The translations under genes and the position numbers were made by a program. The notes beneath the pieces were generated by a model. It was not told the DNA's origin, made no database searches, and worked only from the letters and a program-made list of their open reading frames with translations. Positions 1-64,000 of a DNA stretch of 64,000 nt are shown piece by piece (the stretch's first letter is position 1; each line of letters begins with the position of its first letter). The DNA comes from Halarcobacter sp. (GTDB lineage: Bacteria; Campylobacterota; Campylobacteria; Campylobacterales; Arcobacteraceae). The DNA is taken from contig OY781089.1 in assembly GCA_963676565.1 (NCBI GenBank), positions 2,464,001 through 2,528,000 on the forward strand, written 5' to 3'.

Positions 1-314
1 ATATCTTCCCAGGTGGTCATCTACCAAGTGTGGCAAAGATTTTAGATGTAACGACTAATCATACAAACTTAAATCTACTTCACATGGAAGAGTTTACAGA
101 ACATTATGCAAAAACATTAAATATCTGGCATGAAAACTTCAATCAAAGAATTGAAGAGGTAAAAAAGCTTGGGTTCGATGATTATTTCATAAGAATGTGG
201 AGAATGTATCTTTGTTACTGTGAAGCTGCATTTTTAACAAGAAATATTGGTTTAGTTCAAATTACCTTAACAAGGTATAACAATATTCATCTAAATGAAG
301 GGCTTGTAGCATGA
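1..314 (+). CDS. cfa: Cyclopropane-fatty-acyl-phospholipid synthase family SAM methyltransferase, C-terminal part (5' end outside window)
   Basis: Frame from nt 3 reads IFPGGHLPS...HYAKTLNIW...RMWRMYLCYCEAAF, the typical Cfa C-terminal motifs. Confidence 0.9.
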   Translation, partial: IFPGGHLPSVAKILDVTTNHTNLNLLHMEEFTEHYAKTLNIWHENFNQRIEEVKKLGFDDYFIRMWRMYLCYCEAAFLTRNIGLVQITLTRYNNIHLNEGLVA

Positions 315-841
315 AAAAACTACTAGTATTATCAATATTTTTTACAATTTTTTTTACAGGATGTTCAAAAATGCAAATAGAAGATTTTAAAGATAAAACT
401 CCAGAATTTATTCCACAAGAATACTTCAATGGAAAAATGACTGCTTATGGTTTAGTAAAAGATAGAAGTGGAAAGATTATTAGAAGCTTTAAAGGGCAAC
501 TTATTGGCTCATGGGATGAAAATGGGATTGGAACATTAGATGAAAAATTTGTTTATGATGATGGTGAAGAATTAACTAGAGTTTGGACTTTAAAACCTAC
601 AGGTGAAAAATCATTTGATGCAACAGCAGGGGACATAATTGGCACCGCAAAGATGCAAGCTTTAGGAAATACAGTTATGATAGATTATGTAATGAGAGTA
701 CCATATAATGATTCTACAATAGATATTAGTGTTAGAGACTGGTTACATTTACAAGAAGATGGTGTAATAATTAACCACTCAAAAATGAAAAAATTTGGAT
801 TTACAGTTGGTGAATTAGTTATCACAATTATCAAGGAATAA
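311..841 (+). CDS. DUF3833 family lipoprotein
   Basis: Lipobox FTGC; YFNG..AYG, GTLDE.F.YDDGE...RVW and KFG..VGE motifs; overlaps cfa stop (ATGA), the usual cfa-DUF3833 context. Confidence 0.8.
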   Translation: MKKLLVLSIFFTIFFTGCSKMQIEDFKDKTPEFIPQEYFNGKMTAYGLVKDRSGKIIRSFKGQLIGSWDENGIGTLDEKFVYDDGEELTRVWTLKPTGEKSFDATAGDIIGTAKMQALGNTVMIDYVMRVPYNDSTIDISVRDWLHLQEDGVIINHSKMKKFGFTVGELVITIIKE

Positions 842-844
842 GCC

Positions 845-2014
845 TTGGAGAATCAAGAGAAGATAAGAGGACAAGAGATAAGAAGCATTTTATTTTTAAT
901 GATTCTTTTCTTACCATTATCTTCAATTGCTAATTACTTTAATGATAGACCACAATTTACCCTTTTATATTCAATTGCATCAATTTTCACTGTAATTCTT
1001 TTTTTTAATTTAAAGAAAATAAACAACAATAATAAAGTAGCTAAATATATGTTGTTAATTCTATTTACAATATTTTTTAGCTTTTTATTCCTAGGTAATC
1101 AAAACAGTTTTGACATATTTTGGGTTCTGGTACTACCTTTAGTAACAATAATGATTGAATCTTATAAAAATACAAAAAAATGGTTGATTGGTTTTATTGT
1201 TCTACTTTTAATATCTTTAATTATATCCTACACAAAACTAGTAAATTATGATAGTTTTGCCATCTGGTCATTATTGTGGGCAGGTATTTTTGTTTCATAT
1301 ATGAGTTTTCACTACAAAAAATCACAAAATATTTTAGAAAATGAAATTTATGACTACCAAAAGAACTTAGAAAAAAAAGTAGATATTGCCACTAAAGAGA
1401 TTCAAATTTTAAACAATGATTTGGAAGAAACCCAAAAAGAGATTATACAAAGACTTGGAACTTTAGGTGAATTTAGATCAAATGAAACTGGTGCACATGT
1501 TATAAGAGTTGGTTTATATTCAAAGAAACTAGCACTTTTATATGGCTTAAGTGAAGAGTTATCAGAACAAATCAATCTTACAGCTCCTTTACACGATATT
1601 GGAAAAGTAGGTATTGAAGATTCTATTTTAAATAAACCTGCAAAACTTACACAAGAAGAGTATGAAACTATGAAAAAACATGCAAGTATTGGTGAACTAA
1701 TTTTAAGTAATTCAAACAAACCATTAATACAAATGGCATGTGAGATTGCAAGTGGCCACCACGAAAAATATGATGGAAGTGGTTATCCTAAGGGTTTAAA
1801 AGGTGAATTTATACCTTTAAGTGCTAGAATTGTAGCCATTGCAGATGTTTTTGATGCATTATACTCAAAAAGAGTATACAAAAAAAGTTGGTCTAAAGAA
1901 GATATTAAAGACTATTTTATGGAAAATAAAGCTGTTCACTTTGACCCTGAATTAGTCACTCTTTTTTTAGATAACTTTGATGAATTTGTAAATATATATG
2001 ATAAGAATAAATGA
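845..2014 (+). CDS. Membrane-anchored HD-GYP c-di-GMP phosphodiesterase
   Basis: Hydrophobic N-terminus with several TM segments; ETGAHVIRV, LHDIGK, HHEKYDGSGYP, ADVFDAL motifs; TTG start after AAGGA. Confidence 0.88.
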   Translation: MENQEKIRGQEIRSILFLMILFLPLSSIANYFNDRPQFTLLYSIASIFTVILFFNLKKINNNNKVAKYMLLILFTIFFSFLFLGNQNSFDIFWVLVLPLVTIMIESYKNTKKWLIGFIVLLLISLIISYTKLVNYDSFAIWSLLWAGIFVSYMSFHYKKSQNILENEIYDYQKNLEKKVDIATKEIQILNNDLEETQKEIIQRLGTLGEFRSNETGAHVIRVGLYSKKLALLYGLSEELSEQINLTAPLHDIGKVGIEDSILNKPAKLTQEEYETMKKHASIGELILSNSNKPLIQMACEIASGHHEKYDGSGYPKGLKGEFIPLSARIVAIADVFDALYSKRVYKKSWSKEDIKDYFMENKAVHFDPELVTLFLDNFDEFVNIYDKNK

Positions 2015-2021
2015 GGAATAG

Positions 2022-2789
2022 ATGAAAGTAGTATTGACAATTGCAGGAAGTGATAGTAGTGGAGGAGCTGGTATTCAAGCTGATTTAAAAACCTTTGAAA
2101 ATTTTGGAGTTTTTGGAGCATCAGTTTTAACAGTTTTAACAGCTCAAAACACAACAGGTGTGAGAAGTATTAGCCAAATAGATTCAAACTTTGTAAAAGA
2201 ACAACTTGAGATGGTTTTTGATGACTTAGAAGTTGCAGCAGTAAAAATCGGAATGCTTTTTTCAAATGAGATTATTGACACAGTAAGAGAATTTATAAAA
2301 GGTTTAGATATTCCAATAGTATTTGACCCAGTTTTTGTATCAAAAGCAGGTTCTAAACTTTTAAGTGATGATGCAGTAGAAAATATGAAATCTTTATTTC
2401 CCTATGTTACAGTAATAACTCCAAATACCTTTGAAGCAAAGGGTTTGTTTAACTTCAATGAAAACAATGGTAATGGAGTTGAAGAGATTAAATCTTTACC
2501 TTGTGAAGTTTTAATTAAAAATATAAAAAAAGGTACTCAAAGTATTGATAGACTTTATTTAGGTGAAAATATTATAGAGTTTGAATCTGCATTTTTGAAT
2601 TCTGAAAACACCCATGGAACAGGTTGTAGTTTTAGTAGTGCAATAGCTGCTAATATTGCCTTAGGCAAAAGCTTAGAAGATTCAATCTCAATTGCCAATA
2701 AATTTGTTTTTGAAGCAATTAATAATGCCCCAGGAATAGGAAAAGGGAAAGGACCGATTTCTCATAAAAAAGGGTTTGAATCATTATAA
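2022..2789 (+). CDS. thiD: Hydroxymethylpyrimidine/phosphomethylpyrimidine kinase
   Basis: IAGSDSSGGAGIQADLKT, TAQNT, VKIGML, ITPN, THGTGCSFS motifs. Confidence 0.93.
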   Translation: MKVVLTIAGSDSSGGAGIQADLKTFENFGVFGASVLTVLTAQNTTGVRSISQIDSNFVKEQLEMVFDDLEVAAVKIGMLFSNEIIDTVREFIKGLDIPIVFDPVFVSKAGSKLLSDDAVENMKSLFPYVTVITPNTFEAKGLFNFNENNGNGVEEIKSLPCEVLIKNIKKGTQSIDRLYLGENIIEFESAFLNSENTHGTGCSFSSAIAANIALGKSLEDSISIANKFVFEAINNAPGIGKGKGPISHKKGFESL

Positions 2790-2801
2790 ATTTAAAAAGG
2801 T

Positions 2802-3167
2802 ATGAAAAAAATGAAAGCAATAATATTTATAGCCCATGGTAGTAAAAAAGAACAGTCAAATAATGAATTTGTAAATCTAATTGAAAAAATTTCAAAAGAA
2901 GATACTAAATATGATTTAAAAAAAGCAGCCTTTTTAGAACTTGCAACGCCTAGTATCCAAGAAGTTGCCGTAGAGTTTATAAAAAAAGGTGCAATATATA
3001 TTAGTTTTTATCCATATTTTTTAAACTCTGGAAAACATGTATTAGTTGATCTTCCTATTATCATAGAAGATTTAAAAAAAGAGTATCCCCTTGTGGAGTT
3101 TAAATTACTTTCACATTTTGGAAAATCTGAGAAAATAAAAGATATTATCCTTTCTGATATAAACTAA
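2802..3167 (+). CDS. Short CbiX/SirB-type sirohydrochlorin chelatase
   Basis: AHGS, AFLELATPSI and PYFLNSGKHV motifs with both metal-binding His; 121 aa single domain. Confidence 0.8.
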   Translation: MKKMKAIIFIAHGSKKEQSNNEFVNLIEKISKEDTKYDLKKAAFLELATPSIQEVAVEFIKKGAIYISFYPYFLNSGKHVLVDLPIIIEDLKKEYPLVEFKLLSHFGKSEKIKDIILSDIN

Positions 3168-3174
3168 AACATCA

Positions 3175-3222
3175 TAAACTTACATTTTTAGCCTACTAAT
3201 TTCCCACTAATTATAAGATAAT
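3175..3222 (+). promoter_or_regulatory. Shared island promoter motif, copy 1 (TAAACTTACA-N9-TACTAA-N17-GATAAT) upstream of the renalase-like operon
   Basis: Same elements and spacing as the copies at 13809-13856, 15205-15251 and 20664-20710; this -10 is the weakest of the four. Confidence 0.6.
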
Positions 3223-3240
3223 AAAATAAAAAGTGGGAAA

Positions 3241-4167
3241 ATGAACGTAGCAATTATTGGAGCAGGTTTTAGTGGTTGTCACTTATATAAAAATCTATCA
3301 CAAAAACAATTTAGGGTAACTATCTTTGATAAATCAAGGGGATGTGGAGGGAGACTTAGTACCAAATATATTGGTGATAAGTTTATTGACCATGGAACCT
3401 CTTCAATTAATATACATGATAAAGAACTAATTGATTTTTTAGATAAAAAAGTTAAACAAAATATTCTTCAAAAAAGTGATAACAACTATATTCCAACAAA
3501 TGGAATAAACAAGCTTTGCTCTTCAATGATAGATAAAAAAGACCTAATTAACAATACTAGAATAATCAAAGCACATTATAAAAATAAAAAATGGTTTTTA
3601 TTTGATGAAAAAGGTAAAATGTACCAATCATATGATTTATTGTTATTAACTAATCCTGCAACACAAATTTTAGAAATGGATCTAAATCTTAATAATGAGA
3701 TAAAAGATTTGTTAAAAGATGTAAAATATACACCAATTAGTACACTTATTTGTTATGATAAAAATAGTAATGATTTAGATTTATCATCACTTGAAAAAAA
3801 TACTAATTTCAAAAAAGTTGTTGATAACTCATCAAAATATCAATACAAAGATTTTAAAAGTTTTGTATTACATTTAAATGAAGAATTTACACAAAAAAAT
3901 ATAGATCTTCCAAAAGAGAAGCTTTTTGAAAAGATTTATTCATTAATTAAAAAAGAGGTAAATATAGATATAAAAAATAAGTTTGAAACTATAGAACACC
4001 TTTGGAAATATGCTTTTGTAGAAAATACAATTAATAAAGAATATATTTTTGACACTAATCAAAACCTAGGGATTTGTGGGGATTATTTTCAAAAGAAGAA
4101 CCTAGAAGGTTCATTTTATAGTTCAAATAAATTATCAGAAAAAATCATAAATTTAATAAAGGAGTAA
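3241..4167 (+). CDS. NAD(P)/FAD-dependent oxidoreductase, renalase-like
   Basis: IIGAGFSG, FDKSRGCGGRLST, DHG at the N-terminus; HLWKYA and CGDY...LEGSF at the C-terminus. Confidence 0.85.
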   Translation: MNVAIIGAGFSGCHLYKNLSQKQFRVTIFDKSRGCGGRLSTKYIGDKFIDHGTSSINIHDKELIDFLDKKVKQNILQKSDNNYIPTNGINKLCSSMIDKKDLINNTRIIKAHYKNKKWFLFDEKGKMYQSYDLLLLTNPATQILEMDLNLNNEIKDLLKDVKYTPISTLICYDKNSNDLDLSSLEKNTNFKKVVDNSSKYQYKDFKSFVLHLNEEFTQKNIDLPKEKLFEKIYSLIKKEVNIDIKNKFETIEHLWKYAFVENTINKEYIFDTNQNLGICGDYFQKKNLEGSFYSSNKLSEKIINLIKE

Positions 4168-4169
4168 TT

Positions 4170-4451
4170 ATGTTTAAAGACGTAGTTTTCACAGCACTTG
4201 GTGCAACAAAAAAGATAAGAAAAAGTGTAAAAAAAGAGTTAAAAACTCTAGAAAAAAAAGGGATGTTAAGAAAAGAGGATTTAAAAACTTTTGTTGAGAA
4301 TCTTGAGGCTGAAGGAAAGATAGAAGATAAAAAGATAAAAAAAGAGATTAGATCAATGTTAAAAGAGATAATCAATGAACTTGGTCTTGCTACAAAAAAA
4401 GATCTTCAAAAAATGAAAACAGAGATTTTAGAAGAATTAAAAGGTAAATAG
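4170..4451 (+). CDS. Phasin-like small helical protein
   Basis: ALGA...KKG.L...D.K.FV and ELGLATKKDLQ pattern typical of phasin/PhaF-like proteins; AAGGAG RBS. Confidence 0.6.
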   Translation: MFKDVVFTALGATKKIRKSVKKELKTLEKKGMLRKEDLKTFVENLEAEGKIEDKKIKKEIRSMLKEIINELGLATKKDLQKMKTEILEELKGK

Positions 4452-4452
4452 T

Positions 4453-5511
4453 TTGAAATGTGACAAATGCAATGAAAAACTAGGATTTGAATCCTTACCA
4501 TCAAAAATATATTTTGTAAGTGAATTTGATGAGCTAATGGCAAAAAGCAGAATATTCTTAATGAAATTAGGTCTAAACTTATTTAAAGTTCATGATTTAC
4601 ACTATATAAAAGTTGAGGATACAAAAGAGTTTTTTAAATCAAATATTGACGCATTAAAAGGTCACTTTAATCAAATGGCAGCTCAAGATATAAAGATTTA
4701 TATTGATTATGAAAATTTAGGTTTTTCATACAAAATGGTTTTACATGCAAAACCATTACAAAGATTCATAAACATGATAGATGATAAAGAGTTTTTTGAT
4801 GTGATAAATAATCAATCCTTAACCTCGTATTTTCAGCCTATAGTTGATGTAAAGACAAACTCTATTTATGGGTATGAAACATTAATTAGAGGGGTTAAGG
4901 CCGATGGTTCCTTAATCTATCCAGATGAATTATTCGAAAAATCTGCTAGAAATGATATGAACTTTAAACTAGATAGGATGTGTAGAGAAAGTGCTTTAAA
5001 AACCGCTGCTACTAAAAAAGTTAATAAAAAAGTATTTATTAATTTTTTACCCACATCTGTTTATGATCCTGAGTTTTGTTTACAATCAACTGTCAAATGG
5101 GCAAAACAACTAGAAATAGACCCCTCAAATATTATATTTGAAGTTGTCGAGACAGAAAAAGTAACAGACCAAGAACATCTAAAATCTATTTTAGAATATT
5201 ATAGAAATGAAGGGTTTAAAATAGCTTTAGATGATGTTGGTGAAGGGTATTCTAGTTTAAATATGATAATTGAATTAAAACCTGATATTATCAAAATAGA
5301 TAGAAATATTATTAAAGATATAGACAAAGATGATTACAAAGTCTCTGTTTATAAAGCTTTAGCTAGTTTAGCAAGGGATAGAGATATTAAGATATTAGCT
5401 GAAGGTATTGAAACAGCTTATGAGTTAGAGGTTATAAAAGAGATTGGAGTTGACTATCTACAAGGTTATTACTTCGCTAAGCCTTTACCAGAACCAATTA
5501 GAAAGATCTAG
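4453..5511 (+). CDS. EAL-domain c-di-GMP phosphodiesterase with N-terminal CxxC
   Basis: FQPIV, YETLIRG (EAL variant), FINF, FEVVETE, IALDDVGEGYSSL, KIDR, AEGIET, QGYYFAKP. Confidence 0.88.
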   Translation: MKCDKCNEKLGFESLPSKIYFVSEFDELMAKSRIFLMKLGLNLFKVHDLHYIKVEDTKEFFKSNIDALKGHFNQMAAQDIKIYIDYENLGFSYKMVLHAKPLQRFINMIDDKEFFDVINNQSLTSYFQPIVDVKTNSIYGYETLIRGVKADGSLIYPDELFEKSARNDMNFKLDRMCRESALKTAATKKVNKKVFINFLPTSVYDPEFCLQSTVKWAKQLEIDPSNIIFEVVETEKVTDQEHLKSILEYYRNEGFKIALDDVGEGYSSLNMIIELKPDIIKIDRNIIKDIDKDDYKVSVYKALASLARDRDIKILAEGIETAYELEVIKEIGVDYLQGYYFAKPLPEPIRKI

Positions 5512-5522
5512 AAGGATACGTT

Positions 5523-7061
5523 ATAAAATATTTTTCACCCCTAAGGGTTTATCAAGTATTCACATTTTTATTAACAATATATTTAGTAATAAAAAGAAAA
5601 AAGAGTTTTTTATTACTAAAACCTTTAAAACCAAAAAAGCTAAAGGAGACTATTGTAAAACTAGGAGCTAGTTTTATTAAACTTGCTCAAGTATTAGCTA
5701 CGAGGTCTGATTTTTTCACAGAAGATTACCTTGATGAATTAAAGAATCTTCATGATCAAATTCCCCCTATGAGTCACAAACAATTCAAAGAGGTTTATAA
5801 TATCGCTTTTGAAAATAAAGATATTTTTGAAAGCTTCCAAGAGATACCTATTGCTTCAGCTTCAATTGGGCAAGTTCATGTGGCACATTTAAAAAATGGA
5901 AAAAAAGTAGCTGTAAAACTAAGAAGAATAGGAATAAAAGAACAAGTTTTAGCAGATATAAAGATTATTTCATTTTTTAACTTTTTATTTAAACCCCTGT
6001 TTTCATCATATACTAAAAATTCAATTGAAGCTGTAATTTCTGAATTTTCAAAAATGATAGTTGAAGAGATTAGTTTAAATCAAGAACTAAAAAATCTTAA
6101 AAACTTTAAAAAAGTATACAAAAAACAGAAAGTTAGATTTCCAAAAGGATATAAAAAATACTCATGTGATGATGCAATGGTTATGAGTTTTGAAGAGGGA
6201 TTTAGATTTGATGATAAAGAGAGTATTTTTAAAAATAACATTGATTTTAAATCAATTATCTCAAACCTAGTTGACTTTTATACAACCCAGATGTTGATAA
6301 CTGGATTTTTCCATGCGGACCCACATCCAGGTAACCTTTTAGTAAATAAAAAAGGGGAGCTTATTTTACTTGATTTTGGTATGGTAAAAACTGTACCAAA
6401 TGATAAAAGAATTGCTATTATTGAACTTATTAAAGCAGCTCATGAAAAAGATTATGAGACATATATTAGTGCTAGTAAAAGACTAGGTACTATTGCTTAT
6501 GAAGCACCAACAAGTGAATTAGCTGAGTTTACTGCAAAAATGTTTGATATATTTTCAAATGATAATCTAGATAGTGAATCTATGCAAAAACTTGCCTTTG
6601 AGATACTTGAAAGTACTAGAGATTTACCTTTTAAACTGCCAAGTGATGCAATTTATATTTTAAGAGTAAGTGCAATTATTGAAGGTCTTGGGACAACATA
6701 TATAGAAAACTTTAATGGTGTAAAAGATATTTTGCCAATATTAAACCAAAACTTACCAAAGGCGTTAGGAACAAAAAGTACCATAAGTGAAACACTTATT
6801 GCTGAAGCAAAAGAGTTGCCATTTATTGTAAAAGATTTTAAAGTAATGGTAAAAAAAGCTAGTGAAGGTACACTTGAAGTTGAAGTAAGCAGAAACCAGC
6901 TTGAGTATATAATTACAAGTTTAAAAAAAGTTTTAAAATCATATGCAATATCTTTTGGTTTTGTTTTAGCTTCAATGTTTTATTTAATGTATGGCTTTGA
7001 ACCAAAAGAGATATCAATCGTTTTATTTTTATTAGGATTTATAAGGGTATTTTACAAATGA
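5523..7061 (+). CDS. ABC1/UbiB (AarF) family atypical kinase; start extended to ATA at 5523
   Basis: IASASIGQVH, VAVK, FHADPHPGN, LLDFGM; frame stays open upstream of ATG 5769 and encodes the conserved LGASFIKLAQVLATRSD motif; in-frame TAG at 5499-5501; AAGGA 6 nt before ATA 5523. Confidence 0.85.
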   Translation: MKYFSPLRVYQVFTFLLTIYLVIKRKKSFLLLKPLKPKKLKETIVKLGASFIKLAQVLATRSDFFTEDYLDELKNLHDQIPPMSHKQFKEVYNIAFENKDIFESFQEIPIASASIGQVHVAHLKNGKKVAVKLRRIGIKEQVLADIKIISFFNFLFKPLFSSYTKNSIEAVISEFSKMIVEEISLNQELKNLKNFKKVYKKQKVRFPKGYKKYSCDDAMVMSFEEGFRFDDKESIFKNNIDFKSIISNLVDFYTTQMLITGFFHADPHPGNLLVNKKGELILLDFGMVKTVPNDKRIAIIELIKAAHEKDYETYISASKRLGTIAYEAPTSELAEFTAKMFDIFSNDNLDSESMQKLAFEILESTRDLPFKLPSDAIYILRVSAIIEGLGTTYIENFNGVKDILPILNQNLPKALGTKSTISETLIAEAKELPFIVKDFKVMVKKASEGTLEVEVSRNQLEYIITSLKKVLKSYAISFGFVLASMFYLMYGFEPKEISIVLFLLGFIRVFYK

Positions 7062-7303
7062 AAAAAATTGACTTGAATGAAGAGGACAAAAATAGGCTTA
7101 TTCAAATGGCCTGGCAAGATAGAACAACCTTTGAAGGGATAAAAAAAGAGTTTGGATTAACAGAAAATCAAGTTAAGAACTTAATGAGAAAACTAATATC
7201 AAAAAATGGCTTTAAAAGATGGAGAAAAAGAGTTCAAGATAGAACTACAAAACATGAGAAAAAAGTTGATTTTAAACCCATAAGATTTAAAGGTCCTTGG
7301 TAA
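7058..7303 (+). CDS. TIGR03643/DUF2805 family protein
   Basis: RLIQMAWQDRTTFE.IK.EFGL.E..V..LMR...FKRWRKRV signature; overlaps the kinase stop. Confidence 0.85.
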   Translation: MKKIDLNEEDKNRLIQMAWQDRTTFEGIKKEFGLTENQVKNLMRKLISKNGFKRWRKRVQDRTTKHEKKVDFKPIRFKGPW

Positions 7304-7306
7304 GAT

Positions 7307-9070
7307 TTAAATTAATACTACTTTATTCTTACCCTCATCTTTAGCTTTATATAAAGCATCATCAGCTCTTTTTAAAACTGTTGTAGAATCATCATCTAAA
7401 GCAAATAAAGTTAATCCAAAACTTGCTGTTACAGTTCCTACCGCTTCAAAGTTTTCAGATTCTATTGTTTTTCTTAAATCTTCCATTAATTTTAAACTTC
7501 CTTCCAATGAAGTTTCTGGACAAATTATAACAAACTCTTCTCCACCCCATCTTCCAAGATGGTCAACATTTCGGATATTTTCTTTTAAGATTTTAGCAAT
7601 TTTAATTAATACACTATCTCCAATTTGATGCCCATAATTATCATTTATATATTTAAAATTATCAATATCAATAATTGCAAGTGCAAAAGTATGATAATAT
7701 CTTTGTGAACGAATTATCTCATCTTGTAATAGTTCATCAATCTTAAATCTATTATTTATTCCTGTTAGTTTATCTGTAATTGCAAGATGTTCTAATTCAG
7801 ACTTTAATTTTTCTTTTGTTTCAAGCATATTATTTAAATAAATTGCCATTTGATTAAACTCTTTAAATAGTATTTTCCCACTATCTATTTTTGTTCTTTC
7901 ATTACTTGAATTTTCAAAGAAAGTATTAAACTCATCTATTGATTTTCTAATTCTTCTATTCCACCAAATCATTGAATATAATGATAAAAGAGTCAAACAA
8001 ATCATTAAAATACCAACTATATAAATCCTATTTTGTTGTTCCTCTTTTTGTTTTAATGCTTTATAAAATATTTCTGATTTCATTTCATCTAAATAAGAAC
8101 CTCCACCAATAGACCAATTCCATGGTTTAAAACCTTTTATATAAGCATACTTAGTTGTTTTTTGATCGGAATTAGGCTTTTTCCAAATATAATGAACAAA
8201 ATCACCCTCTTCTTGTTTTGCTACTTTATTAAACTCTTTTACAACGAATAAGCCATTTTCATCTTTAAAATTAAGCATGTTTTTTCCTACAATTTGAGGA
8301 TTTAAAGGATTCATTAAAACAGTTCCATCTAATTTATTTATAAAAAGATATTCGTGATTTCCATACCTAACTTCATTTAATCTATTTATTACCTCATTTT
8401 GAACAATTTTCTCATAATCTTTAACATATTCAGAAGTCCCAATATATAAATCAAAAGGTTCAAAATATTTTATAAAACCAATTTTTTTACTTTCATTTTT
8501 CTTATTATCTGTTCTATAAAAGTAGTATTCAACATATCCCTCTTTTTGTTTTGATGAAGCAATATATTTAAATAAATTATGAAGATTTATACCATGAGTA
8601 TCTTTATGATCTCTTAGAAAATAGGTGCCTTCATACTGGGGGAAAATAGGATGTAAAACAGTTTCTCCATCTAATTTTAAAATAAAAAAATACCCCCTGT
8701 CATCAAAAAATCTGAATTCTCTTAATGACTCTTTTATTATTGAAATAATCTCTTCATCTGATTTTGTATCTTTAAACTTATTGTATAAATTATCTGCAAT
8801 ATGATAAGCATCATAAATTTTATCTTTTAAAACTTCTTTTAGATTATTTTCTGCATTTATTCTTTTATATTTTATATAATCAATTGCATTTTCAACTTGA
8901 TTTTTAAGTAGAGTTTTTCTTTGTTCTAGTTGCATATTTTGGTAATTTTTGATGATTTGTTCAGAACTAAACCTTACTTCAAAAAACCAAAGTAGTGTTA
9001 AACTAAAGGTAAAGAAAAAAGAAACAAAAAGTATGATATTTGTAAAGGAAAAATGCTTCAAATATTTCAT
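7307..9070 (-). CDS. Cache-domain sensor diguanylate cyclase
   Basis: Two TM segments flanking tandem Cache-like regions (GYFFI..HP, EYLFI..NP, YIWKKP); DIDNFK.IND.YGH..GD and RWGGEEF. Confidence 0.9.
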   Translation of the reverse strand: MKYLKHFSFTNIILFVSFFFTFSLTLLWFFEVRFSSEQIIKNYQNMQLEQRKTLLKNQVENAIDYIKYKRINAENNLKEVLKDKIYDAYHIADNLYNKFKDTKSDEEIISIIKESLREFRFFDDRGYFFILKLDGETVLHPIFPQYEGTYFLRDHKDTHGINLHNLFKYIASSKQKEGYVEYYFYRTDNKKNESKKIGFIKYFEPFDLYIGTSEYVKDYEKIVQNEVINRLNEVRYGNHEYLFINKLDGTVLMNPLNPQIVGKNMLNFKDENGLFVVKEFNKVAKQEEGDFVHYIWKKPNSDQKTTKYAYIKGFKPWNWSIGGGSYLDEMKSEIFYKALKQKEEQQNRIYIVGILMICLTLLSLYSMIWWNRRIRKSIDEFNTFFENSSNERTKIDSGKILFKEFNQMAIYLNNMLETKEKLKSELEHLAITDKLTGINNRFKIDELLQDEIIRSQRYYHTFALAIIDIDNFKYINDNYGHQIGDSVLIKIAKILKENIRNVDHLGRWGGEEFVIICPETSLEGSLKLMEDLRKTIESENFEAVGTVTASFGLTLFALDDDSTTVLKRADDALYKAKDEGKNKVVLI

Positions 9071-9157
9071 TATTCTAGCCTAACTTTCTGCTTTTATTTT
9101 TATTTTACCATAAATTAACCTCTTATAATAAAATTATTAAAAATTAAATTTTTAATT

Positions 9158-9631
9158 TTATTTTTTATTCTTATAAGATATATATTCTTTTCTTACATCA
9201 ACTATAAAACCTTTTTTCAAAAATTCTCTACCCAATAAAATAGGATAATTCATCTTTTTTCTATTTGTTAATGTAAACTCTGTTTCAATATATTTTCCAA
9301 AAATAAAAACTTCTGTTAATATAACGTATCTTTTTTCTATAATTCCATTTGAACTTCTAACCTTTGCAATTCTTCTAATTGGAAGTTTAAACTTTTGATT
9401 CTTATATTTTTTGTGAGTTTCATCTAAAACATCAAAAACTACATATTTATCATCGATTGATTCAATAAAACTACAATGTAAAGATGAAGTTTTAGCTCCA
9501 GTGTCAATTTTTGCTCTTAAATCTTTTAAATTTAATAAAGGTAAATCTACTCGATCATATTTTCCTATTACAATATCTTTTGCGTATAAACTTGCAAGAA
9601 AAAAACATAAAACTAAAAGTTGTTTAATCAA
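9158..9631 (-). CDS. RimK/LysX-associated putative protease (retropepsin-like fold), exported
   Basis: Signal peptide; AKIDTGAKTSSLH, VRSSNG..EKRY, FTLTNR..MNYPILLGR. Confidence 0.82.
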   Translation of the reverse strand: MIKQLLVLCFFLASLYAKDIVIGKYDRVDLPLLNLKDLRAKIDTGAKTSSLHCSFIESIDDKYVVFDVLDETHKKYKNQKFKLPIRRIAKVRSSNGIIEKRYVILTEVFIFGKYIETEFTLTNRKKMNYPILLGREFLKKGFIVDVRKEYISYKNKK

Positions 9632-9649
9632 ATTATCTCTTTTATAAAA

Positions 9650-10162
9650 TTACTCTTGTATTGTCCAAATAAACTTTGAGGTATCAAAACCTTTTTTTGA
9701 GGCTATATCTATTAATCTTTTTTTCGTATTTTCATCAATTGTTTTTGTTCTACTTAATATCCAAAGATATTCTCTACTTGGACTTCCAACTAATGCATAT
9801 TTATAGTCTTTATCTAAATCAATAATCCAGTAATCTCCATAAAATGGTCTAAAGAAACTAACTTTTAATTTTGAATTAGTAATATCAGTAGCATAAGCTA
9901 CCCCTTTTGCTTCTTTTTTCTCATTAGTTTCAATTTTTGTACATCTGTTGATAACTCTTATTTTTTCATCTTCAAGTAAACTATAATTAGCTGTAACATT
10001 CTTGCATCCTTTTTCAAAAAAGTGTTCAAATCTAGCTATTTCATACCAAGTACCTAAGTACCTATTTAAATCAACTCTGTTTTCTGTTGCTAGGGGCTCA
10101 TACTTTGTTGAACATCCCACAAAAAAAATTATAGCTACTGTTAATATTAATTTTCTTATCAT
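9650..10162 (-). CDS. blc: Outer-membrane lipocalin
   Basis: Lipobox FVGC; RYLGTWYEIAR, KLKVSFF.PF.GDYW, YLWILSR. Confidence 0.9.
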   Translation of the reverse strand: MIRKLILTVAIIFFVGCSTKYEPLATENRVDLNRYLGTWYEIARFEHFFEKGCKNVTANYSLLEDEKIRVINRCTKIETNEKKEAKGVAYATDITNSKLKVSFFRPFYGDYWIIDLDKDYKYALVGSPSREYLWILSRTKTIDENTKKRLIDIASKKGFDTSKFIWTIQE

Positions 10163-10164
10163 CT

Positions 10165-11454
10165 TTACTCCTTTATTTTATATATGTTCTTTTTTACATC
10201 TAATGCCATTTGTTTATAATCAAAACTTGGTATCAACTCTTCTTTTCCAAGCCATTTTTTCACATACTCTTTTCCACCATAAAAGCTTGATTGTTTAACT
10301 GGGTCAAATATTCGATACTCTTTATCATTGCCAACACCTGCTTGATAAGCAAAGTTACCATAATTTGAAGCAGGATTATAATCTAATAAATACTCTTCAA
10401 AAAATGCTGCACAATATCTAAAATCTAAACCAAGATTTTTTATAAAATAGCTTGCTAATAATTGTCTTTGCCTATTACTTATCCAACCTGTCTTTTTTAG
10501 TTCTATAACTCCTGCATCAATTATATCAATGCCCGTCTTAGCATTAAAAAATAATTCTAATTTATCTTTATTATTTAAAAAATTATACTTTTTATAAATT
10601 AGTCCCTCTTTTAAAAAAAGTCTATTTTCACTTTGAAGCATTACAAAATGAAAAAAATCTCTCCAAAGTAATTCAAAAAAAATCCAATAAGAAGATTTTG
10701 AAACTCCTAATTTGTTTTCATACTCTTTTATTTTATAATACAAAGTTTTAACACTAATACAACCACTTGCTAAATAAGAGGAAAACTTTGTGGAATTATT
10801 AAATCCATCTACTAAACTTCTAGTATCATAATAAATGTGGATATATTTAGATAAATATTCATCAACTCTTTTCAAGGCGTTTGTTTCTCCACCTTTTAAA
10901 ACTCTTTTATTTTCGTCAAAAGATAAGTTTATCTCTTCAATTTTTATACACATAAAAAGTTTATCTTTTGAATCAATCACTTTTATAGGTTCTTTTATAG
11001 TCATTTTTTCTGCTTTTTTTCTAAAATGACTAAAACTTTTAGTGTAATCAAACTCAAATGGTTCTAACATTGTTTGATTAAAGAAGCTTTTACCCTTGTA
11101 TTTTTCTAGCTTCTTTTCAAATTTCCTTTCTTCAACTCCGACTTCTTTTTCAAAAAAAACTCTTAAATCATAATCTTCATTTAAAAGCTCAAGTGTTATT
11201 TGTATATCCTCAACTATATAAAGCCAAATATTTTTTTTCAGTAAATTTTTCTTTAAATCAATTAAGGACTCATAAATAAATTGTTTTCTAAACTCTCCAC
11301 ATTTATTAAATCCAAGATTATTCCCTTTTAAAATCTCCAAAGAATAAAGACATATCATATTTTCACAGCATTTTGAGGCTTCATTTAAAGCTAGATTATC
11401 ATGTATTCTAAGATTGTTTCTAAAAACTGTAATACAAAGTTTTGGCTTACTCAC
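10165..11454 (-). CDS. Cryptochrome DASH-family flavoprotein (atypical; see findings)
   Basis: FRNNLRIHDN, GGET, STKFSSYLA.GCIS, FELLWRDFF, SNRQRQ, AGVGND; likely start GTG 11454 after GAGGAG, overlapping the upstream stop. Confidence 0.85.
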   Translation of the reverse strand: MSKPKLCITVFRNNLRIHDNLALNEASKCCENMICLYSLEILKGNNLGFNKCGEFRKQFIYESLIDLKKNLLKKNIWLYIVEDIQITLELLNEDYDLRVFFEKEVGVEERKFEKKLEKYKGKSFFNQTMLEPFEFDYTKSFSHFRKKAEKMTIKEPIKVIDSKDKLFMCIKIEEINLSFDENKRVLKGGETNALKRVDEYLSKYIHIYYDTRSLVDGFNNSTKFSSYLASGCISVKTLYYKIKEYENKLGVSKSSYWIFFELLWRDFFHFVMLQSENRLFLKEGLIYKKYNFLNNKDKLELFFNAKTGIDIIDAGVIELKKTGWISNRQRQLLASYFIKNLGLDFRYCAAFFEEYLLDYNPASNYGNFAYQAGVGNDKEYRIFDPVKQSSFYGGKEYVKKWLGKEELIPSFDYKQMALDVKKNIYKIKE

Positions 11455-12835
11455 TAAATAACTCCTCTTTAAATCTTTTTGCATTATTCAAATGGTTTTG
11501 AAGTTTCTCCTCATCCATTTTATTTAGTAATGAAATTTGCATTTTCATTCTTGGATTGTCTTTGAAAAGATGATTATATTTATATAAAAAGCTCCAATAT
11601 AAACCATCCCAGATTTCACACCAACTTTCACTTTTTTTATAATCACTTGACATTTTTAAAATATAGTTACTACTACTTATATATGGTTTTGTTGTAATTG
11701 AACCACCGTCACTAAAACCACTCATACCATATACATTTCCAACCATAACCCAATCATATGCATCAATATAGTTTGCCATAAAAAACTCATATACACTATT
11801 TGGTTTTATCTCTAAAAGTAAAAATAAATTTCCAATTATCATAAGTCTTTCTATATGATGGTTATATGAAGTAAGCTTTAGTTTTTTTATTACATCATCA
11901 AAGGGTTTTAATGAAGTATCTCCTTCATAAACTTTTTTAGGAATCTCATTTTCAAAACCAAAAAAATTGGAATTTCTAAGTTTTACATGGGAAGTTTTAT
12001 AGATAGAAAGCATAAACTCTCTCCAAGCAATTATTTGTCTTAAAAATCCCTCTTTTGCATTAAAAGGTACATCAACCTTTGAAGCTTCGTTTATTAGATA
12101 TTTTAAATCTAAAAGTCCAACATTTAAACTTGAAGAGATATTTGAATGAAATAAAAAAGAGCCTTTTTCTACAATTGCATCTTGATAAACACCATATTTT
12201 TTAAATTTATTTTTTAGAAAATAACCTAGGTTTGCCCTTGCCTCTTCAAATGTTATTGGATAAGTAAACTGTTCGCAAGTTCCTACGCTTTTGAATTTCT
12301 TGCAATACTCTTTTGCTTCATGTAAATATTTATTTTCAAAATTTAGTATTTGAGGAACTAATTCATTCTTTGGCATCTTCTTTCTATTTTCACTGTCAAA
12401 ACTCCATTTTCCACCATAAGGTTTACCATTTTCAACAAATAGATTTAATTCTTTTCTTCTATTTATATAGTATTTGTGTAAAAACTTATTTTCATCATTA
12501 ACATTTAAAAAATTTGGGTTCTCAAGAATTTTTATTTTTTTAAAATTTCTTTTTATTTTTTTCAATAACCAGTCATCAACAACATCATAAATAACTATCT
12601 GTTTATCTTGATATGTTTCTAAATATCTCTCATCTTCATAATATTCCACATCGATTTCATTTTTTAGTAAATACTCTTCATAAAACTTCATTGAAGCTCT
12701 ATGAAAAATAAGTTTTTGTATATGAAAAGTATATAAAGTAAAGAACAAAGGCTCTTCAATTAGAAGAACCTTTTTATTTTTTAGATTTTCAATATTTTCA
12801 AATAATTGATGAGGATATAATATAAAGATATTCAA
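11447..12835 (-). CDS. Prokaryotic (6-4) photolyase/cryptochrome family protein (PhrB/CryB-related), Fe-S-less type
   Basis: PHQLF, H.QKLIFHRASM, GGKWSFDSENR, YQDA, EGFLRQIIAWREF, HHIERLM, DAYDWV, KPYISSSNYILKMS. Confidence 0.87.
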   Translation of the reverse strand: MNIFILYPHQLFENIENLKNKKVLLIEEPLFFTLYTFHIQKLIFHRASMKFYEEYLLKNEIDVEYYEDERYLETYQDKQIVIYDVVDDWLLKKIKRNFKKIKILENPNFLNVNDENKFLHKYYINRRKELNLFVENGKPYGGKWSFDSENRKKMPKNELVPQILNFENKYLHEAKEYCKKFKSVGTCEQFTYPITFEEARANLGYFLKNKFKKYGVYQDAIVEKGSFLFHSNISSSLNVGLLDLKYLINEASKVDVPFNAKEGFLRQIIAWREFMLSIYKTSHVKLRNSNFFGFENEIPKKVYEGDTSLKPFDDVIKKLKLTSYNHHIERLMIIGNLFLLLEIKPNSVYEFFMANYIDAYDWVMVGNVYGMSGFSDGGSITTKPYISSSNYILKMSSDYKKSESWCEIWDGLYWSFLYKYNHLFKDNPRMKMQISLLNKMDEEKLQNHLNNAKRFKEELFSE

Positions 12836-12853
12836 CTTAGTTCCAATATGTGT

Positions 12854-13789
12854 TTAAGCACATCTGTTTTCAAATAAATCTTTTAGAGTTTCAAGGAAAT
12901 ATTGATTATGGTTTGGAGCCTTTGCTACTCTATAATCTTTTATTCCAACCTCATCGGCAATCTCTTTATACTCAATGTCAAGTTCAAATTGTGTTTCAGA
13001 GTTATCTACTGTAAAAGATATTGGATAAACAATAACCTTTTTATCTTTCATCTCATGAAGCTTATCATCCATATATGGTCTAATCCATTCCATTGGTCCT
13101 AGTCTAGACTGATATGCTGTATGTATATTCTTAAACTTAATACCTTGTTTTTCTAACTCCTTCTTTGCACACTCTACATTTGCAAGAATATGCTTTTGAT
13201 AAGGATCACCTTTATCTATAGTTCTTTGAGTTAAACCATGTGCAGAAAAGATTAATTCAAACTCTTCTGATTTATCATCTCCTAATGTCTCTTTTATTCT
13301 CTCTACTATTGCTTTATTATATAACTCATGGTCATAATATGAATCTAAGGTTTTAATCTTACCTTTAATACCTAATTTCTTTGCCCATTTTTCAAACTCT
13401 TCAATTGATGATTTAGTTGTAGTTGAAGAATAGTGTGGATACATTGGAATTGCATATATTTCATCATAAGGCTTTAAGTCTTTTAATACATCTTTAGCAA
13501 AAGGTGGTGTGTATCTCATCTTATAAAATACATCAGCATCAACTATTTTTTCTAGTCTTCTAGCTAATCTTTTTGTATGACCTACTATTGGAGACATTCC
13601 CCCTAGAGCTTTATAGTTTTCTTTTGCTTCTTTTTTTCTCATACTTGTAATAAAAAAGCCTATCATTGCTCTTATTGGTTGTGGAGCTCCAATTATATAT
13701 TTATCATTAAACATGTTTGTTAGGAAAACCTCTACCTCATTTAGGTTATTAGGTCCTCCCATGTTCATTAGTACAATTGCTTTTTTCAC
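12854..13789 (-). CDS. hemH: Ferrochelatase
   Basis: MNMGGP, MRYTPPF, PMYPHYS.TT, FSAHGL, GDPY, YQSRLGPMEW, FTVDNSET.FELD; GTG start after AAGGA. Confidence 0.95.
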   Translation of the reverse strand: MKKAIVLMNMGGPNNLNEVEVFLTNMFNDKYIIGAPQPIRAMIGFFITSMRKKEAKENYKALGGMSPIVGHTKRLARRLEKIVDADVFYKMRYTPPFAKDVLKDLKPYDEIYAIPMYPHYSSTTTKSSIEEFEKWAKKLGIKGKIKTLDSYYDHELYNKAIVERIKETLGDDKSEEFELIFSAHGLTQRTIDKGDPYQKHILANVECAKKELEKQGIKFKNIHTAYQSRLGPMEWIRPYMDDKLHEMKDKKVIVYPISFTVDNSETQFELDIEYKEIADEVGIKDYRVAKAPNHNQYFLETLKDLFENRCA

Positions 13790-13808
13790 TTATATCCTTT
13801 TTATTAGG

Positions 13809-13856
13809 ATAATATTTAAATTGGCTGTTTTTTTGTATGTAATTCTTGTTAGTTTA
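13809..13856 (-). promoter_or_regulatory. Shared island promoter motif, copy 2 (TAAACTAACA-N9-TACAAA-N17-TATTAT) upstream of hemH
   Basis: Read on the minus strand; same spacing as the other three copies. Confidence 0.65.
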
Positions 13857-14316
13857 TATTATTTTGTTGAGATAAAATTTCTTTAGTGATTTTATGTCTA
13901 AAGCTAAACATACTATCTAATTCTTTTTTTACAAAGAAATTAAAAAGCTTACCAAATCTTCCAAAGGGTAAAACATATAAAACTTCATCTTTCAATTCTA
14001 CACTATTACCTCTTTTAGTAAATATATGGGAATGTTTCCAATACCTAAATGGAGACTTCATCGCAAAATCTACAAGTAAATTAGGTTTTTGATTTTTTAA
14101 TATCTTAACTTCCCAATATATTGGAATAGGCATAAGTTTTTTTACTGTTTTTAATCGTAGAACTTCATGCTCTTTTGCTTCAAAGCTATCATTTAACATA
14201 GTTACTTTCATATCAGGAGGAGTAATCTTTATTAAATTATTTGAATCAAGATGAAACTCATATAACTCCTCTACTGTACAGTTTTTTATTAATGAAGTTT
14301 TCTCATACTTAAACAT
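13849..14316 (-). CDS. SRPBCC (START-like) family protein
   Basis: FH....NL.KITPP, D...KSPF.YW.H.H.F, D.V.Y.LPFG and FSFRH motifs. Confidence 0.85.
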   Translation of the reverse strand: MFKYEKTSLIKNCTVEELYEFHLDSNNLIKITPPDMKVTMLNDSFEAKEHEVLRLKTVKKLMPIPIYWEVKILKNQKPNLLVDFAMKSPFRYWKHSHIFTKRGNSVELKDEVLYVLPFGRFGKLFNFFVKKELDSMFSFRHKITKEILSQQNNIN

Positions 14317-14320
14317 TTAC

Positions 14321-15175
14321 TTAGCCTACTAAATCTTCTATAGTATCTTCTATATTTGTATATTTAAATTTAAAACCACTATCAATTAATCTTTTTGGTT
14401 TAGCACATTGTCCATCAGTTAAAACCTTTGCACCTTCACTAAATATCAAGTTTAATGCAAACTCAGGTACGGGGAATATTGTAGGTCTATTTAAAGTTTT
14501 TCCTAAAGCTTTTGTAAGTCCTAAATTAGTTGTTGGTGTTGGTGCTGTTAAGTTATACACCCCTTCACATTGTTTATTTTCTATTACATGTTCATAGGCA
14601 TCCAATAAATCACTTATATGAATAAATGAAAAATTTTGTTTCCCATCTCCAATGGTACCACCAACTCCAAGTTTAAATGGAGTTAACATCTTTTTTAAAG
14701 CTCCGCCATCACCTAATACAATACCAAATCTAAATATTGCTGTTCTAATATCTAATTCTTTAGCCTTTAAAGCTTCAGCTTCCCAATCTTTTGCTAATTT
14801 ACCTAAAAAATCTTTTGAATAATTAAAGTCATCTTCGTTATAACAAGCAATATTGTCATATATACCAACTGCTGAAGTTGATATTAAAAGTTCAGTTTTT
14901 TTTTCTGCTTTTTCAAAGGCTTTGATTAAAGCTTTTGTAGTATCTATTCTACTAGAGTATAATAATTTTTTATAAGACTCAGTCCATCTGTTGATAATAT
15001 TTGCACCAGCAAGATTAATAACTACATCTGCTTTTTCTATAGTTTTTGTAAGCTCTTTTATATCTTTAAGGGTTTCTCTTTTGATTCCAATTACTTTAAA
15101 TCCCTTATTCTCAAATCTATTTTTAATACTAGTACCAACAAAACCACTTGAGCCAGTTATTGCTAAAGTTTTCAT
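14321..15175 (-). CDS. TIGR01777 family oxidoreductase/epimerase
   Basis: ITGSSGFVG, INLAGA.I..RWT, SRIDTT, SAVGIY, RFGIVL, GGTIGDGKQ, P..L...GF.F.Y. Confidence 0.9.
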   Translation of the reverse strand: MKTLAITGSSGFVGTSIKNRFENKGFKVIGIKRETLKDIKELTKTIEKADVVINLAGANIINRWTESYKKLLYSSRIDTTKALIKAFEKAEKKTELLISTSAVGIYDNIACYNEDDFNYSKDFLGKLAKDWEAEALKAKELDIRTAIFRFGIVLGDGGALKKMLTPFKLGVGGTIGDGKQNFSFIHISDLLDAYEHVIENKQCEGVYNLTAPTPTTNLGLTKALGKTLNRPTIFPVPEFALNLIFSEGAKVLTDGQCAKPKRLIDSGFKFKYTNIEDTIEDLVG

Positions 15176-15204
15176 ATCTACTCCTTTGCAATTTAATTTT
15201 ACAA

Positions 15205-15251
15205 ATTATAATATATTTATGATTTATTGGTATATTTTATTTGTTAGTTAA
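15205..15251 (-). promoter_or_regulatory. Shared island promoter motif, copy 3 (TTAACTAACA-N9-TACCAA-N16-TATAAT) upstream of TIGR01777
   Basis: Perfect TATAAT -10 16 nt after TACCAA; nearly identical to the ybgA copy. Confidence 0.72.
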
Positions 15252-15257
15252 ACCTTT

Positions 15258-15965
15258 TTAAAAACTTCTTTTATCTAGATATTCTCTAAAATCTTTTGCC
15301 CCATCCTTAGAACTTGTCACAATATCATCAATTCCATTAAATGATATCTCTAACTTAGATTGTTCTACACTTTGCATAGATTTAATCTTATCTACATTTA
15401 CAATATATGACCTATGTATCCTAAAGAAATTTTTACCTTCTAATACAGACTGCATATCTCCAATCTTTTTTCGTAAGTAAGCATCTGCATCTTTGATTTT
15501 TATAATAACTTCATCTAAATCAGCTTTGATATAAAAAATATCATCTATATCAATAAGATAGATTTTATTTCCTCTTTTTGCCACAAGTTTTTTTGTTTCA
15601 TCAGCTTTTACAATATATTTTTTCATTTTATCCAATGAGTTTTTTATTGATTCATTTGAAATTGGTTTTAGTAAATAATCAATACCACCACTTTGAAAAG
15701 CTTCAAGTGCATGCTCTTCATATGCAGTTTGAAATATAATAAAAGTTTTTGGATTTAAATTTACTATTGTGTTTGCTAACTCTAAACCATTCATATCTGG
15801 CATTGATATATCTAAAAAGGCAACATCAAACTTCTCTTTACTTAAAATTTTTATTGCTTCAATAGCACTAGAACAAGCAGTAACATCTAAAATCCCTTCT
15901 TCATTTAAAAGTCTATTTAATCTACTAAGTGCTAATTTTTCATCATCTACTATCAATACTTTCAA
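15258..15965 (-). CDS. LytTR-family response regulator
   Basis: Receiver VDDE...FLDISMP...TAY...YLLKP; LytTR domain FFRIHRSYIVN. Confidence 0.93.
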   Translation of the reverse strand: MKVLIVDDEKLALSRLNRLLNEEGILDVTACSSAIEAIKILSKEKFDVAFLDISMPDMNGLELANTIVNLNPKTFIIFQTAYEEHALEAFQSGGIDYLLKPISNESIKNSLDKMKKYIVKADETKKLVAKRGNKIYLIDIDDIFYIKADLDEVIIKIKDADAYLRKKIGDMQSVLEGKNFFRIHRSYIVNVDKIKSMQSVEQSKLEISFNGIDDIVTSSKDGAKDFREYLDKRSF

Positions 15966-15967
15966 TA

Positions 15968-16957
15968 CTAATCCTTCAAGCTTATTATAAATTTCATACT
16001 AGAACTATCTACTTGATGGCTTAATCTTCCAACATCAAGCAGATCTAATCTTTTATCAAGATTATTTAAACCTGTTCCATATTTTATTCTTTGAGATAGT
16101 TTACCATTATTTATTATAACAATCTGCTTTGAAGAAACTAAAACATCTATTTTTAGTTTATTTCTATTATATCCATGCTTTATTGCATTTTCTACTAATA
16201 GTTGAATAGAAAACTTAGGTACTAAAATATTTTCATCATCTTCATTTAACTCAACATTTAGTTCAATATTATTCTCAAACCTAATATTTTCAATATTTAA
16301 ATAGGTTTTAACCATATCAATTTCAGTTTTAATTGGAATTAAACTCTCTTTAGTAATGGCATTACGTAAAAACCTAGATAACTCAAGGGTTGCTCTCTCT
16401 GCATCTTTTTTATCTACATATATTAATTCAGAAATAGAATTTAAGGCATTAAATAAAAAATGTGGATTTAATTCATTTTCTAAAGCTTTAATTTTTGTTT
16501 CTAAAACTTGAGAATGTATATTTTCATATCTATGTTTCATTGATACAAATTGGTGTAATATTAGTCCAATTAAAAATGTGAGAAATCCAATAATTATAGA
16601 GATAAAAAACCAATAAGGACTTATAAACTCTACTATTTCAATTTTAAAAAAAGAACCAAAATAAAAACTAAAAGAGAAACCTAAAAACCCAGATAAAAAT
16701 GAGAAAAAGAAACTAATCAAATACCAAAATTTCTCTTTGAGCTTTGGTAATATAAAATCATTTGAGATTGTAATAAATACAAAAGAAAATAAAGAGATAC
16801 AAAAAGCCGTTAAACTACTAAAAAGTACTGTGTATACATTTTTGAATTCTTCATTTAGAAAATAGAAAAACCAAGAGATTAAAAACCCAAAACTAGTTCC
16901 TATAAATATTATATAAAGCCAGTCTCTTTTTGAAATTTTTAATTTTATTCTATCCAT
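15968..16957 (-). CDS. LytS/YehU-type membrane sensor histidine kinase
   Basis: About 4 TM helices; ELNPHFLFNALNSI H-box, YL.IE.IRF, QLLVENAIKHG, GTGL.NL..RL. Confidence 0.9.
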   Translation of the reverse strand: MDRIKLKISKRDWLYIIFIGTSFGFLISWFFYFLNEEFKNVYTVLFSSLTAFCISLFSFVFITISNDFILPKLKEKFWYLISFFFSFLSGFLGFSFSFYFGSFFKIEIVEFISPYWFFISIIIGFLTFLIGLILHQFVSMKHRYENIHSQVLETKIKALENELNPHFLFNALNSISELIYVDKKDAERATLELSRFLRNAITKESLIPIKTEIDMVKTYLNIENIRFENNIELNVELNEDDENILVPKFSIQLLVENAIKHGYNRNKLKIDVLVSSKQIVIINNGKLSQRIKYGTGLNNLDKRLDLLDVGRLSHQVDSSSMKFIISLKD

Positions 16958-18368
16958 TAAATTCCTTGTTTAAAGCTTTTACTCCAATTGCAACGCCAGG
17001 CCATCCTTGACCTGCAAAAACTGAGTCTCCAATATTGTATAAACCTTTAAAGGGTGTTTTAGCACTAGGAGTTGAAAAAATATTTTTCATAGTAATAGCT
17101 CTACCTCCACAATTATATCTATTTACATACCTGTTAAAGGTAAGTGAAGTAGCACTAAATTTTTTTATTATATCCTCTTTTTTTATAGTATTAAGTTTCT
17201 GCAATAGTTTTTCTATAATAAACTCTTGGGTTTGCTCTTTTTTTAATTCATACTCATCTTTATCTAACTTTTTCCAAAAAGAAGCCTTTGTATGAGAAGA
17301 GATTGTAACTGAGAATCCCCTTTTTGACATCTTTTCATCATCTTTACTACTAATAGAGATAAAAAATGAATTTGAGATACAATTTGGTATCTGTTCATCA
17401 AGAATTATTAAATAATGGTGTAAAAGATCATAATTTTTTTCTAATACCAAATTTACTACAAAAGCACTTTGGTCATTGAACTCAAAACTATCATAATATT
17501 TTTTTATTCTTTCATCTTCAAAAAGTTTTCCACTATCATAAATAGTAGAGTTTAATACTACATTCTTTGATAAATATTCATCTTTATTTGAGATTAGTCT
17601 AAAATAGTCTTTTTCTAAAACTATTTTTATAATCTCCTCTTTTTTCTTAATTTCAATATCTTCAAGTAAACCATCAAATAAACTACCCATTCCACCATTT
17701 ACATAAAATACATCATGAAAAGGGTATGAAAGCCCTAAAGCTAAAGAAAGAAGTGATATATCCTTTGATGTTGTTTGTAAAGTAATCAAAAGTTGTGCAT
17801 CAATAAAATGTTGATACTCTAAACTTATATTTCCAAGGGTTTCTTTTATAAAACTATTTGCACTTTTAAATACTTCAATATTAAAACTTCTAAAAAGTTT
17901 AATTAGAGTATTTGCACTAAGTATATAAGATTTTAAAGAATATTTTCCATAATAAATATCATGGATTTGCCAAAACTTTTCATCAAGCTCTTTAATTTTG
18001 GCCCAAAAAGCTCTATTATTTTTATTTGGGAAAGCTTTATTAATTTGGTCTAAAAACTCTTCAAAATCTTTTACTCTATCAATTGTTTTTCCATTTTGAA
18101 AAACTCTAAAAGCTATATTGCTTTTTTTGATATCAGGATTATAATTTGCATAATCAAAAATCTCTTTTACAGGATGGTTTTCTTCAAAGCCTACAAAAGT
18201 AGTTGCCCCACTATTAAAAAAACTTCCATATCTTTTAAAAGTACTTGCACATCCTCCTAAGTTTGAATCCTTTTCAAATACCACTATATCTTTATCGCTA
18301 TTTAATGAGGCAAACATACTGCCTCCCATTCCAGAGCCAATTACACAGAGTTCATAATATCTACACAT
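16950..18368 (-). CDS. FAD-dependent oxidoreductase, phytoene desaturase/CrtD-like
   Basis: VIGSGMGG, FEK...LGGCASTFKR.G..F.SGAT, GGMG, GLY.IGDSVFAGQGWPGV; probable start ATG 18368 overlapping the photolyase end. Confidence 0.75.
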   Translation of the reverse strand: MCRYYELCVIGSGMGGSMFASLNSDKDIVVFEKDSNLGGCASTFKRYGSFFNSGATTFVGFEENHPVKEIFDYANYNPDIKKSNIAFRVFQNGKTIDRVKDFEEFLDQINKAFPNKNNRAFWAKIKELDEKFWQIHDIYYGKYSLKSYILSANTLIKLFRSFNIEVFKSANSFIKETLGNISLEYQHFIDAQLLITLQTTSKDISLLSLALGLSYPFHDVFYVNGGMGSLFDGLLEDIEIKKKEEIIKIVLEKDYFRLISNKDEYLSKNVVLNSTIYDSGKLFEDERIKKYYDSFEFNDQSAFVVNLVLEKNYDLLHHYLIILDEQIPNCISNSFFISISSKDDEKMSKRGFSVTISSHTKASFWKKLDKDEYELKKEQTQEFIIEKLLQKLNTIKKEDIIKKFSATSLTFNRYVNRYNCGGRAITMKNIFSTPSAKTPFKGLYNIGDSVFAGQGWPGVAIGVKALNKEFNG

Positions 18369-19692
18369 TTTTAGCCTCTTTAAATCTATCAATTGCCATT
18401 TTTCTTGATAAAGAGATATCAACAATAGATTTTGGGTAATCAACAAATAAATTTGACTGAACACCATTTTCAATATGAAAAAGTCTAGGAGATAAACTCT
18501 CAAACTCTTTTATAACTGATTTTATAAAAATACCCTCTTTATCAAACTTTTGTGATTGGGTATAGGGATTAAATACTCTAAAATATGGTGCAGCATCAGC
18601 ACCTGTACTTGCTCCCCATTGCCATGAGCCAACATTTGAAGAGCATTCATAATCAAGTAGTTTTAGGGCAAAATACTCTTCCCCTTTTTTCCAATTTATA
18701 AAAAGGTTTTTTGTTAAGAATGAACAAACTATCATTCTAAGACGATTATGCATTGTTCCTGTTTCATTTAGATGTCTCATAGCAGCATCTATAATTGGAA
18801 CTCCAGTATTTCCTTCACACCATTTTAAAAAATCATCTTCATTTTCATTCCATTTAATACTCATACCATTAAAGTTATCAAATTGTGAATGTGGGAAGTG
18901 ATATAAAATATAATTGTAAAATTCTCTCCAAAAAAGTTCTCTAATAAACCCTTCACTGTTATCAAATTTTCTATAATAATTAAACAGTTGTCTTGGACTA
19001 ACTATTCCAAATCTTAGATGAACCGATAGTTTTGAGGTACCATCTTTAAAAAAGTAGTCCCTACTTTCTTGATAATCTTCTAATTTCGAAGAAAAATCTT
19101 CCATAAGCCTACACACATTTTTATTTAAAAACTCAGGTAATTGTACTTCTTTAAAACCCATTTCATCTAAAGTAGGAAATTTTTCATAATCAAAATCAAT
19201 TTTTTTAAGAGTTTCATTAAATTTGTATGTTTCTATATTATTTGATTGAGTTAACATAGCCATTGATTTGTAATATGGAGTAAAAACCTTATAAGGAGTC
19301 CCATCATTTTTTAAATGTTCACTTGGATGAGTGATAAAAGAATCATAAAACCTTTTCATAGGTAGAAGTTCTTCTATCTGATTATCCCTATTTTTTGCAT
19401 AATCATCAAAATCGCATGAGCATAAGATCTCATCAAAACCATCTTTTAATTTCCCAATAACTTCCTTTGGTTCACCATAAAAAATAGCTAAGTCAAGACC
19501 TTTTTGTTTTAATTGTTCTTTAAGACTTAGAACACTTTTATAAATAAAAGTAACTCTTTTATCATCTTTAGGGAGAGATTCTAAAATATTCTTATCAAAA
19601 ATAAAAATAGGCAATACTTCATCTTTTGCATATGAAAGTATTGCATTATCTTCTATTCTAAGATCTCTTCTAAACCAAAGGATTTGTCTCAT
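18361..19692 (-). CDS. phr: Deoxyribodipyrimidine (CPD) photolyase, class I/III type
   Basis: WFRRDLRIEDN, YKVFTPY, TSKLS.HL.FG, ELFWREFY, MHNRLRM, N.GSWQW.ASTG.DAAPYFRVFNP. Confidence 0.93.
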   Translation of the reverse strand: MRQILWFRRDLRIEDNAILSYAKDEVLPIFIFDKNILESLPKDDKRVTFIYKSVLSLKEQLKQKGLDLAIFYGEPKEVIGKLKDGFDEILCSCDFDDYAKNRDNQIEELLPMKRFYDSFITHPSEHLKNDGTPYKVFTPYYKSMAMLTQSNNIETYKFNETLKKIDFDYEKFPTLDEMGFKEVQLPEFLNKNVCRLMEDFSSKLEDYQESRDYFFKDGTSKLSVHLRFGIVSPRQLFNYYRKFDNSEGFIRELFWREFYNYILYHFPHSQFDNFNGMSIKWNENEDDFLKWCEGNTGVPIIDAAMRHLNETGTMHNRLRMIVCSFLTKNLFINWKKGEEYFALKLLDYECSSNVGSWQWGASTGADAAPYFRVFNPYTQSQKFDKEGIFIKSVIKEFESLSPRLFHIENGVQSNLFVDYPKSIVDISLSRKMAIDRFKEAKNV

Positions 19693-20642
19693 TATTTAAA
19701 AGCCTCCACTTTAGATCTAAGTGCCATTTCCTTAGGATATGGAGTTAAGAACTTTTGATTATCAAGATATTCAATATTAAATCTTTTTACATAAATTTTT
19801 ATGATTTTAATAACTGCTACTAAAGGGATGATATGTTCTTTAAACTCATCTAAAGCAGCTAATATCTCATGTTTTTCCTCTTTTGTAATATATTTTTTAA
19901 AATATCCAAAAATATGCATTAAGACATTATAAGTGCTTGAAGTTCTACCCTTCAAGGCTATAGCTTCTAAAAACTTTTGTTTGTATAAAGATAATACCTC
20001 TTCAATATCTTTCTTCTCATGATTTGCAACAATTTGACCTAACTCTTTATATGACTTCTGAGATTTTGAATAAATAAGGTATTTATATGAAGTATGAAAA
20101 TCAACTAATTGACCAAATGATGGTTGTGTTTTCATAAACTCAAAAACATCTTTATAGGCAAATACTTGCATTAGAAAGTTTTCTTTTAACCATGGATCAG
20201 TTAATCTTCCTTCTTCTTCTATTGGAAGTAAGGGAAATTTTTCCATAAGCTCTTTGGCAAAAACTCCCACACCAACATTTTCACTTTGACCTTCGCCATC
20301 TGGATAAATTTTCACTCTAGCCATTCCACAAGTTGGAGATTTTGATTTTAAGATATAACCACAAAGTTCATCTTCACTAATAGTATCAACTAATCTTTTA
20401 GAGACACCAACAATATCTTTTGTAACATCTTGTTTAGTGTTTGTTGTTCTTATTATAAGTTCACCATTTATTCTTACTTGTCTAATAGCTTCTCTAGGAG
20501 TTGGATAGATTTCACCTTCTGGGCAAAAAGATCTAAATTCAAAATGTTTTGACAATTCGTCATAAACAAATTTATCCTTAGAATGTTGACCATCATATCG
20601 ACACTGTATTCCAAGTAAACATGTAGAAATACCAATTTTCAT
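19692..20642 (-). CDS. ybgA: YbgA family DUF523-DUF1722 fusion (TudS/RudS-type thiouridine desulfidase)
   Basis: ISTCLLG..CRYDG, FCPE, KSKSPTCG, EEEGRL, FH..YKY, NVLMHIFGYFK; directly upstream of phr as in E. coli ybgA-phr. Confidence 0.9.
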   Translation of the reverse strand: MKIGISTCLLGIQCRYDGQHSKDKFVYDELSKHFEFRSFCPEGEIYPTPREAIRQVRINGELIIRTTNTKQDVTKDIVGVSKRLVDTISEDELCGYILKSKSPTCGMARVKIYPDGEGQSENVGVGVFAKELMEKFPLLPIEEEGRLTDPWLKENFLMQVFAYKDVFEFMKTQPSFGQLVDFHTSYKYLIYSKSQKSYKELGQIVANHEKKDIEEVLSLYKQKFLEAIALKGRTSSTYNVLMHIFGYFKKYITKEEKHEILAALDEFKEHIIPLVAVIKIIKIYVKRFNIEYLDNQKFLTPYPKEMALRSKVEAFK

Positions 20643-20663
20643 CTTTAACCCTTTTTTTGTTTT

Positions 20664-20710
20664 ATTGTAACAAAATGAGGTATTTTTGGTATATTTTGTA
20701 TGTCAGTTTA
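20664..20710 (-). promoter_or_regulatory. Shared island promoter motif, copy 4 (TAAACTGACA-N9-TACCAA-N16-TACAAT, extended -10 TGnTACAAT) upstream of ybgA
   Basis: Read on the minus strand; same architecture as the other copies. Confidence 0.72.
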
Positions 20711-20714
20711 TCAA

Positions 20715-21638
20715 TTATGACATAAATAGGAATATTGCAAAAGGGATATAGAATAAAGAGATTAAGATAGAGATAAATACAGTCAAGGACATCATTTCAG
20801 GTTTTAAATTTAAAAGCGTTGCAATAGTAACTGTGTTTCCCGCTAAAGGAACAATTGAATATAAAAACATCACTTTATAAAAACCTTCATCTAAAAGTAA
20901 TAAAAAGTTTCTATCAATATATATAAATAATAAAACAATTCCTGGCCAAAGTAAAAATTTTAAAGAAAGAGCATATGAGATAAACTTAACATCAAAAGCT
21001 TTTGCACTTTTTAGCTTTTCCATCCCCATACCTAAAAACATCATCCCTAAAATTGCATAACAACCTTTTAGATAGATTATATAATTTAAAAACATCTCAG
21101 GCATTTTTATACCTAAAAGATTAAAGGCAAAACCTAAGATAAATGCGTATAAAACAGGAAGCTGAAGAACTTTCTTTAAACTTTGTCTAGCTGTAAAGCT
21201 TCCCTTTGCCGTTATAAAATACCCAACAGAATTTTGATAAAGCATAGTTCCTAAAACTGTAAAGATAAAAACATCCACAAGATGAGGATCAAATAATATA
21301 ATAGCTATTGGAATACCAATATGCCCTGTATTTCCAGTAGAGCTTGCAAAGGCAAGAAGATTTGAAGTATTATCTTTCCATACTTTTTTAAATAAAAAAA
21401 GTAAAATAAAAGCCATAATAGAACTAGCCAAAAAGAAAAAAACTGGTAAAAAGACAACTGAACTATCAAGTTTTACACTCATTGTTGCATTAAATGCAAT
21501 TAATGGAGCCAAGATATAAAATAAAATCTTGGCAATAGTTTCTTTACTACATCCTAGAAATCTAGTGCTTATAAACCCTAAAATAACTGAAAAGTAAAGG
21601 GGTACAATTTTAGAAAGAAGTGCGAAAAAAACTGTCAT
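20715..21638 (-). CDS. AEC (auxin efflux carrier) family transporter
   Basis: Polytopic membrane protein; GNTGHIGIPIA, LPVLYA, LGMMFLG, PLAGN motifs. Confidence 0.82.
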   Translation of the reverse strand: MTVFFALLSKIVPLYFSVILGFISTRFLGCSKETIAKILFYILAPLIAFNATMSVKLDSSVVFLPVFFFLASSIMAFILLFLFKKVWKDNTSNLLAFASSTGNTGHIGIPIAIILFDPHLVDVFIFTVLGTMLYQNSVGYFITAKGSFTARQSLKKVLQLPVLYAFILGFAFNLLGIKMPEMFLNYIIYLKGCYAILGMMFLGMGMEKLKSAKAFDVKFISYALSLKFLLWPGIVLLFIYIDRNFLLLLDEGFYKVMFLYSIVPLAGNTVTIATLLNLKPEMMSLTVFISILISLFYIPFAIFLFMS

Positions 21639-21639
21639 A

Positions 21640-21990
21640 TTAATCTATTAAAGTTATTTCATCCTCTTTTGTAGTAATCATACATAAAAACTCATATGGT
21701 TTATCAAAACAAGCTTCATAGTAGTGAGGAACTCCAGCTGGGATATATAAAAAGTCACCCTCTTTTGCATGAATTATCTCATCACCTATTTTTACTTTTG
21801 CCTCACCATTTAATACATATTGTTGATGTTGTATTAAATTTGTATGGTTTGGCATAGTACCACCAACTTCCAAAGAGACTTTTCTTACAATAAAGTCTTT
21901 ATCAATACTTGGAGTTAAAACTGCAATATTTGCACCATTTGTTTTTGGAATTTCATTTGTTTCATAATCTTTAATATTTTTACAATACAT
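21640..21990 (-). CDS. Cupin domain protein
   Basis: PNHTN..QHQQYVLNG and GDFLYIPAGVPH cupin motifs. Confidence 0.85.
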   Translation of the reverse strand: MYCKNIKDYETNEIPKTNGANIAVLTPSIDKDFIVRKVSLEVGGTMPNHTNLIQHQQYVLNGEAKVKIGDEIIHAKEGDFLYIPAGVPHYYEACFDKPYEFLCMITTKEDEITLID

Positions 21991-22080
21991 GTATAGCCTT
22001 TATTATATTCTTACTAAAAAAGTTTAATTAATAGTAGAATATTATAGACAAAATCTCCTTTATTTTAGAATCTTTCTTGG

Positions 22081-22111
22081 ACACTTTTACCCCACTTCGC
22101 TTAGTTAGAAT
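22081..22111 (+). promoter_or_regulatory. Direct repeat ACACTT-N5-CCACTT, 8 nt before a TAGAAT -10, upstream of the symporter
   Basis: Matches the aspA promoter element at 28986-29016 in sequence and spacing. Confidence 0.5.
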
Positions 22112-22134
22112 TTATTTTTGAAAAGGAGAAAATT

Positions 22135-23589
22135 ATGTTAGCAGAAATCAACAGTTTCTTAAATGACCTTATATGGGGAAATATTTTAATATATTTATTA
22201 CCCTTATTAGGTATATTTTTTACAGTAAGTTCTAGGTTTGTTCAGTTTAGATATTTCTTTAAAATGTTTAGCATTTTAAGACATACAGAACATGATAAAC
22301 ATGGACATATTAGTTCATTTCAAGCACTAATGCTTAGTGTTGCAGGACGTGTTGGTGGTGGAAACATCGCAGGTGTTGCTGTTGCAATTACAATTGGTGG
22401 TCCAGGAGCAGTTTTCTGGATGTGGATTATTGGACTAATTGGTATGAGTACAAGTTTCTTTGAGTGTTCACTTGCACAATTATATAAAGAAAAAGATGCT
22501 CAAGACTCTTGTGTTTATAGAGGTGGACCAGCTTATTATGCAACTAAAGCTTTAGGTCAAAAATGGGTTGGTGTTATTATCTCAATTTTAATTATGATTA
22601 CTTTTGGTTTTGCTTTTAATGCAACACAATCATTTATCATAACTACATCATTTGAGTCTTCATTTAATATTCCAACATGGATTACAGGTATTTCTTTAAC
22701 TTTAATTTTTGCATTAGCAATTTTTGGAGGAATTAAAAGAATCACTAAGTTTTCTGAGTTTATTGTTCCAATTATGGCAGTTGGTTATTTACTAATTGCA
22801 CTTATTGTTATCTCATTAAATTTAAGTGAAATTCCATCTTTAATCTCAATGATTGTACATGAAGCATTTAATCCAAGTTCTGCAATTGGTGGTGGTATTG
22901 GTGCTGTTATTTTACAAGGTGCTAAAAGAGGAATGTTCTCAAATGAAGCTGGATTAGGTTCTGCTCCAAATGTTGCAGCAGTTGCTTATGTAGCCCATCC
23001 AGTTCAACAAGGTATTGTTCAATCATTCTCTGTATTTATTGATACAATTATTCTTTGTTCTTGTACTGCATTTATAATTCTTTTATCTGGTGTTTATCAA
23101 CCAGGAGTTGAAGGTGTTCAAGGAGTATTATTAACTCAAAATGCTTTAATTGAACATATTGGTCCTTATGGAGGATATTTTGTAACAATCGCACTATTCC
23201 TATTTGGTTTTTCATCTATGTTATATAACTACTACCTAGCTGAGAACTCTGTAAACTTCTTTATAAAAGGTAATGTTACTGCATTTAATATCTTTAGAAT
23301 TATTGTAGTTGCACTTATTATTTGGGGTTCATTCCAAGATTTAGGTTCAGTATTTTCATTTGCAGACCTTTCTATGGGACTTTTAGCAGTAATTAACTTA
23401 ATTGTAATTGCCCTACTTTATAAACCAGTTTTACAATTAATCAAAGGTTATGACAGACAACTTAAAGAGGGTAAAAAACCTGTTTTAAGATATAACGATT
23501 ATACTGATTTTAATATTGACAAAAAAATCTGGAAAGAGATTGTTGATACTATTCAAAACAATAGAGCAAAAGGTGAAAAAGACCTTTAA
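22135..23589 (+). CDS. Alanine/glycine:cation symporter (AGCS/AlsT family)
   Basis: SSFQAL, RVGGGNIAGVA.AI..GGPGAVFWMW, RGGPAYY, RGMFSNEAGLGS, FIDT..LCSCTA. Confidence 0.93.
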   Translation: MLAEINSFLNDLIWGNILIYLLPLLGIFFTVSSRFVQFRYFFKMFSILRHTEHDKHGHISSFQALMLSVAGRVGGGNIAGVAVAITIGGPGAVFWMWIIGLIGMSTSFFECSLAQLYKEKDAQDSCVYRGGPAYYATKALGQKWVGVIISILIMITFGFAFNATQSFIITTSFESSFNIPTWITGISLTLIFALAIFGGIKRITKFSEFIVPIMAVGYLLIALIVISLNLSEIPSLISMIVHEAFNPSSAIGGGIGAVILQGAKRGMFSNEAGLGSAPNVAAVAYVAHPVQQGIVQSFSVFIDTIILCSCTAFIILLSGVYQPGVEGVQGVLLTQNALIEHIGPYGGYFVTIALFLFGFSSMLYNYYLAENSVNFFIKGNVTAFNIFRIIVVALIIWGSFQDLGSVFSFADLSMGLLAVINLIVIALLYKPVLQLIKGYDRQLKEGKKPVLRYNDYTDFNIDKKIWKEIVDTIQNNRAKGEKDL

Positions 23590-23618
23590 TATTTAGTAGA
23601 CTAAAGTCTACTAAATAT
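23589..23618. terminator. Perfect inverted repeat ATATTTAGTAGACT-AA-AGTCTACTAAATAT; probable terminator or stabilising hairpin
   Basis: 14-bp arms immediately at the symporter stop; no strong U-tract. Confidence 0.6.
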
Positions 23619-23665
23619 CAAAACTTTTAAGTAAAAATAAGACATTATATAAGCTGGAAAAGAAA

Positions 23666-24811
23666 ATGACACAAAGGTTTTTTATGTTCAATAAAGAAGG
23701 TATCCCTTTTTTTATTATTACTATTCCTTTTTTAAGTATATTGTTTATCTCTTTTTTTACTCTTTCCTATTATTTGAAACTCTCAAATGAAAATTTTGAG
23801 AAAGATATAAATGAGTACAAAAAACTATATGCTTTAGAAAGTAATATTTCAAAAAAACAAATTGAGGAAAAAATATCTTTAAAAATAGAAGAACATAAAA
23901 AAATAGAAGAAAAATTCAAAAGATTTATTGTTCTTACCACTGTTTCTATTTTAATTTTCATGGCTTTATTTTCACTTTTAATGACTTCAATAATTAATGA
24001 TTTAATAAAAAAATACAAAATGCAAGTTCAATTTAAAGAGAGTAAACTCCAAAGATTAAATAAAAATCTAGCTTCTAAAGTAGAAAAAGGAATAGAAGAA
24101 GGGAAAAGAAAAGATAAAGCAATTTTACAACAATCAAAGTTAGCTAGAATGGGATCTATGCTTAGTATGATAGCCCACCAGTGGAGACAACCTCTAACTG
24201 AACTTTCTGGAATTTTGATGGAACTTGAAACTGCAACTAGATTTAAAAAAGTTAATGAAAGCCATATTTTAAAATCAATCGAAAGAAGTGATACTATGAT
24301 TGAATTTATGTCAAATACTATTGATGATTTTAGAAATTTTTATAAACCAGATAAGATTAAAGAGGATTTTTATTTAGTGGAATCATGTAAAAAAGCTTTA
24401 AGTTTAATTAGTGCAACATTAAGTGAAAATCAAATAAAACTTGAATTTGATGTAAGACAAGATAGTAAAATTCATGGATATCCCACTGAGTTTTCCCAAG
24501 TGATTCTCAATCTTTTAACAAATGCAACAGATATTTTAATTGAAAAAAAGATTCAAAATCCAAAAATAAAAATTAGAATTGAAAGAATAGGAAATAGTTC
24601 CATAATAATTGTTAGTGATAACGCAGGTGGAATAAAAGAAAAAAACTTTGAAATGATTTTTGACCCATATTTTTCAACAAAAGAATCATCAAAAGGTACT
24701 GGCTTAGGATTATATATCTCAAAGCTTATAATTGAAAAAAATATGGGTGGAGAATTAAGTGTTAAAAACGACCATGAAGGTGCAGTTTTTAAAATAGCAT
24801 TAATAGGATAA
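23666..24811 (+). CDS. Sensor histidine kinase (2 TM, short periplasmic loop)
   Basis: IAHQWRQPL, TIDDFRNF, DNAGGI, FDPYFSTK..GTGLGL. Confidence 0.92.
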   Translation: MTQRFFMFNKEGIPFFIITIPFLSILFISFFTLSYYLKLSNENFEKDINEYKKLYALESNISKKQIEEKISLKIEEHKKIEEKFKRFIVLTTVSILIFMALFSLLMTSIINDLIKKYKMQVQFKESKLQRLNKNLASKVEKGIEEGKRKDKAILQQSKLARMGSMLSMIAHQWRQPLTELSGILMELETATRFKKVNESHILKSIERSDTMIEFMSNTIDDFRNFYKPDKIKEDFYLVESCKKALSLISATLSENQIKLEFDVRQDSKIHGYPTEFSQVILNLLTNATDILIEKKIQNPKIKIRIERIGNSSIIIVSDNAGGIKEKNFEMIFDPYFSTKESSKGTGLGLYISKLIIEKNMGGELSVKNDHEGAVFKIALIG

Positions 24812-24820
24812 TTAATAAAA

Positions 24821-25501
24821 ATGGACGAAATATTATTAGAAGATTTAAAAAACATACCAATTTTGTGTGTAGAAGATGAAGATGGAATAAGAAAAACTAT
24901 TGTAGATACTTTAAAATACTACTTTGATGAAGTTTATGAAGCAAGTGATGGAAATGAGGCCTTTGAAATATATTTAGAATATAAACCAAAAATCATTTTA
25001 AGTGATATTCAAATGAAAAACTGTGATGGTATAGAGTTTGTTAAAAAAATTAGAGAAAATGATATGTCAACAACTATCATTATGTTAACAGCTTATTCAA
25101 ATGAAGAGTATTTAGTGGATTTAATAAATCTAAATATAAACCATTTTATTTTAAAGCCTTTAAATCTAAAAAAACTAAATACGGCTCTTCTTAAATATTT
25201 GAAAAAATCCCATAAACCAATTATGTTATGTGAGAATTTAGCTTTAGATTTAAATAAAAGAGAACTACTTTATAAAGATGAAGAGCCAATTGTTTTAAGA
25301 AAAAGAGAAAAAGAGTTTCTGGAACTTTTATATCAAAGAAATGGTTCTATTTTATCATATACAGATATAGAAGAGGAGCTTTGGACAGATAAAGAGATGA
25401 CAACCCATGCTCTAAAATCTTTTATAAAAGAATTAAGGGCAAAACTTCCAATAAATATCATAAAAAATATACCTCAAGAGGGTTATGCTTTAAATATATA
25501 A
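24821..25501 (+). CDS. Response regulator, OmpR-like winged helix
   Basis: VEDE, SDIQM, LTAY, ILKP receiver; C-terminal ...LRAKL...IKNIPQEGY. Confidence 0.9.
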   Translation: MDEILLEDLKNIPILCVEDEDGIRKTIVDTLKYYFDEVYEASDGNEAFEIYLEYKPKIILSDIQMKNCDGIEFVKKIRENDMSTTIIMLTAYSNEEYLVDLINLNINHFILKPLNLKKLNTALLKYLKKSHKPIMLCENLALDLNKRELLYKDEEPIVLRKREKEFLELLYQRNGSILSYTDIEEELWTDKEMTTHALKSFIKELRAKLPINIIKNIPQEGYALNI

Positions 25502-25616
25502 ATTAATGATAAAAATATTATTATTCAAAAAAATGAAGATTTAAAGTAGTTTTTTTATTTATTTTATTTTTCAATTTATTAGGCTATTATTTAACTAAAT
25601 AACTAGGAAAGTAATT

Positions 25617-27071
25617 ATGAAAAATATAAATATTTATTTAATTATTTTATTTACTTTATTTTTTTCTGCCTGTGATAGTAAACAATCATCTCCAAAATCT
25701 AATACAATTACTGTAATAACTCCAAACTTTGATAAGGCAATTACTGGTCCAATAAAAAAAGAGATATCTGCCTTTGAGAAAAAAACTAATTCAAAAGTTA
25801 TAATTATATCTCCTAGCTGGGATGATATGGTTGATAAAATAGAAGAATCATTAACTGATGATAGAATAAATTATGATGTTTTTGTTGTATTTTCATCTTG
25901 GGGAGGTTCTCTTTTATCAAAAGATTATGCTGCACAAATACCTAAAGAAGTACAAGACTTAATTGAGTGGAATGATATTCTCCCAATTTATAAAAACAAT
26001 GTACTTTCTTGGAATAATAAATATTACTTCTTACCCTATGATGGAGATTGTATAAATTTATATTATCGAAAAGATATTTTGAATAACAAAGTCTATAAAG
26101 AAGATTTTTATAAAGAGTTTGGATATGAACTAAATGTACCTAAGACGTGGAAAGAGTATGAAGATATAGCTAAATTTTTTAATGGCTGGGATTGGGATAA
26201 CGATGGAAAAATCGAATATGGTTTTGCTGAGAGTAGAATAAAAGGATATGGGACAATATTTGGTTTTTTTACACGAGCTGCATCTTATGCTAAACATCCA
26301 GAAGATAAAGCATTTTATTTTGACAAAGGAATGAATGCAAAAATAAATAGTGATGCCTTTGTTAAAGCTTTAGAAGAATATATAAATAGTGCAAATTATG
26401 CTCCGCATAATCTAATAAATTATTCCCCTGTAGAGGTTAGACAAAGTTTTATTGGTGGAGAAGTTCTTATGGCTATAGATTGGGCTAATACAGGTGCAAT
26501 GTCTCAAAATGCAAAAGAATCTATTATCAAAGATAAAGTTGGTTTTGCCAAACTTCCAGGAGCTAATAAAGTTTATAACTTTAAAAACAAGAAATGGGAA
26601 AAAAAGTATAATGCACCATCTTCAATTAGCGGGAATTGGGTTTTAATAGTAAATAAAAATTCTAAAGATAAAGATTTGGCTTTTAAATTTGCATCTCATA
26701 TAAGTTCAAAGGAAATAACAGGAAAATATGTTCCAATTGGTTGGAGTGGAATAAATCCATCTAGATATTCCCACTTAAAAAATGATAATCTAATTACTTG
26801 GGAAAAAAATGGTTTCTCAAAGAGTTCAGCAAAGGAGTATCTAAATACAATATCAGAAGCACTTTACAATGAGAATGTTCTAGTTGATTTAAGAATTCCA
26901 GGAGCCCACTTGTATTATGATAGTTTTAATGAGTATTTAAATAAAGCTATAAAAAAAGAATTAGGTGTAAAAGAAGCTTTAGATTTAGCTGCAAAAGAAT
27001 GGAATGAAATTACTCAAAAATTAGGGAAAGAGGAGCAACTAAGATTTTATAAGGAATCAATAAATGAGTGA
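25617..27071 (+). CDS. Extracellular solute-binding lipoprotein (carbohydrate ABC-type SBP family)
   Basis: Lipobox FSAC; LPYDGD...LYYRKD, PKTWKEY, LRIPGA..Y, AL..AA.EW..IT. Confidence 0.82.
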   Translation: MKNINIYLIILFTLFFSACDSKQSSPKSNTITVITPNFDKAITGPIKKEISAFEKKTNSKVIIISPSWDDMVDKIEESLTDDRINYDVFVVFSSWGGSLLSKDYAAQIPKEVQDLIEWNDILPIYKNNVLSWNNKYYFLPYDGDCINLYYRKDILNNKVYKEDFYKEFGYELNVPKTWKEYEDIAKFFNGWDWDNDGKIEYGFAESRIKGYGTIFGFFTRAASYAKHPEDKAFYFDKGMNAKINSDAFVKALEEYINSANYAPHNLINYSPVEVRQSFIGGEVLMAIDWANTGAMSQNAKESIIKDKVGFAKLPGANKVYNFKNKKWEKKYNAPSSISGNWVLIVNKNSKDKDLAFKFASHISSKEITGKYVPIGWSGINPSRYSHLKNDNLITWEKNGFSKSSAKEYLNTISEALYNENVLVDLRIPGAHLYYDSFNEYLNKAIKKELGVKEALDLAAKEWNEITQKLGKEEQLRFYKESINE

Positions 27072-28959
27072 ATTAAAAATGAGGGACATATCTCTTTTTA
27101 GTCTTTTAGCAATTGTTATAGGAATTACTTTAAGTAGTATCATTTTATATGTTTCCTTAAATAAGATTAAATCATTAAACAATCAATTAAAAGTATTTAC
27201 AAATACAAAAAATAGTTTTTTAGAGTTAAAACTAAATACTGAAGAAATTTTAACTACTAAAGATTTAGATGCAACTATCAAAAAATGGAATAGTTCAATT
27301 ACTAAATTTGAAAACGACTTTAAACACCTTGAAAGTGAACAAAAACAAAGCTTAGAAAACCCATGGTATATTAGTAAAAAAGAGATAGTTGATATAAATA
27401 AAATATTAAATAATAAACTTTTAATTCCTCAAAACCTAGATGAAAAATCTATATTATTTATACAAGGACAGATGTTTACCCTTGAAGATAAAAGTGAAAT
27501 TTATTTTGTAATAAGCTCACTAATTAAAAAATTAGAGTTTTTGTTTCAATATGAAAGAATTATTTTTGACGAGCTAGAACAAATTGATGGAAACTTTAAT
27601 AGCTATATTGAAAAACAAATAGATATTACAACATATTATTCAATTTTCTTTATTCTTTTAATTACACTTGCTACTATTTTTGTTATTGTTATTATGGATA
27701 GAAAAGTTGTAAAAATTGAATCTCAATTATTATCTGTACAAAAAAATCTAAGGGCAAGTTTAGTTGATTTAAAAGATTCAAGAGTGTTGTTGCAAAACAT
27801 AATTGATTCCACTCCTGCTGCAATATTTTGGAAAGACAAAAACAACAGGTATTTAGGTGTAAATAAATTGTTTTTGGAAAATGTAAATATAAAAGAATAT
27901 TCAGAGATTATTGGAAAAACAGATTTTGAGATGCCTTGGTCTAAAACTGAAGCTTCAAAATTCACTAAAGATGACAATGAGATTATGAATACAAAAACAC
28001 CTAAGATAAATATTGAAGAGACTTTAACAAACTATAAAGGTGAATTAATAAAATTACTAACATCAAAGGTTCCTTTACAAAATGCCAATGGTGAGATTAT
28101 AGGTATACTTGGAATATATATTGATATAACAGAAAAAGAGAAGATAACTGAAGAATTATTTAAAAAAGATAAACTTTTAGCTCAAAGTTCAAAGATGGCT
28201 GCAATGGGAGAGATGCTTGAAAATATTGCACATCAATGGAGACAACCACTATCTTGTATACTAACAAGTGCTACAGGAATGAAACTAAAAAATGAATTTG
28301 ATCATTTAGACAAAGAGTTTTTAATCGAATCACTAGATGGAATTGAAAATTCAGTAAAACATTTAAATAGAACCATAGATGATTTCAGAAACTTTTACAA
28401 AGAAGATAAACAGAAGAAACTTTTTAGTACAAATGAAGTTTTTGAAAAAGCAATATCTTTAATAGAAGCAAAATTAAAAAATAAATCAATTGATATTATT
28501 ATTAATAGTTTTGATTCAAAAATATATGGCTTTGAAAATGAGTTCATACAGGTTTTAATGAATATATTAAATAACTCAATAGATGAATTTATTAAGATTA
28601 CACAAGAAAAAAAACTAATTTTTATAAATGTTAACAATGAAGAAACCTGTGAAAATAAAGTTTCAGAAAATATAGTTAATCAACCTTGTACAAAAATAGA
28701 AATTTATGATAATGCAGGTGGCATACCTGAAAATATTTTAGAAAAAGTTTTTGATGCATATTTTACAACTAAAGAAAATGAACAAGGTACAGGTATTGGA
28801 CTTTATATGTCAAAGCAAATAATTGAAAAAAATATGCAAGGTTCAATATCAATTCAAAATAAAGTTTTTGAATATGAATCAAAACAGTACACAGGTGCAG
28901 AATTTACTATACTTTTACCTTCAAATGAGTGCTTAATAAATGATATAAAAATTCATTAA
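27064..28959 (+). CDS. PAS-domain sensor histidine kinase
   Basis: Two TM; PAS (IFWKD...YLGVN...IIGKTDFEMPW...SKVPL...GILG...DIT); IAHQWRQPL; GTGIGLYM; overlaps the SBP stop. Confidence 0.9.
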   Translation: MSELKMRDISLFSLLAIVIGITLSSIILYVSLNKIKSLNNQLKVFTNTKNSFLELKLNTEEILTTKDLDATIKKWNSSITKFENDFKHLESEQKQSLENPWYISKKEIVDINKILNNKLLIPQNLDEKSILFIQGQMFTLEDKSEIYFVISSLIKKLEFLFQYERIIFDELEQIDGNFNSYIEKQIDITTYYSIFFILLITLATIFVIVIMDRKVVKIESQLLSVQKNLRASLVDLKDSRVLLQNIIDSTPAAIFWKDKNNRYLGVNKLFLENVNIKEYSEIIGKTDFEMPWSKTEASKFTKDDNEIMNTKTPKINIEETLTNYKGELIKLLTSKVPLQNANGEIIGILGIYIDITEKEKITEELFKKDKLLAQSSKMAAMGEMLENIAHQWRQPLSCILTSATGMKLKNEFDHLDKEFLIESLDGIENSVKHLNRTIDDFRNFYKEDKQKKLFSTNEVFEKAISLIEAKLKNKSIDIIINSFDSKIYGFENEFIQVLMNILNNSIDEFIKITQEKKLIFINVNNEETCENKVSENIVNQPCTKIEIYDNAGGIPENILEKVFDAYFTTKENEQGTGIGLYMSKQIIEKNMQGSISIQNKVFEYESKQYTGAEFTILLPSNECLINDIKIH

Positions 28960-28985
28960 ATTTTTCTATTAAAAGTATCAAATAC

Positions 28986-29016
28986 ACACTTTTTACATAC
29001 TTTAGTGTTATATTAT
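28986..29016 (+). promoter_or_regulatory. Direct repeat ACACTT-N5-ATACTT, 8 nt before TATTAT, upstream of aspA
   Basis: Matches the element at 22081-22111. Confidence 0.5.
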
Positions 29017-29051
29017 TAAATAACAAATTTCTACAATAAGACTAAAGGGAA

Positions 29052-30476
29052 ATGATGAAAAAGTCAAAAGAGTTTGAAGAAAACTTTAGAATAGAAAAAG
29101 ATTTTTTAGGTGAAAAAGAGATAGAAAAAGATGCTTATTATGGTATCCAGACACTAAGAGCAAGTGAAAACTTTGATATAACTCATACTAGTTTATCTTT
29201 ATTTCCAACATTTATAAAATCTATCGCAAAAGTAAAAAAAGCTTGTGCCTTAACAAACTATGAGTTAGGTGATTTAACAATTCAACAAAAAGATGCAATT
29301 ATTCAAGCGTGTAATGAGATTATTGATGGGAAATATCATGATCAATTTATAGTTGATCCTATCCAAGGTGGAGCAGGAACTTCAACGAATATGAACGCAA
29401 ATGAAGTAATAGCAAATAGAGCCTTAGAAATTCTTGGTGAAAAAAGAAGTTCATATGAAATTATTCATCCAAATAATCATATAAACATGTCTCAATCTAC
29501 AAATGATGTTTATCCAACAGCGATTAAGATTACCTTACATGAATTAATATATAAATTAAAAGATTCACTTAGATATTTAAGAGATAGTTTTGATGAGAAA
29601 GCAATTGAGTTTAAAGATGTACTTAAAATGGGTAGAACACAACTTCAAGATGCAGTTCCTATGACCTTAGGTCAAGAGTTTAAAACATATGCAGTTATGG
29701 TAAATGAAGATATAAATAGATTAAAAGATTGTCAAACTTTACTAAAAGAGGTAAATCTTGGAGCAACTGCAATTGGAACAGGAATAAATACAAAAGCAAA
29801 ATACCAAAGAAGAGTTATAAGTAATCTAAGAGAGGTTACTGGAGTTGATTATATTAGTGCTGGTGACTTAATTGAAGCAACACAAGATACAGGTGTATTT
29901 GTTCATATTTCAGGTGTTTTAAAAAGAGTAGCAATCAAAATTTCTAAAGTTTGTAATGACTTAAGACTTTTAAGTTCTGGTCCAAGAGCAGGATTAAATG
30001 AGATTAATCTTCCTAAAATGCAACCAGGTAGTTCAATTATGCCAGGAAAAGTAAATCCTGTAATTCCAGAAGTTGTAAATCAAGTTGCCTTTGAGGTAAT
30101 TGGTGCAGATACAACTATTTCTATTGCTTGTGAAGGGGGACAATTACAATTAAATGTATTTGAACCATTAGTTGCATATAAATTATTTACTTCAATTAAT
30201 ATAATGAGAAGATCTTTTGATACACTTGCAGATAAATGTATTAAAGGGATAACTGCAAACGAAGATGTTTGTATGGAAAATATTTTAAATTCAGTTACAA
30301 TAGTAACTTGTTTAAATCCAATACTTGGATATGAGAAAAGTTCAGCATTAGCAAAAGAAGCACTAGCAACAAATAAAAGAATATATGATATTATTTTAGA
30401 ACAAGAACTATTTACAAAAGAAGAATTAGATAAACTTCTACATCCAAAAAATATGGTAACAAACTATCAAGGGTAA
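29052..30476 (+). CDS. aspA: Aspartate ammonia-lyase
   Basis: YYGIQTLRA.ENF, QGGAGTSTNMNANEV, SQSTNDVYPT, KMGRTQLQDA, GSSIMPGKVNP, QLQLNVFEP. Confidence 0.95.
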   Translation: MMKKSKEFEENFRIEKDFLGEKEIEKDAYYGIQTLRASENFDITHTSLSLFPTFIKSIAKVKKACALTNYELGDLTIQQKDAIIQACNEIIDGKYHDQFIVDPIQGGAGTSTNMNANEVIANRALEILGEKRSSYEIIHPNNHINMSQSTNDVYPTAIKITLHELIYKLKDSLRYLRDSFDEKAIEFKDVLKMGRTQLQDAVPMTLGQEFKTYAVMVNEDINRLKDCQTLLKEVNLGATAIGTGINTKAKYQRRVISNLREVTGVDYISAGDLIEATQDTGVFVHISGVLKRVAIKISKVCNDLRLLSSGPRAGLNEINLPKMQPGSSIMPGKVNPVIPEVVNQVAFEVIGADTTISIACEGGQLQLNVFEPLVAYKLFTSINIMRRSFDTLADKCIKGITANEDVCMENILNSVTIVTCLNPILGYEKSSALAKEALATNKRIYDIILEQELFTKEELDKLLHPKNMVTNYQG

Positions 30477-30492
30477 AAATTTAAGGAATAAA

Positions 30493-30987
30493 ATGAATAT
30501 AACTATTATAAATACCGGCGGAACATTTAATAAAAGATATAACCCTATAAAAGGACAGCTTGAAGTACCAAGTGATAACATAGCATTAGACAAGATTACA
30601 CAATCTTGTCATAATGTAGATTTTGAAATCAAAAACGTTGTTTCAAAAGATAGTCTTGATATGACAGATATCGATAGACAAGCTATAACTGATGCTGTAG
30701 TAGAATCTAAGAACGAAAAAATTATAATAATTCATGGAACAGATACTGTTGATTTAACATCTGCATTTTTAAAAGAACAAGTGAAAAATAAGAAAATTGT
30801 TTTTACAGGAGCAATGGTTCCAATGAGCATAGATGAAGTTGAAGCAACAATGAACTTCTCAATGGCATTAGGTTTTTTAAATGCAGATATTAATGATGGA
30901 ATATACTTAGCTATGCATGGTGTTGTTGTTGATGCAAGTAAACTAAAAAAAGATAAATCTGTTGGTAAATTTTTAATTCAAGAATAA
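30493..30987 (+). CDS. Short-chain asparaginase (N-terminal catalytic domain only)
   Basis: TGGTF, KDSLDM, HGTDT and FTGAMVP motifs; 164 aa. Confidence 0.85.
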   Translation: MNITIINTGGTFNKRYNPIKGQLEVPSDNIALDKITQSCHNVDFEIKNVVSKDSLDMTDIDRQAITDAVVESKNEKIIIIHGTDTVDLTSAFLKEQVKNKKIVFTGAMVPMSIDEVEATMNFSMALGFLNADINDGIYLAMHGVVVDASKLKKDKSVGKFLIQE

Positions 30988-30989
30988 TA

Positions 30990-31091
30990 ATGGAAAATTT
31001 AGAGAATGAACTAATAAGTTTTGGTATAATTGCATTAGTAGTGTTACTTTTAGCATACTTAACAAAGAAAAAAGAAGATAGTTTCAAGTAA
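30990..31091 (+). CDS. Putative 33-aa single-pass membrane protein (MENLENELISFGIIALVVLLLAYLTKKKRDSFK)
   Basis: ATG 2 nt after the asparaginase stop; hydrophobic helix then KKKR; not in the ORF track. Confidence 0.55.
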   Translation: MENLENELISFGIIALVVLLLAYLTKKKEDSFK

Positions 31092-31160
31092 TATTTAATT
31101 TTTTACTTTTTTTAATTTTTTTCTTGTATAATCCCTTCAAAAAAGGCTTTAGGATGGGAT

Positions 31161-32510
31161 ATGTATAAATTTTACTTATACTTATTATTACTCTCTACGT
31201 ATGGTTTATCTCAAACAATAAACTATGAAGAAGTGGTCTTTCAAACCTTAGAAAACAATAATAAACTTAAGCTTCAAGAATTAAATATTGAAGCTTCAAA
31301 ATTAGATATACAAAAGGTTAATGGTTTATCCTATGGTAAACTTGAATTAAACCATGAAGTGATGAGAACAAATCATCCTGGATATGTTTTTAACTCAAAA
31401 TTATCATCAAGGGAAGCTTCTTTTAATGATTTTGGAGCTTTAGAGTTTACTGGTCCTTCAGCAATCAATGTTATACCAGATAATCTAAATAATCCAGAAT
31501 CAATAAACAATTTTACTACAAAAGTAACATATGATTTACCACTCTTTACAGGGTTTAAACTCTCAAATCAAGAAGAACTTTTAAAAATTAAAAACCAAGC
31601 TCAAATATTAAAACTGACACTTGATAAAAGAGCTTTAGAGTTTGAAGTTTTAAAAGCTTATAATGGTGCAGTTGTCGCGAAAGAGTTTATAGAAGCTACA
31701 AAACAAGCTAAAAATGCTGTTTCTCAATTTGCAAAATCAGCAAATGAATTTTATAAAGAAGGTTTAGTTACTAAAATTGATACTAAACAAGCAAAAGTTC
31801 AAGAATTAAAAGTTCAAAGCAAAGTTACCCAAGCCCAAAATAAATTTGATATTGCAATTGCATATTTAAGATTTTTAAGTTCCAATGAACAACTATCAAA
31901 TGTTAAATCCCTAAAACTTTTTAGATTAAATGATAAAAACCTAAAATCATTATACAAAGAGGCAATTGATAATAGAGTTGATTTAAAAATGCTTGATATT
32001 TCAAAAGATGCTATGGAAAAAAATGTTGATTTAAATAAATCCTCTTTTTACCCAAATATCTACTCTCACTTGGAATATGGGTTTAATGACAATACACTAA
32101 ATTTTGATTCTTCAAAAGACTATTATATGGGTTTATTGGGAGTTAAATATACTATTTTTGACACAACTAGAAATGTAGATTTACAAAAAAGTAAAATAGA
32201 ACTAAATAAAACAAAACTAAATCTAAATCAACTACAAGATGCAATTAAATTAGAATTAGAAAAAGCTTTTTTAAATCTAAAGGCAAAGGAAAAAATATAT
32301 CTAGAAAAAATAGAAGCAAAAGAGCTATCTTATGAAGTTTTAGAGCAATCTAAACTTATGTATAAAAATCAATTAATATCAATGACTGAACTTTTAAAAC
32401 AAGAGGCATCATATAGAGAGAATGAAGCAGAATTGATAATGGCTAGCTATGAAAAATCTATTGCTCAAGCAAGATTAAAACTTGCCCTTGGAAAAAGTTT
32501 AAGAGATTAA
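31161..32510 (+). CDS. TolC family outer-membrane efflux protein
   Basis: Signal peptide, helical repeats, PLFTGF, Y.EGL.TK.D, YP...; first gene of an OMF-MFP-RND operon. Confidence 0.85.
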   Translation: MYKFYLYLLLLSTYGLSQTINYEEVVFQTLENNNKLKLQELNIEASKLDIQKVNGLSYGKLELNHEVMRTNHPGYVFNSKLSSREASFNDFGALEFTGPSAINVIPDNLNNPESINNFTTKVTYDLPLFTGFKLSNQEELLKIKNQAQILKLTLDKRALEFEVLKAYNGAVVAKEFIEATKQAKNAVSQFAKSANEFYKEGLVTKIDTKQAKVQELKVQSKVTQAQNKFDIAIAYLRFLSSNEQLSNVKSLKLFRLNDKNLKSLYKEAIDNRVDLKMLDISKDAMEKNVDLNKSSFYPNIYSHLEYGFNDNTLNFDSSKDYYMGLLGVKYTIFDTTRNVDLQKSKIELNKTKLNLNQLQDAIKLELEKAFLNLKAKEKIYLEKIEAKELSYEVLEQSKLMYKNQLISMTELLKQEASYRENEAELIMASYEKSIAQARLKLALGKSLRD

Positions 32511-32523
32511 AGGATTATAAGTA

Positions 32524-33297
32524 ATGAATAAAAAGTTAATAACTCTAATAATATTTTTAGCAAGTGTAATGAACTTAAATGCACTTGAATTAAGTGGGAC
32601 GGTGATTTCGGATAATGAAAAAATTATCACAAGTAGATATATGGGATTTATTAAAAAAGTATATGTAAGTGAAGGTGACTTTGTTAAAAAGGGGCAGCTT
32701 TTATATAAAATAGATTCATCAAATATTGATAGTTTAAAACGGGAAGCTCAATTAAATCTTCAAATCCAAGAAAACAATTTTAACAATGTAAAAACAAACT
32801 ATGAAAGATATAAAAGATTATATGAAAAAGATTTAGTTCCAAAATATGATGTTGAACAACTAGAACTAAAACTAAAAAATATAAAAAATATGATAGCAAT
32901 AGCAAAGGCAAAACTAAAAGAGGTAAAATCTCAATATAACTACTTAAAAATAGTAGCGCCAAATGATGGACTAATTATTAAAAAAAGTATCAAAAGTGGT
33001 GAGATGGCTATGCCTTCAAGTCCTGCTATTATTCTTTCTGATTTAAATTCACTTAAAATTAAAACTGATATTAGTGAAAGTAATTTAAAAAAAATAAAAA
33101 TTGGAAAAGAAGTAGAGGTTCAAATTGAATCATTAAATTTAAATACAAAAGGAAAGGTTGCCTCAATAATTCCAAATGTACAAAACATGACTCACTCTTT
33201 TACAATAAAAATCTCTTTTGATTCAAAAGGAATGAATATCTATCCAGGTATGTATTCAAAAATATTCATTAAAGTGGATGAGAATGGAAAACAATAA
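32524..33297 (+). CDS. RND efflux periplasmic adaptor (MFP)
   Basis: G.IKKVYVSEGDFVKKGQLL lipoyl-like motif, I.AP.DG.I, YPGMY. Confidence 0.9.
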   Translation: MNKKLITLIIFLASVMNLNALELSGTVISDNEKIITSRYMGFIKKVYVSEGDFVKKGQLLYKIDSSNIDSLKREAQLNLQIQENNFNNVKTNYERYKRLYEKDLVPKYDVEQLELKLKNIKNMIAIAKAKLKEVKSQYNYLKIVAPNDGLIIKKSIKSGEMAMPSSPAIILSDLNSLKIKTDISESNLKKIKIGKEVEVQIESLNLNTKGKVASIIPNVQNMTHSFTIKISFDSKGMNIYPGMYSKIFIKVDENGKQ

Positions 33298-34816
33298 TTT
33301 AAATATTGCAGGAAGACTTGCACAAGTTTTTATTGACCACCCTTTAACTTTTATATTAGGGGTATTTACTTTAATTTTAGGAATATTATCTTTAGAGTTT
33401 ATGCCAAGGGAAGAAAACCCACAAATAAAAGTAAGTGGGGGTGCTGTAATTGTCGCCCTACCAGGAGCAAAACCAAGTGAAATAAAAAAAGTAATAATTG
33501 AGCCTTTAGAAAAGAAAATAAAAGAGATTAAAGGTGTTGAACATATCTATTCTTATGCAAAAGATTCTGTTGGTATAGTTCAAGTACAATACTACATTGG
33601 AGAAGATAAAGAGGAATCAAATCTAAAACTTTATGATCAAATAATGAGAAATATAGATATGCTTCCCAAAGGAGCTATGCAACCTATTGTTAAAACTATG
33701 GATATAGATACAGATATACCCATTGCTACAATAGCTTTTTATCCAAATGAAAAAAAGATTTCTCAAACTGAACTTTTTAATGAAATAAATAAAATAGCCT
33801 TTGAGATAAATAAAATTGATCAAGTTGCCCTTGTGGACTTAAAGGGAGAAAGAAAAGATCAATACAATATTGAAGTAGATTCTAGCAAGTTATCAGCATA
33901 TAATTTATCCCTTGGACAAATTGCAAAACAAATTAAAGCCTTGTCCCTAACTACACCAAATATGGTATCTGATAACTTACAAGATTCACTAACTGTTTTA
34001 AGTATAAAAAATGCTATTGAAACAAAAGAGGACTTAGAAAATATAATCATTTCATACAATTTTGATACGCCAATTTATTTAAAAGAAGTTGCAAAAATCA
34101 CTAGAAGTTTTGATATACAAAATAAAAAAGAAGCTCTTATTTATACAAAGGAGCATAAAGAAGGTTTAAATCAAGTGACCTTAACAGTATCAAAACTAAA
34201 AGGTGCAAACTCTGTTACTATAAATGAAAAGATTTTTGAATACATTAATTCAATAAAAACTGATTTAGAAAAGAAAAATATAAAAATGGTAATTACAAGA
34301 GATGATGGGTATACAGCAAATAATGCTGTTAATTCTTTAGTTCAAAATTTACTTATCTCTATTTTGATTATTGCCATACTACTTATATTTTCTTTAGGGT
34401 TTAAAGAAGCAATGATTGTATCACTTCTTGTTCCATCAATTTTGTCAATCACCCTTTTTGTAGGTTTTATGATTGATGAAACTATAAATAGAATCACTTT
34501 ATTTGCATTAATTGTAAGTCTTGGGATGCTTGTTGATGCAGCAATTATTGTAATTGAAAATATAGTTAGACATAAAAAAGAAGATGGTGGTAAAACTGAT
34601 ATTAAAACTATTTCAATTGAAGCTACAAATGAAATTGGAAATGCCACAAATATTGCGACAATAGCTATTATTATGACATTTATTCCTATGTATTTTGTAG
34701 GGGGAATGATGGGGCAATTTATGCACCCTCTTCCAGTATTTGTTCCTATTGCTCTAATAGTTTCACTAATTGTAGCTTATATTTTTACACCATATTTTGT
34801 AAAAAAATTTTTATAA
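33284..34816 (+). CDS. RND permease, N-terminal half (TM1-6 plus first periplasmic domain)
   Basis: PREENPQI, PGA.P.E, INRITLFALI.SLGMLVDAAI.VIEN, GGMMGQFM; start ATG 33284 or 33278. Confidence 0.87.
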   Translation: MENNNLNIAGRLAQVFIDHPLTFILGVFTLILGILSLEFMPREENPQIKVSGGAVIVALPGAKPSEIKKVIIEPLEKKIKEIKGVEHIYSYAKDSVGIVQVQYYIGEDKEESNLKLYDQIMRNIDMLPKGAMQPIVKTMDIDTDIPIATIAFYPNEKKISQTELFNEINKIAFEINKIDQVALVDLKGERKDQYNIEVDSSKLSAYNLSLGQIAKQIKALSLTTPNMVSDNLQDSLTVLSIKNAIETKEDLENIIISYNFDTPIYLKEVAKITRSFDIQNKKEALIYTKEHKEGLNQVTLTVSKLKGANSVTINEKIFEYINSIKTDLEKKNIKMVITRDDGYTANNAVNSLVQNLLISILIIAILLIFSLGFKEAMIVSLLVPSILSITLFVGFMIDETINRITLFALIVSLGMLVDAAIIVIENIVRHKKEDGGKTDIKTISIEATNEIGNATNIATIAIIMTFIPMYFVGGMMGQFMHPLPVFVPIALIVSLIVAYIFTPYFVKKFL

Positions 34817-34827
34817 GGAGATAATAG

Positions 34828-36486
34828 ATGAAATTAGAAAAATTTATTTATAATATTATTGAATCTCCTTCTAAATCAATGTTAGTTTATCTAATAACTT
34901 TAGGACTTTTTGCCCTTTCAATTGCAACATTTCCAACTGAGATTATAAAAGCAAAAATGCTTCCAAGTAAAGATTCTGATACCTTTTCTGTTTATGTTGA
35001 TTTAAAAGATGGAAGTTCAACAAAACAAACTAAAGAGGTAACTTCTTGTATCTCACAAAAACTTATATCAAAGGATATGGTGACAGATGTTTCTGTGTTT
35101 ATTGGTGAGGGGCAACCCCTTGATTTTGCAGCACTAGTTAAACAAAGTGCTTTAAAAGATAAAGAGTCTCAAGCTGAGATTATGGTAAATATCAAAAAAG
35201 CCCATAATAGAGATATACAAAGTTATAATTTTGTTAGTGAAGTTCGAGATGAATTACAAGATTGCTCAAAATATGATGCTAATATCAAACTAATAGAACT
35301 ACCTGCTGGACCACCTGTATTAGCATCAATAGTTGCAGAAATCTATGGTGGAAACTCTTTTGAAAGTAGAAGAGAATTTTCAAAAAAAATTGCAAAAATC
35401 TTAGAGGAACAAAAAACTTTAGTTGATGTTGATATCATGGCTGATGATGAGTATTCTAAATTTGAAATTGAATTGGATAATAACAAGATCATTAAAACAG
35501 GTATCTCTTTAGAACAAATTAAAAATGTACTTTTTATAGCTTATGAGGGAGTAACTTTATCAGTTGTTAATGAAAGTGATACAGAATCACAAGTTCCAAT
35601 TTTCTTAAGACTTGATAACTCAAGAGTTTTTAAATCTAATAGTGTTAACGATATATTAAATAAATTATCTACCCTTAAACTTATGAGTAAAAATGGTTTT
35701 TCTGTACCCCTTAGTGAGCTAATAAGTGTAAAAAAAGTGATTAAAGAACCAACTTTAACTTCAAAAAATTTAACACCTATGATAAATGTCATTGCTGAAA
35801 CAAATAAAGATAGTCAAATATACCCTCTATTAGACGCTAGAAATGCTTTTTTAAATGATTTTGATACAAACTATGAAGTAAGCAAATCTAATCTTTTAAA
35901 CCTAGAATTTAAAGATAAGAATACTGGTGAAAAATTTGAACTTGTATGGGATGGGGAGCTTAAAGTTACTATTGATACATTTATTGATTTAGGGGGAGCC
36001 TTTATTATTGCTTTAGTTTTAATATTTTTCCTAATGGTTATGTATTATAAATCTTTTGCAATCTCTGGTGGAATAGTATTAGCTTCATTTATCTCAATTA
36101 TTGGAGTTATCTTTGCACATATAATTATGGATTTAATTACAACTGATACATTCTATTTAACGGCAACTTCACTAATAGGATTTATTGGACTTATTGGTAT
36201 TAATTCAAGAAACTCTACATTAATTATAGATTTTTCTAAACAATTAGTTGAAGATAAGGGATTAACAATAAATCAAGCAATTGCAAGGGCAACTGCCACA
36301 AGATCAAAACCAATTATTCTTACAGTTTTAACTATGGTATTTGCTTCATCTTTACTTGCAACAGATGCAGTATTTGGAGGATTAGGAGTTGCACTTATTG
36401 GAGGAACATTAATCTCATATGTTGTCTCAATGTTTTTTGTTCCTGTAATTATTAGAAATCAGATGAAAAAAGTTATAAAAAACTAA
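34828..36486 (+). CDS. RND permease, C-terminal half (TM7-12 plus second periplasmic domain)
   Basis: Own RBS AAGGAG; MLP.KD, GPPV, WDGE, SLIGFI.L.GI..RNS.L.IDF, RSKPIILT. Confidence 0.87.
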   Translation: MKLEKFIYNIIESPSKSMLVYLITLGLFALSIATFPTEIIKAKMLPSKDSDTFSVYVDLKDGSSTKQTKEVTSCISQKLISKDMVTDVSVFIGEGQPLDFAALVKQSALKDKESQAEIMVNIKKAHNRDIQSYNFVSEVRDELQDCSKYDANIKLIELPAGPPVLASIVAEIYGGNSFESRREFSKKIAKILEEQKTLVDVDIMADDEYSKFEIELDNNKIIKTGISLEQIKNVLFIAYEGVTLSVVNESDTESQVPIFLRLDNSRVFKSNSVNDILNKLSTLKLMSKNGFSVPLSELISVKKVIKEPTLTSKNLTPMINVIAETNKDSQIYPLLDARNAFLNDFDTNYEVSKSNLLNLEFKDKNTGEKFELVWDGELKVTIDTFIDLGGAFIIALVLIFFLMVMYYKSFAISGGIVLASFISIIGVIFAHIIMDLITTDTFYLTATSLIGFIGLIGINSRNSTLIIDFSKQLVEDKGLTINQAIARATATRSKPIILTVLTMVFASSLLATDAVFGGLGVALIGGTLISYVVSMFFVPVIIRNQMKKVIKN

Positions 36487-37712
36487 TCAGCGATATGGAT
36501 TATAAACTCTAATCCATCGCCGATATTTTTAGCACTAATCTCTCCTCCAATTTTTTCCACAATACTTTTTACTAGGTAAAGACCTATTCCTGTTCCTTCA
36601 TCTTTAGTAGTATAATGTTTATCAAATAACCTTCCTAAGGTATAATCACTTACTCCACCTGCATTATCTTTGAAAACAATACTAAAACCTCTTAAATCTT
36701 TTTTTGTATAGATATCTATGTTTCTAACTCTATTTTTATTTTGGACAAAGGCATCTATTGAGTTGTTTATTAAATTTATAAACACATGGGTAAATTCATT
36801 TTGATGTACATGTACACAAAAATTAGAATCTATATCAATATTTAAAATTACATTGTTTTTTACTAAAACATCTTTTAGAAGCATTTTTACATAAGTAATT
36901 AGTTTTAAAAGTTTTACACACTGAAGTTCACCTTTTGGTTTTAAAAAATCTCTAAATTCTCTAAGTGTTGTAATCAAATGGTCAATATTATCAATTTGTT
37001 CTTGGGCATAATTTTCGATAAGCTTTTTATCAAATTTTTCTTTTTTACACTCTTTTTTTATAAATTCTGTTTTAAGTTTTATACCATTTAATGGCGATAT
37101 CCATTGATGAATAATTATCTCAATTAATTCACCCATGGAAGCTAATCTTGATTGTTCTTTTAACATTTCAAGTTGAGTAGAACTTTTTTTCATCTCCTTA
37201 TCAACTAAATGTTGAAGGTTCTCCTTCCTTTCATATTGTTCTTGGATATCTATCAATATAAAAAAATAGAACTCTTTGTTTACTGGATGCTTTATTGCTT
37301 TAATTTGAAATTTTCTTATTGAATTATCATAACACTTAAAATCAACTTCCAAATCATTTATCAAATAATCATTATATGTCATCCAATTAAGAAATTTTCC
37401 TACGATATCCTTTTGAATCAAAGAAGTAATTTTTGTCTTCTCATTAATTTTTTTAAAATATTTTTCCACATAATTATTAGATTGTTCTATATTAAATTTG
37501 CTATCTACTATAAAACATGGCATTGGAGCATTAAAGAAAAGGCTTGTAAATTCTTCTTGATTTTCAGATATATTATCGGTTAGTTTTTCATTTTTATATG
37601 TTTTAATCTCTTGAATAATACTACGAATATCTTTCTCACTTATAGAATTACTCAAACTCTTGTTATTTTTGTTCAATCTTAAAAAGATTTCATGGCTTAA
37701 ATTATCTTGCAT
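36483..37712 (-). CDS. Cytoplasmic PAS-containing sensor histidine kinase
   Basis: No TM; LFFNAP.PCF.VD PAS start; IIHQWISPL, NSIDAF, DNAGGV, GTGIGLY. Confidence 0.85.
   Translation of the reverse strand: MQDNLSHEIFLRLNKNNKSLSNSISEKDIRSIIQEIKTYKNEKLTDNISENQEEFTSLFFNAPMPCFIVDSKFNIEQSNNYVEKYFKKINEKTKITSLIQKDIVGKFLNWMTYNDYLINDLEVDFKCYDNSIRKFQIKAIKHPVNKEFYFFILIDIQEQYERKENLQHLVDKEMKKSSTQLEMLKEQSRLASMGELIEIIIHQWISPLNGIKLKTEFIKKECKKEKFDKKLIENYAQEQIDNIDHLITTLREFRDFLKPKGELQCVKLLKLITYVKMLLKDVLVKNNVILNIDIDSNFCVHVHQNEFTHVFINLINNSIDAFVQNKNRVRNIDIYTKKDLRGFSIVFKDNAGGVSDYTLGRLFDKHYTTKDEGTGIGLYLVKSIVEKIGGEISAKNIGDGLEFIIHIAD
36490..36530 (+). terminator. Possible intrinsic terminator of the RND operon, inside the 3' end of the convergent kinase gene
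   Basis: GCG(AT)ATGGATTA-N7-TAATCCATCGC hairpin followed by ATTTTT, just after the RND stop. Confidence 0.35.
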
Positions 37713-37900
37713 AATTAAATTTTATAAATTATCAAGTTAGCTTCAATGTATAGTTAATTTATAATAATTTATATTCTCCCATCTATATATTATAAATAAC
37801 ATATTATCATATATATTTGATATTTTTTATTAATTTTTAGCTATATATTAAAAAAATATTAAAATTTTTAACTATTTAGTATAATTAAGACTATTGAATT

Positions 37901-40741
37901 TTAAGTATTTTTAAAAAGTTGTATTGTAAAAACAGCTCCTTCTTCTCCATTTTTAACTGTTAAAGAACCTCCACAGTGATCATTTATAATAATTTTACTC
38001 ATATACAATCCAAGTCCCGTCCCCTCTTTTTCACTTTTTGTTGAAAAATATGGATCGAAAACTTTTTCTATTATCTCTTCGTCAATTCCATTTCCATTAT
38101 CACTTATCTCAATATAAACATTTTGCTCATCACTATATGTTTTAATTTTTATTTTTGAATCTAAAACTAAATTTTCAACCAATACATCTTCAGCATTTTT
38201 TATTATGTTTAATATAACTTGATTTATCTCAGTTGCATGAACCATAACCTCTTCATTTGAGTTTAATTCTATTTCTAATTTAATGTTATTTGAATCTAAT
38301 GAACCTTTTATAATCGAAACCGAATTATTTATAATATTCTCAAGGCTAATAAGGATTTTTTCTTTATCTGTTTTAAAAAAGTTTCTAAAATCATCAATCG
38401 TAGTTGATAAGTGAATAGAGTAATCACTTATTAAAGACAATTCCTTCTCTAAATCTTTTTTAGGAAGATTTTCATCCAACATCAATCTTATTAAAATGTT
38501 ATTTGTAGTTGCAGAAATTGCAGTTAAAGGTTGTCTCCATTGATGGGCAATCATTGATAACATTTCACCCATTTGGGCCAACCTACTTTGTTGTATTAGC
38601 TGTTTAGTTTTTTCTTCATTTTTTGCAATCTCTTTTTGAACTTTTTCCTCAAGTTTTATTGTTAAAGAGTTTAATTCATCTTCAATATCTTTTCTTTTTT
38701 GAATATCTCTCCATACATTATGAATTAGTTTTTTATTTTGAAAATCAATGGCTGTAATCACAACATCAAGCCATATTAAAGTACCATCTTTTTTCTTATG
38801 TAGCATCTCAAAAGTACAAGAACCCTCTTCTATAGTTTTTTGTAAATATTTATCTATTAATTCTAAAGAGTGTGTTCCATCAGGTTGAAAAGTTGGTAAA
38901 ATATTTTTTCTATTGGTATTTATAAATTCTTCTTCATTTTCAAAACCTAATAATTCATATGATTTAGAATTACATTTTACTATCTTAGGTTCTCCATCTA
39001 TTGTTGCTAAAAAAACACCATCAGATGATTCATTAAAAGTTTTTTCAAAAAGAATTTTTTGGGAACGAAGTTCTAGTGTTTTTTCTTCAAGTTCTTTTGA
39101 TTTTGATTCAATGTTTTTATTTGCCTCTTGAAGTTTTTTATTATGTGTATTTAATACTATTTGTCTATATATCATAATTATAAGAATAATTATGATTACA
39201 ATAGCAACTTGCCAAAACTTTGTATAATCAACAAAATTCTCATATTTTACAGACATCCACTTATTTTTTAACTCTTGTATCTTTGCAATTGAAATAGAGT
39301 TAATAGCTTTATTGATAATTGAAACTAATAAATAATAGTCATCTCTAATCATAACTCTAAAATCAAGATTAAATTCTGTGGTACCTGATATTTTTATATC
39401 ATTAAAACCATATTTTCTAATATAGTGGGATAACTCAGGAAGTATACCAATTGTTGCAAAAACTTCATTGTTTGATAATGCTTTTAAAGCATCAAATTTA
39501 TTTTTATAACTTTTAAACTTTATTTTAGGGTATTTATCAATTAAGATTTTATATATTCCTGTACCTTTTACTATAGCAACAGTTTTACCATCTAAAATAG
39601 CTGTATTAGTAATATATCTTTTATCAAGTTTAGTTGCAATTGCAAGGGGATAAGACATATAAGGAATTGAAAATAGACTATATGAAAGTTTATCTTCTGT
39701 AATAACTGCAGCAATTGCTAAATCTGCCTCTTTATTTTTTATCTTCTCTTCAATTTTTTCAAAACTATCAACAACCTCACAAGAAGAGTCAATAAAAGCT
39801 CTTTCTTTTATTATATTCCAAAAATCAACAGAGATTCCAGTGGGCTTATCTTTTATGAAAATAAAGGGATGCCAATTTGTAGAGATACATTTAATCTTTT
39901 TCTCAACTAAAAATAATCGTTCTTTTATATCTAATTCATCAATTATATTGACTTTTTCTTTCTCTAAACCATAGGTATCAATCCATTTCTGTCTTAAATT
40001 TATCCACTCAATTTTAGAAATAGAATCAAAGGATTTTTGTATAATAGAATTAAGGATTTTATTCTCTTTTGTTATTCCAAACCTTAAATCAGTTTTGTTT
40101 AGGTTTGGTAGATTTAATTCATCCAATACTCTCATATTTGTATATTGTTTATTTTTAATTGCATTTTGAGTACTTAAAAGGTGTCCAAAGATAATATCAA
40201 CTTCACCAAAAGCTAGAGCATCTAATTTTTTCTCAAAACTGTCATATTCAACTATTTCAAATAAATTTAGATCTTCAATTTGTTTTTTATAAAAAATATT
40301 TTTTGTCATACCTAATCTCATATTTTTTAATGAGTTTAGATTCTTATAGTCTGTCAAATCTTTTCTTGAAAAAATCATCAAAGGGATTTCATAATAAGGT
40401 TTGGTGTAGTTTGTAAAGCTTAATCTACTTTCTCTGTAAGAGATTGCATCTATTATATCAATTTGTTTTTCTTTGAATCTTTCTAAATTAATTGGCCACT
40501 TATTAACTTCATATTCAAAGTTTAAAGAACTCTTTTCTGATATCAGTTGTAAAATATCATAAGAGAATCCTTCTAATTTTCCATTTTTGAAAATAGAAAA
40601 AGGTGGAAAGTCTGGTAACAATGCCACCTTTACTTTATTGTTTTTTATATACTCTTTTTCTTCTTGAGTAAAATTTAGTTCTGCAAATAGTGTAAGGTTA
40701 AATATTGATAGTAAAAGTAAAAGTTTTAACAATCTACTCAT
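37901..40741 (-). CDS. Sensor histidine kinase with tandem periplasmic family-3 substrate-binding domains and PAS
   Basis: Signal peptide, FT.EEK.YI, DFPPFS, WHPF; TM; PAS (FQPDG..S); IAHQWRQPL; GTGLGLYM. Confidence 0.9.
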   Translation of the reverse strand: MSRLLKLLLLLSIFNLTLFAELNFTQEEKEYIKNNKVKVALLPDFPPFSIFKNGKLEGFSYDILQLISEKSSLNFEYEVNKWPINLERFKEKQIDIIDAISYRESRLSFTNYTKPYYEIPLMIFSRKDLTDYKNLNSLKNMRLGMTKNIFYKKQIEDLNLFEIVEYDSFEKKLDALAFGEVDIIFGHLLSTQNAIKNKQYTNMRVLDELNLPNLNKTDLRFGITKENKILNSIIQKSFDSISKIEWINLRQKWIDTYGLEKEKVNIIDELDIKERLFLVEKKIKCISTNWHPFIFIKDKPTGISVDFWNIIKERAFIDSSCEVVDSFEKIEEKIKNKEADLAIAAVITEDKLSYSLFSIPYMSYPLAIATKLDKRYITNTAILDGKTVAIVKGTGIYKILIDKYPKIKFKSYKNKFDALKALSNNEVFATIGILPELSHYIRKYGFNDIKISGTTEFNLDFRVMIRDDYYLLVSIINKAINSISIAKIQELKNKWMSVKYENFVDYTKFWQVAIVIIIILIIMIYRQIVLNTHNKKLQEANKNIESKSKELEEKTLELRSQKILFEKTFNESSDGVFLATIDGEPKIVKCNSKSYELLGFENEEEFINTNRKNILPTFQPDGTHSLELIDKYLQKTIEEGSCTFEMLHKKKDGTLIWLDVVITAIDFQNKKLIHNVWRDIQKRKDIEDELNSLTIKLEEKVQKEIAKNEEKTKQLIQQSRLAQMGEMLSMIAHQWRQPLTAISATTNNILIRLMLDENLPKKDLEKELSLISDYSIHLSTTIDDFRNFFKTDKEKILISLENIINNSVSIIKGSLDSNNIKLEIELNSNEEVMVHATEINQVILNIIKNAEDVLVENLVLDSKIKIKTYSDEQNVYIEISDNGNGIDEEIIEKVFDPYFSTKSEKEGTGLGLYMSKIIINDHCGGSLTVKNGEEGAVFTIQLFKNT

Positions 40742-41199
40742 AAATCATAAACCATTGCAATTTCATCACAAACAGGAAAGTGTTTACATCTAATACAATC
40801 AGCCCATATCTTATGTTCTGGTATCTTCTCTTTCTCTATTTCATAAAATCCCAATGATTCAAAAAAACCTTTTTGATAGGTTAAAGAAAGTATTTGTTGT
40901 AAACCTAAAGATTTTCCTTCTTCTATACAAGCTTCAACCAATTTCTTACCTAATTTTAAACCTCTAAAGTTTTTAGAGACAACTAAACTTCTAACTTCTG
41001 AAAGTCTTGCTGAATGTATATGTAAAGCAGTAAATCCTGCCATTACACCATCAACTTCTACAACGGTATATGATCTAATTGTATTAGCCATTTCATCTTC
41101 TGTTCTTAGAAGAATAATCCCATTTTCAACCTCTTCTTTAACTAAAGATTGCATTGTAGTAATATGGCTAACATCTGGTTTATAAAATTTAATTTCCAA
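40738..41199 (-). CDS. GNAT N-acetyltransferase, short N-acetylglutamate synthase-like
   Basis: G..L.R, EVRSLVV...RG..LG..LV, LSLTY...FF..LGF, KIWADC.RC..FP.CDE.A. Confidence 0.8.
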   Translation of the reverse strand: MEIKFYKPDVSHITTMQSLVKEEVENGIILLRTEDEMANTIRSYTVVEVDGVMAGFTALHIHSARLSEVRSLVVSKNFRGLKLGKKLVEACIEEGKSLGLQQILSLTYQKGFFESLGFYEIEKEKIPEHKIWADCIRCKHFPVCDEIAMVYDL

Positions 41200-41791
41200 A
41201 AAGATATCCTGTAATTCTATCTTGAAGTTGTTGTAAACCTCGTTTTTTTAAATTTGAAATAAAAATACCCTCAGGGTATTCTCTTTTTAATTTTTGTAAA
41301 TCATTTTGTTTCAATTTATCAATTTTTGTAAAAGCATTTATGATAATTTGATCACCTCTTTTTATTGTCTTTAAAAACTCATCAACATTTTTGTCAATTG
41401 CTAAATCTGGATGTCTAGAATCAATCAAATGAACAAAGATCTGTAAACATGGCCTTTGTTCTAAATATCCCGTCAAGTTTTTATTCCAATCCCTTTTTAA
41501 ACTTTTTGAAACCTTTGCATATCCAAAACCTGGTAAATCAACAAATCTAGAATAAACATAAGGTAGTTCTTCACTTTCGGTTTTAAACTTAATATCAAAA
41601 TAGTTTATTAACTGTGTTTTCCCTGGAGTAGAAGATGATTTGGCTAAACCTTTTCTATTTGTAAGGGTATTTAACAAAGAAGATTTACCAACATTACTTC
41701 TTCCTAAAAAAGCAACTTCTGCTTTATCTGGACTTGGAGAGTCCATAATACTTTGGGCGGAAGTTAAAAATTGTGCATCAACGATTTTCAT
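41189..41791 (-). CDS. yihA: Ribosome biogenesis GTPase YihA/YsxC (EngB)
   Basis: EVAFLGRSNVGKSS, SSTPGKTQLIN, DLPGFGYAKVS, TKIDK. Confidence 0.95.
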   Translation of the reverse strand: MKIVDAQFLTSAQSIMDSPSPDKAEVAFLGRSNVGKSSLLNTLTNRKGLAKSSSTPGKTQLINYFDIKFKTESEELPYVYSRFVDLPGFGYAKVSKSLKRDWNKNLTGYLEQRPCLQIFVHLIDSRHPDLAIDKNVDEFLKTIKRGDQIIINAFTKIDKLKQNDLQKLKREYPEGIFISNLKKRGLQQLQDRITGYLFGN

Positions 41792-42288
41792 TATTTCTTC
41801 TCTTCTTTATTTTTATTATTGTTATTAACATTGATGATAAATCTTACTGGGTTATTTTGAGTTCCCTTAACTTTTGCATTACCTGTTAATTGATTAATAA
41901 AAATTGTTTCCCCAAAAAGTTCCCTTTGTTCACTCTCTTCTTTTACATAACCATTACCAATGATTGTATATTCTTGTTTTTTTGGAGAATAAATAACTCT
42001 ATTTCCTTTCCCTTTATAAATCTTTCCATTACTATAAATTTCAAAATCTGCATTTCCTGAAGCTACATATTTAAATGGTGTATTTGACTTACCCTTTTTA
42101 TTAGCTTCCATAAAAATCTCTAATTTATAGGCATTAAGTTTATCTTTGCCCATTTTTAATTTTACATTTCCTGTAAAAATAGTTATTCCTTTTGAATCAT
42201 CAGATTCAAAACTATCTGCATCAATAATCAATTTATCATTTGCAAAAATCAAAGTTGTAAAAAACAACAATGTTATAAAAAATTTCAT
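41791..42288 (-). CDS. lptA: LPS transport periplasmic protein LptA
   Basis: Signal peptide; IDAD.F, FTGNV, A.GN, L.G..I; kdsC-lptC-lptA synteny. Confidence 0.85.
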   Translation of the reverse strand: MKFFITLLFFTTLIFANDKLIIDADSFESDDSKGITIFTGNVKLKMGKDKLNAYKLEIFMEANKKGKSNTPFKYVASGNADFEIYSNGKIYKGKGNRVIYSPKKQEYTIIGNGYVKEESEQRELFGETIFINQLTGNAKVKGTQNNPVRFIINVNNNNKNKEEKK

Positions 42289-42291
42289 TTA

Positions 42292-42825
42292 TTAATTTCC
42301 TTTATTTGTATCAATTTCAAAATGAGTGTTCTTTGAACTCATATAATATTTATTTAAATCAAGATAAATATTTTCACCTTTTATATAATTTTCATAATAA
42401 TTACCATCAAAAGGTTTTGAATTATATGCAATTTTTGTTTTTGCATTGTAATCTAATTCATCGGTATTTAAATTAATATAATCATTTCTTGTAAACTTTA
42501 CATTATTTAAAAACTCAAATTCATCTGCTCTTTTCACAATTTTATCAGCGATTAATGTATCAGTTATAATATCACCCTTTGAATTTGTATTTCTTGTGGT
42601 TAAAGAACCATTATGTAATACATCTTTTGTTTTATATCTAATTGCCTTTTTTGAATAAACTATCCTATTCATATTTTGTGGACTCAATGTGTACATTATT
42701 GAATCATCAAATACTAAAAGTGGCAAATCTTCAATTGATTCTTTTTTTTCAATTCTATCAACTGGGATAAAATAACTAAAAGTTGCAAGAATCAATAAAG
42801 CTAAAACAAAAACTCTTATAACCAT
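42292..42825 (-). CDS. lptC: LPS export periplasmic protein LptC-like
   Basis: N-terminal anchor, beta-rich domain (NNVKF..L.T..L.Y); located between kdsC and lptA. Confidence 0.65.
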   Translation of the reverse strand: MVIRVFVLALLILATFSYFIPVDRIEKKESIEDLPLLVFDDSIMYTLSPQNMNRIVYSKKAIRYKTKDVLHNGSLTTRNTNSKGDIITDTLIADKIVKRADEFEFLNNVKFTRNDYINLNTDELDYNAKTKIAYNSKPFDGNYYENYIKGENIYLDLNKYYMSSKNTHFEIDTNKGN

Positions 42826-43313
42826 GCTTTAACAAAATCCTCTTCTATTCCATCTTCTTTTATAATATATTCAATCATCTCTCTGACTGCACCTTTACCA
42901 CCATAAGAGTTGCATTGTATATTTACAATCTCTTTTATATATTTTGAACCATTAGCGGGAGTAAAAGATATTGCAGCTTTTTTTAGCATCTTATAATCAT
43001 TTAGATCATCACCAATAGCGGCAACTTCATTCCAAGTGATACCCTCTTCTTTTAAAATTTTTTCTAAAACTTCATCTTTATTATGAACACCTTGATATAG
43101 ATGTTCTATTTTTAAATCTTTTGCTCTTCTTTCAACTATTAAAGAGTTTCTTCCTGTAATAATTGCAGCTTTTTTCCCAAGTTTTTTTGTCCATGTTGCA
43201 ATTGCTAAACCATCTGCAACATCAAAAGTTTTAAGTTCATCCCCACTATTTGAATATGTTATTCCACCATCTGTTAATGTTCCATCAACATCAAGAACAA
43301 TTAACTTAATCAT
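42816..43313 (-). CDS. kdsC: KDO 8-phosphate phosphatase
   Basis: LDVDGTLTDG, AIITGR, IGDDLND, GG.GAVRE. Confidence 0.93.
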   Translation of the reverse strand: MIKLIVLDVDGTLTDGGITYSNSGDELKTFDVADGLAIATWTKKLGKKAAIITGRNSLIVERRAKDLKIEHLYQGVHNKDEVLEKILKEEGITWNEVAAIGDDLNDYKMLKKAAISFTPANGSKYIKEIVNIQCNSYGGKGAVREMIEYIIKEDGIEEDFVKAWL

Positions 43314-43882
43314 AAAACACCTTTAGTACTTGGTATTCCAAGCTTTTCATTTTTTGCTAAGGCTCTTCTTAAAGCAACAGCAAAGGCTTTGAAACTAGCT
43401 TCTAAAATATGATGTTTATTTCTTCCTCTTTCATTTATGATATGAACAGTTAGACCTGCATTTCCTGATAGTGCATGGAAAAACTCTTCAGCTAACTCAA
43501 CATCAAACTCTCCAACTTTTCCAGTTACATTAACCTCATAAACTAAAAAAGGTCTATTTGATAAATCTAAAGCACATGTTGTAGCTGCTTCATCCATTAC
43601 AACTGTTGCATTTCCATATCTTTCAACATTTTCAATTGGGAAAATTTCATCTTTTAAAGCTTTCCCTAAAACAATACCACAATCTTCAACTGTATGGTGT
43701 GCATCAATATGCAAATCACCTTTGCAAGTTAAATCTATATCAATACCACTATGCTTTGAAAGTGCTTCAAGCATATGGTCAAAAAAACCCACTCCTGTAT
43801 CTATTTGAGAAGAACCATTACCTGATATATCAACTCTACATTTAATATTTGTTTCTTTAGTTTGTCTATTTAATTCTGTCAT
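43310..43882 (-). CDS. hisB: Imidazoleglycerol-phosphate dehydratase
   Basis: RQTKET, FFDHML, GDLHIDAHHTVED, MDEA, NKHH..EA.FKA, PSTKG. Confidence 0.96.
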   Translation of the reverse strand: MTELNRQTKETNIKCRVDISGNGSSQIDTGVGFFDHMLEALSKHSGIDIDLTCKGDLHIDAHHTVEDCGIVLGKALKDEIFPIENVERYGNATVVMDEAATTCALDLSNRPFLVYEVNVTGKVGEFDVELAEEFFHALSGNAGLTVHIINERGRNKHHILEASFKAFAVALRRALAKNEKLGIPSTKGVL

Positions 43883-43890
43883 CTATTTTC

Positions 43891-44700
43891 CTATTCAGCA
43901 ATAATCATTGCCCCAGTTAAACCATTTTTATTTCTATAATCTCTAGCTTCTTCTTCTGATCTAAATCCAGCAATCCAAACTCTATTTATTGGTCTACTTT
44001 CAAAAGTACCCTCTTTAATAACAACATTATACCTATCTTCTAAGGCTAATTCAAATTTTCTTTTTGTAATTTTTGCACCTTCAAGTCTTCTAAAAGCACC
44101 AACTTGAATATAATATTTACCAACAGTTGCTGTCTCTTGTTTTTCCTCTTTTGTCTGAGCAATTTTTGCATGGAATCCTAAAACTGTAATTTTAACCCTT
44201 GCAGTTCCTTTTTTTACCATATCTATATCATGGGCAGCTTTATTTGAAAGGTCGATTATCCTTCCACTTACAAATGGTCCTCTATCATTAACTCTAACAA
44301 TTGTTGATTTCCCATTTTCTAAATTTTCAACTTTTACCATTGAGTTCATTGGTAAGGTTTTATGAGCAGCAGTTTGAGCATACATATCATAAATTTCACC
44401 ATTTGAAGTTCTTTTTGCATGAAAATTTGGACCATACCAAGAGGCAATACCCCTTTGTGTATCACCAACCTTTGCTAAAGTTGGATAGTACCATTTTCCG
44501 GCAATCTTATATGGTCTCATAGTTGCTCTATGCATAGCTTTAGAGTTTTTGATTTTTTGAGTTCCAAGTGGCTTATGCACTTTCTCACCAAGTATAGGTA
44601 TATAACTGCTATAATTTGTTGATTTTGAAGAGCATCCTGTAAATATTACCCCAAAAGCCAAAGCTGAAAAACCAAATTTAATTATTTTATCTGATAACAA
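43891..44700 (-). CDS. rlpA: Septal ring lytic transglycosylase RlpA family lipoprotein with SPOR domain
   Basis: Lipobox FTGC; GIASWYG, TAAHKTLP, RVNDRGPF..GRIIDLS; IQVGAF SPOR. Confidence 0.93.
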   Translation of the reverse strand: MLSDKIIKFGFSALAFGVIFTGCSSKSTNYSSYIPILGEKVHKPLGTQKIKNSKAMHRATMRPYKIAGKWYYPTLAKVGDTQRGIASWYGPNFHAKRTSNGEIYDMYAQTAAHKTLPMNSMVKVENLENGKSTIVRVNDRGPFVSGRIIDLSNKAAHDIDMVKKGTARVKITVLGFHAKIAQTKEEKQETATVGKYYIQVGAFRRLEGAKITKRKFELALEDRYNVVIKEGTFESRPINRVWIAGFRSEEEARDYRNKNGLTGAMIIAE

Positions 44701-46090
44701 GTCTATCCCCTATTTTAAGAAAACTACTTTTTAAATTATTATCTTTCATAATTTTCTTAACATCTACATTATATTTTCTAGCAATTGAATATAAAGAGTC
44801 GCCACTTTTAACAGTGTATCTTTTTTTAGAAGGTACACTACTGATTTTAAAAATATTTCTATTTTTTATCATATCATTTGGAATTGGCAATAATAGTTTT
44901 TGTTTTAATGATAAAAATGAAGATTTTAATTTATTTTGTTTTTTTATAATTTCAACTGTAATATTGTATTTTTTTGCAATACCAATTAAAGTATCTCCAC
45001 TTCTTACAGTATGAACAGCATAAACTGTATCTTTGATATTATTCTTATTTAAATTAAATCTACTTAATCTAGTATATGGAATATTGATTGTATAGAAATT
45101 TTCACTTGGAGGTACTATTCCTCTTTTTAAGTGTTTATTTAATTCATATAATTCATCATATTTCATACCAATTGCTTTTGCAATATTATTTAAATGCCAA
45201 CCACCTTTAACAGGAACTGTAGCTATTGTTTTTGAGATACCCATATTTAGTAAGTGTGAGTTAGCATCATTTTTTATAAAATTTTGTGAATTTAGCATGG
45301 CTAATGAGATAATTTTTCTAATATATCTTCTAGATTCCTTTGGAAGATATTGTCTATCCAAACCTTTTTGTTCCTGAAGTAAATCTTCAATATCTGGAGT
45401 TATTCCCCAAGTTTTAACCTCGTCATATACATTTCTTAGTTTATAATAAGAAACTCTTCTTTTTTGATATTCTGCAATGGTTTTTCTATATTCATATATC
45501 TTTTTACTTCTTTTTTGTGATGGGTGTCTTTCTACATAAATATCTAAAATAGCTCTACTTAAAGCTTCAATAACCCTTCCTTCACCACAGTTATATGCAA
45601 TTGCAGCTAAGTACCATTTATCAAATCTGTCATGTAAAGCATTTAAATATTTTGCTGCAGCAATAGTTGATTTAACAAGATCCATTCTCTCATCAACATA
45701 AAAATCATTTTTTAAGCCATACATTTTTGCAGTTCCATGCATAAACTGCCATAGACCAGTTGCTCTTACATAAGATTTTGCATCTATATCAAAATTTGAT
45801 TCTGCCATTGCCATATAAATAAATACATCTGGAATATTTTGTTGTCTTAGTATATCTTTTACTCTTGGTACAAATAATGATGCTTCATTAAGTTTTTCTA
45901 AGTAATTATGGGAATTTCTTCTATTTTGAAATTGCTCATACACCTCTTGAAGTTTATAGTCAGTTATAAAAGAAGATTTAATATCTAAATCTTCCAGAAT
46001 TTGTAAATCTCTTTGTGTGAAATTTGAACCTATTAAGGATGCATAAGAATAAATAGAAAAAACAAAAATAAGTAATAATAGTTTTTTCAA
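44687..46090 (-). CDS. MltD-like lytic transglycosylase with two LysM domains
   Basis: MAMAES, ATGLWQFM, AYNCGEG, LPKES..Y; H.V.SGDTL..IA and Y.V.SGDSL.SIA LysMs; likely TTG start at 46090. Confidence 0.9.
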   Translation of the reverse strand: MKKLLLLIFVFSIYSYASLIGSNFTQRDLQILEDLDIKSSFITDYKLQEVYEQFQNRRNSHNYLEKLNEASLFVPRVKDILRQQNIPDVFIYMAMAESNFDIDAKSYVRATGLWQFMHGTAKMYGLKNDFYVDERMDLVKSTIAAAKYLNALHDRFDKWYLAAIAYNCGEGRVIEALSRAILDIYVERHPSQKRSKKIYEYRKTIAEYQKRRVSYYKLRNVYDEVKTWGITPDIEDLLQEQKGLDRQYLPKESRRYIRKIISLAMLNSQNFIKNDANSHLLNMGISKTIATVPVKGGWHLNNIAKAIGMKYDELYELNKHLKRGIVPPSENFYTINIPYTRLSRFNLNKNNIKDTVYAVHTVRSGDTLIGIAKKYNITVEIIKKQNKLKSSFLSLKQKLLLPIPNDMIKNRNIFKISSVPSKKRYTVKSGDSLYSIARKYNVDVKKIMKDNNLKSSFLKIGDRLVIR

Positions 46091-46128
46091 ATTCACTTTC
46101 CTATATATAAAAATAGACAATATTATAT

Positions 46129-46917
46129 CTAAATTATCGTAGAAAATTCCTTAAATAGCCTTATTGCGTTATTTGTGGTAAGTTCTTCTATCTCATCTTT
46201 TGTCATATTTAATAATTCAGCCATTTTCTCTGCCACTAAATTTGTATAAAAAGGCTCATTCCTTTTCCCTCTATGAGGATGTGGCGTCAAATATGGACCA
46301 TCTGTTTCAATAATAAGTTTTTCCTTTGGAATCTTTGATAAAACCTCCACAAGTTTTCTTGCATTTTTAAATGTTAAGACTCCACCAATTCCATAATAAA
46401 AATTGTGTTCTGCTAAAGGGAGAAGATGTTCACTTGCATTGTAGCAATGTAATACTCCCCCAACCTCTTTTGCATTTGTATTAATTAATATATCTCTTGA
46501 ATCATTTGAAGCATCTCTAATATGAACAATAAGAGGTTTTTTTACCTTTTTTGCAAACTCAATTTGAGCTTTAAAAACCTCTTTTTGTTTTTTTATATTT
46601 TGTTGTTTTTCTTCTTCATCTTCAGGAAGTCTAAAATAATCAAGTCCACATTCACCAATTGCGATACATTTTGGATGATTAACATATTTTTCCATAATTG
46701 TTTCATCATACATATCAATATCATAAGGGTGAATTCCAACAGCAAAAAAAACTTCATCATATTTTTCTGCTAGTTTTATAGCTTGTGGTAAATCATTAAA
46801 ATCTGCCCCTGGAATTAAAAAGCCTTTAACTTTATTTTCAAGTGCACGATTTATAACTTCATCTATATCTTCATAGTATTGTTTATTATCAAGATGTATA
46901 TGTGTATCTATTATGAT
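46129..46917 (-). CDS. tatD: TatD family hydrolase/DNase; start extended to a non-canonical codon
   Basis: Open frame upstream of ATG 46713 reads IIIDTHIHLD...AVGIHP; also AIGECGLDY, VHIRDA, GVLHC, ETDGPYLTP; start ATC 46917 or ATA 46914. Confidence 0.88.
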   Translation of the reverse strand: MIIDTHIHLDNKQYYEDIDEVINRALENKVKGFLIPGADFNDLPQAIKLAEKYDEVFFAVGIHPYDIDMYDETIMEKYVNHPKCIAIGECGLDYFRLPEDEEEKQQNIKKQKEVFKAQIEFAKKVKKPLIVHIRDASNDSRDILINTNAKEVGGVLHCYNASEHLLPLAEHNFYYGIGGVLTFKNARKLVEVLSKIPKEKLIIETDGPYLTPHPHRGKRNEPFYTNLVAEKMAELLNMTKDEIEELTTNNAIRLFKEFSTII

Positions 46918-47219
46918 GCGAAATACCTCTTCTCAATTAAATTTAATAAACCATTGATATCTTCAATATCATCAGTTTTAATCCAGGCATCAACTCCAAA
47001 GTTTTTGAAGGCATCAAAATCACCTTCATCATCAAGTAATGCAATAGAAGTAAATTTTTCAGAACAAGCTTCTGATTTATTCTCTTCAAAATCAAATATT
47101 GTGTTGATGTCTAATATTGCTATTTGTGCCTCACCAGTGCTTCCACTTTCAAAATGCTCTACATCATGCTTTGAATCTATTACAGATTCGTCAAATTCAC
47201 AAAAAGTTACAATTTTCAT
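46911..47219 (-). CDS. Hypothetical acidic protein, possibly a degenerate receiver (CheY-like) fold
   Basis: AGGAG RBS; alternating beta/alpha pattern with IAILD and FGVDAWIK. Confidence 0.65.
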   Translation of the reverse strand: MKIVTFCEFDESVIDSKHDVEHFESGSTGEAQIAILDINTIFDFEENKSEACSEKFTSIALLDDEGDFDAFKNFGVDAWIKTDDIEDINGLLNLIEKRYFAS

Positions 47220-47290
47220 ATACGACTCCTAAAGAAGGTTTTATAAATTCTATCCAAAAAAAAATAATAATAAATTGAAAATTAGATTTT

Positions 47291-48619
47291 TTAAAGAATA
47301 TATCTCGCTGTATCCTCATTTTCTACAATATCTTCAAGTTTTTCTTCCACAAGCTTTTTTGTGATAATAACTTTTTCTCCTGACCTTTCATCAGCTTCAT
47401 AAGAGATATCTTCAATAACCTTTTCAATAACTGTATGAAGTCTTCTTGCTCCAATATCTTCAGTCTTTTCATTAGCACTTACTGAGTATTTGGCAAAGGC
47501 TCTAATAGCTTCATCATCAAACTCTAATTCAACTTTTTCTACTTCTAAAAGTGCCTGATATTGTCTTAAAAGTGAATTTTTTGTATTAGTTAATATTTTA
47601 TATAAAGCTTCTTCATCAAGATTTTCCAATTCTACTCTCAAAGGAAATCTTCCTTGTAACTCAGGAAGTAAATCACTTGGCTTACTAACATGAAAAGCCC
47701 CTGCAGCAATAAATAAAATATGATCAGTTTTAACTTGACCAAATTTCGTATGAACCGAACTTCCTTCTACAATTGGAAGTAAATCTCTTTGAACACCCTC
47801 TTTACTTGGATCTTGATTTTGAGACTTTGTTCCTGTAGCAATTTTATCAATCTCGTCTAAGAAAATTATACCACCATTTTCAGCTCTTTTAACTGCTTCT
47901 ATTTTAATAGCCTCATGGTCAAGTAGAGAATCACTAGCTACATCTTTTAACAATACTCTTGCGTCTTTTATTGTAACTTCTTTTTTGATTTTTTCTTTAT
48001 TTAAACCACCAAGCATCTTACTAAGACTTTCTTGCATAGAGCTCATATCCATTGGCATTGATGAATCAATTATTTCAACATGGGTCTTTTTAGGAACCTC
48101 TATTTCAATTTTTCTTTCATCAAGTTCACCACTTACAAGTTTCTCTTCCATTTTATTGTAAGTTTTAATAAATGATTCCCTTGCAGCATCACTTGCACTT
48201 TCAGGAAGTGGTGGTACAAGTTTTTCAATTATTTGTTTGTTTACTTCATCATCAATTTTATCTTTAATTTTATCTTCAAATTCACGAGTAACTAAATTAA
48301 TTGATTCATAAACCAAATCTCTAATCATAGATTCAACATCTCGACCAACAAATCCAACTTCAGTATATTTTGAAGCTTCAACTTTAATAAATGGTAATCC
48401 CATCATTTTTGCAAGTCGTCTTGCTATTTCTGTTTTACCAACCCCTGTGCTTCCAATCATCAAAATATTTTTTGGCATTATCTCTTCACGTAAGATTGGC
48501 TCAACATTCATTCTTCTATATCTATTTCTCAAAGCTAGGGCAATAGTTTTTTTAGCATTATCTTGCCCAATTACATAATCATCTAAATATTTTACAATTT
48601 GCTTTGGTGTCATTTCCAT
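47291..48619 (-). CDS. hslU: ATP-dependent protease ATPase subunit HslU
   Basis: MTPKQIV..LD, PKNILMIGSTGVGKTEIARR, FLDEIDK, GVQRDLLP, ELQGRFP, IGARRL. Confidence 0.97.
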   Translation of the reverse strand: MEMTPKQIVKYLDDYVIGQDNAKKTIALALRNRYRRMNVEPILREEIMPKNILMIGSTGVGKTEIARRLAKMMGLPFIKVEASKYTEVGFVGRDVESMIRDLVYESINLVTREFEDKIKDKIDDEVNKQIIEKLVPPLPESASDAARESFIKTYNKMEEKLVSGELDERKIEIEVPKKTHVEIIDSSMPMDMSSMQESLSKMLGGLNKEKIKKEVTIKDARVLLKDVASDSLLDHEAIKIEAVKRAENGGIIFLDEIDKIATGTKSQNQDPSKEGVQRDLLPIVEGSSVHTKFGQVKTDHILFIAAGAFHVSKPSDLLPELQGRFPLRVELENLDEEALYKILTNTKNSLLRQYQALLEVEKVELEFDDEAIRAFAKYSVSANEKTEDIGARRLHTVIEKVIEDISYEADERSGEKVIITKKLVEEKLEDIVENEDTARYIL

Positions 48620-48625
48620 TTAATA

Positions 48626-49162
48626 TTAATCCTCTATCTCTAAAATCTTTATATTTTGATTTGTATATATACAAAGTTCACCTGCTATCATTAGTGACTC
48701 CTTTACTAAATCAACTGGTTTTAAATCTGAATGTTTTGCAAGTGCTCTTGCTGCACTAATAGCAAAGTTTCCTCCACTACCAATTGAAGCTATACTTCCA
48801 TCTTCAGGTTCAACAACATCACCAGTACCACTTAATATAAAAATATGTTCTTTATTTAAAACAATCATCATAGCTTCAAGTCGTCTAAGAACTTTATCTT
48901 TTCTCCACTCTTTTGAAAAAGCAACTACTGCTTTTAATAAATCACCCTTAGATGTTTCTAAGTGACCTTCAAACATATCAAATAGATTAAAAGCATCAGC
49001 AGTACTTCCAGCAAAACCAGCTAGAATCTGATCTTTATAAAGTCTTCTAATTTTTGTAGCATTTCCTTTTAAAACTGCATTACCAAAAGTAACTTGACCA
49101 TCACCGCCAATTACAGCTTGTCCTTGACCTTTGTAAGCAAGTATGGTTGTAGCTTCAAACAT
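48626..49162 (-). CDS. hslV: ATP-dependent protease subunit HslV
   Basis: [29 protein letters not shown]. Confidence 0.97.
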
Positions 49163-49612
49163 CTATTCAACTCCAATAATATCAACTTTTAAACTTGCAT
49201 GAATTGCATGACCTAATTTACAATCAACTGTAAAAACACCTGTAGCTTTAATTTTTTTATCTAAAGTGATAGCTTTTTTATCAATAACAATTCCAAAATC
49301 TGCTTCTAAAGCTTCACTAATCTCTTTATTTGTAACTGAACCAATTAAGTGACCATTTGCACCAACTTTGTGTTTAATAGTTAATTTTGTTGATTCTAAT
49401 TTTTCTGCAAGTTCTTTTGCATCTGCAATTTCTTGTGCTTCAGCAGCAGCTTTTATTTTTTGTTCTTCTTCAAAATTTGCAATAACTTCATCAGTAGCAT
49501 GTAAAGCAAAACCTTTTGCAATTAAAAAGTTTTTCCCATATCCATCTTTCACATCTTTAATGTCACCGGCTTTACCAGTTCCTTTTACATCTTTTATTAA
49601 TAATACCTTCAT
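49163..49612 (-). CDS. rplI: 50S ribosomal protein L9
   Basis: MKVLL.KDV...GK.G....VKDGYG.NFL; GSVT.KEI. Confidence 0.96.
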
Positions 49613-49750
49613 AATTTCTCCAATTCTTTTTTAAAAAGTTGAATATTCTACAATAAGTTGTTTGAATTGAGTATTAAGATTGAAATTAAGATTTTAAGAC
49701 TTAAGAGTATAGTTTTCAAGCTTCTAAGAATTTAAGAAGCTTAAAAATTT

Positions 49751-50572
49751 TTAATTATTTGTTTTTATTGAAGTTACAGTTTCAGCACACCCTTGTTTAT
49801 AGTATCTATCATCAGATGCTTTTGTTACAACTACTTCTTGCTTTAGTTTTTTATTTTCCATTGTCATAGTAAGTGGTAATTTTTCATTCATCTCTTTTGC
49901 TAAATTAATATCTTTTTTAGTAAAAACATCAATAGGTGAGCATTCATTTTTTACCTGAGGACAATTAACTTCATAATAAGACCCATCTTTTGCTTTTTGG
50001 ACAAACACTTTTTTTGCATTTAATTTAGCATCTAAAACATTACCATTTTTTGAAGCTAATGAGTAACAAGCCTCTGCCATATCTTTAATTCCAAAAACCT
50101 TTGCTTTACCTTGAAATAAATATTGTAATCTTACAAGATTGTCTGCTTGATCGGTACCTGTTCTACAATAACTATAAATTGCACCAATAGTACTACTATG
50201 TAGATTTTTATTATTAAAAGCAACATTCCAACCTCTAAGATTTGGTTTTAAAGCACCTTGTAAATATAAACCATCTTGCTCTGCTTTTGTTCTTGAATCA
50301 ACAACTACAACTTTTTTGCCATCAATTCTTGCACCATTTAATGCAGATTCAACCTCTTTTGTACTTGCATAATAACCCAGTTTTTTTATTAAAGATTTAA
50401 TATCTTTATTTGTACTAGAATAACCTTTGTTCTCCTCTAAAACACCAAATTTTTTAATAAACTTACCAAACTCAGTGTTATCTACATCATGATTAAAAAC
50501 ATTCCCATGTTTACCCTCTGTTGCAAATAAACTTAGACCTAAAAAAAACGAAACACAAACTATCTTTTTCAT
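49751..50572 (-). CDS. Exported rhodanese-like domain protein
   Basis: Signal peptide; VVVDSRT.AE....L.GA resembles the rhodanese DVR..E...GHI.GA motif; YSYCRTG resembles the active-site loop. Confidence 0.6.
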   Translation of the reverse strand: MKKIVCVSFFLGLSLFATEGKHGNVFNHDVDNTEFGKFIKKFGVLEENKGYSSTNKDIKSLIKKLGYYASTKEVESALNGARIDGKKVVVVDSRTKAEQDGLYLQGALKPNLRGWNVAFNNKNLHSSTIGAIYSYCRTGTDQADNLVRLQYLFQGKAKVFGIKDMAEACYSLASKNGNVLDAKLNAKKVFVQKAKDGSYYEVNCPQVKNECSPIDVFTKKDINLAKEMNEKLPLTMTMENKKLKQEVVVTKASDDRYYKQGCAETVTSIKTNN

Positions 50573-50831
50573 CTACTCTTCCCCTTAATAAATTAATTTT
50601 TTATTATAATAACATATTTTTTTATCTTATTATGATTTTAAATTGAAAATCTTATAAATTTCGTATTTATAGTTATTTCTTTATATTATTTAATATATTT
50701 TGATAATTTTAAATTATAATTATTATTTCTAAATCTATCTAGAATCTATCAATAGTTCAAATGATAGATACAAGAGAAAATATAAAGTTATAAAAGCTTA
50801 TAATTATTAATCTATTCGAGGAGTTTTTGTA

Positions 50832-51254
50832 ATGATAGATATATTAAAAGCCAAACCAATACATATAAACAGTATTAAATCTCTTTTAAAACAATTAGGT
50901 TACGAAAGTGAAGAATCGCAATTAATATCAGCCTTATCTATGCAAGACCAAAATTCAGAAGTTTTTGTTGCAGTTGATAAATCAAAAGTTGTAGGTCTAA
51001 TGTCCCTTATTTATTTTCACTATTTCCCTATTCAAAAATCTCTTTGCCGTATTACAGCAATCGTAGTAGATGAAAACCTAAGAAATACAGGTATAGGAAA
51101 AAAACTTATTAATTTTGCTTTTAATCAAGCACAAAGTAAAGATTGTGCCCAGTTGGAAGTTACAACCTCTTTAGCTCGTACAGCAACTCAGGCATACTAT
51201 GAGCAACTAGGATTTACAAAAGTCTCATACAGGTATTATTTAAATATTGATTAA
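50832..51254 (+). CDS. GNAT family N-acetyltransferase
   Basis: QLGY, ITAIVVDE..R..GIGK.L, A.AYY..LGF. Confidence 0.88.
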   Translation: MIDILKAKPIHINSIKSLLKQLGYESEESQLISALSMQDQNSEVFVAVDKSKVVGLMSLIYFHYFPIQKSLCRITAIVVDENLRNTGIGKKLINFAFNQAQSKDCAQLEVTTSLARTATQAYYEQLGFTKVSYRYYLNID

Positions 51255-51264
51255 TATAAACTAT

Positions 51265-52236
51265 TTATTTTTGAAAAATAATTATCATAACTAAAGAAAA
51301 GATAATTTGAAATTTAAATACATAGCCAGCTAAAATAAAAGCATCCCAACCAGTTTCTTTAATAGCTTTAAATGAGATTTTAAGTCCAATTGCACTCATT
51401 GCAATTAATAAACAAATCTCTGAACTTTCAGAGATAAAAGTAGTTAGCCCTTGAGGTAAGATTGAAGTTGAAGCAAGAATTGAGAAAAAGATAAAGCCTA
51501 TAACAAATATTGGTATTTGAAAACCTCTTTTTTGATTATTACCATTTGCATTATTTTTTGCAACTGTGTAAACCAGCCATAAAATTAAAGGGCTTAATAG
51601 TAATATTCTTCCCATTTTTACAATAGTGGCACTTTGTCCAACTGTTTCATTTACTCCAAAACCTGCTGCGATTGCATGACCAACAGATTGTAAGGTGTTA
51701 CCTAATAAAATTCCTATTTGAACGTCGCTTAATCCTAACAAAACCCCAATAATAGGTAGAACAAATAAACCAACAGTACCTAATAAGTTAACAATAGCTA
51801 TAGCTAATGCAGATTTTTCTTTATCAAGTTTAACAATATCTTTTGTTGCAGCTATTGCTGCACTTCCGCAAACAGCATTACCAATACCTAAAATTAAAGC
51901 AAATTTACTATCAAAATTTTGTTTCTTTGCCAGAAAGTTTGTAAAAACTATAGTTGCTATTAATGAGATTACTATTAATAAAATTGTTTCAAATCCAAGT
52001 TCCTCTAAAACATTAAAATCTAAATTTATTCCTAATAAAGAGATAGCAAGAGCTAAGATTGTTTTTTCACTAAAAGTTATTCCTGAATTAAACTTTGAAG
52101 GTAATTTAATGATATTTCCAACTATGGCACCTAAAATAATTGCAATTGCAACAGAGCCTATTGGTATGTAAGAAGATAAAAGAAAGGCAAAAAATGCAAC
52201 TAAAATACTTAATAAAATTCCATATACTTTTTCCAT
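51265..52236 (-). CDS. YeiH family putative sulfate exporter
   Basis: AIILG, GNAVCGSAAIAA, VNLLGT, G.TLQSVGHA, KMGR, MSAIGL. Confidence 0.9.
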   Translation of the reverse strand: MEKVYGILLSILVAFFAFLLSSYIPIGSVAIAIILGAIVGNIIKLPSKFNSGITFSEKTILALAISLLGINLDFNVLEELGFETILLIVISLIATIVFTNFLAKKQNFDSKFALILGIGNAVCGSAAIAATKDIVKLDKEKSALAIAIVNLLGTVGLFVLPIIGVLLGLSDVQIGILLGNTLQSVGHAIAAGFGVNETVGQSATIVKMGRILLLSPLILWLVYTVAKNNANGNNQKRGFQIPIFVIGFIFFSILASTSILPQGLTTFISESSEICLLIAMSAIGLKISFKAIKETGWDAFILAGYVFKFQIIFSLVMIIIFQK

Positions 52237-52306
52237 AGGCGAATTATATAAAAAAATTTTATAATTAAAGCTTTTGGAATTAAAAGTTTTGCTTATACTT
52301 GACTAT

Positions 52307-52948
52307 TTAACCCCAGATTTGCATAGGAGGAGTATTAGCTACTGCTTTTAAAATATTTGCCCGTGAAACAATTCCTAGTAAATTATCATCTTGATCAACT
52401 ACAGGAATTGCAGTTAGAGAAAAATCAACCATAACCTTTGCAACCCTTCTAATATCAGTTATAGGATCACTAGTTATTACTTCCTTAAAATCAAAAGTTG
52501 ATAATTTCCTTTCCATAATATTTTGAGCAAACTCTAAATCAGCAACAAGTAAATCTAAAATAAACTCTTGTGTTACTAAACCAATAAGTTGATTATCATC
52601 TTTATTTAAAATAGGGATTTGTCTAAATTCATGCTCTTGCATCAATTCATAAGCTTCAAGAAGAGTATTCTCCTCATTTAAACTTATTACATCTCTGGTC
52701 ATTAAATCTTGTACATGGAAAATTGGCTCTTTTGTATCAATATTAGCCATTTTTTTGTAAACAGACTTAGCTTCTTCAATATTTTGATTTTCATAAAGTT
52801 TTTTCTTAGATTTTAAGCTATGATCTTTAGGTAGACCCTCTTCAGTATTGTTTCTAACTCTTGCAATGGAATCAACATTGGAAAGAGTATATAAATTATC
52901 TATTGTACTTCTAAAACTCAGTCCATTGTTGTTATAAATTGCAAACAT
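52307..52948 (-). CDS. CBS-domain pair protein
   Basis: V.DLMT..V...A..LM....RQIP...LIG.VT and M......IPVVD...LLGIVSR. Confidence 0.85.
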   Translation of the reverse strand: MFAIYNNNGLSFRSTIDNLYTLSNVDSIARVRNNTEEGLPKDHSLKSKKKLYENQNIEEAKSVYKKMANIDTKEPIFHVQDLMTRDVISLNEENTLLEAYELMQEHEFRQIPILNKDDNQLIGLVTQEFILDLLVADLEFAQNIMERKLSTFDFKEVITSDPITDIRRVAKVMVDFSLTAIPVVDQDDNLLGIVSRANILKAVANTPPMQIWG

Positions 52949-52972
52949 TTAACTACCTTTTTTATTAGAGTT

Positions 52973-53614
52973 TCAACTAGCTATGTCTAATGTGTTTGGC
53001 AAAGAATGTCTAATATTTCTTTTCTTAACATAATTGTTTAAACCAATATGATTATTATAACCTAATAGTTTAGCTATTTTTCTAACTGATAAACCAACTG
53101 CTAATAACTCTTCTATTTTATCCCTTTGTTTATCAAACTTAGATTTTTGAATTGTTCCCTTTGGCTTTCCTAAACTTTCACCTTTTAATTTTTTTGCAGT
53201 AAGAGCTTCTTTTGTTCTTAAACTCATTAAATCTTTTTCAAGGTTTACAGTCATTGATATAACACCAAGTATCATTTGTGTCAGCATATCTTTATCATCA
53301 ATTAAATCAAGATTTTGCCTAATAACAATAATTCTAATTTTATTTGAAAGTAAAAACTTAACTATTTCTAAAATTGTCTCGATAGTTCTGCCAAAAACAT
53401 TTAAATCATAAACAACAACAGTTGAAGAAGATTCACAATTTTTTAAAAAATCAAGAATATTTTTTTCATCATCTGGAGTATCTATAACTATTTCAATCTC
53501 TTTATTTATAGAAATATTGTTCTTAGAAATATATTCTTCTAAACCTTTTTTTTGATCTTTTGTATAACTCTCATTATTGTTGTTAACTCTAACATATGTG
53601 AAAACTTTAGACAT
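52973..53614 (-). CDS. Resolvase/serine-recombinase-family protein with C-terminal HTH, catalytic motifs degenerate
   Basis: YVRVN (for YxRVS), DLNVFGR (for DRLxR), E...S.RTKEAL..K.G..LGKP, HTH GLSVRKIAKLLG. Confidence 0.8.
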   Translation of the reverse strand: MSKVFTYVRVNNNNESYTKDQKKGLEEYISKNNISINKEIEIVIDTPDDEKNILDFLKNCESSSTVVVYDLNVFGRTIETILEIVKFLLSNKIRIIVIRQNLDLIDDKDMLTQMILGVISMTVNLEKDLMSLRTKEALTAKKLKGESLGKPKGTIQKSKFDKQRDKIEELLAVGLSVRKIAKLLGYNNHIGLNNYVKKRNIRHSLPNTLDIAS

Positions 53615-53837
53615 ATTAATTCCTTTACAAAATTTATAATTAAATATTAAAAATAAACAAATTGTTTAATTTTATATATTTAAAACTTATACAAAATGAT
53701 ATACTTTTATTTATTAAAACAAGCTTATAAAAAGCTTATTTAGATAATTTTCTTAATGATATTATTCATTCTTTTGAAAATAAAGTCTTTTTTGGCTAAT
53801 ATCTCCTTTTATTAGTACTTTATGAAGGTTTTTAAAA

Positions 53838-54392
53838 GTGAAATTAGTAATTGGAATAACAGGAGCAAGTGGCGCAAAACTTGCACTAAAATTTGTACAA
53901 AAACTGCCTTCAAGTGTTGAAGCGTTTGTAGTGGTATCAAAAAGTGCCCGAAAGGCTTTGAAACTGGAGCAGGACATCGATATAAAAGATGAGCTTTTAA
54001 AAAGAGAAAATACTCATATTTTTAAAGAACATCAAATTGAAGCATGTATCTCATCTGGATCTTTTAAAACTGACAAAATGATAATACTACCTTGTTCAAT
54101 GAATACCCTCGCAAAATGCGCTGTTGGTATTTCTGACAATCTAATAACTAGAGCTTTTACAGTAATGTTAAAGGAAAAAAGAGAGGTTGTTTTAGCACCA
54201 AGGGAGATGCCTTTATCTACTCTTGCTTTAGAAAATATGCATAAACTATCAACTCTTGGAGTGATTATCGCACCACCTGTATTAGCTTACTATTCAAAAC
54301 AAGATTCTATAGATCTTATGGAAGATTTTTTAATAGGAAAATGGTTTGATTTACTAAAAATTGAACATAATCTATATGAAAGATGGAAATAA
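53838..54392 (+). CDS. ubiX: Flavin prenyltransferase UbiX
   Basis: GITGASGA, SSGS, PCSMNTLAK, LKE.R..VLAPREMP. Confidence 0.95.
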   Translation: MKLVIGITGASGAKLALKFVQKLPSSVEAFVVVSKSARKALKLEQDIDIKDELLKRENTHIFKEHQIEACISSGSFKTDKMIILPCSMNTLAKCAVGISDNLITRAFTVMLKEKREVVLAPREMPLSTLALENMHKLSTLGVIIAPPVLAYYSKQDSIDLMEDFLIGKWFDLLKIEHNLYERWK

Positions 54393-54394
54393 AA

Positions 54395-54895
54395 ATGGGA
54401 AATTGCAAAAGAGAAATAAACGTAGAAGGAACTTATAAAAAGGCTATTTATAGTGGTACTTTTGATCCAATTACAAATGGTCATATGGATATTATTTGTA
54501 GAGCTTCAAACATTTTTGAAGAGGTGATCATTGCTGTTGCAAAGAGTGAAGCAAAAAACCCAATGTTTGACCATGAACAAAGGGTTGATTTTGTTAAAGC
54601 TGCAACAAATAAAATTAAAAATGTAAAAGTTGTAGGATTTGATACTTTACTTGTTGATTTAGCAACTGAACTAAAGATAAATACAATTGTTAGAGGGCTT
54701 AGAGCCGTTTCTGACTTTGAATATGAACTTCAGATGGGTTATGCAAATTCATCAATAAATAAAGATATTGAAACACTTTATTTGATGCCAAAGTTAGAAA
54801 ATGCATTTGTTTCATCGACAATCGTTAGAGAGGTTATTAAATTTAAAGGGAAATACCAACACTTGGTTCCAAAAGAGGTTCTAGAATGTATATAG
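54395..54895 (+). CDS. coaD: Pantetheine-phosphate adenylyltransferase
   Basis: YSGTFDPITNGH.D, RGLRAVSDFEYE, SS.IVRE; start 54395 or 54383. Confidence 0.95.
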   Translation: MGNCKREINVEGTYKKAIYSGTFDPITNGHMDIICRASNIFEEVIIAVAKSEAKNPMFDHEQRVDFVKAATNKIKNVKVVGFDTLLVDLATELKINTIVRGLRAVSDFEYELQMGYANSSINKDIETLYLMPKLENAFVSSTIVREVIKFKGKYQHLVPKEVLECI

Positions 54896-55452
54896 TAATT
54901 GAAGGTATAGACACAGCAGGTAAATCAACTCAACTTGATATACTAAAACAAAAGTTTCCCCAAGCTATTTTTACAAAAGAACCAGGGGGAACTACCATTG
55001 GTACAAAGCTTAGAGCTATGGCTTTAAATGGAGAAGCAAAAAGTAAAGTTGCGGAGATGTTCCTTTTTTTGGCTGATAGAGCTGAACATATTGAAGAGGT
55101 AATAAAACCAAATAAAGAAGGAATGGTTGTAAGTGATAGAAGTGTTATAAGTGGTATCTCTTATGCTTCTAACTTACCCCTTGAAGTTGTTACAAGTTTA
55201 AATCTTATAGCTACATCAAATATTCTTCCTAGCCACGTTATATTGTTAGAATTATCAAAGGATGAATTAACAAAAAGATTAAGTGGTAAAACAAATGATT
55301 CAATCGAATCAAGGGGTATTGATTATTTGATTGATATTCAAAATAGAATGAAGAAAACAGTAGAAATATTAAATTTAAATCATATTTTTATTGATGCAAG
55401 CCTTAGCATCGAAGAGATTTCAAAAAAGATAGAGGATTTTATTAATGGCTAA
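54886..55452 (+). CDS. tmk: Thymidylate kinase
   Basis: IEGIDTAGKST, KEPGG, LFLADRAEH, SDRS. Confidence 0.95.
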   Translation: MYIVIEGIDTAGKSTQLDILKQKFPQAIFTKEPGGTTIGTKLRAMALNGEAKSKVAEMFLFLADRAEHIEEVIKPNKEGMVVSDRSVISGISYASNLPLEVVTSLNLIATSNILPSHVILLELSKDELTKRLSGKTNDSIESRGIDYLIDIQNRMKKTVEILNLNHIFIDASLSIEEISKKIEDFING

Positions 55453-56662
55453 CATTCAAAGTTTAAGAGGAATGAATGATATATTAGGTGATGATAGTAA
55501 ACTATTTACCTATTTTGTTGAAAATGCATCAAGAATTGCTAAAAACTATGGATTTACATACTTAGAAACTCCAATTCTAGAAGAAACAGCATTATTTAAA
55601 AGAAGTGTTGGAGAGAGTTCAGATATTGTAAATAAAGAGATGTATCAATTTATTGACAAAGGTGAAAATGACGTTTGTTTAAGACCTGAAGGTACAGCAG
55701 GAGTTGTTAGAAGTTTTGTAGAAAACAAATTTGATAGAGCTGGTGGTACATATAGATGGTTTTATTATGGACCAATGTTTAGATATGAAAGACCCCAAAA
55801 AGGTAGATTAAGACAGTTCCATCAATTTGGAGCAGAAGTGTTTGGTCAAGCATCTGTTTATGAAGATGCTACAATTATAATGATGCTTAAAGATATTCTT
55901 GATTTCTTTGGAATTAAGTTTAAATTACAACTAAATTCATTAGGTTGTCCTACATGTATGCCTCCGTATAGAGAAAACCTAGTTAAGTATTTAACAGATA
56001 TTAAAGAAAACCTTTGTGAAGACTGTAATAAAAGGATTGAAACAAATCCTATCAGAGTTTTAGATTGTAAAAATGAAAACTGCCAAAAACTATTATACAA
56101 TGCCCCTAAAATCACTAACAATTTATGTGAAAAATGTGATAGTGACTTTATAAGTCTTAAAGAGGTATTAGACTATAACAATATTGAATATGAAGTTGAT
56201 ACAAATCTTGTTAGAGGGTTAGACTACTACTCTCAAACTGCATTCGAATTTACATCTTCAGAGATTGGTTCTCAAAGCGCAATAGCTGGTGGTGGAAGAT
56301 ATGATAGATTAGTTGAATTTTTAGGTGGAAGATCAACTCCTGGAATAGGATTTGCAATTGGTATAGAAAGACTTCTTGAATTGATTAAAATGAAAGAAGA
56401 AGATAGTAATACAATATATCTTGGGGCAATGACAGAAGAAGCTTTAAACCCTTTAACAAAAATTGCTTCTGAAAAAAGAAAAAATACTAAAACTATAATG
56501 GAATATACTCCAAGAAGTTTTGGGAAACATTTTAAAATTGCTCAAAAACAAGATGCTAATATAGTAGCTCTAATTGGTGAGAATGAATTAAAAGATGGAA
56601 CAATATTTATTAAAAATATAAAAACACAAGAAGAAAAAACAATTAAAATCGAGGATTTTTAA
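55445..56662 (+). CDS. hisS: Histidine--tRNA ligase
   Basis: RGMND, KEMY.F, LRPEGTA, FRYERPQKGR.RQFHQ, LVRGLDYY, GGGRYD, GFAIG.ER. Confidence 0.97.
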   Translation: MANIQSLRGMNDILGDDSKLFTYFVENASRIAKNYGFTYLETPILEETALFKRSVGESSDIVNKEMYQFIDKGENDVCLRPEGTAGVVRSFVENKFDRAGGTYRWFYYGPMFRYERPQKGRLRQFHQFGAEVFGQASVYEDATIIMMLKDILDFFGIKFKLQLNSLGCPTCMPPYRENLVKYLTDIKENLCEDCNKRIETNPIRVLDCKNENCQKLLYNAPKITNNLCEKCDSDFISLKEVLDYNNIEYEVDTNLVRGLDYYSQTAFEFTSSEIGSQSAIAGGGRYDRLVEFLGGRSTPGIGFAIGIERLLELIKMKEEDSNTIYLGAMTEEALNPLTKIASEKRKNTKTIMEYTPRSFGKHFKIAQKQDANIVALIGENELKDGTIFIKNIKTQEEKTIKIEDF

Positions 56663-56664
56663 CT

Positions 56665-58461
56665 TTGAATAATTATGGTATTGACATTTGGGCTGATGAT
56701 AATTTTTTAATTGAAGAGGGTGTTGTTAAAATCAACCATGCTTCAAAGCCTTCATTAATTGAAATGGTAAAAGAGATAAGAGAGAAGGACTATAAAGGAC
56801 CTTTACTTTTTAGATTTCCACATCTTATACAAAAACAAATAGATAAACTATTTAATCTATATAATAATGCTATAGATGAATATAATTACAAGGGAAAGTT
56901 TAATGCTGTATTTCCTTTAAAGGTTAATCAACTTCCAAACTTTATTCATCCATTAATAAAATGTGGTGAAAAATACAATTATGGATTAGAAGCTGGAAGT
57001 AAAGCTGAGCTTTTTTTAGCCATGACCTACAATAAATATGGTTCACCAATAACTGTTAATGGGTTTAAAGATAAAGAGATGATTCATTTAGCTTTTATTG
57101 CAAAAAAGATGGGACATGATATTACTGTAATCATTGAAGGGTTAAATGAACTTGAAACAATATTAGAAGTTGAAAAAGAAACAAATTTACCAACTCCTAG
57201 TATTGGAATTAGAGTTAGATTATTTAATAGCGGAAGTGGAGCATGGGCAAAATCTGGTGGAATTGATGCAAAATTTGGATTAAGTTCAACGGAGATTCTT
57301 GAAGCCTTTGAGATGCTTGAAGAAAACAACTTATCTGATATGCTTACAATGATTCATTTCCATATTGGTTCAGCAATGAATACAATTAAGCCCCTTAAAA
57401 ATGCCCTTAAAGAGGCTGGACACATCTATGCGGAATTAAAAAACCTTGGTGCTACAAAATTAAATGCTATTAACATTGGTGGTGGTTTAGCCGTTGAGTA
57501 TTCTCAATTTCAAAGAACTTTACAATATAGCTTACAAGAGTTTGCAAATGATGTAATATTTACACTAAAAAATATTGCAAAACAAAAAGGGGTAGAAGAA
57601 CCAAATATTTTTACTGAATCTGGTAGATTTATAAGTGCTTCATCAACTGTTTTAATTACTCCTGTTTTAGAACTTTTTACAGCAGAATTTGATGAAGAGC
57701 ATTTAAGATTAAAAGATATTAACCCACCACTAATTGAAGAGTTAAAAGATTTATATAATGATATAAATTCAAAAACAGCATTAGAATATATGCACGATAG
57801 TATTGATCACTTAGATTCACTATTAAAACTTTTTGATTTGGGGTATATTGATTTAGAAGATAGAAGTAATGCTGAAATTCTAACAAACCTAATTATTAAA
57901 AAAGCTATTTGGTTTTTAGAGGTTGATGATTATGATGAATTAAAAAGAATTGATAATAAGATTCAAGAAAAATATCTTGTTAACTTTTCAATTTTTCAAT
58001 CATTACCTGATTTTTGGGGTATAAAACAAGAATTTCCTATTATGCCAATTACACATTTAAATAAAAATCCAACAAGAAGTGCATCTTTATGGGATATAAC
58101 ATGTGATAGTGATGGTGAGATTGGCTTTGATCCAAATAAACCACTTTTTTTACATGATTTAGATTTAAAAAAAGAGGAGTATTATCTTGGTTTTTTCCAT
58201 GTAGGTGCATATCAAGATATACTAGGTATGAGGCATAATTTATTCTCTCACCCAACAGAAATAAATGTTATATTTGAAAATAATGAAGTTAAACTAGAAA
58301 ATATTTTAGAATCTCAAAAGATAATTGATATCCTTGAAGATATAGATTATGATACAAAACAAATCAAAGAAGTTTTAAAAAAGAATTTAGATAACAATAC
58401 GTATAAGATACTAAAAAAATATTTACATGACAATAGTTATCTAAAAACGACTTGGAGCTAA
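56665..58461 (+). CDS. speA: Biosynthetic arginine decarboxylase
   Basis: FPLKVNQ, GLEAGSKAEL, NGFKD, HFHIGS, IGGGL, ESGR, DITCDSDG, GAYQ. Confidence 0.95.
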   Translation: MNNYGIDIWADDNFLIEEGVVKINHASKPSLIEMVKEIREKDYKGPLLFRFPHLIQKQIDKLFNLYNNAIDEYNYKGKFNAVFPLKVNQLPNFIHPLIKCGEKYNYGLEAGSKAELFLAMTYNKYGSPITVNGFKDKEMIHLAFIAKKMGHDITVIIEGLNELETILEVEKETNLPTPSIGIRVRLFNSGSGAWAKSGGIDAKFGLSSTEILEAFEMLEENNLSDMLTMIHFHIGSAMNTIKPLKNALKEAGHIYAELKNLGATKLNAINIGGGLAVEYSQFQRTLQYSLQEFANDVIFTLKNIAKQKGVEEPNIFTESGRFISASSTVLITPVLELFTAEFDEEHLRLKDINPPLIEELKDLYNDINSKTALEYMHDSIDHLDSLLKLFDLGYIDLEDRSNAEILTNLIIKKAIWFLEVDDYDELKRIDNKIQEKYLVNFSIFQSLPDFWGIKQEFPIMPITHLNKNPTRSASLWDITCDSDGEIGFDPNKPLFLHDLDLKKEEYYLGFFHVGAYQDILGMRHNLFSHPTEINVIFENNEVKLENILESQKIIDILEDIDYDTKQIKEVLKKNLDNNTYKILKKYLHDNSYLKTTWS

Positions 58462-58462
58462 T

Positions 58463-59242
58463 ATGGAAGAGAAAAAAAATATACATGAATTGATAAAAGA
58501 AAAGATTTTAAAAGAAGAAAAGGAGTTAGGTTTATGGAAACAGATAAAAGAGGATTTTTCTGTACCTAAACTAAATGACCCTGCCCTAGATTCAAGTTTT
58601 GAACTATTTTTTAATTATCCTGGTGTTTGGGCAATTATAAACCATAGAATTGCAAATAGACTTTATAACAAAGGATGGGTAAAAATATCAAGGGCCATTG
58701 TTGGAATTGGTTCATTATTTACTAAAACAGATATTCATCCAGCAGCAACAATAGGAAGAAGAGTATTTATTGACCATGCTATTGGAGTAGTTATTGGAGC
58801 AACAGCTATCATTGAAGAAGATGTTTTAATCTATCAAGGTGTTACACTTGGTGGAGTAAGCCTTGATAAAGGGAAAAGACACCCTACTATTAGAGCAAAC
58901 TCTGTTATTGGAAGTGGAGCAAAAGTATTAGGAAACCTTGTAATAGGTAAAAATAGTAAAATTGGTGCAAACTCTGTAGTTATTTGTGATGTACCTAAAA
59001 ATTCTACAGCCGTTGGAGTTCCAGCTAAAATTATAAAAAGAGAAGATAAGAATGGAAGACTTAACCATAGTGATCTTCCAGATATCAATAAAGAGATGTT
59101 TGAATATTTATTAAAAAGAGTGGCCCTTTTAGAACATCATATGGATTCTTGTAAAGATGTTGATTTGGAAAAAGAGGAAAATGAATTAGAACACATTTAC
59201 ACAAAGTTCATTAAAGCAATGAACTCAATAGAAAAAAAGTAA
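58463..59242 (+). CDS. cysE: Serine O-acetyltransferase
   Basis: YPG, DIHPAA.IG..VFIDHA.GVVIG, GVTLGG...KRHPT, GVPA. Confidence 0.93.
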   Translation: MEEKKNIHELIKEKILKEEKELGLWKQIKEDFSVPKLNDPALDSSFELFFNYPGVWAIINHRIANRLYNKGWVKISRAIVGIGSLFTKTDIHPAATIGRRVFIDHAIGVVIGATAIIEEDVLIYQGVTLGGVSLDKGKRHPTIRANSVIGSGAKVLGNLVIGKNSKIGANSVVICDVPKNSTAVGVPAKIIKREDKNGRLNHSDLPDINKEMFEYLLKRVALLEHHMDSCKDVDLEKEENELEHIYTKFIKAMNSIEKK

Positions 59243-59247
59243 CCTAA

Positions 59248-59991
59248 TTGATTGAACTTTTACTTTTTGGAATAATCACAGGTTTTGTATCTGGTTTCTT
59301 TGGTATTGGTGGAGGTACTATTTTAGTTCCAATGCTGTTACTTTCAGGTTTCATTATCAAAGAAGCAATTGCAATCTCAATAATGCAAATGGTATTTAGT
59401 TCAATATATGGCTCATTTTTAAATGCAAAAAAAGCCAAAAATATTTTTAAAGATGGTTTTATCTTAGGAGTTGGGGGATTTGTAGGAGGTCTTCAAAACA
59501 GTTTTGTACACTCACTTGTATCAAATGAGTTTTTACAATACCTATTTATTATAATAATCGTTCTATCTATTGTCAAAATCTTTATCTCCCCTGCACAATC
59601 TTCCCAAGAAGTTAAAAGTCATAGTAAAGCATCATTATTTATAATAGGTTTTATTGTAGGTGTTATAGCTATGAGTATTGGTGTTGGAGGTGCTATTATG
59701 TTAATACCTCTTCTTGTAGGTGTTGCTAAGTATCCATTAAAAACAGCTACAAGTCTTAGTTTATTTTTTGTAATTTTTTCTTCAATTGCTGGATTTATCT
59801 CTTTATCTTTAGCAGGACAAATGCTTTTTTATGAAGGTCTTATAGTTGGTGTAGCTTCACTCATTGGAGTATATTTTGGAATAAAGATAAAAAATACAAC
59901 ACCAATTACTTCATATAAACAATCAATTTTATTTTTAAACTTCTTAATTTTAATTACAATGATTTATGATACCTTTTTTAAAGTTTCTTAA
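59248..59991 (+). CDS. Sulfite exporter TauE/SafE family protein
   Basis: GFFGIGGG..LVP and GVGGA..LIP repeats; polytopic membrane protein. Confidence 0.88.
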   Translation: MIELLLFGIITGFVSGFFGIGGGTILVPMLLLSGFIIKEAIAISIMQMVFSSIYGSFLNAKKAKNIFKDGFILGVGGFVGGLQNSFVHSLVSNEFLQYLFIIIIVLSIVKIFISPAQSSQEVKSHSKASLFIIGFIVGVIAMSIGVGGAIMLIPLLVGVAKYPLKTATSLSLFFVIFSSIAGFISLSLAGQMLFYEGLIVGVASLIGVYFGIKIKNTTPITSYKQSILFLNFLILITMIYDTFFKVS

Positions 59992-62339
59992 TCAATATCT
60001 TTTAAGATAAAAGGAACTAAGCCACCATTTTTATATATCTGAATCTCAAATTCATTATCAAGTCTAAGTTTTAACTTTATTTGATATACTTGTTCCCCTT
60101 TATATATAAAAGTATTTAATTTCAAATCTTTTTTAATTTCACTGTTTTTAATACTTATTGATTCATAGCCTTTTAGATTTAAAAACTTTATATCGTCATC
60201 AATAAATTGTAAAGGTAAAATTCCCATTTTTATTAAATCTTTTCTATGACTTTCCCCAAATGATTTTGCAATTATTACCTTTACACCTAAAAGTTTTGTA
60301 GCTTTTGCTGCCCAGTCATTTGTTTCTCCAATACCATAATTCTCATCTGCAATTATGATTAAATCTTTTTGGGACTCTTGGGCTCTTTTTGATTTTTCAT
60401 AAAATGAGATAATCTCACCCGTTTGAAAATCTTTTGTAAATGCCCCTTCCTTTGAGACCATCATATTTTTTATTTCATTTGTATCAAAGGCACCTAAAAC
60501 CATAAGTTTACTGCACCCTCTCCTATCTTCAAAGGTTCCAAAATCAAAAGATTTTACACCTTTTTCTTGAAGAAAACTTGCAACACTAATATATGGAGTT
60601 ATTTGAATATTTGAAGAGATATTCTTAGTATTTATTTCACTATAAAATAAAGCTAAAATTTCACCATTTTCAATATTTATCTTATCTTTAAAACTCTCTT
60701 CTTTAAATGGAAATACTTGAACAAAACTAGAGTCTTCATTCCATGGGAAAGATTCACTTTTCTCAACAATAATATCTTGCCATTTTTCATTTCCTAAAAA
60801 AATGTTTTTATAAATATCTTTATACAAAGTATCATCAATTTTTTCCAAATATTTTAAAATTTCACTATGCTCTGGCCATAATTCATTTGGATTTAATTTA
60901 TCAAAAACCTTTAGTTTCATACTTCCTATTAAAGAATGAATAACAACTAAAGATGCCGACATAGTGTAATTAAGTTTGATATTTTCATTAATATAATTAT
61001 TTTCTAAAGTCCCTGAACTAATTGAACAATCAGTTAATATATTGGGACTTATTTTTTCTTCAATTTTTGTATTTGTATTTACAAAATAAAAACCTATACC
61101 CTCTAAATATTTTAATAAATCAAGATTTGCCAAATAATCATACACCGTTAAATCAGTTTTGAAAAAAGCTTTTATTTTTGAATCTATTTTAAAACCTTTT
61201 TCGTATGCTTTTTTGGCAACTAAGGCACAATGAATAATTAAAAATGGATTTAAAAAACCATTTGAAGTATCAATCAATGACAAGACTATATTTTTATCTT
61301 TAAAAACCTCATTTTTCAAATTTGGCACAACTCTTGGAAAAATATTACTTAAATCAAATTCTATACTTTCGTCATACTCTAAATTGTTTTGTTCATCTAA
61401 AAAAAGTTTTTGTGTTTTTAAATATTTATCAACTAATTTACTAAAGTCCTCATTTTGTCTAGTTTTATTGTAGTACAAAATAGTTTTTTCATCAATTGCA
61501 AAAAATGAGCATAATGCTTTATAAGAAGAAGCCTTATTTAATATCTTTGTTCTATTTTCTAGAGTTAAATATTTTAAACCATCCCCATAAAATTCGACAA
61601 TTTTCTCATCTAAATTTGCATTTTGTAAAACATCAAGTAAAACTTGTAAAAAATCTGATGATAATACTCCATCTTTTGGTTTTCCAACAACTTTTATCCC
61701 AACAACCTTGGGTAGTTTTATTTTAAGAGGTAAGCCTAATATTGTCGCTAGAGCATCAATTGATTCTAATTTATGACCTAAAACTCCAAAAGAATTTGTC
61801 ATATTATCTTTATAATCAGAAACAGCTATAGTTTCAGGAAATAAAAGAAACTTCTCTTCTATTTTTTCTATATGTAAAACAGTTGAAAGATATTCTAAAT
61901 TAATTGGATGAATTATTTTTGAGCCTGGTGGAATAACTCTTAAATTTGAAAAGCTTTTATCACACCATTTTGCAAGTTTATATGTATCATCATTTTCTTG
62001 CATATACTGAAGCAATAAGTCAACACTTAAATTCAATTTTTTGCTTTTTAACTTTTCTTCTTTTAATTTTGCAAGTTCTGTAAGTGTAGGTATCGCAGTA
62101 TATTCTTTTAAAACTACCCGTGAAGGATAAAAATTTATAAACTCATCTTTTCTATTTGTAAATATATCTAAAATCTTTTTTGTGGTTAATTCATTTTTTG
62201 AGTTTCTAATATTTGCTTCTAAAAGAATTTTCAATGAAATTGGTAATTTCTCTAATTTTGGATTGTTATTTATTATTTTGTCTAAACTAAAATAAAAAAA
62301 CCTTTCATTTTCAATTACAAAACTATCGATATATTCCAA
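59988..62339 (-). CDS. Aconitase A/IRP-fold protein with degenerate active site (probable pseudoenzyme)
   Basis: LP.SLKILLE, F.PSRV, VIPPGS.I.H.INLEYL, VEFYG, R..I.N, WP...E, RRG, DWAAK...LLGVK..IA.SF...HR..L..MGILPLQF, NGG; Fe-S cysteines absent. Confidence 0.85.
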   Translation of the reverse strand: MEYIDSFVIENERFFYFSLDKIINNNPKLEKLPISLKILLEANIRNSKNELTTKKILDIFTNRKDEFINFYPSRVVLKEYTAIPTLTELAKLKEEKLKSKKLNLSVDLLLQYMQENDDTYKLAKWCDKSFSNLRVIPPGSKIIHPINLEYLSTVLHIEKIEEKFLLFPETIAVSDYKDNMTNSFGVLGHKLESIDALATILGLPLKIKLPKVVGIKVVGKPKDGVLSSDFLQVLLDVLQNANLDEKIVEFYGDGLKYLTLENRTKILNKASSYKALCSFFAIDEKTILYYNKTRQNEDFSKLVDKYLKTQKLFLDEQNNLEYDESIEFDLSNIFPRVVPNLKNEVFKDKNIVLSLIDTSNGFLNPFLIIHCALVAKKAYEKGFKIDSKIKAFFKTDLTVYDYLANLDLLKYLEGIGFYFVNTNTKIEEKISPNILTDCSISSGTLENNYINENIKLNYTMSASLVVIHSLIGSMKLKVFDKLNPNELWPEHSEILKYLEKIDDTLYKDIYKNIFLGNEKWQDIIVEKSESFPWNEDSSFVQVFPFKEESFKDKINIENGEILALFYSEINTKNISSNIQITPYISVASFLQEKGVKSFDFGTFEDRRGCSKLMVLGAFDTNEIKNMMVSKEGAFTKDFQTGEIISFYEKSKRAQESQKDLIIIADENYGIGETNDWAAKATKLLGVKVIIAKSFGESHRKDLIKMGILPLQFIDDDIKFLNLKGYESISIKNSEIKKDLKLNTFIYKGEQVYQIKLKLRLDNEFEIQIYKNGGLVPFILKDID

Positions 62340-62412
62340 TTTTTAACCCTTTTATAACTTTATATAAAAATTATCTAATCATTATAATAAAGATTTGATT
62401 AGTTTTAAAAGT

Positions 62413-62988
62413 TTATAAATCTAAATAAGTGTTTATATCTTCTTTTGTATCAATATCAATGGCATCTTTTTTTTCTAATTTTATTGTAGGAGCATTGTTT
62501 TTTGCCAAAATTAATTTAGCTCCTTTATCCCCTTTTAGTTTTAATAAACTAGGATAATATTTTTTAGAAAATATAGCAGGAACGGTTGCTAAACTTCCAT
62601 ATTTTGATCCAATTAAAGAATCTTTTTCTAAGTTATCAATTAGTTTTTCATAATGTGATATGGGAATAAAAGGTTGATCACACAACATAATTAAGCATCT
62701 ATCATATTCTTCTATTTGCTCTACTCCAAAACTAATACTACTTGCAATACCATCATGAAACTTTTCATTTACTGCAATTGCAATTGGGTAATCAATTATC
62801 TCTTCAACAATAGTAGTTGCCTTATGTCCTAAGACTACAGTTACATTGTCACTTATATCTAATGCTTTTTCAACGACAATTTGTATTAAACTTTTGTTTT
62901 TATATTTTACTAACTGTTTAGGTTTTCCTAATCTACTTGAGGTACCTGCGGCTAAAATTAAAACTGCTAAATCATCAACTTTTTCCAA
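62413..62988 (-). CDS. MocA-like nucleotidyltransferase (molybdenum cofactor cytidylyltransferase family)
   Basis: ILAAG.SSRLG.PKQL, GIASSI, LCDQP, GDKGA, DIDT; probable TTG start at 62988. Confidence 0.88.
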   Translation of the reverse strand: MEKVDDLAVLILAAGTSSRLGKPKQLVKYKNKSLIQIVVEKALDISDNVTVVLGHKATTIVEEIIDYPIAIAVNEKFHDGIASSISFGVEQIEEYDRCLIMLCDQPFIPISHYEKLIDNLEKDSLIGSKYGSLATVPAIFSKKYYPSLLKLKGDKGAKLILAKNNAPTIKLEKKDAIDIDTKEDINTYLDL

Positions 62989-62990
62989 AA

Positions 62991-63773
62991 TTATAACTTC
63001 CCATTTTTTTTTGCTTCTATTTGTGAACAAATAGATAAAGCTATTGATTCAGGAGTATAACTTCCAATATCTATTCCAATTGGAGCAAAAAATCTTTCTT
63101 CCTTTTCTAAATGAAACTGCTCTTTTTTTCTTTTGGCATTTTTTTTATTTCCCATTAAGCCAATATAACTTATATCTGTTTTTAATAAACTCTCCAAATA
63201 AGTATCATCTGTTTTTGGGTTATGACTTAAGATTACAGCTGCATCGTAACTAAAGAAATCAAAACCTTTTATATCTTCTAATTTTTCTAAATCAATTAGC
63301 TTATCTGCTTCATTACAAAACTGTTTTTTTAATTGAACATCAATTATTGTTGTTTTCCAACCCATTAAATTTGCCATTGATATTAAAGGGCTTATATGTG
63401 CGCCACTTCCAAAAATCAAAAGGGAAAATACTTTATTAATATATTTGTCTATCCCTTCATAATCATTTTCAAAATAAAAGGGTATGGTTTTATACTTACT
63501 ATTTCCATGACCAGAACTTGGGTCTTTGGTAATTGTTTCAAAAACTATTTCCTCTTTTAATTTTAAGGCAATTTTTGAATTCTCTTTTACTTTTTCTTGC
63601 AAAAAACCACTTCCTAATACGCCTGCAAACTCAAAATCTGAGTTTACAAGCATAAGGCTTCCTTTTTTAGAAAAACTTGAGCCAGTTGTAGTTTCCACAT
63701 AAGTTAAAGCAATATCTAATTTTTTTTGTTTAGAATTATCTAAAAATCTATGTAATTGTTTATTTGAAAACAT
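62991..63773 (-). CDS. XdhC/CoxI family molybdoenzyme maturation factor
   Basis: T.GSS..K.G..M, IFGSG, LSH, YIGLMG, APIG.DIG..TPESIALSI. Confidence 0.88.
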   Translation of the reverse strand: MFSNKQLHRFLDNSKQKKLDIALTYVETTTGSSFSKKGSLMLVNSDFEFAGVLGSGFLQEKVKENSKIALKLKEEIVFETITKDPSSGHGNSKYKTIPFYFENDYEGIDKYINKVFSLLIFGSGAHISPLISMANLMGWKTTIIDVQLKKQFCNEADKLIDLEKLEDIKGFDFFSYDAAVILSHNPKTDDTYLESLLKTDISYIGLMGNKKNAKRKKEQFHLEKEERFFAPIGIDIGSYTPESIALSICSQIEAKKNGKL

Positions 63774-63776
63774 TAT

Positions 63777-64000
63777 TTATCCAAGTTTTATTGGAAAGTT
63801 TGTATATCTTTTTCCCGTTGCATCATATAACGCATTGATTACAGCTGCAAACATAGGTGGAACTCCAACTTCACCAATACCACCAATTTTTTCACCAGAA
63901 TTTATAATTTCCACATTAATATTTTCTGGGGCATCTTTAATTCTATTTACCTCATAATCGTAAAAATTGTTTTGTACCGTTGCACCATTTTCCAATGAAA
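63777..64000 (-). CDS. Xanthine dehydrogenase/isoquinoline oxidoreductase family molybdopterin-binding subunit, C-terminal end (5' part outside window)
   Basis: Q.NF.DY...R...P.I.V, GGIGEVGVPP..AAV.NA...ATGKR...P. Confidence 0.87.
   Translation of the reverse strand, partial: SLENGATVQNNFYDYEVNRIKDAPENINVEIINSGEKIGGIGEVGVPPMFAAVINALYDATGKRYTNFPIKLG

Follow-up and report, generated by a model that had tools for sequence, protein, structure and literature searches.

The window analyzed here, a 64,000-nt stretch of the Halarcobacter sp. genome, carries an island in which photolyase, ybgA, and hemH genes lie around a two-component system with a LytTR-type response regulator (Table 1). The operon that carries the sensor module begins with ybgA, which encodes a DUF1722 and a 2-thiouracil desulfurase domain, and the CPD-photolyase-like gene. 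The genes of the hemH operon run in the same direction with short gaps; its DPRP is a photolyase-related protein, and TIGR02765 scored 327 bits in this operon against a cut-off of 317. The EAL gene is followed, after a gap of 257 nt, by ABC1 kinase-like and DUF2805 genes, which are candidate members of the same operon. Each of these units is preceded by a two-part promoter box. The four sites precede the operon of the 308-aa NAD_binding_8 flavoprotein, the island copy of hemH, the TIGR01777 gene, and the operon of ybgA, photolyase, flavoprotein, kinase, and regulator. The TIGR01777 site lies right behind the stop codon of the regulator gene, and a box is kept at the same place in relatives.

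Table 1. Features of the island and further sites of the same genome. Positions are those of the window; negative positions lie 5' of it. Sites are scored in bits with the weight matrix described in the text.
Feature	Position	Strand	Description
OvoA-type gene site	124.7 kb upstream of window		21.4 bits
SDR-gene site at cfa operon head	-6006		16.0 bits
Lipocalin-gene site inside cfa operon	-3518		21.8 bits
cfa operon tail	1..3167	+	CFA-synthase homolog end, DUF3833, HD-domain protein, ThiD, CbiX
Promoter site 1	3173..3222	+	box 1 3173-3184, box 2 3193-3199, -10 GATAAT 3217-3222; 22.8 bits (matrix from other genomes)
Genes behind site 1	3241..7303	+	308-aa flavoprotein, 93-aa protein, EAL phosphodiesterase
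Operon behind site 2	9158..13789	-	hemH, DPRP, DASH cryptochrome, lipocalin, Zn-protease-like gene (Pfam)
Promoter site 2	13809..13858	-	box 1 13858-13847, box 2 13838-13832, -10 TATTAT 13814-13809; 26.1 bits (matrix from other genomes)
Operon behind site 3	13849..15175	-	TIGR01777 oxidoreductase, 155-aa protein without family match
Promoter site 3	15205..15253	-	box 1 15253-15242, box 2 15233-15227, -10 TATAAT 15210-15205; 20.8 bits
Response regulator, receiver and LytTR domains	15258..15965	-	Pfam PF00072 E 2.5e-27, PF04397 E 7.5e-21
Histidine kinase, LytS/His_kinase type (PF06580)	15968..16957	-	Pfam, PF06580 E 5.3e-23
CrtD/CrtI-like FAD oxidoreductase	16950..18368	-	472 aa from likely start M46
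ybgA and CPD-photolyase-like gene	18361..20642	-	Pfam, NCBIfam
Promoter site 4	20664..20712	-	box 1 20712-20701, box 2 20692-20686, -10 TACAAT 20669-20664; 24.9 bits

The regulator is the sole LytTR match in the genome (PF04397, 74.6 bits against a cut-off of 22.6). Its receiver domain has the phospho-acceptor aspartate, and none of D7, D8, D52, and K100 varies among 28 orthologs. Over its full length, the structural model (pLDDT 85.6) best matched the fold of ComE (4cbv, E 1e-14), and the modeled C-terminal domain superimposed on the LytTR domain 3d6w with a TM score of 0.89 (rmsd 1.4 A, 106 columns). By sequence, the match to the AgrA LytTR domain was weak (E 0.015); the nearest named NCBIfam model was BtsR (E 3e-40, below its cut-off). 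The N-terminal half of the kinase consists of four hydrophobic segments, assigned by eye as membrane segments; no soluble sensor domain, 5TM LytS-type sensor, or GAF domain was detected in it with Pfam. This membrane part is highly conserved (D12, W13, N66, W78, and FSF..G..G are invariant in 28 orthologs), and H166 within the conserved NPHFLFN stretch is invariant. The end of the flavoprotein gene overlaps the kinase start by 8 nt. Its product matched the NCBIfam models for CrtD and carotenoid isomerase, both below their cut-offs, and its closest solved chain is a gamma-carotene desaturase (4rep, E 4e-15).

The four sites had been described in an earlier note as WAACTDACA and TACHAA separated by nine nucleotides. 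Their sequences, strands, coordinates, and internal spacer were confirmed by reading the sequence, as were the 17, 17, 16, and 16 nt between TACHAA and GATAAT, TATTAT, TATAAT, and TACAAT, respectively. The consensus of 65 non-redundant sites is TATnAACTnACA-N8-[A/C]TACnAA-N17-TAnAAT. It is made up of box 1, TATnAACTnACA, and, after a gap of 8 nt, box 2, [A/C]TACnAA, which takes the -35 position and is followed, after 17 nt, by a sigma-70-type -10 element (TAnAAT). If transcription starts approximately 7 nt past the -10 element, box 1 would extend from about -56 to -45 and box 2 from about -36 to -30. Several conserved positions had not been used for site selection: TAT at -4 to -2 (0.63, 0.74, and 0.82), position 16, which is restricted to A or C in 62/65 sites, and AA at positions 21-22 (0.95 and 0.88). 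The spacers between the conserved positions are free to vary. TAnnnT occurs 16-18 nt after box 2 in 57/65 sites, compared with 177 of 1170 flank positions (15%), and the spacer from box 2 to the -10 element is 17 nt in 40 of the 65. The distance from box 1 to the start codon has a median of 69 nt (interquartile range 65.5-73, 63 sites). No published account of this promoter box was found in the literature.

In a genome of 28% GC, chance similarity between AT-rich intergenic sequences had to be weighed. Loose forms of the pattern are indeed common, and with one mismatch allowed the matches equaled the control. The window has four matches to WAACTDACA-N9-TACHAA where 100 shuffles averaged 0.01, but this test is circular because the pattern was derived from the same four sites. 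The genome-wide scan suggested in the earlier note found the pattern concentrated in the island: of five exact matches in the 3,340,668-bp genome, four lie within 17.5 kb. The fifth (genome position 3252784, minus strand) is at the 3' end of a gene, with no -10 element at the right distance. The genome was also scanned with a weight matrix built on 59 sites of other genomes, excluding Halarcobacter sp. and its two closest relatives. At 20 bits or more, the matrix gave eight matches in the genome and one in the reversed-genome control; two of the eight are intragenic and chance-like.

The box was also present in relatives, about 69 nt upstream of photolyase, ybgA, hemH, TIGR01777, cfa-operon, and related start codons. 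In the 40 loci fetched around regulator orthologs, 37 had a promoter-placed box (81 sites, none in the reversed-sequence control). The commonest gene behind it was ybgA (14 sites), the orthologous hemH promoter had it at 10 sites, and it also preceded orf93-ABC1 and EAL genes. Four other families of the order contributed seven loci, with a kinase identity of 36-57% and a GC content of up to 50%; six of the seven gave matrix matches (15.8-26.5 bits), which precede flavoprotein, hemH, TIGR01777, ybgA, photolyase, or amine-oxidase genes. Chance similarity is refuted by the clustering of exact matches, the matrix scan, the 81 sites against none, and the conservation in other families, including genomes of 44-50% GC, and we give it practically no weight.

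The arrangement of the regulator genes is equally conserved. In all 40 family loci the regulator adjoins the kinase, among photolyase, ybgA, hemH, and cfa genes; the flavoprotein gene is conserved beside the kinase in 43 of the 45 loci examined, and the box heads the flavoprotein-kinase-regulator operon in relatives too. Regulator orthologs were found in 98 of 151 family genomes. In these 98, the strict pattern had 229 matches against 71 in the control, compared with 33 against 61 in the 53 genomes without the regulator, counts that include related genomes and are thus from non-independent samples. The co-occurrence is also confounded with gene content because regulator-less genomes mostly lack the whole island. 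Fourteen genomes have photolyase without the regulator, and these had 8 matches against 18 in the control (hand tally). Of 11 such loci, nine have no box, and their photolyase genes follow closely behind other genes; in each of the remaining two, a box is kept but mismatched at a conserved position. A box-like site of at least 10 bits precedes the OvoA ortholog in 10/22 genomes with the regulator and in 0/8 without it.

The site had been interpreted in the earlier note as the operator of a LytTR-driven light-stress regulon, activator-like in its place beside a sigma-70 -10 element. The comparative tests support this reading because the enrichment follows the regulator and the genome has one LytTR protein and no ECF sigma factor; the synteny of regulator and targets, the box before the regulator's own operon, and the conserved TAnnnT spacing point the same way. 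The island's LytTR regulator is most likely the binder of the box.

A different, unlinked transcription factor might bind the box, with the LytTR system as merely one member of its regulon. Most described LytTR operators consist of two recognizable 9-11-nt repeats, and clear tandem repeats like those of the classical operators are not seen in the box. One draft genome (G114, approximately 200 contigs) has three good sites, one at hemH and two on contig C99 (25.4 and 21.0 bits), although no LytTR domain and no flavoprotein turned up among its contigs. Either the module is hidden in a gap of the assembly, or the box has another binder; the hemH contig (3462 nt) ends exactly where relatives have the module. 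Against a different binder, mapping of the 40 family loci and seven other-family loci showed no conserved DNA-binding regulator besides the LytTR one, and the only other regulator nearby in the window is an OmpR-type pair outside the island. Moreover, the enrichment is absent in the 53 LytTR-less genomes, including the 14 with photolyase. We therefore consider an unlinked binder improbable.

With the LytTR regulator as the presumed binder, its mode of action has to be judged from the promoters. Box 2 agrees with TTGACA at just 2-3 of 6 positions in all 65 sites, and the distance from the box to the -10 element is constant within 1-2 nt over five families. Such a fixed distance is typical of an activator that contacts the polymerase. 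The promoters thus appear, by their sequences, to have the features of activator-dependent sigma-70 promoters with the site over the -35 region. The same regulator could instead act as a repressor that sits on the -35 region in the dark and leaves it upon stress. Repressors also bind at the -35 position, which box 2 overlaps, and no -35 signal at all was seen in generic upstream regions of the Halarcobacter sp. genome. Ordinary promoters of this genome need no -35 element, so the -10 element alone might suffice once the site is empty. The fixed spacing speaks against repression. Furthermore, the TGn extension enriched in generic upstream regions is wanting in the box promoters, of which only 11/65 have G at the extended -10 position. 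Where the regulator was lost, the targets did not simply retain the old promoter, as the nine box-less loci illustrate. The complete genome G131, which lacks the module, has one decayed box, at ybgA, with an extra consensus TATAAT downstream of it, an anecdotal case. The preference for activation rests on promoter weakness. Such weakness is difficult to assess in this group, where the ordinary promoters have no -35 element either; repression nevertheless seems unlikely to us.

Taken as an activator system, the module would work as follows. The membrane histidine kinase would respond to light-generated oxidative damage, probably with the CrtD-like flavoprotein as a partner, and phosphorylate the LytTR response regulator. 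The regulator would then bind the box and recruit RNA polymerase where the promoter itself offers no usable -35 element. The box is probably the cis-regulatory element of a photo-oxidative-stress regulon run in this way by the island's LytTR system.

The regulon would extend beyond the island. All four sites of the earlier note are real, but four is an undercount, since the same genome has at least three further ones (Table 1). The hit expected in the earlier note upstream of the cfa operon was partly borne out, by a weak site at the operon head and a strong one inside the operon, both located 5' of the window. Through at least seven promoters, the system would switch on photolyase and cryptochrome genes, the CFA-synthase operon, a second ferrochelatase, TIGR01777, lipocalin, SRPBCC-like, EAL, and ovothiol-synthase-type genes, and the regulator's own operon.

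This set is nearly that of the sigma-E-ChrR singlet-oxygen regulon of Rhodobacter sphaeroides and Vibrio cholerae, with which it has in common photolyase, the CFA-synthase homolog, and the SDR/amine-oxidase-like/DUF1365/DUF3833 operon. Box 1 and box 2 might accordingly be read as the -35 and -10 elements of an ECF sigma factor of the sigma-E-ChrR type. The motif consists of two parts at a fixed spacing, is asymmetric, and contains AAC, a feature of many ECF -35 elements. The gene set equals the core sigma-E regulon as given in PMC3546557, where photolyase, a CFA-synthase homolog, and RSP1091-1087 form the conserved core; induction of CFA synthase by blue light has also been described (PMC5241685). 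However, a genome search found no ECF sigma factor: PF04542 and PF04545 matched the 643-aa RpoD only, which alone has sigma-70 regions 2 and 4, and the best match to region 4_2 (PF08281) reached 19.5 bits, below the cut-off. The separate conserved TAnAAT 17 nt further down would be left unexplained. AAC and TAC are 14 nt apart, shorter than the N18 of TGATC-N18-CGTAT (PMC5241685), a sequence to which the box is unrelated, and TGATC is absent from all four island promoters. This reading is close to refuted, and we hold it to be very improbable. Halarcobacter sp. has a two-component system in place of the ECF sigma/anti-sigma pair.

In non-phototrophs, photolyase and photoprotection genes are also controlled by LitR/CarH regulators of the MerR type, whose operators overlap the promoter. 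These operators are repressor sites, whereas the box looks like an activator site. A MerR-like regulator is named in PMC5241685; a search of the 29 ORFs of window 1-27 kb and of 10 ORFs upstream of it found no MerR or B12-binding protein.

Compared with known LytTR systems, the module is similar in that a receiver-LytTR regulator lies beside a PF06580-type kinase, the box precedes its own operon, and the site immediately precedes or abuts a sigma-70 promoter. The earlier note had further pointed to matches of the sites, in reverse complement, to the LytTR 9-mer [TA][AC][CA]GTTN[AG][TG]. These matches are correct as strings but are a weak argument: the genome contains the 9-mer 4086 times (once per 818 bp), and only 16/65 non-redundant sites match it, on the reverse strand of box 1. 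LytTR sites share no common consensus (PMC4847170), so a match to the 9-mer is not a defining feature. LytTR operators are described as two direct or inverted repeats of 9-11 nt, 11-13 nt apart (PMC4847170). When the box was compared with itself at offsets of 6-31 nt, TAYnAA at an offset of 21 nt was best (TATnAA in box 1 against TACnAA in box 2), followed by 13 nt, with a score that was negative at every offset, even the best one. The 21-nt offset equals the two-turn spacing implied by such repeats and spacers (PMC4847170). In contrast to the operators of AgrA (P2/P3), ComE, PlnC/D, VirR, BtsR/YehT, and YpdB, the halves of the box are unlike; they share TAYnAA only, and nothing in box 2 corresponds to the CTnACA part of box 1. 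The proximal repeat of AgrA is centered near -60 (PMC4227749), whereas the proximal half lies on the -35 region here. The kinase also differs from other LytTR kinases in its four membrane segments, the lack of a GAF domain, and its pairing with a flavoprotein, and the regulon serves photo-oxidative defense, as judged from its genes, rather than quorum sensing, bacteriocins, autolysis, or pyruvate uptake.

Direct reading confirmed, letter for letter, the four sites that the earlier note had described. They precede the operon of a 308-aa flavoprotein, hemH, TIGR01777, and ybgA. Each site lies on the coding strand of the following gene, with 9 nt between box 1 and box 2 and a -10-like hexamer 17, 17, 16, and 16 nt past box 2, respectively. 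The pattern derived from them, WAACTDACA-N9-TACHAA, is found 4 times in the window against 0.01 expected, a circular statistic because the same four sites gave rise to the pattern. Genome-wide, it has 5 exact matches in 3.34 Mb (28% GC), 4 of them inside a 17.5-kb stretch. A weight matrix free of the circularity was trained on 59 sites from other genomes, without any from this genome or the two nearest to it. The four sites score 20.8-26.1 bits with this matrix, and matches of at least 20 bits number 8 in the genome and 1 in the reversed genome, which speaks against chance similarity in AT-rich DNA. A search allowing one mismatch in five genomes of one genus gave no more matches than the control and was uninformative.

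The consensus of 65 non-redundant sites is aa-N3-TATnAACTnACA-N8-[A/C]TACnAA-N17-TAnAAT, and the box proper spans 24 nt. Several positions that played no part in site picking are conserved: TAT before AACT (0.63, 0.74, and 0.82), A or C at position 16 (62/65), and AA at positions 21-22 (0.95 and 0.88). TAnnnT lies 16-18 nt past box 2 at 57/65 sites, compared with 15% of control positions, and 40 of the 65 have a 17-nt spacer. The median distance from box 1 to the start codon is 69 nt. Box 2 is a poor -35 element, with 2-3 of 6 matches to TTGACA at every site, and the sites do not favour a TGn extension (G in 11/65). When 732 generic upstream regions of this genome were roughly aligned by their best -10, G was enriched at the TGn position, two bases ahead of the hexamer, and no signal emerged at -35. 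This promoter style is known from Campylobacter and Helicobacter. Since generic promoters here carry no -35 signal, the strong conservation in the -35 region of the box promoters is not a sigma-70 feature. The element is also directional, for diverging target operons each have their own box facing their gene. That the box is instead the promoter of an alternative sigma factor would be a natural idea given the sigma-E regulon elsewhere in bacteria. We consider it very improbable, because a conserved -10, distinct from box 2, follows it at 17 nt and because, in the genome, sigma-70 regions 2 and 4 were found in RpoD only, with nothing above the region 4_2 cut-off.

Orthologs of the receiver-LytTR regulator encoded in the island occur in 98/151 genomes of the family and in 14/22 genera. 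Twenty kilobases around the regulator were fetched from 40 genomes that have it. A PF06580 histidine kinase gene adjoins the regulator gene in 40/40 loci, and a CrtD-like flavoprotein is present in 43/45 loci (these 40 plus 5 from other families); the neighbours include photolyase, ybgA, hemH, TIGR01777, the cfa operon (the operon of a CFA-synthase homolog), and related genes. The 40 loci were searched with the core AACTnACA-N9-TAC, taken from the four sites of this genome only, at no more than one mismatch, with TAnnnT 16-18 nt past box 2 and an ORF start 45-100 nt downstream. This search gave 81 sites in 37/40 loci and 0 in the reversed sequences. The genes after the box are ybgA (14), TIGR01777 (10), hemH (10), a 155-aa protein (5), the flavoprotein (5), a 93-aa protein (5), photolyase (4), a lipocalin of the island type (3), ThiD (3), SDR (2), the cfa-operon lipocalin (2), a photolyase-related protein, DPRP (2), EAL (2), the kinase (1), and others (13).

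Beyond the family, the kinase was found in 7 genomes from four other families of the order among 301 genomes sampled across the phylum. Six of these 7 loci have matrix matches of 15.8-26.5 bits, even at 44-50% GC, before flavoprotein, hemH, TIGR01777, ybgA, photolyase, or amine-oxidase genes; the regulon is conserved across five families. Named database records with orthologs, from Arcobacter sp., Campylobacterales, and Sulfurospirillum, show the same picture. Among the matches listed in a search with the kinase alignment (80 loci), most are generic LytS-family kinases matching in the catalytic core only; full-length matches come from at least four loci, of Arcobacter sp., two Campylobacterales MAGs, and Sulfurospirillum sp. 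(L140-L143).

The box co-occurs with the regulator. The strict pattern gave 229 matches (control, 71) in the 98 genomes that have the regulator and 33 (control, 61) in the 53 that lack it. The hemH copy of the island is a second ferrochelatase. The sole hemH of regulator-less genomes is 46-51% identical to it and is a housekeeping paralog within another operon; hemH is thus unusable as a shared-target control, and photolyase and the OvoA-type (ovothiol-synthase-type) gene were taken instead. The 14 genomes with photolyase and without the regulator sum to 8 matches, compared with 18 in the control. The box is absent in 9 of 11 fetched photolyase loci of this kind, in which the photolyase genes closely follow other genes. 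At the OvoA-type gene, a box-like site of at least 10 bits is present in 10/22 genomes with the regulator and in 0/8 without it. All of these comparisons are drawn between relatives, which are not independent samples, and the island as a whole is missing from most regulator-less genomes.

Two genomes are awkward cases. The assembly of G114 (about 200 contigs; L087, L220) yielded neither a LytTR domain nor a flavoprotein, and three good boxes are still present in it: one at hemH and two on contig C99, of 25.4 bits and of 21.0 bits, the latter before a 298-aa gene. This genome speaks for a different protein as the binder of the box, which we regard as unlikely overall. The hemH contig of G114, of 3.5 kb, breaks off at the point where the module sits in relatives, and the module may therefore lie in an assembly gap. 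The closed genome G131 has no LytTR gene and no flavoprotein. Upstream of its ybgA there is one decayed box (AACGACA..., L081) with a mismatch at a conserved position, and an additional consensus TATAAT lies about 20 nt further downstream. Judging from this one sequence, the box may be a relic and the extra TATAAT a promoter that took over once the activator was lost, which is anecdotal.

The LytTR regulator is probably the protein that acts at the box, as an activator. It is the one LytTR protein of the genome, and the operon that encodes it is headed by a box; two-component systems usually have their own operon under the same control. Its receiver acceptor, D52, is invariant, and its structure model (pLDDT 85.6) matches a LytTR domain structure and, over the full length, that of ComE. 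A PDB sequence search with the whole regulator returned receiver domains only, and the C-terminal part alone gave weak LytTR matches. In this reading, the phosphorylated regulator would bind box 1 and box 2 and would activate sigma-70 polymerase from a site overlapping the -35. The same protein could act there as a repressor, which we hold to be rather unlikely. The match to the LytTR 9-mer that the earlier note had put forward carries no weight: the genome contains it 4086 times, and only 16 of the 65 sites agree with it. Self-similarity of the box is best, as TAYnAA, at an offset of 21 nt, with 13 nt next; it is negative at all offsets, and there is no clear repeat. The 21-nt offset is, as a weak point, the spacing implied by LytTR site architecture in the accessible part of PMC4847170. 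The box differs from classical LytTR sites in its unlike halves and in its position over the -35; AgrA, according to the accessible part of PMC4227749, has the centre of its proximal repeat near -60.

By eye, four conserved membrane segments were recognised in the kinase, and the domain scan detected no soluble sensor domain in it. The end of the CrtD-like flavoprotein gene overlaps the kinase start by 8 nt. As listed, the flavoprotein ORF also overlaps the photolyase gene by 143 nt; because the orthologs have 461-477 aa, the start is probably the ATG at 18368, which gives 472 aa. Photo-oxidative damage to the membrane might be sensed by the kinase, possibly through this flavoprotein. More tentatively, and with considerable doubt, the conserved flavoprotein, four-helix membrane kinase, and LytTR regulator may form a sensor in three parts, for damage by light or singlet oxygen, that replaces sigma-E-ChrR and LitR in Arcobacter-type and other Campylobacterales. 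The flavoprotein would absorb blue light itself or convert oxidised membrane lipid into a signal read within the membrane by the sensor-less kinase, and the regulator would act from its unusual non-repeat site over the -35.

Pfam and NCBIfam scans identified the island as a set of photo-oxidative-defence genes. The operon that starts 5' of the window encodes SDR, SnoaL, MFS, lipocalin, amine-oxidase-like, DUF1365, CFA-synthase homolog, and DUF3833 proteins, followed by an HD protein, ThiD, and CbiX. Next on the plus strand are the genes of the 308-aa flavoprotein, the 93-aa protein, and an EAL protein, with those of ABC1 and DUF2805 behind them. The minus strand carries three sets: ybgA, a CPD-photolyase-like gene, the CrtD-like flavoprotein, kinase, and regulator genes; TIGR01777 and the 155-aa protein gene; and hemH, DPRP, a DASH cryptochrome, a lipocalin, and a Zn-protease-like gene. 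The OvoA-type protein has DinB_2, FGE-sulfatase, and methyltransferase domains. The site predicted in the earlier note for the cfa operon was found in part: the matrix scan gave a strong site inside the operon and only a weak one at its head, before the SDR gene. The latter reads TCAAAAGACA-N9-TACAAA-N17-TAAAAT, and the SDR site of relatives is a perfect box. Positions and matrix scores are listed in the table.

Promoters, genes, and other features of the regulon and its surroundings; scores are from the matrix trained on other genomes, and negative window positions lie 5' of the window
Feature	Position (strand)	Score (bits)	Remark
hemH promoter		26.1	among the four sites
ybgA promoter		24.9	among the four sites
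308-aa flavoprotein promoter		22.8	among the four sites
TIGR01777 promoter		20.8	among the four sites
Promoter of lipocalin gene inside cfa operon	window -3518	21.8	
OvoA-type gene promoter	window -124,683; box at genome 2339317	21.4	
Promoter of SDR gene at cfa-operon head	window -6006	16.0	
Match within TerB-DnaJ reading frame	genome 2320069 (-); L108 ~7070	24.0	rejected
OvoA-type gene	genome 2337120-2339246 (-); L109 5118-7247		709 aa; 125 kb from island
Island hemH	window 12854-13789 (-)		
Regulator	window 15258-15965 (-)		
Kinase	window 15968-16957 (-)		
CrtD-like flavoprotein, listed ORF	window 16950-18503 (-)		517 aa
Partial second box 1 copy	window 3160-3171 (+)		TAAACTAAAACA
HD/HD_5 gene	window 845-2014 (+)		
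EAL gene	window 4453-5511 (+)		in box-1 operon
dCache-GGDEF gene	window 7307-9070 (-)		
Three PAS-domain signalling genes	L001 3020-7928		5' of window

The seven promoters of this genome make up a compact regulon, sharply defined by the 24-nt box. Two more matches of at least 20 bits lie inside reading frames and were rejected as promoters and taken as chance, among them the one in the TerB-DnaJ frame. Right behind this match come two small BFD-like [2Fe-2S] ORFs, and it could conceivably be an internal promoter.

To our knowledge, few devices for sensing light or singlet oxygen in non-phototrophs have been described, namely sigma-E-ChrR, B12-dependent LitR/CarH, LOV, and BLUF, and the LytTR-family systems known to us otherwise serve quorum sensing, autolysis, and nutrient scavenging. 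Each part of the present system belongs to a known kind, be it the LytS/LytTR-type two-component system, the promoter-proximal operator, or the singlet-oxygen defence genes. According to the accessible part of PMC3546557, the sigma-E-ChrR singlet-oxygen regulon has a conserved core of photolyase, a CFA-synthase homolog, and the RSP1091-1087 operon, and the island gene set essentially equals this core. The same defence genes are here wired to a LytTR-family two-component system. Induction of a Vibrio cholerae CFA synthase by blue light, as given in the accessible part of PMC5241685, fits the picture of the island. In a search that left most subscription journals outside, no paper described this combination of parts, and none linked LytTR to photolyase, singlet oxygen, blue light, or Arcobacter. 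The box offers a cheap annotation handle for photo-oxidative-stress genes in Campylobacterales, and it marks unexpected members: the second ferrochelatase, the OvoA-type gene, genes for thiamine, and c-di-GMP enzymes. An additional ferrochelatase, if induced by stress, might keep photosensitising protoporphyrin from accumulating.

The first promoter carries a further, partial copy of box 1, 15 nt upstream of the box itself; no such copy was noticed at the remaining three sites. Three c-di-GMP-type genes (HD/HD_5, EAL, and dCache-GGDEF) lie in or beside the regulon, which hints that light stress feeds c-di-GMP signalling. Directly upstream of the cfa operon are three PAS-domain signalling genes, which encode a 721-aa sensor kinase, a receiver-PAS protein, and a 667-aa multi-PAS kinase.

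Follow-up and report, generated by a model that had tools for sequence, protein, structure and literature searches.

A Halarcobacter Cry-DASH protein with phenylalanine at every tryptophan-wire position marks the end point of a clade confined to the Arcobacteraceae

Photolyases and cryptochromes carry a wire of tryptophans along which the flavin can be photoreduced, and the role of the Trp triad in living cells, as opposed to rescue of the enzyme in the test tube, is presented in PMC10940379 as the subject of decades of argument from laboratory mutants. The window analysed here, a stretch of 64,000 nucleotides from Halarcobacter sp. (contig OY781089.1), encodes a DASH-family protein that a first-pass annotation had described as having Phe in place of the wire Trp. 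The locus thus raises the question of whether the wire is truly missing, how it was lost, and what such a protein would still do. The source genome is of a marine-type member of the Arcobacteraceae. The genes that bear on the question are as follows.

10165..11454, minus strand: DASH-family cryptochrome/photolyase gene, 429 aa from a GTG start; PF00875 and PF03441, TIGR02765
10165..11484, minus strand: longer open reading frame form of the DASH gene, 439 aa from ATG
11462..11466, minus strand: AGGAG Shine-Dalgarno sequence, 7 nt upstream of the DASH GTG start, read from the sequence
11447..12835, minus strand: FeS-BCP / (6-4)-photolyase-like DPRP gene, PF04244, upstream of the DASH gene and translationally coupled to it
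9650..10162, minus strand: bacterial lipocalin (Blc type) gene, PF08212, downstream, 2 nt past the DASH stop
18361..19692, minus strand: class I CPD photolyase gene of the same genome, all wire Trp intact, used as internal comparator

The extent 10165..11454 proposed earlier is borne out by the AGGAG in front of the GTG and by the homologues, which begin at the equivalent of this start (the 429-aa form). The GTG overlaps the stop codon of the upstream gene (GTGAGTAA). The DPRP protein matches PDB entries 9hnk, 4dja and 3zxs (E 1e-51 to 1e-58), and the class I photolyase gene lies 8 kb from the DASH gene. The DASH gene shares its block with two further genes of photolyase type. The neighbourhood containing DPRP is conserved in four genomes, and the lipocalin gene also adjoins the DASH gene in loci L003-L006. 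Beyond those four genomes, no DNA-repair signal was found in the gene context of the DASH clade. At 7 of the 15 carrier loci without the DPRP context a DksA/TraR zinc-finger gene adjoins the DASH gene, in two different arrangements. A promoter and terminator scan of positions 9000..21000 gave 79 promoter-like sites against 75 expected, and is uninformative in such AT-rich DNA.

Membership of the DASH family is supported by domains, matches and fold. The protein contains PF00875 (E 3e-14) and PF03441 (E 8.8e-34), and its TIGR02765 (Cryptochrome-DASH) score of 327.1 bits lies just above the cut-off of 317.05. Ten other clade proteins score 264-357 bits, six above the cut-off and four below it, and two ordinary DASH proteins reach 478 and 557 bits. 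With the class I CPD photolyase model NF007955 / PRK10674 the window protein scores 133.6 bits, far below the cut-off of 506. The best PDB matches by phmmer are 6kii, 1np7 and 2j4d (E 1e-62 to 1e-64), compared with E 1e-24 for E. coli photolyase. The structure model, an alignment-based AlphaFold (AF2) model, has the DASH fold (pLDDT 95.5, pTM 0.94), and Foldseek places it at TMq 0.84-0.91 to 6kii, 1np7, 2vtb, 2j4d and 2ijg, the best ten ranks all being DASH chains. Database names for the clade proteins are inconsistent and include 'hypothetical protein', 'FAD-binding domain-containing protein', 'deoxyribodipyrimidine photo-lyase' and 'Cryptochrome DASH'.

The active site is retained. Y208, R212, S225, E261, W264, R265, N327, R330, Q331, D358, N364, Y370 and E109 are the same in all 85 clade rows and R328 is conserved in 0.99 of them; with R328 included and E109 set aside, the E. 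coli equivalents are Y222, R226, S238, E274, W277, R278, N341, R342, R344, M345, D372, N378 and W384. The equivalents of E274, W277, R342 and N378 are thus kept in the window protein as E261, W264, R328 and N364, and the DASH signature is present, with Gln for M345 (Q331) and Tyr for W384 (Y370); all DASH proteins have Tyr at the latter position. We take these residues to have their usual roles in the FAD site and CPD site, those contacting the dimer being presumably the equivalents of E274, W277, R342, M345 and W384. E109, which is invariant in clade and canonical rows, aligns with the folate-antenna Glu of plant Cry3. Alignment also confirmed the earlier remark that the Trp of the ELLWRDFF and TGW motifs and the FAD-site residues remain. 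From these residues we infer that the protein binds FAD and probably a folate antenna. The Trp electron-transfer chain, a near-universal functional feature of DASH proteins on which family homology does not depend, is missing, with Phe at all four positions listed here together with nearby residues.

10579..10581, minus strand: F292, TTT, equivalent of E. coli W306 (distal Trp); HMMER pairwise alignment, MAFFT, 1dnp_A indexing, codon read
10549..10551, minus strand: F302, TTT, equivalent of E. coli W316; MAFFT, 1dnp_A indexing, codon read
10420..10422, minus strand: F345, TTT, equivalent of E. coli W359 (medial Trp); HMMER pairwise alignment, MAFFT, 1dnp_A indexing, codon read
10351..10353, minus strand: F368, TTT, equivalent of E. 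coli W382 (proximal Trp, next to the flavin); HMMER pairwise alignment, MAFFT, 1dnp_A indexing, codon read
10345..10347, minus strand: Y370, TAT, equivalent of E. coli W384, the DASH-signature Tyr, retained; alignment, codon read
10411..10413, minus strand: C348, TGT, equivalent of E. coli G362, a bulkier residue where the proximal Trp is lost
10375..10377, minus strand: N360, AAT, equivalent of E. coli D374 in the flavin site, changed clade-wide from Asp to Asn or Ser
10483..10485, minus strand: W324, equivalent of E. coli W338 ('TGW'), a Trp fixed in the clade
11128..11130, minus strand: E109, a Glu conserved within the 'EE' motif, opposite 'see' of 2j4d

The equivalence of the wire positions was tested by HMMER pairwise alignment to the solved DASH structures 6kii, 1np7 and 2j4d, which show Trp opposite the Phe of the window protein. 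From residue 304 of E. coli 1dnp_A onwards the class I photolyase of the window can be aligned with it gap-free, so that its Trp index as W306, W316, W359, W382 and W384 (five of its seven Trp); the first four index as W314, W324, W367 and W390 of A. nidulans. In four MAFFT alignments these Trp share columns with the Phe of the DASH protein. An alignment artefact is ruled out by the agreement of the three structures, the four MAFFT alignments and the ungapped 1dnp_A indexing. The first-pass annotation was therefore right about the Phe codons at the W306, W316, W359 and W382 equivalents and about the intact wire of the class I photolyase, and its statement that the standard photoreduction route is missing stands at the level of sequence. 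The alignments support the absence of the whole canonical Trp route (proximal, medial and distal Trp and the W316 branch) from the predicted protein.

The same columns in 175 non-clade DASH rows show which of these changes are unusual. Trp occupies the W306-equivalent column in only 57 of the 175 rows, and F292 alone therefore says little. The near-invariant wire columns of ordinary DASH proteins are those equivalent to W316 (Trp in 164/175), W359 (171/175) and W382 (172/175). Canonical rows also have Gly at the G362 equivalent (165/167) and Asp at the D374 equivalent (0.96).

The window protein does not stand alone. It represents the end state of a clade confined to the Arcobacteraceae, which was found in 20 of 184 Arcobacteraceae genomes and was absent from all 377 genomes sampled across the phylum's other families. 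In this clade the W316-equivalent Trp is lost throughout (Phe in 83 of 85 rows). The W359 equivalent is Trp in 61 and Phe in 24 rows, and the W382 equivalent is Trp in 63, Phe in 17, Ile in 2 and Cys in 2; substitutes at this proximal position are Phe and also Ile, Cys and Met. Most members are of the F-F-W-W type, and the clade as a whole holds a graded series: both inner Trp, the proximal only, the medial only, and no wire Trp at all. Clade support was SH-aLRT 100 in a tree from a quick LG+G4 search of 95 rows with several long branches. The minimum number of changes on the tree is 1 for the W316 equivalent, 3 for the W359 equivalent and 5 for the W382 equivalent. Reconstructed in this way, the outer end of the wire is shown to have been lost once, at the base of the clade, and the medial and proximal Trp later and repeatedly. 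The distribution across the family thus turned what had been noted for one gene into a clade-wide, stepwise and repeated loss.

Other changes accompany the loss. The G362 equivalent is non-Gly in 21 of the 22 rows without the proximal Trp, Gly being kept in one, and one Trp-bearing row is likewise non-Gly. We claim no significance for this covariation because only 4 independent pairs were available (p 0.125-0.625; low power). The replacements are Cys, Val, Leu, Ile and Ala. A LOV-like reactive Cys at C348 was considered and rejected, since Val, Leu, Ile and Ala stand there in other lineages lacking the proximal Trp; this variety fits packing and not chemistry. The D374 equivalent is Asn in 74 and Ser in 9 of 85 rows, and N252S, T255S, M316I, M325L and G329N are further clade-fixed changes near the flavin. 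W324 is Trp in 0.99 of clade and 0.25 of canonical rows, the frequency of Y380 and Y397 is 0.98 in clade and at most 0.03 in canonical rows, and Y347, C348 and Y355 have become fixed within the all-Phe subclade.

Among known systems, the canonical Cry-DASH proteins (Synechocystis 1NP7, Arabidopsis Cry3 2J4D/2VTB and Arthrospira photolyase 6KII) are closest. They have the same PF00875 and PF03441 architecture, 30-33% identity and TMq 0.84-0.91 to the window protein, and in common with it the Gln and Tyr signatures and the FAD-site, CPD-site and antenna-Glu residues. Unlike them, the window protein is without wire Trp, has Asn at the D374 equivalent, is shorter (429 aa) and scores low with TIGR02765. 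The NewPHL photolyases have only two wire Trp, proximal and medial, and are described as photoreducing 18-30 times more slowly (PMC7736829). They were in the FADH- form when isolated anaerobically and their CPD repair was specific to ssDNA (Emmerich et al. 2020, NAR; PMC7736829), but the authors still regard photoreduction as crucial, as FADH- oxidises in air (PMC7736829). NewPHL resemble the clade in having a natural incomplete wire, and most clade members (F-F-W-W) share the same Trp dyad. They differ in being a topologically distinct, shorter class without antenna, whereas the window protein is a full-length DASH relative, and its subclade goes beyond them to zero wire Trp.

Changing wire Trp to Phe in E. 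coli photolyase or in plant cryptochromes is reported to abolish flavin photoreduction in vitro, and the view given for photolyase is that it remains reduced in the cell, the triad being required to reactivate enzyme that was oxidised in vitro (PMC10940379). These engineered mutants have identical substitutions at identical positions, but they are single changes in a wild-type scaffold, whereas the window protein combines four natural changes with a Gly-to-Cys change and differs by about 60% in sequence from every protein studied. E. coli wire mutants that are chemically reduced, or are in vivo, still repair DNA. Class II photolyases and FeS-BCP / prokaryotic (6-4) photolyases are described as lacking the class I triad positions and yet being photoreducible through alternative Trp/Tyr chains; those chains are conserved and mapped and belong to different subfamilies, and none was identified for the window protein. 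Among CC-licensed PMC and bioRxiv literature, no relevant paper on a natural wire-less DASH protein or on an Arcobacter photolyase or cryptochrome was found.

With moderate confidence, we regard the window protein as still a light-driven, ssDNA-type CPD photolyase whose flavin would be kept reduced by the cell and not by photoactivation. The gene product would be a functional protein under selection, belonging to a divergent Cry-DASH lineage of the Arcobacteraceae, and would have dispensed with the intraprotein Trp wire for flavin photoactivation. Cyclobutane dimers in single-stranded or unwound DNA would be repaired by the normal FADH- photocycle, which needs no Trp wire, and a reducing, low-oxygen cytoplasm would hold the flavin as FADH-, replacing light-driven photoreduction. 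With its outer Trp lost, the wire would no longer have given stable charge separation, which would have left the inner Trp replaceable by Phe. The enzyme would act as an accessory alongside class I photolyase, which is present in every carrier genome (20/20 have at least two PF03441 matches). The carrier bacteria are not strict anaerobes, which counts against the low-oxygen part of this reading, as does the conclusion of the NewPHL authors on photoreduction. The clade-fixed changes near the flavin, the marginal TIGR02765 scores and the gene context also weigh against it.

It might be argued that in a decaying or relaxed gene the Phe codons arose neutrally, through AT pressure and avoidance of Trp. 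The window has 24-31% GC and the genome about 27%, clade proteins have a median of 6 Trp against 12 in ordinary DASH proteins, and Trp outside the wire are replaced too, for example W10 by Val or Ile and W227 by Tyr. A broken copy of the clade gene, partial and with a TAG stop, occurs in family genome G150. The earlier argument that two changes per codon speak against drift is also weak, because of the deep divergence of the clade, its Trp-poor composition, the low GC of the genome and the existence of one-step intermediates at the W382 position (Cys in clade members P0079, P0088 and P0092; Leu in non-clade row P0216). The possibility of relaxed selection raised by the first-pass annotation was nevertheless not borne out. 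Between G000 and G086, dN/dS was 0.104 for the DASH gene, 0.097 for class I photolyase, 0.109 for DPRP and 0.090 for Blc; it was 0.15-0.20 in five other close pairs within the clade and 0.22-0.24 in two deeper pairs (window gene against L005 and L006). The graded wire forms all appear to be under purifying selection (0.10-0.20 in six close pairs), and decay or pseudogene status of the window gene is rejected on the value it shares with the neighbouring class I photolyase. Of the 20 carriers 19 have an open frame, about 60 family-conserved positions are kept, and nearly every replacement is Phe, accompanied by a compensating change of the adjacent Gly. Nor is the wire loss a general Trp avoidance, as W257, W264 and W401 are retained in 77-85 of 85 clade rows and class I photolyase of the same genome keeps every wire Trp. 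Mutation bias can explain how an unneeded Trp was replaced, not why only the wire Trp were expendable, and we consider the neutral explanation largely refuted and very improbable.

It is also conceivable that photoreduction of the flavin persists along a substitute hopping chain of other aromatic residues. The Tyr route proposed in the first-pass annotation was suggested by Tyr lying close to each site in the sequence. Several subfamilies are described as having alternative or extended pathways (PMC7736829). Candidates here would be W324, Y370, Y365 and the clade-specific Y380 and Y397, with Y347 and Y355 in the all-Phe subclade, and the fixation of W324, Y380 and Y397 in the clade and of Y347 and Y355 in that subclade is in favour of such a chain. 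In an amphibian Cry-DASH mutant of the terminal Trp, a Tyr reportedly can take over. On the other hand, replacing W382 or W306 of E. coli photolyase abolishes its in-vitro photoreduction even though the enzyme has W338, W384 and W277. Members that keep the proximal and medial Trp share the clade-specific gains of Tyr and Trp, which thus did not arise as replacements, and Ile, Cys and Met at the proximal position look like space-filling and not a redox role. A rerouted wire thus seems quite unlikely from the residues present. A change of job, to a regulator or sensor (a flavin redox sensor or a nucleic-acid-binding factor) whose flavin follows cell redox and not light, is unlikely too, if less so. 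The clade is divergent and at the edge of the DASH model, and its function may therefore have shifted; flavin-site changes such as that of D374 to Asn are fixed, the gene is accessory and patchy, and the DksA/TraR neighbour would suit a regulatory role. Signalling and transcriptional roles are also reported for DASH proteins (PMC11362059). Against this, the dimer-contact residues, which only repair needs, are invariant or nearly so, the antenna Glu is invariant, and the window gene sits among photolyase-type genes.

Light-driven repair with a flavin reduced by the cell remains our preferred reading. A broader formulation, that evolution is making a photolyase-family protein insensitive to reduction of its flavin by light, its wire being dismantled from the outside in, or that the redox state of its flavin is a read-out of cell redox and not of light, is offered only tentatively. 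If the redox read-out were true, this would be a redox-gated member of the cryptochrome/photolyase family, with repair or signalling tied to the redox state of the cell. The clade is a natural version of the Trp-triad experiment, a graded series in which each form stands beside a normal photolyase as internal control, and the window protein is a natural test of the necessity of the wire in living cells. If the protein is indeed becoming insensitive to light-driven reduction in this way, an entire lineage of low-oxygen bacteria would be able to do without photoactivation in vivo.

The DASH-family gene can be read from two starts:

10165..11454, minus strand: DASH-family cryptochrome/photolyase gene, 429 aa, GTG start
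10165..11484, minus strand: longer ORF enclosing it, 439 aa from ATG

Three features make the 429-aa form the likely product: an AGGAG 7 nt before the GTG, an overlap between this start and the stop codon of the preceding gene (GTGAGTAA), and the length of the nearest homologues, which is also 429 aa. The protein has the domains PF00875 (photolyase N-terminal) and PF03441 (FAD-binding). It narrowly passes the NCBIfam DASH subfamily model (327.1 bits, cut-off 317.05) and lies far below the class I photolyase model (133.6, 506 needed). The best solved-structure matches, 6kii, 1np7 and 2j4d, are all DASH (E 1e-62 to 1e-64), and the match to E. coli photolyase is much weaker (5e-24). An AlphaFold2 model built from a 61-sequence alignment was very confident (mean pLDDT 95.5, pTM 0.94), and its top ten Foldseek ranks in the PDB were DASH chains only (TMq 0.84-0.91).

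The Trp wire of E. coli photolyase consists of W382 (proximal), W359 (medial) and W306 (distal), with W316 as an outer or branch position. The equivalent residues and others discussed here are as follows:

10579-10581, minus strand: F292, W306 equivalent, TTT
10549-10551, minus strand: F302, W316 equivalent, TTT
10420-10422, minus strand: F345, W359 equivalent, TTT
10351-10353, minus strand: F368, W382 equivalent, TTT
10345-10347, minus strand: Y370, W384 equivalent, TAT
10411-10413, minus strand: Cys (TGT) at the G362 equivalent, three residues past the medial position
10375..10377, minus strand: N360, D374 equivalent, second Asp of the flavin-site motif 'DYD'
10483..10485, minus strand: W324 of 'TGW', W338 equivalent, Trp fixed in the clade
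18361..19692, minus strand: class I photolyase, the bridge to E. coli numbering

The C-terminal part of the class I photolyase aligned ungapped on 1dnp_A from residue 304, which gives its Trps as W306, W316, W338, W359, W382 and W384, with G362, D374 and N378 between the wire Trps; on the A. nidulans photolyase scale they include W314, W324, W367 and W390. In four MAFFT alignments the class I Trps share columns with F292, F302, F345 and F368, and in HMMER pairwise alignments with 6kii, 1np7 and 2j4d the window Phe face Trp in every structure. The first-pass annotation had reported Phe (TTT) at the W306, W359 and W382 equivalents, and the codons, both kinds of alignment and the 1dnp_A indexing all bear this out. 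It was also right about Phe at the W316 equivalent and about a same-genome class I photolyase with intact Trps (W306, W316, W359, W382, W384). Five Trps are left in the DASH protein (W77, W257, W264, W324 and W401), among them the 'ELLWRDFF' (W264, W277 equivalent) and 'TGW' Trps that it had listed as retained.

A full search of 1.84 billion cluster representatives with HMMER gave 6820 matches at E ≤ 1e-3. From these and the homologue list we pooled 175 aligned comparison rows (P0093 onward), of which 172 are ordinary DASH and three are fragments (P0094, P0121, P0178) from the clade or similar to it; Trp occupies the W382-equivalent column in 172 of the 175, the W359-equivalent column in 171, the W316-equivalent column in 164 and the W306-equivalent column in 57. 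Only three isolated exceptions were seen outside the clade (P0189, medial Phe; P0263, medial Tyr; P0216, proximal Leu). The distal column is a variable loop where Trp is unreliable in ordinary DASH; therefore Phe at the W306 equivalent, though correctly observed, means little by itself. Of the outer Trps it is the W316 equivalent, noted only briefly in the first-pass annotation, that is better conserved.

At 43-99% identity, the 92 nearest proteins in the database form a single group, the clade, whose named members are Malaciobacter species and the rest unnamed Campylobacterota or Campylobacterales. A quick IQ-TREE search (LG+G4) on 95 rows (85 clade, 10 outgroup), with the trait columns removed, supported the clade with SH-aLRT 100. 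No full-length clade row has Trp at the W316 equivalent (F 83, V 1, I 1), and the W306 equivalent is Phe or Tyr except in P0087 (Ser), P0089 (Ala) and P0091 (Pro). The medial position is Trp in 61 rows and Phe in 24, and the proximal position is Trp in 63, Phe in 17, Ile in 2, Cys in 2 and Met in 1 (P0086). The all-Phe state marks one well-supported subclade, the window protein and P0002-P0005 (5/85 rows); it also occurs in P0001 and in truncated P0015 and P0017, aligned separately, and Malaciobacter P0026 and P0029 have no wire Trp either (F-F-F-I). Minimum changes on the tree are one for the W316 equivalent, three for the medial Trp and five for the proximal Trp. These counts alone give no direction, and it is the Trp-bearing outgroup that suggests that loss began with a single event at the outer end of the wire, followed by independent losses of the inner Trps in several lineages.

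The G362 equivalent is Gly in 165/167 ordinary DASH rows and non-Gly (Cys, Val, Leu, Ile, Ala) in 21/22 rows without the proximal Trp, P0027 being the one that keeps Gly; one Trp-bearing row, P0043, has Ala. Only four phylogenetically independent pairs are available, with 3-4 concordant (p 0.125-0.625), so that significance is unreachable. The change may be a packing compensation for the smaller proximal side chain. A chemical role for Cys is disfavoured by the variety of residues found there.

Loss of constraint does not account for these replacements. Relaxed selection had been named in advance as evidence against a functional reading, yet between the all-Phe copies of G000 (the window's genome) and G086 (another family genome) the Nei-Gojobori dN/dS of the DASH gene is 0.104 (dN 0.060, dS 0.574), near that of the class I photolyase (0.097), which speaks against decay of the gene. 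The values are 0.109 for the upstream photolyase-like neighbour (DPRP), 0.090 for the lipocalin (Blc) gene and 0.226 for the Zn-protease gene. Five further close clade pairs gave 0.15-0.20, and deeper pairs (window gene against L005 and L006) 0.22-0.24. Neutral decay is thus a very improbable source of the Phe codons. The earlier argument against drift, from the two changes that TGG to TTT requires, is weak, because dS between subclades is saturated and one-step intermediates occur at the proximal position (Cys within the clade, Leu in a non-clade row). GC in the window is 24-31%, clade proteins have a median of 6 Trps against 12 in ordinary DASH, and some Trps outside the wire were also replaced. 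W257, W264 and W401 are retained in 77-85 of 85 clade rows, W324 was gained, and the G000 class I photolyase keeps its wire Trps among 7 Trps in 443 aa. Mutation bias can account for the way in which Trps came to be replaced once they were not needed, but not for the fact that only these could be spared.

Of the 92 positions that are at least 80% conserved across 167 rows of ordinary DASH, 17 are altered in the 85 rows of the clade. Kept at 99-100% are Y208, R212, S221, S225, E261, W264, R265, N327, R328, R330, Q331, D358, N364, Y370 and E109. All but E109 correspond in order to E. coli Y222, R226, T234, S238, E274, W277, R278, N341, R342, R344, M345, D372, N378 and W384, which we take to be FAD- and dimer-contacting residues; retention of the FAD site, as first described, agrees with this. 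E109 aligns with 'EE' of plant Cry3, presumably the folate-antenna Glu. Fixed clade-specific changes are W302F, N252S, T255S, G305A, M316I/V, M325L/I, G329N, D360N/S, N384D and D393N. The D374 equivalent is Asp in 0.96 of ordinary DASH and Asn or Ser in 83/85 clade rows, and the W338 equivalent is Trp in 0.99 of the clade against 0.25 of ordinary DASH, where it is mostly Phe. Two clade-specific Tyr, Y380 and Y397, are also fixed.

The DASH gene is third in a tight minus-strand run:

12854..13789, minus strand: ferrochelatase, first of the run
11447..12835, minus strand: FeS-BCP-like DPRP gene (PF04244), overlapping the DASH start
9650..10162, minus strand: lipocalin, after the DASH gene
9158..9631, minus strand: putative Zn protease, after the lipocalin
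7307..20642, minus strand: co-directional block with three photolyase-family genes (class I, FeS-BCP-like, DASH)

Also on the minus strand, upstream of this run, are an SRPBCC-size ORF, a DUF1731 epimerase and a LytTR two-component pair (histidine kinase and response regulator), and further on an FAD/NAD-binding oxidoreductase, the class I photolyase and a DUF523-DUF1722 gene (2-thiouracil desulfurase family). The block, which with these, the ferrochelatase and the lipocalin also holds a dCache-GGDEF protein, looks like a light/photo-oxidative-stress island. The oxidoreductase ORF (16950..18503, minus strand, from the first TTG) overlaps the class I photolyase 3' end by 143 nt, and the real start codon of the oxidoreductase probably lies downstream of that TTG. 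The DPRP gene, translationally coupled to the DASH gene, is by sequence FeS-BCP / bacterial (6-4)-photolyase-like (best PDB matches 9hnk, 8ijy, 4dja, 3zxs). In the alignment with 9hnk, the window protein has a gap where the target has its 'C..C' segment, and a non-Cys opposite another target Cys; we assume these Cys to be the [4Fe-4S] ligand positions, and DPRP may therefore lack the cluster ligands. The order DPRP-DASH-lipocalin is shared by four genomes (G000, G086, G172, G177), and the neighbours differ in other carriers. A co-directional DksA/TraR C4 zinc-finger gene adjoins the clade gene at seven carrier loci (L007, L008, L009, L011, L012, L019, L021); in two other genera it lies upstream (g5) or downstream (g17), and rhodanese and hemerythrin genes are close to such loci. 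This adjacency may hint at a regulatory partner.

It is established that the repair photocycle of photolyase starts at excited FADH-, passes to the dimer and returns without the Trp chain, which serves to re-reduce oxidised flavin, as PMC10940379 and PMC7736829 state; the former adds that photolyase probably stays reduced at cellular oxygen levels. NewPHL, as described in PMC7736829, has only the proximal and medial Trps, is photoreduced 18-30 times more slowly, is FADH- after anaerobic purification and repairs ssDNA CPDs. It is the closest natural precedent found, and most of the clade has the same dyad, whereas the window's subclade goes beyond it, with zero wire Trps against two. Our search of CC-licensed PMC and bioRxiv papers, which falls short of proof, found no literature on a natural wire-less DASH or on Arcobacter/Campylobacterota cryptochromes.

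A changed role, regulatory or redox-sensing, would fit the marginal match of the clade to the DASH model (4/10 members under the cut-off), the Asp-to-Asn change at the flavin site and the DksA/TraR gene beside the clade gene in other carriers, but the dimer-binding/splitting residues and the antenna Glu are invariant, and we regard it as unlikely. Rerouting of the electron path through other Tyr or Trp seems to us slightly less likely again.

The clade gene was found in 20/184 family genomes and 8/22 genera, and in only 2/25 genomes of the window's own genus. Among 401 genomes of the phylum (G000, 23 others of the family and 377 from 13 other families), no match at E ≤ 1e-50 was found outside G000. 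In G150, another family genome, a partial copy (L022, G150:C1:2877891-2881433) that covers query residues 228-408 and contains an in-frame TAG looks like a gene being lost. PF03441 occurs in 132/184 family genomes, where class I-type photolyase is common, and each of the 20 carriers has two or more PF03441 matches; therefore the wire-less protein is always added to an ordinary photolyase. The independence of the repair cycle from the Trp chain, together with the NewPHL precedent, leads us to favour, at somewhat better than even odds, the reading that the protein would still be a DASH-type photolyase driven by light to repair CPDs, with a flavin that the cell would keep reduced.
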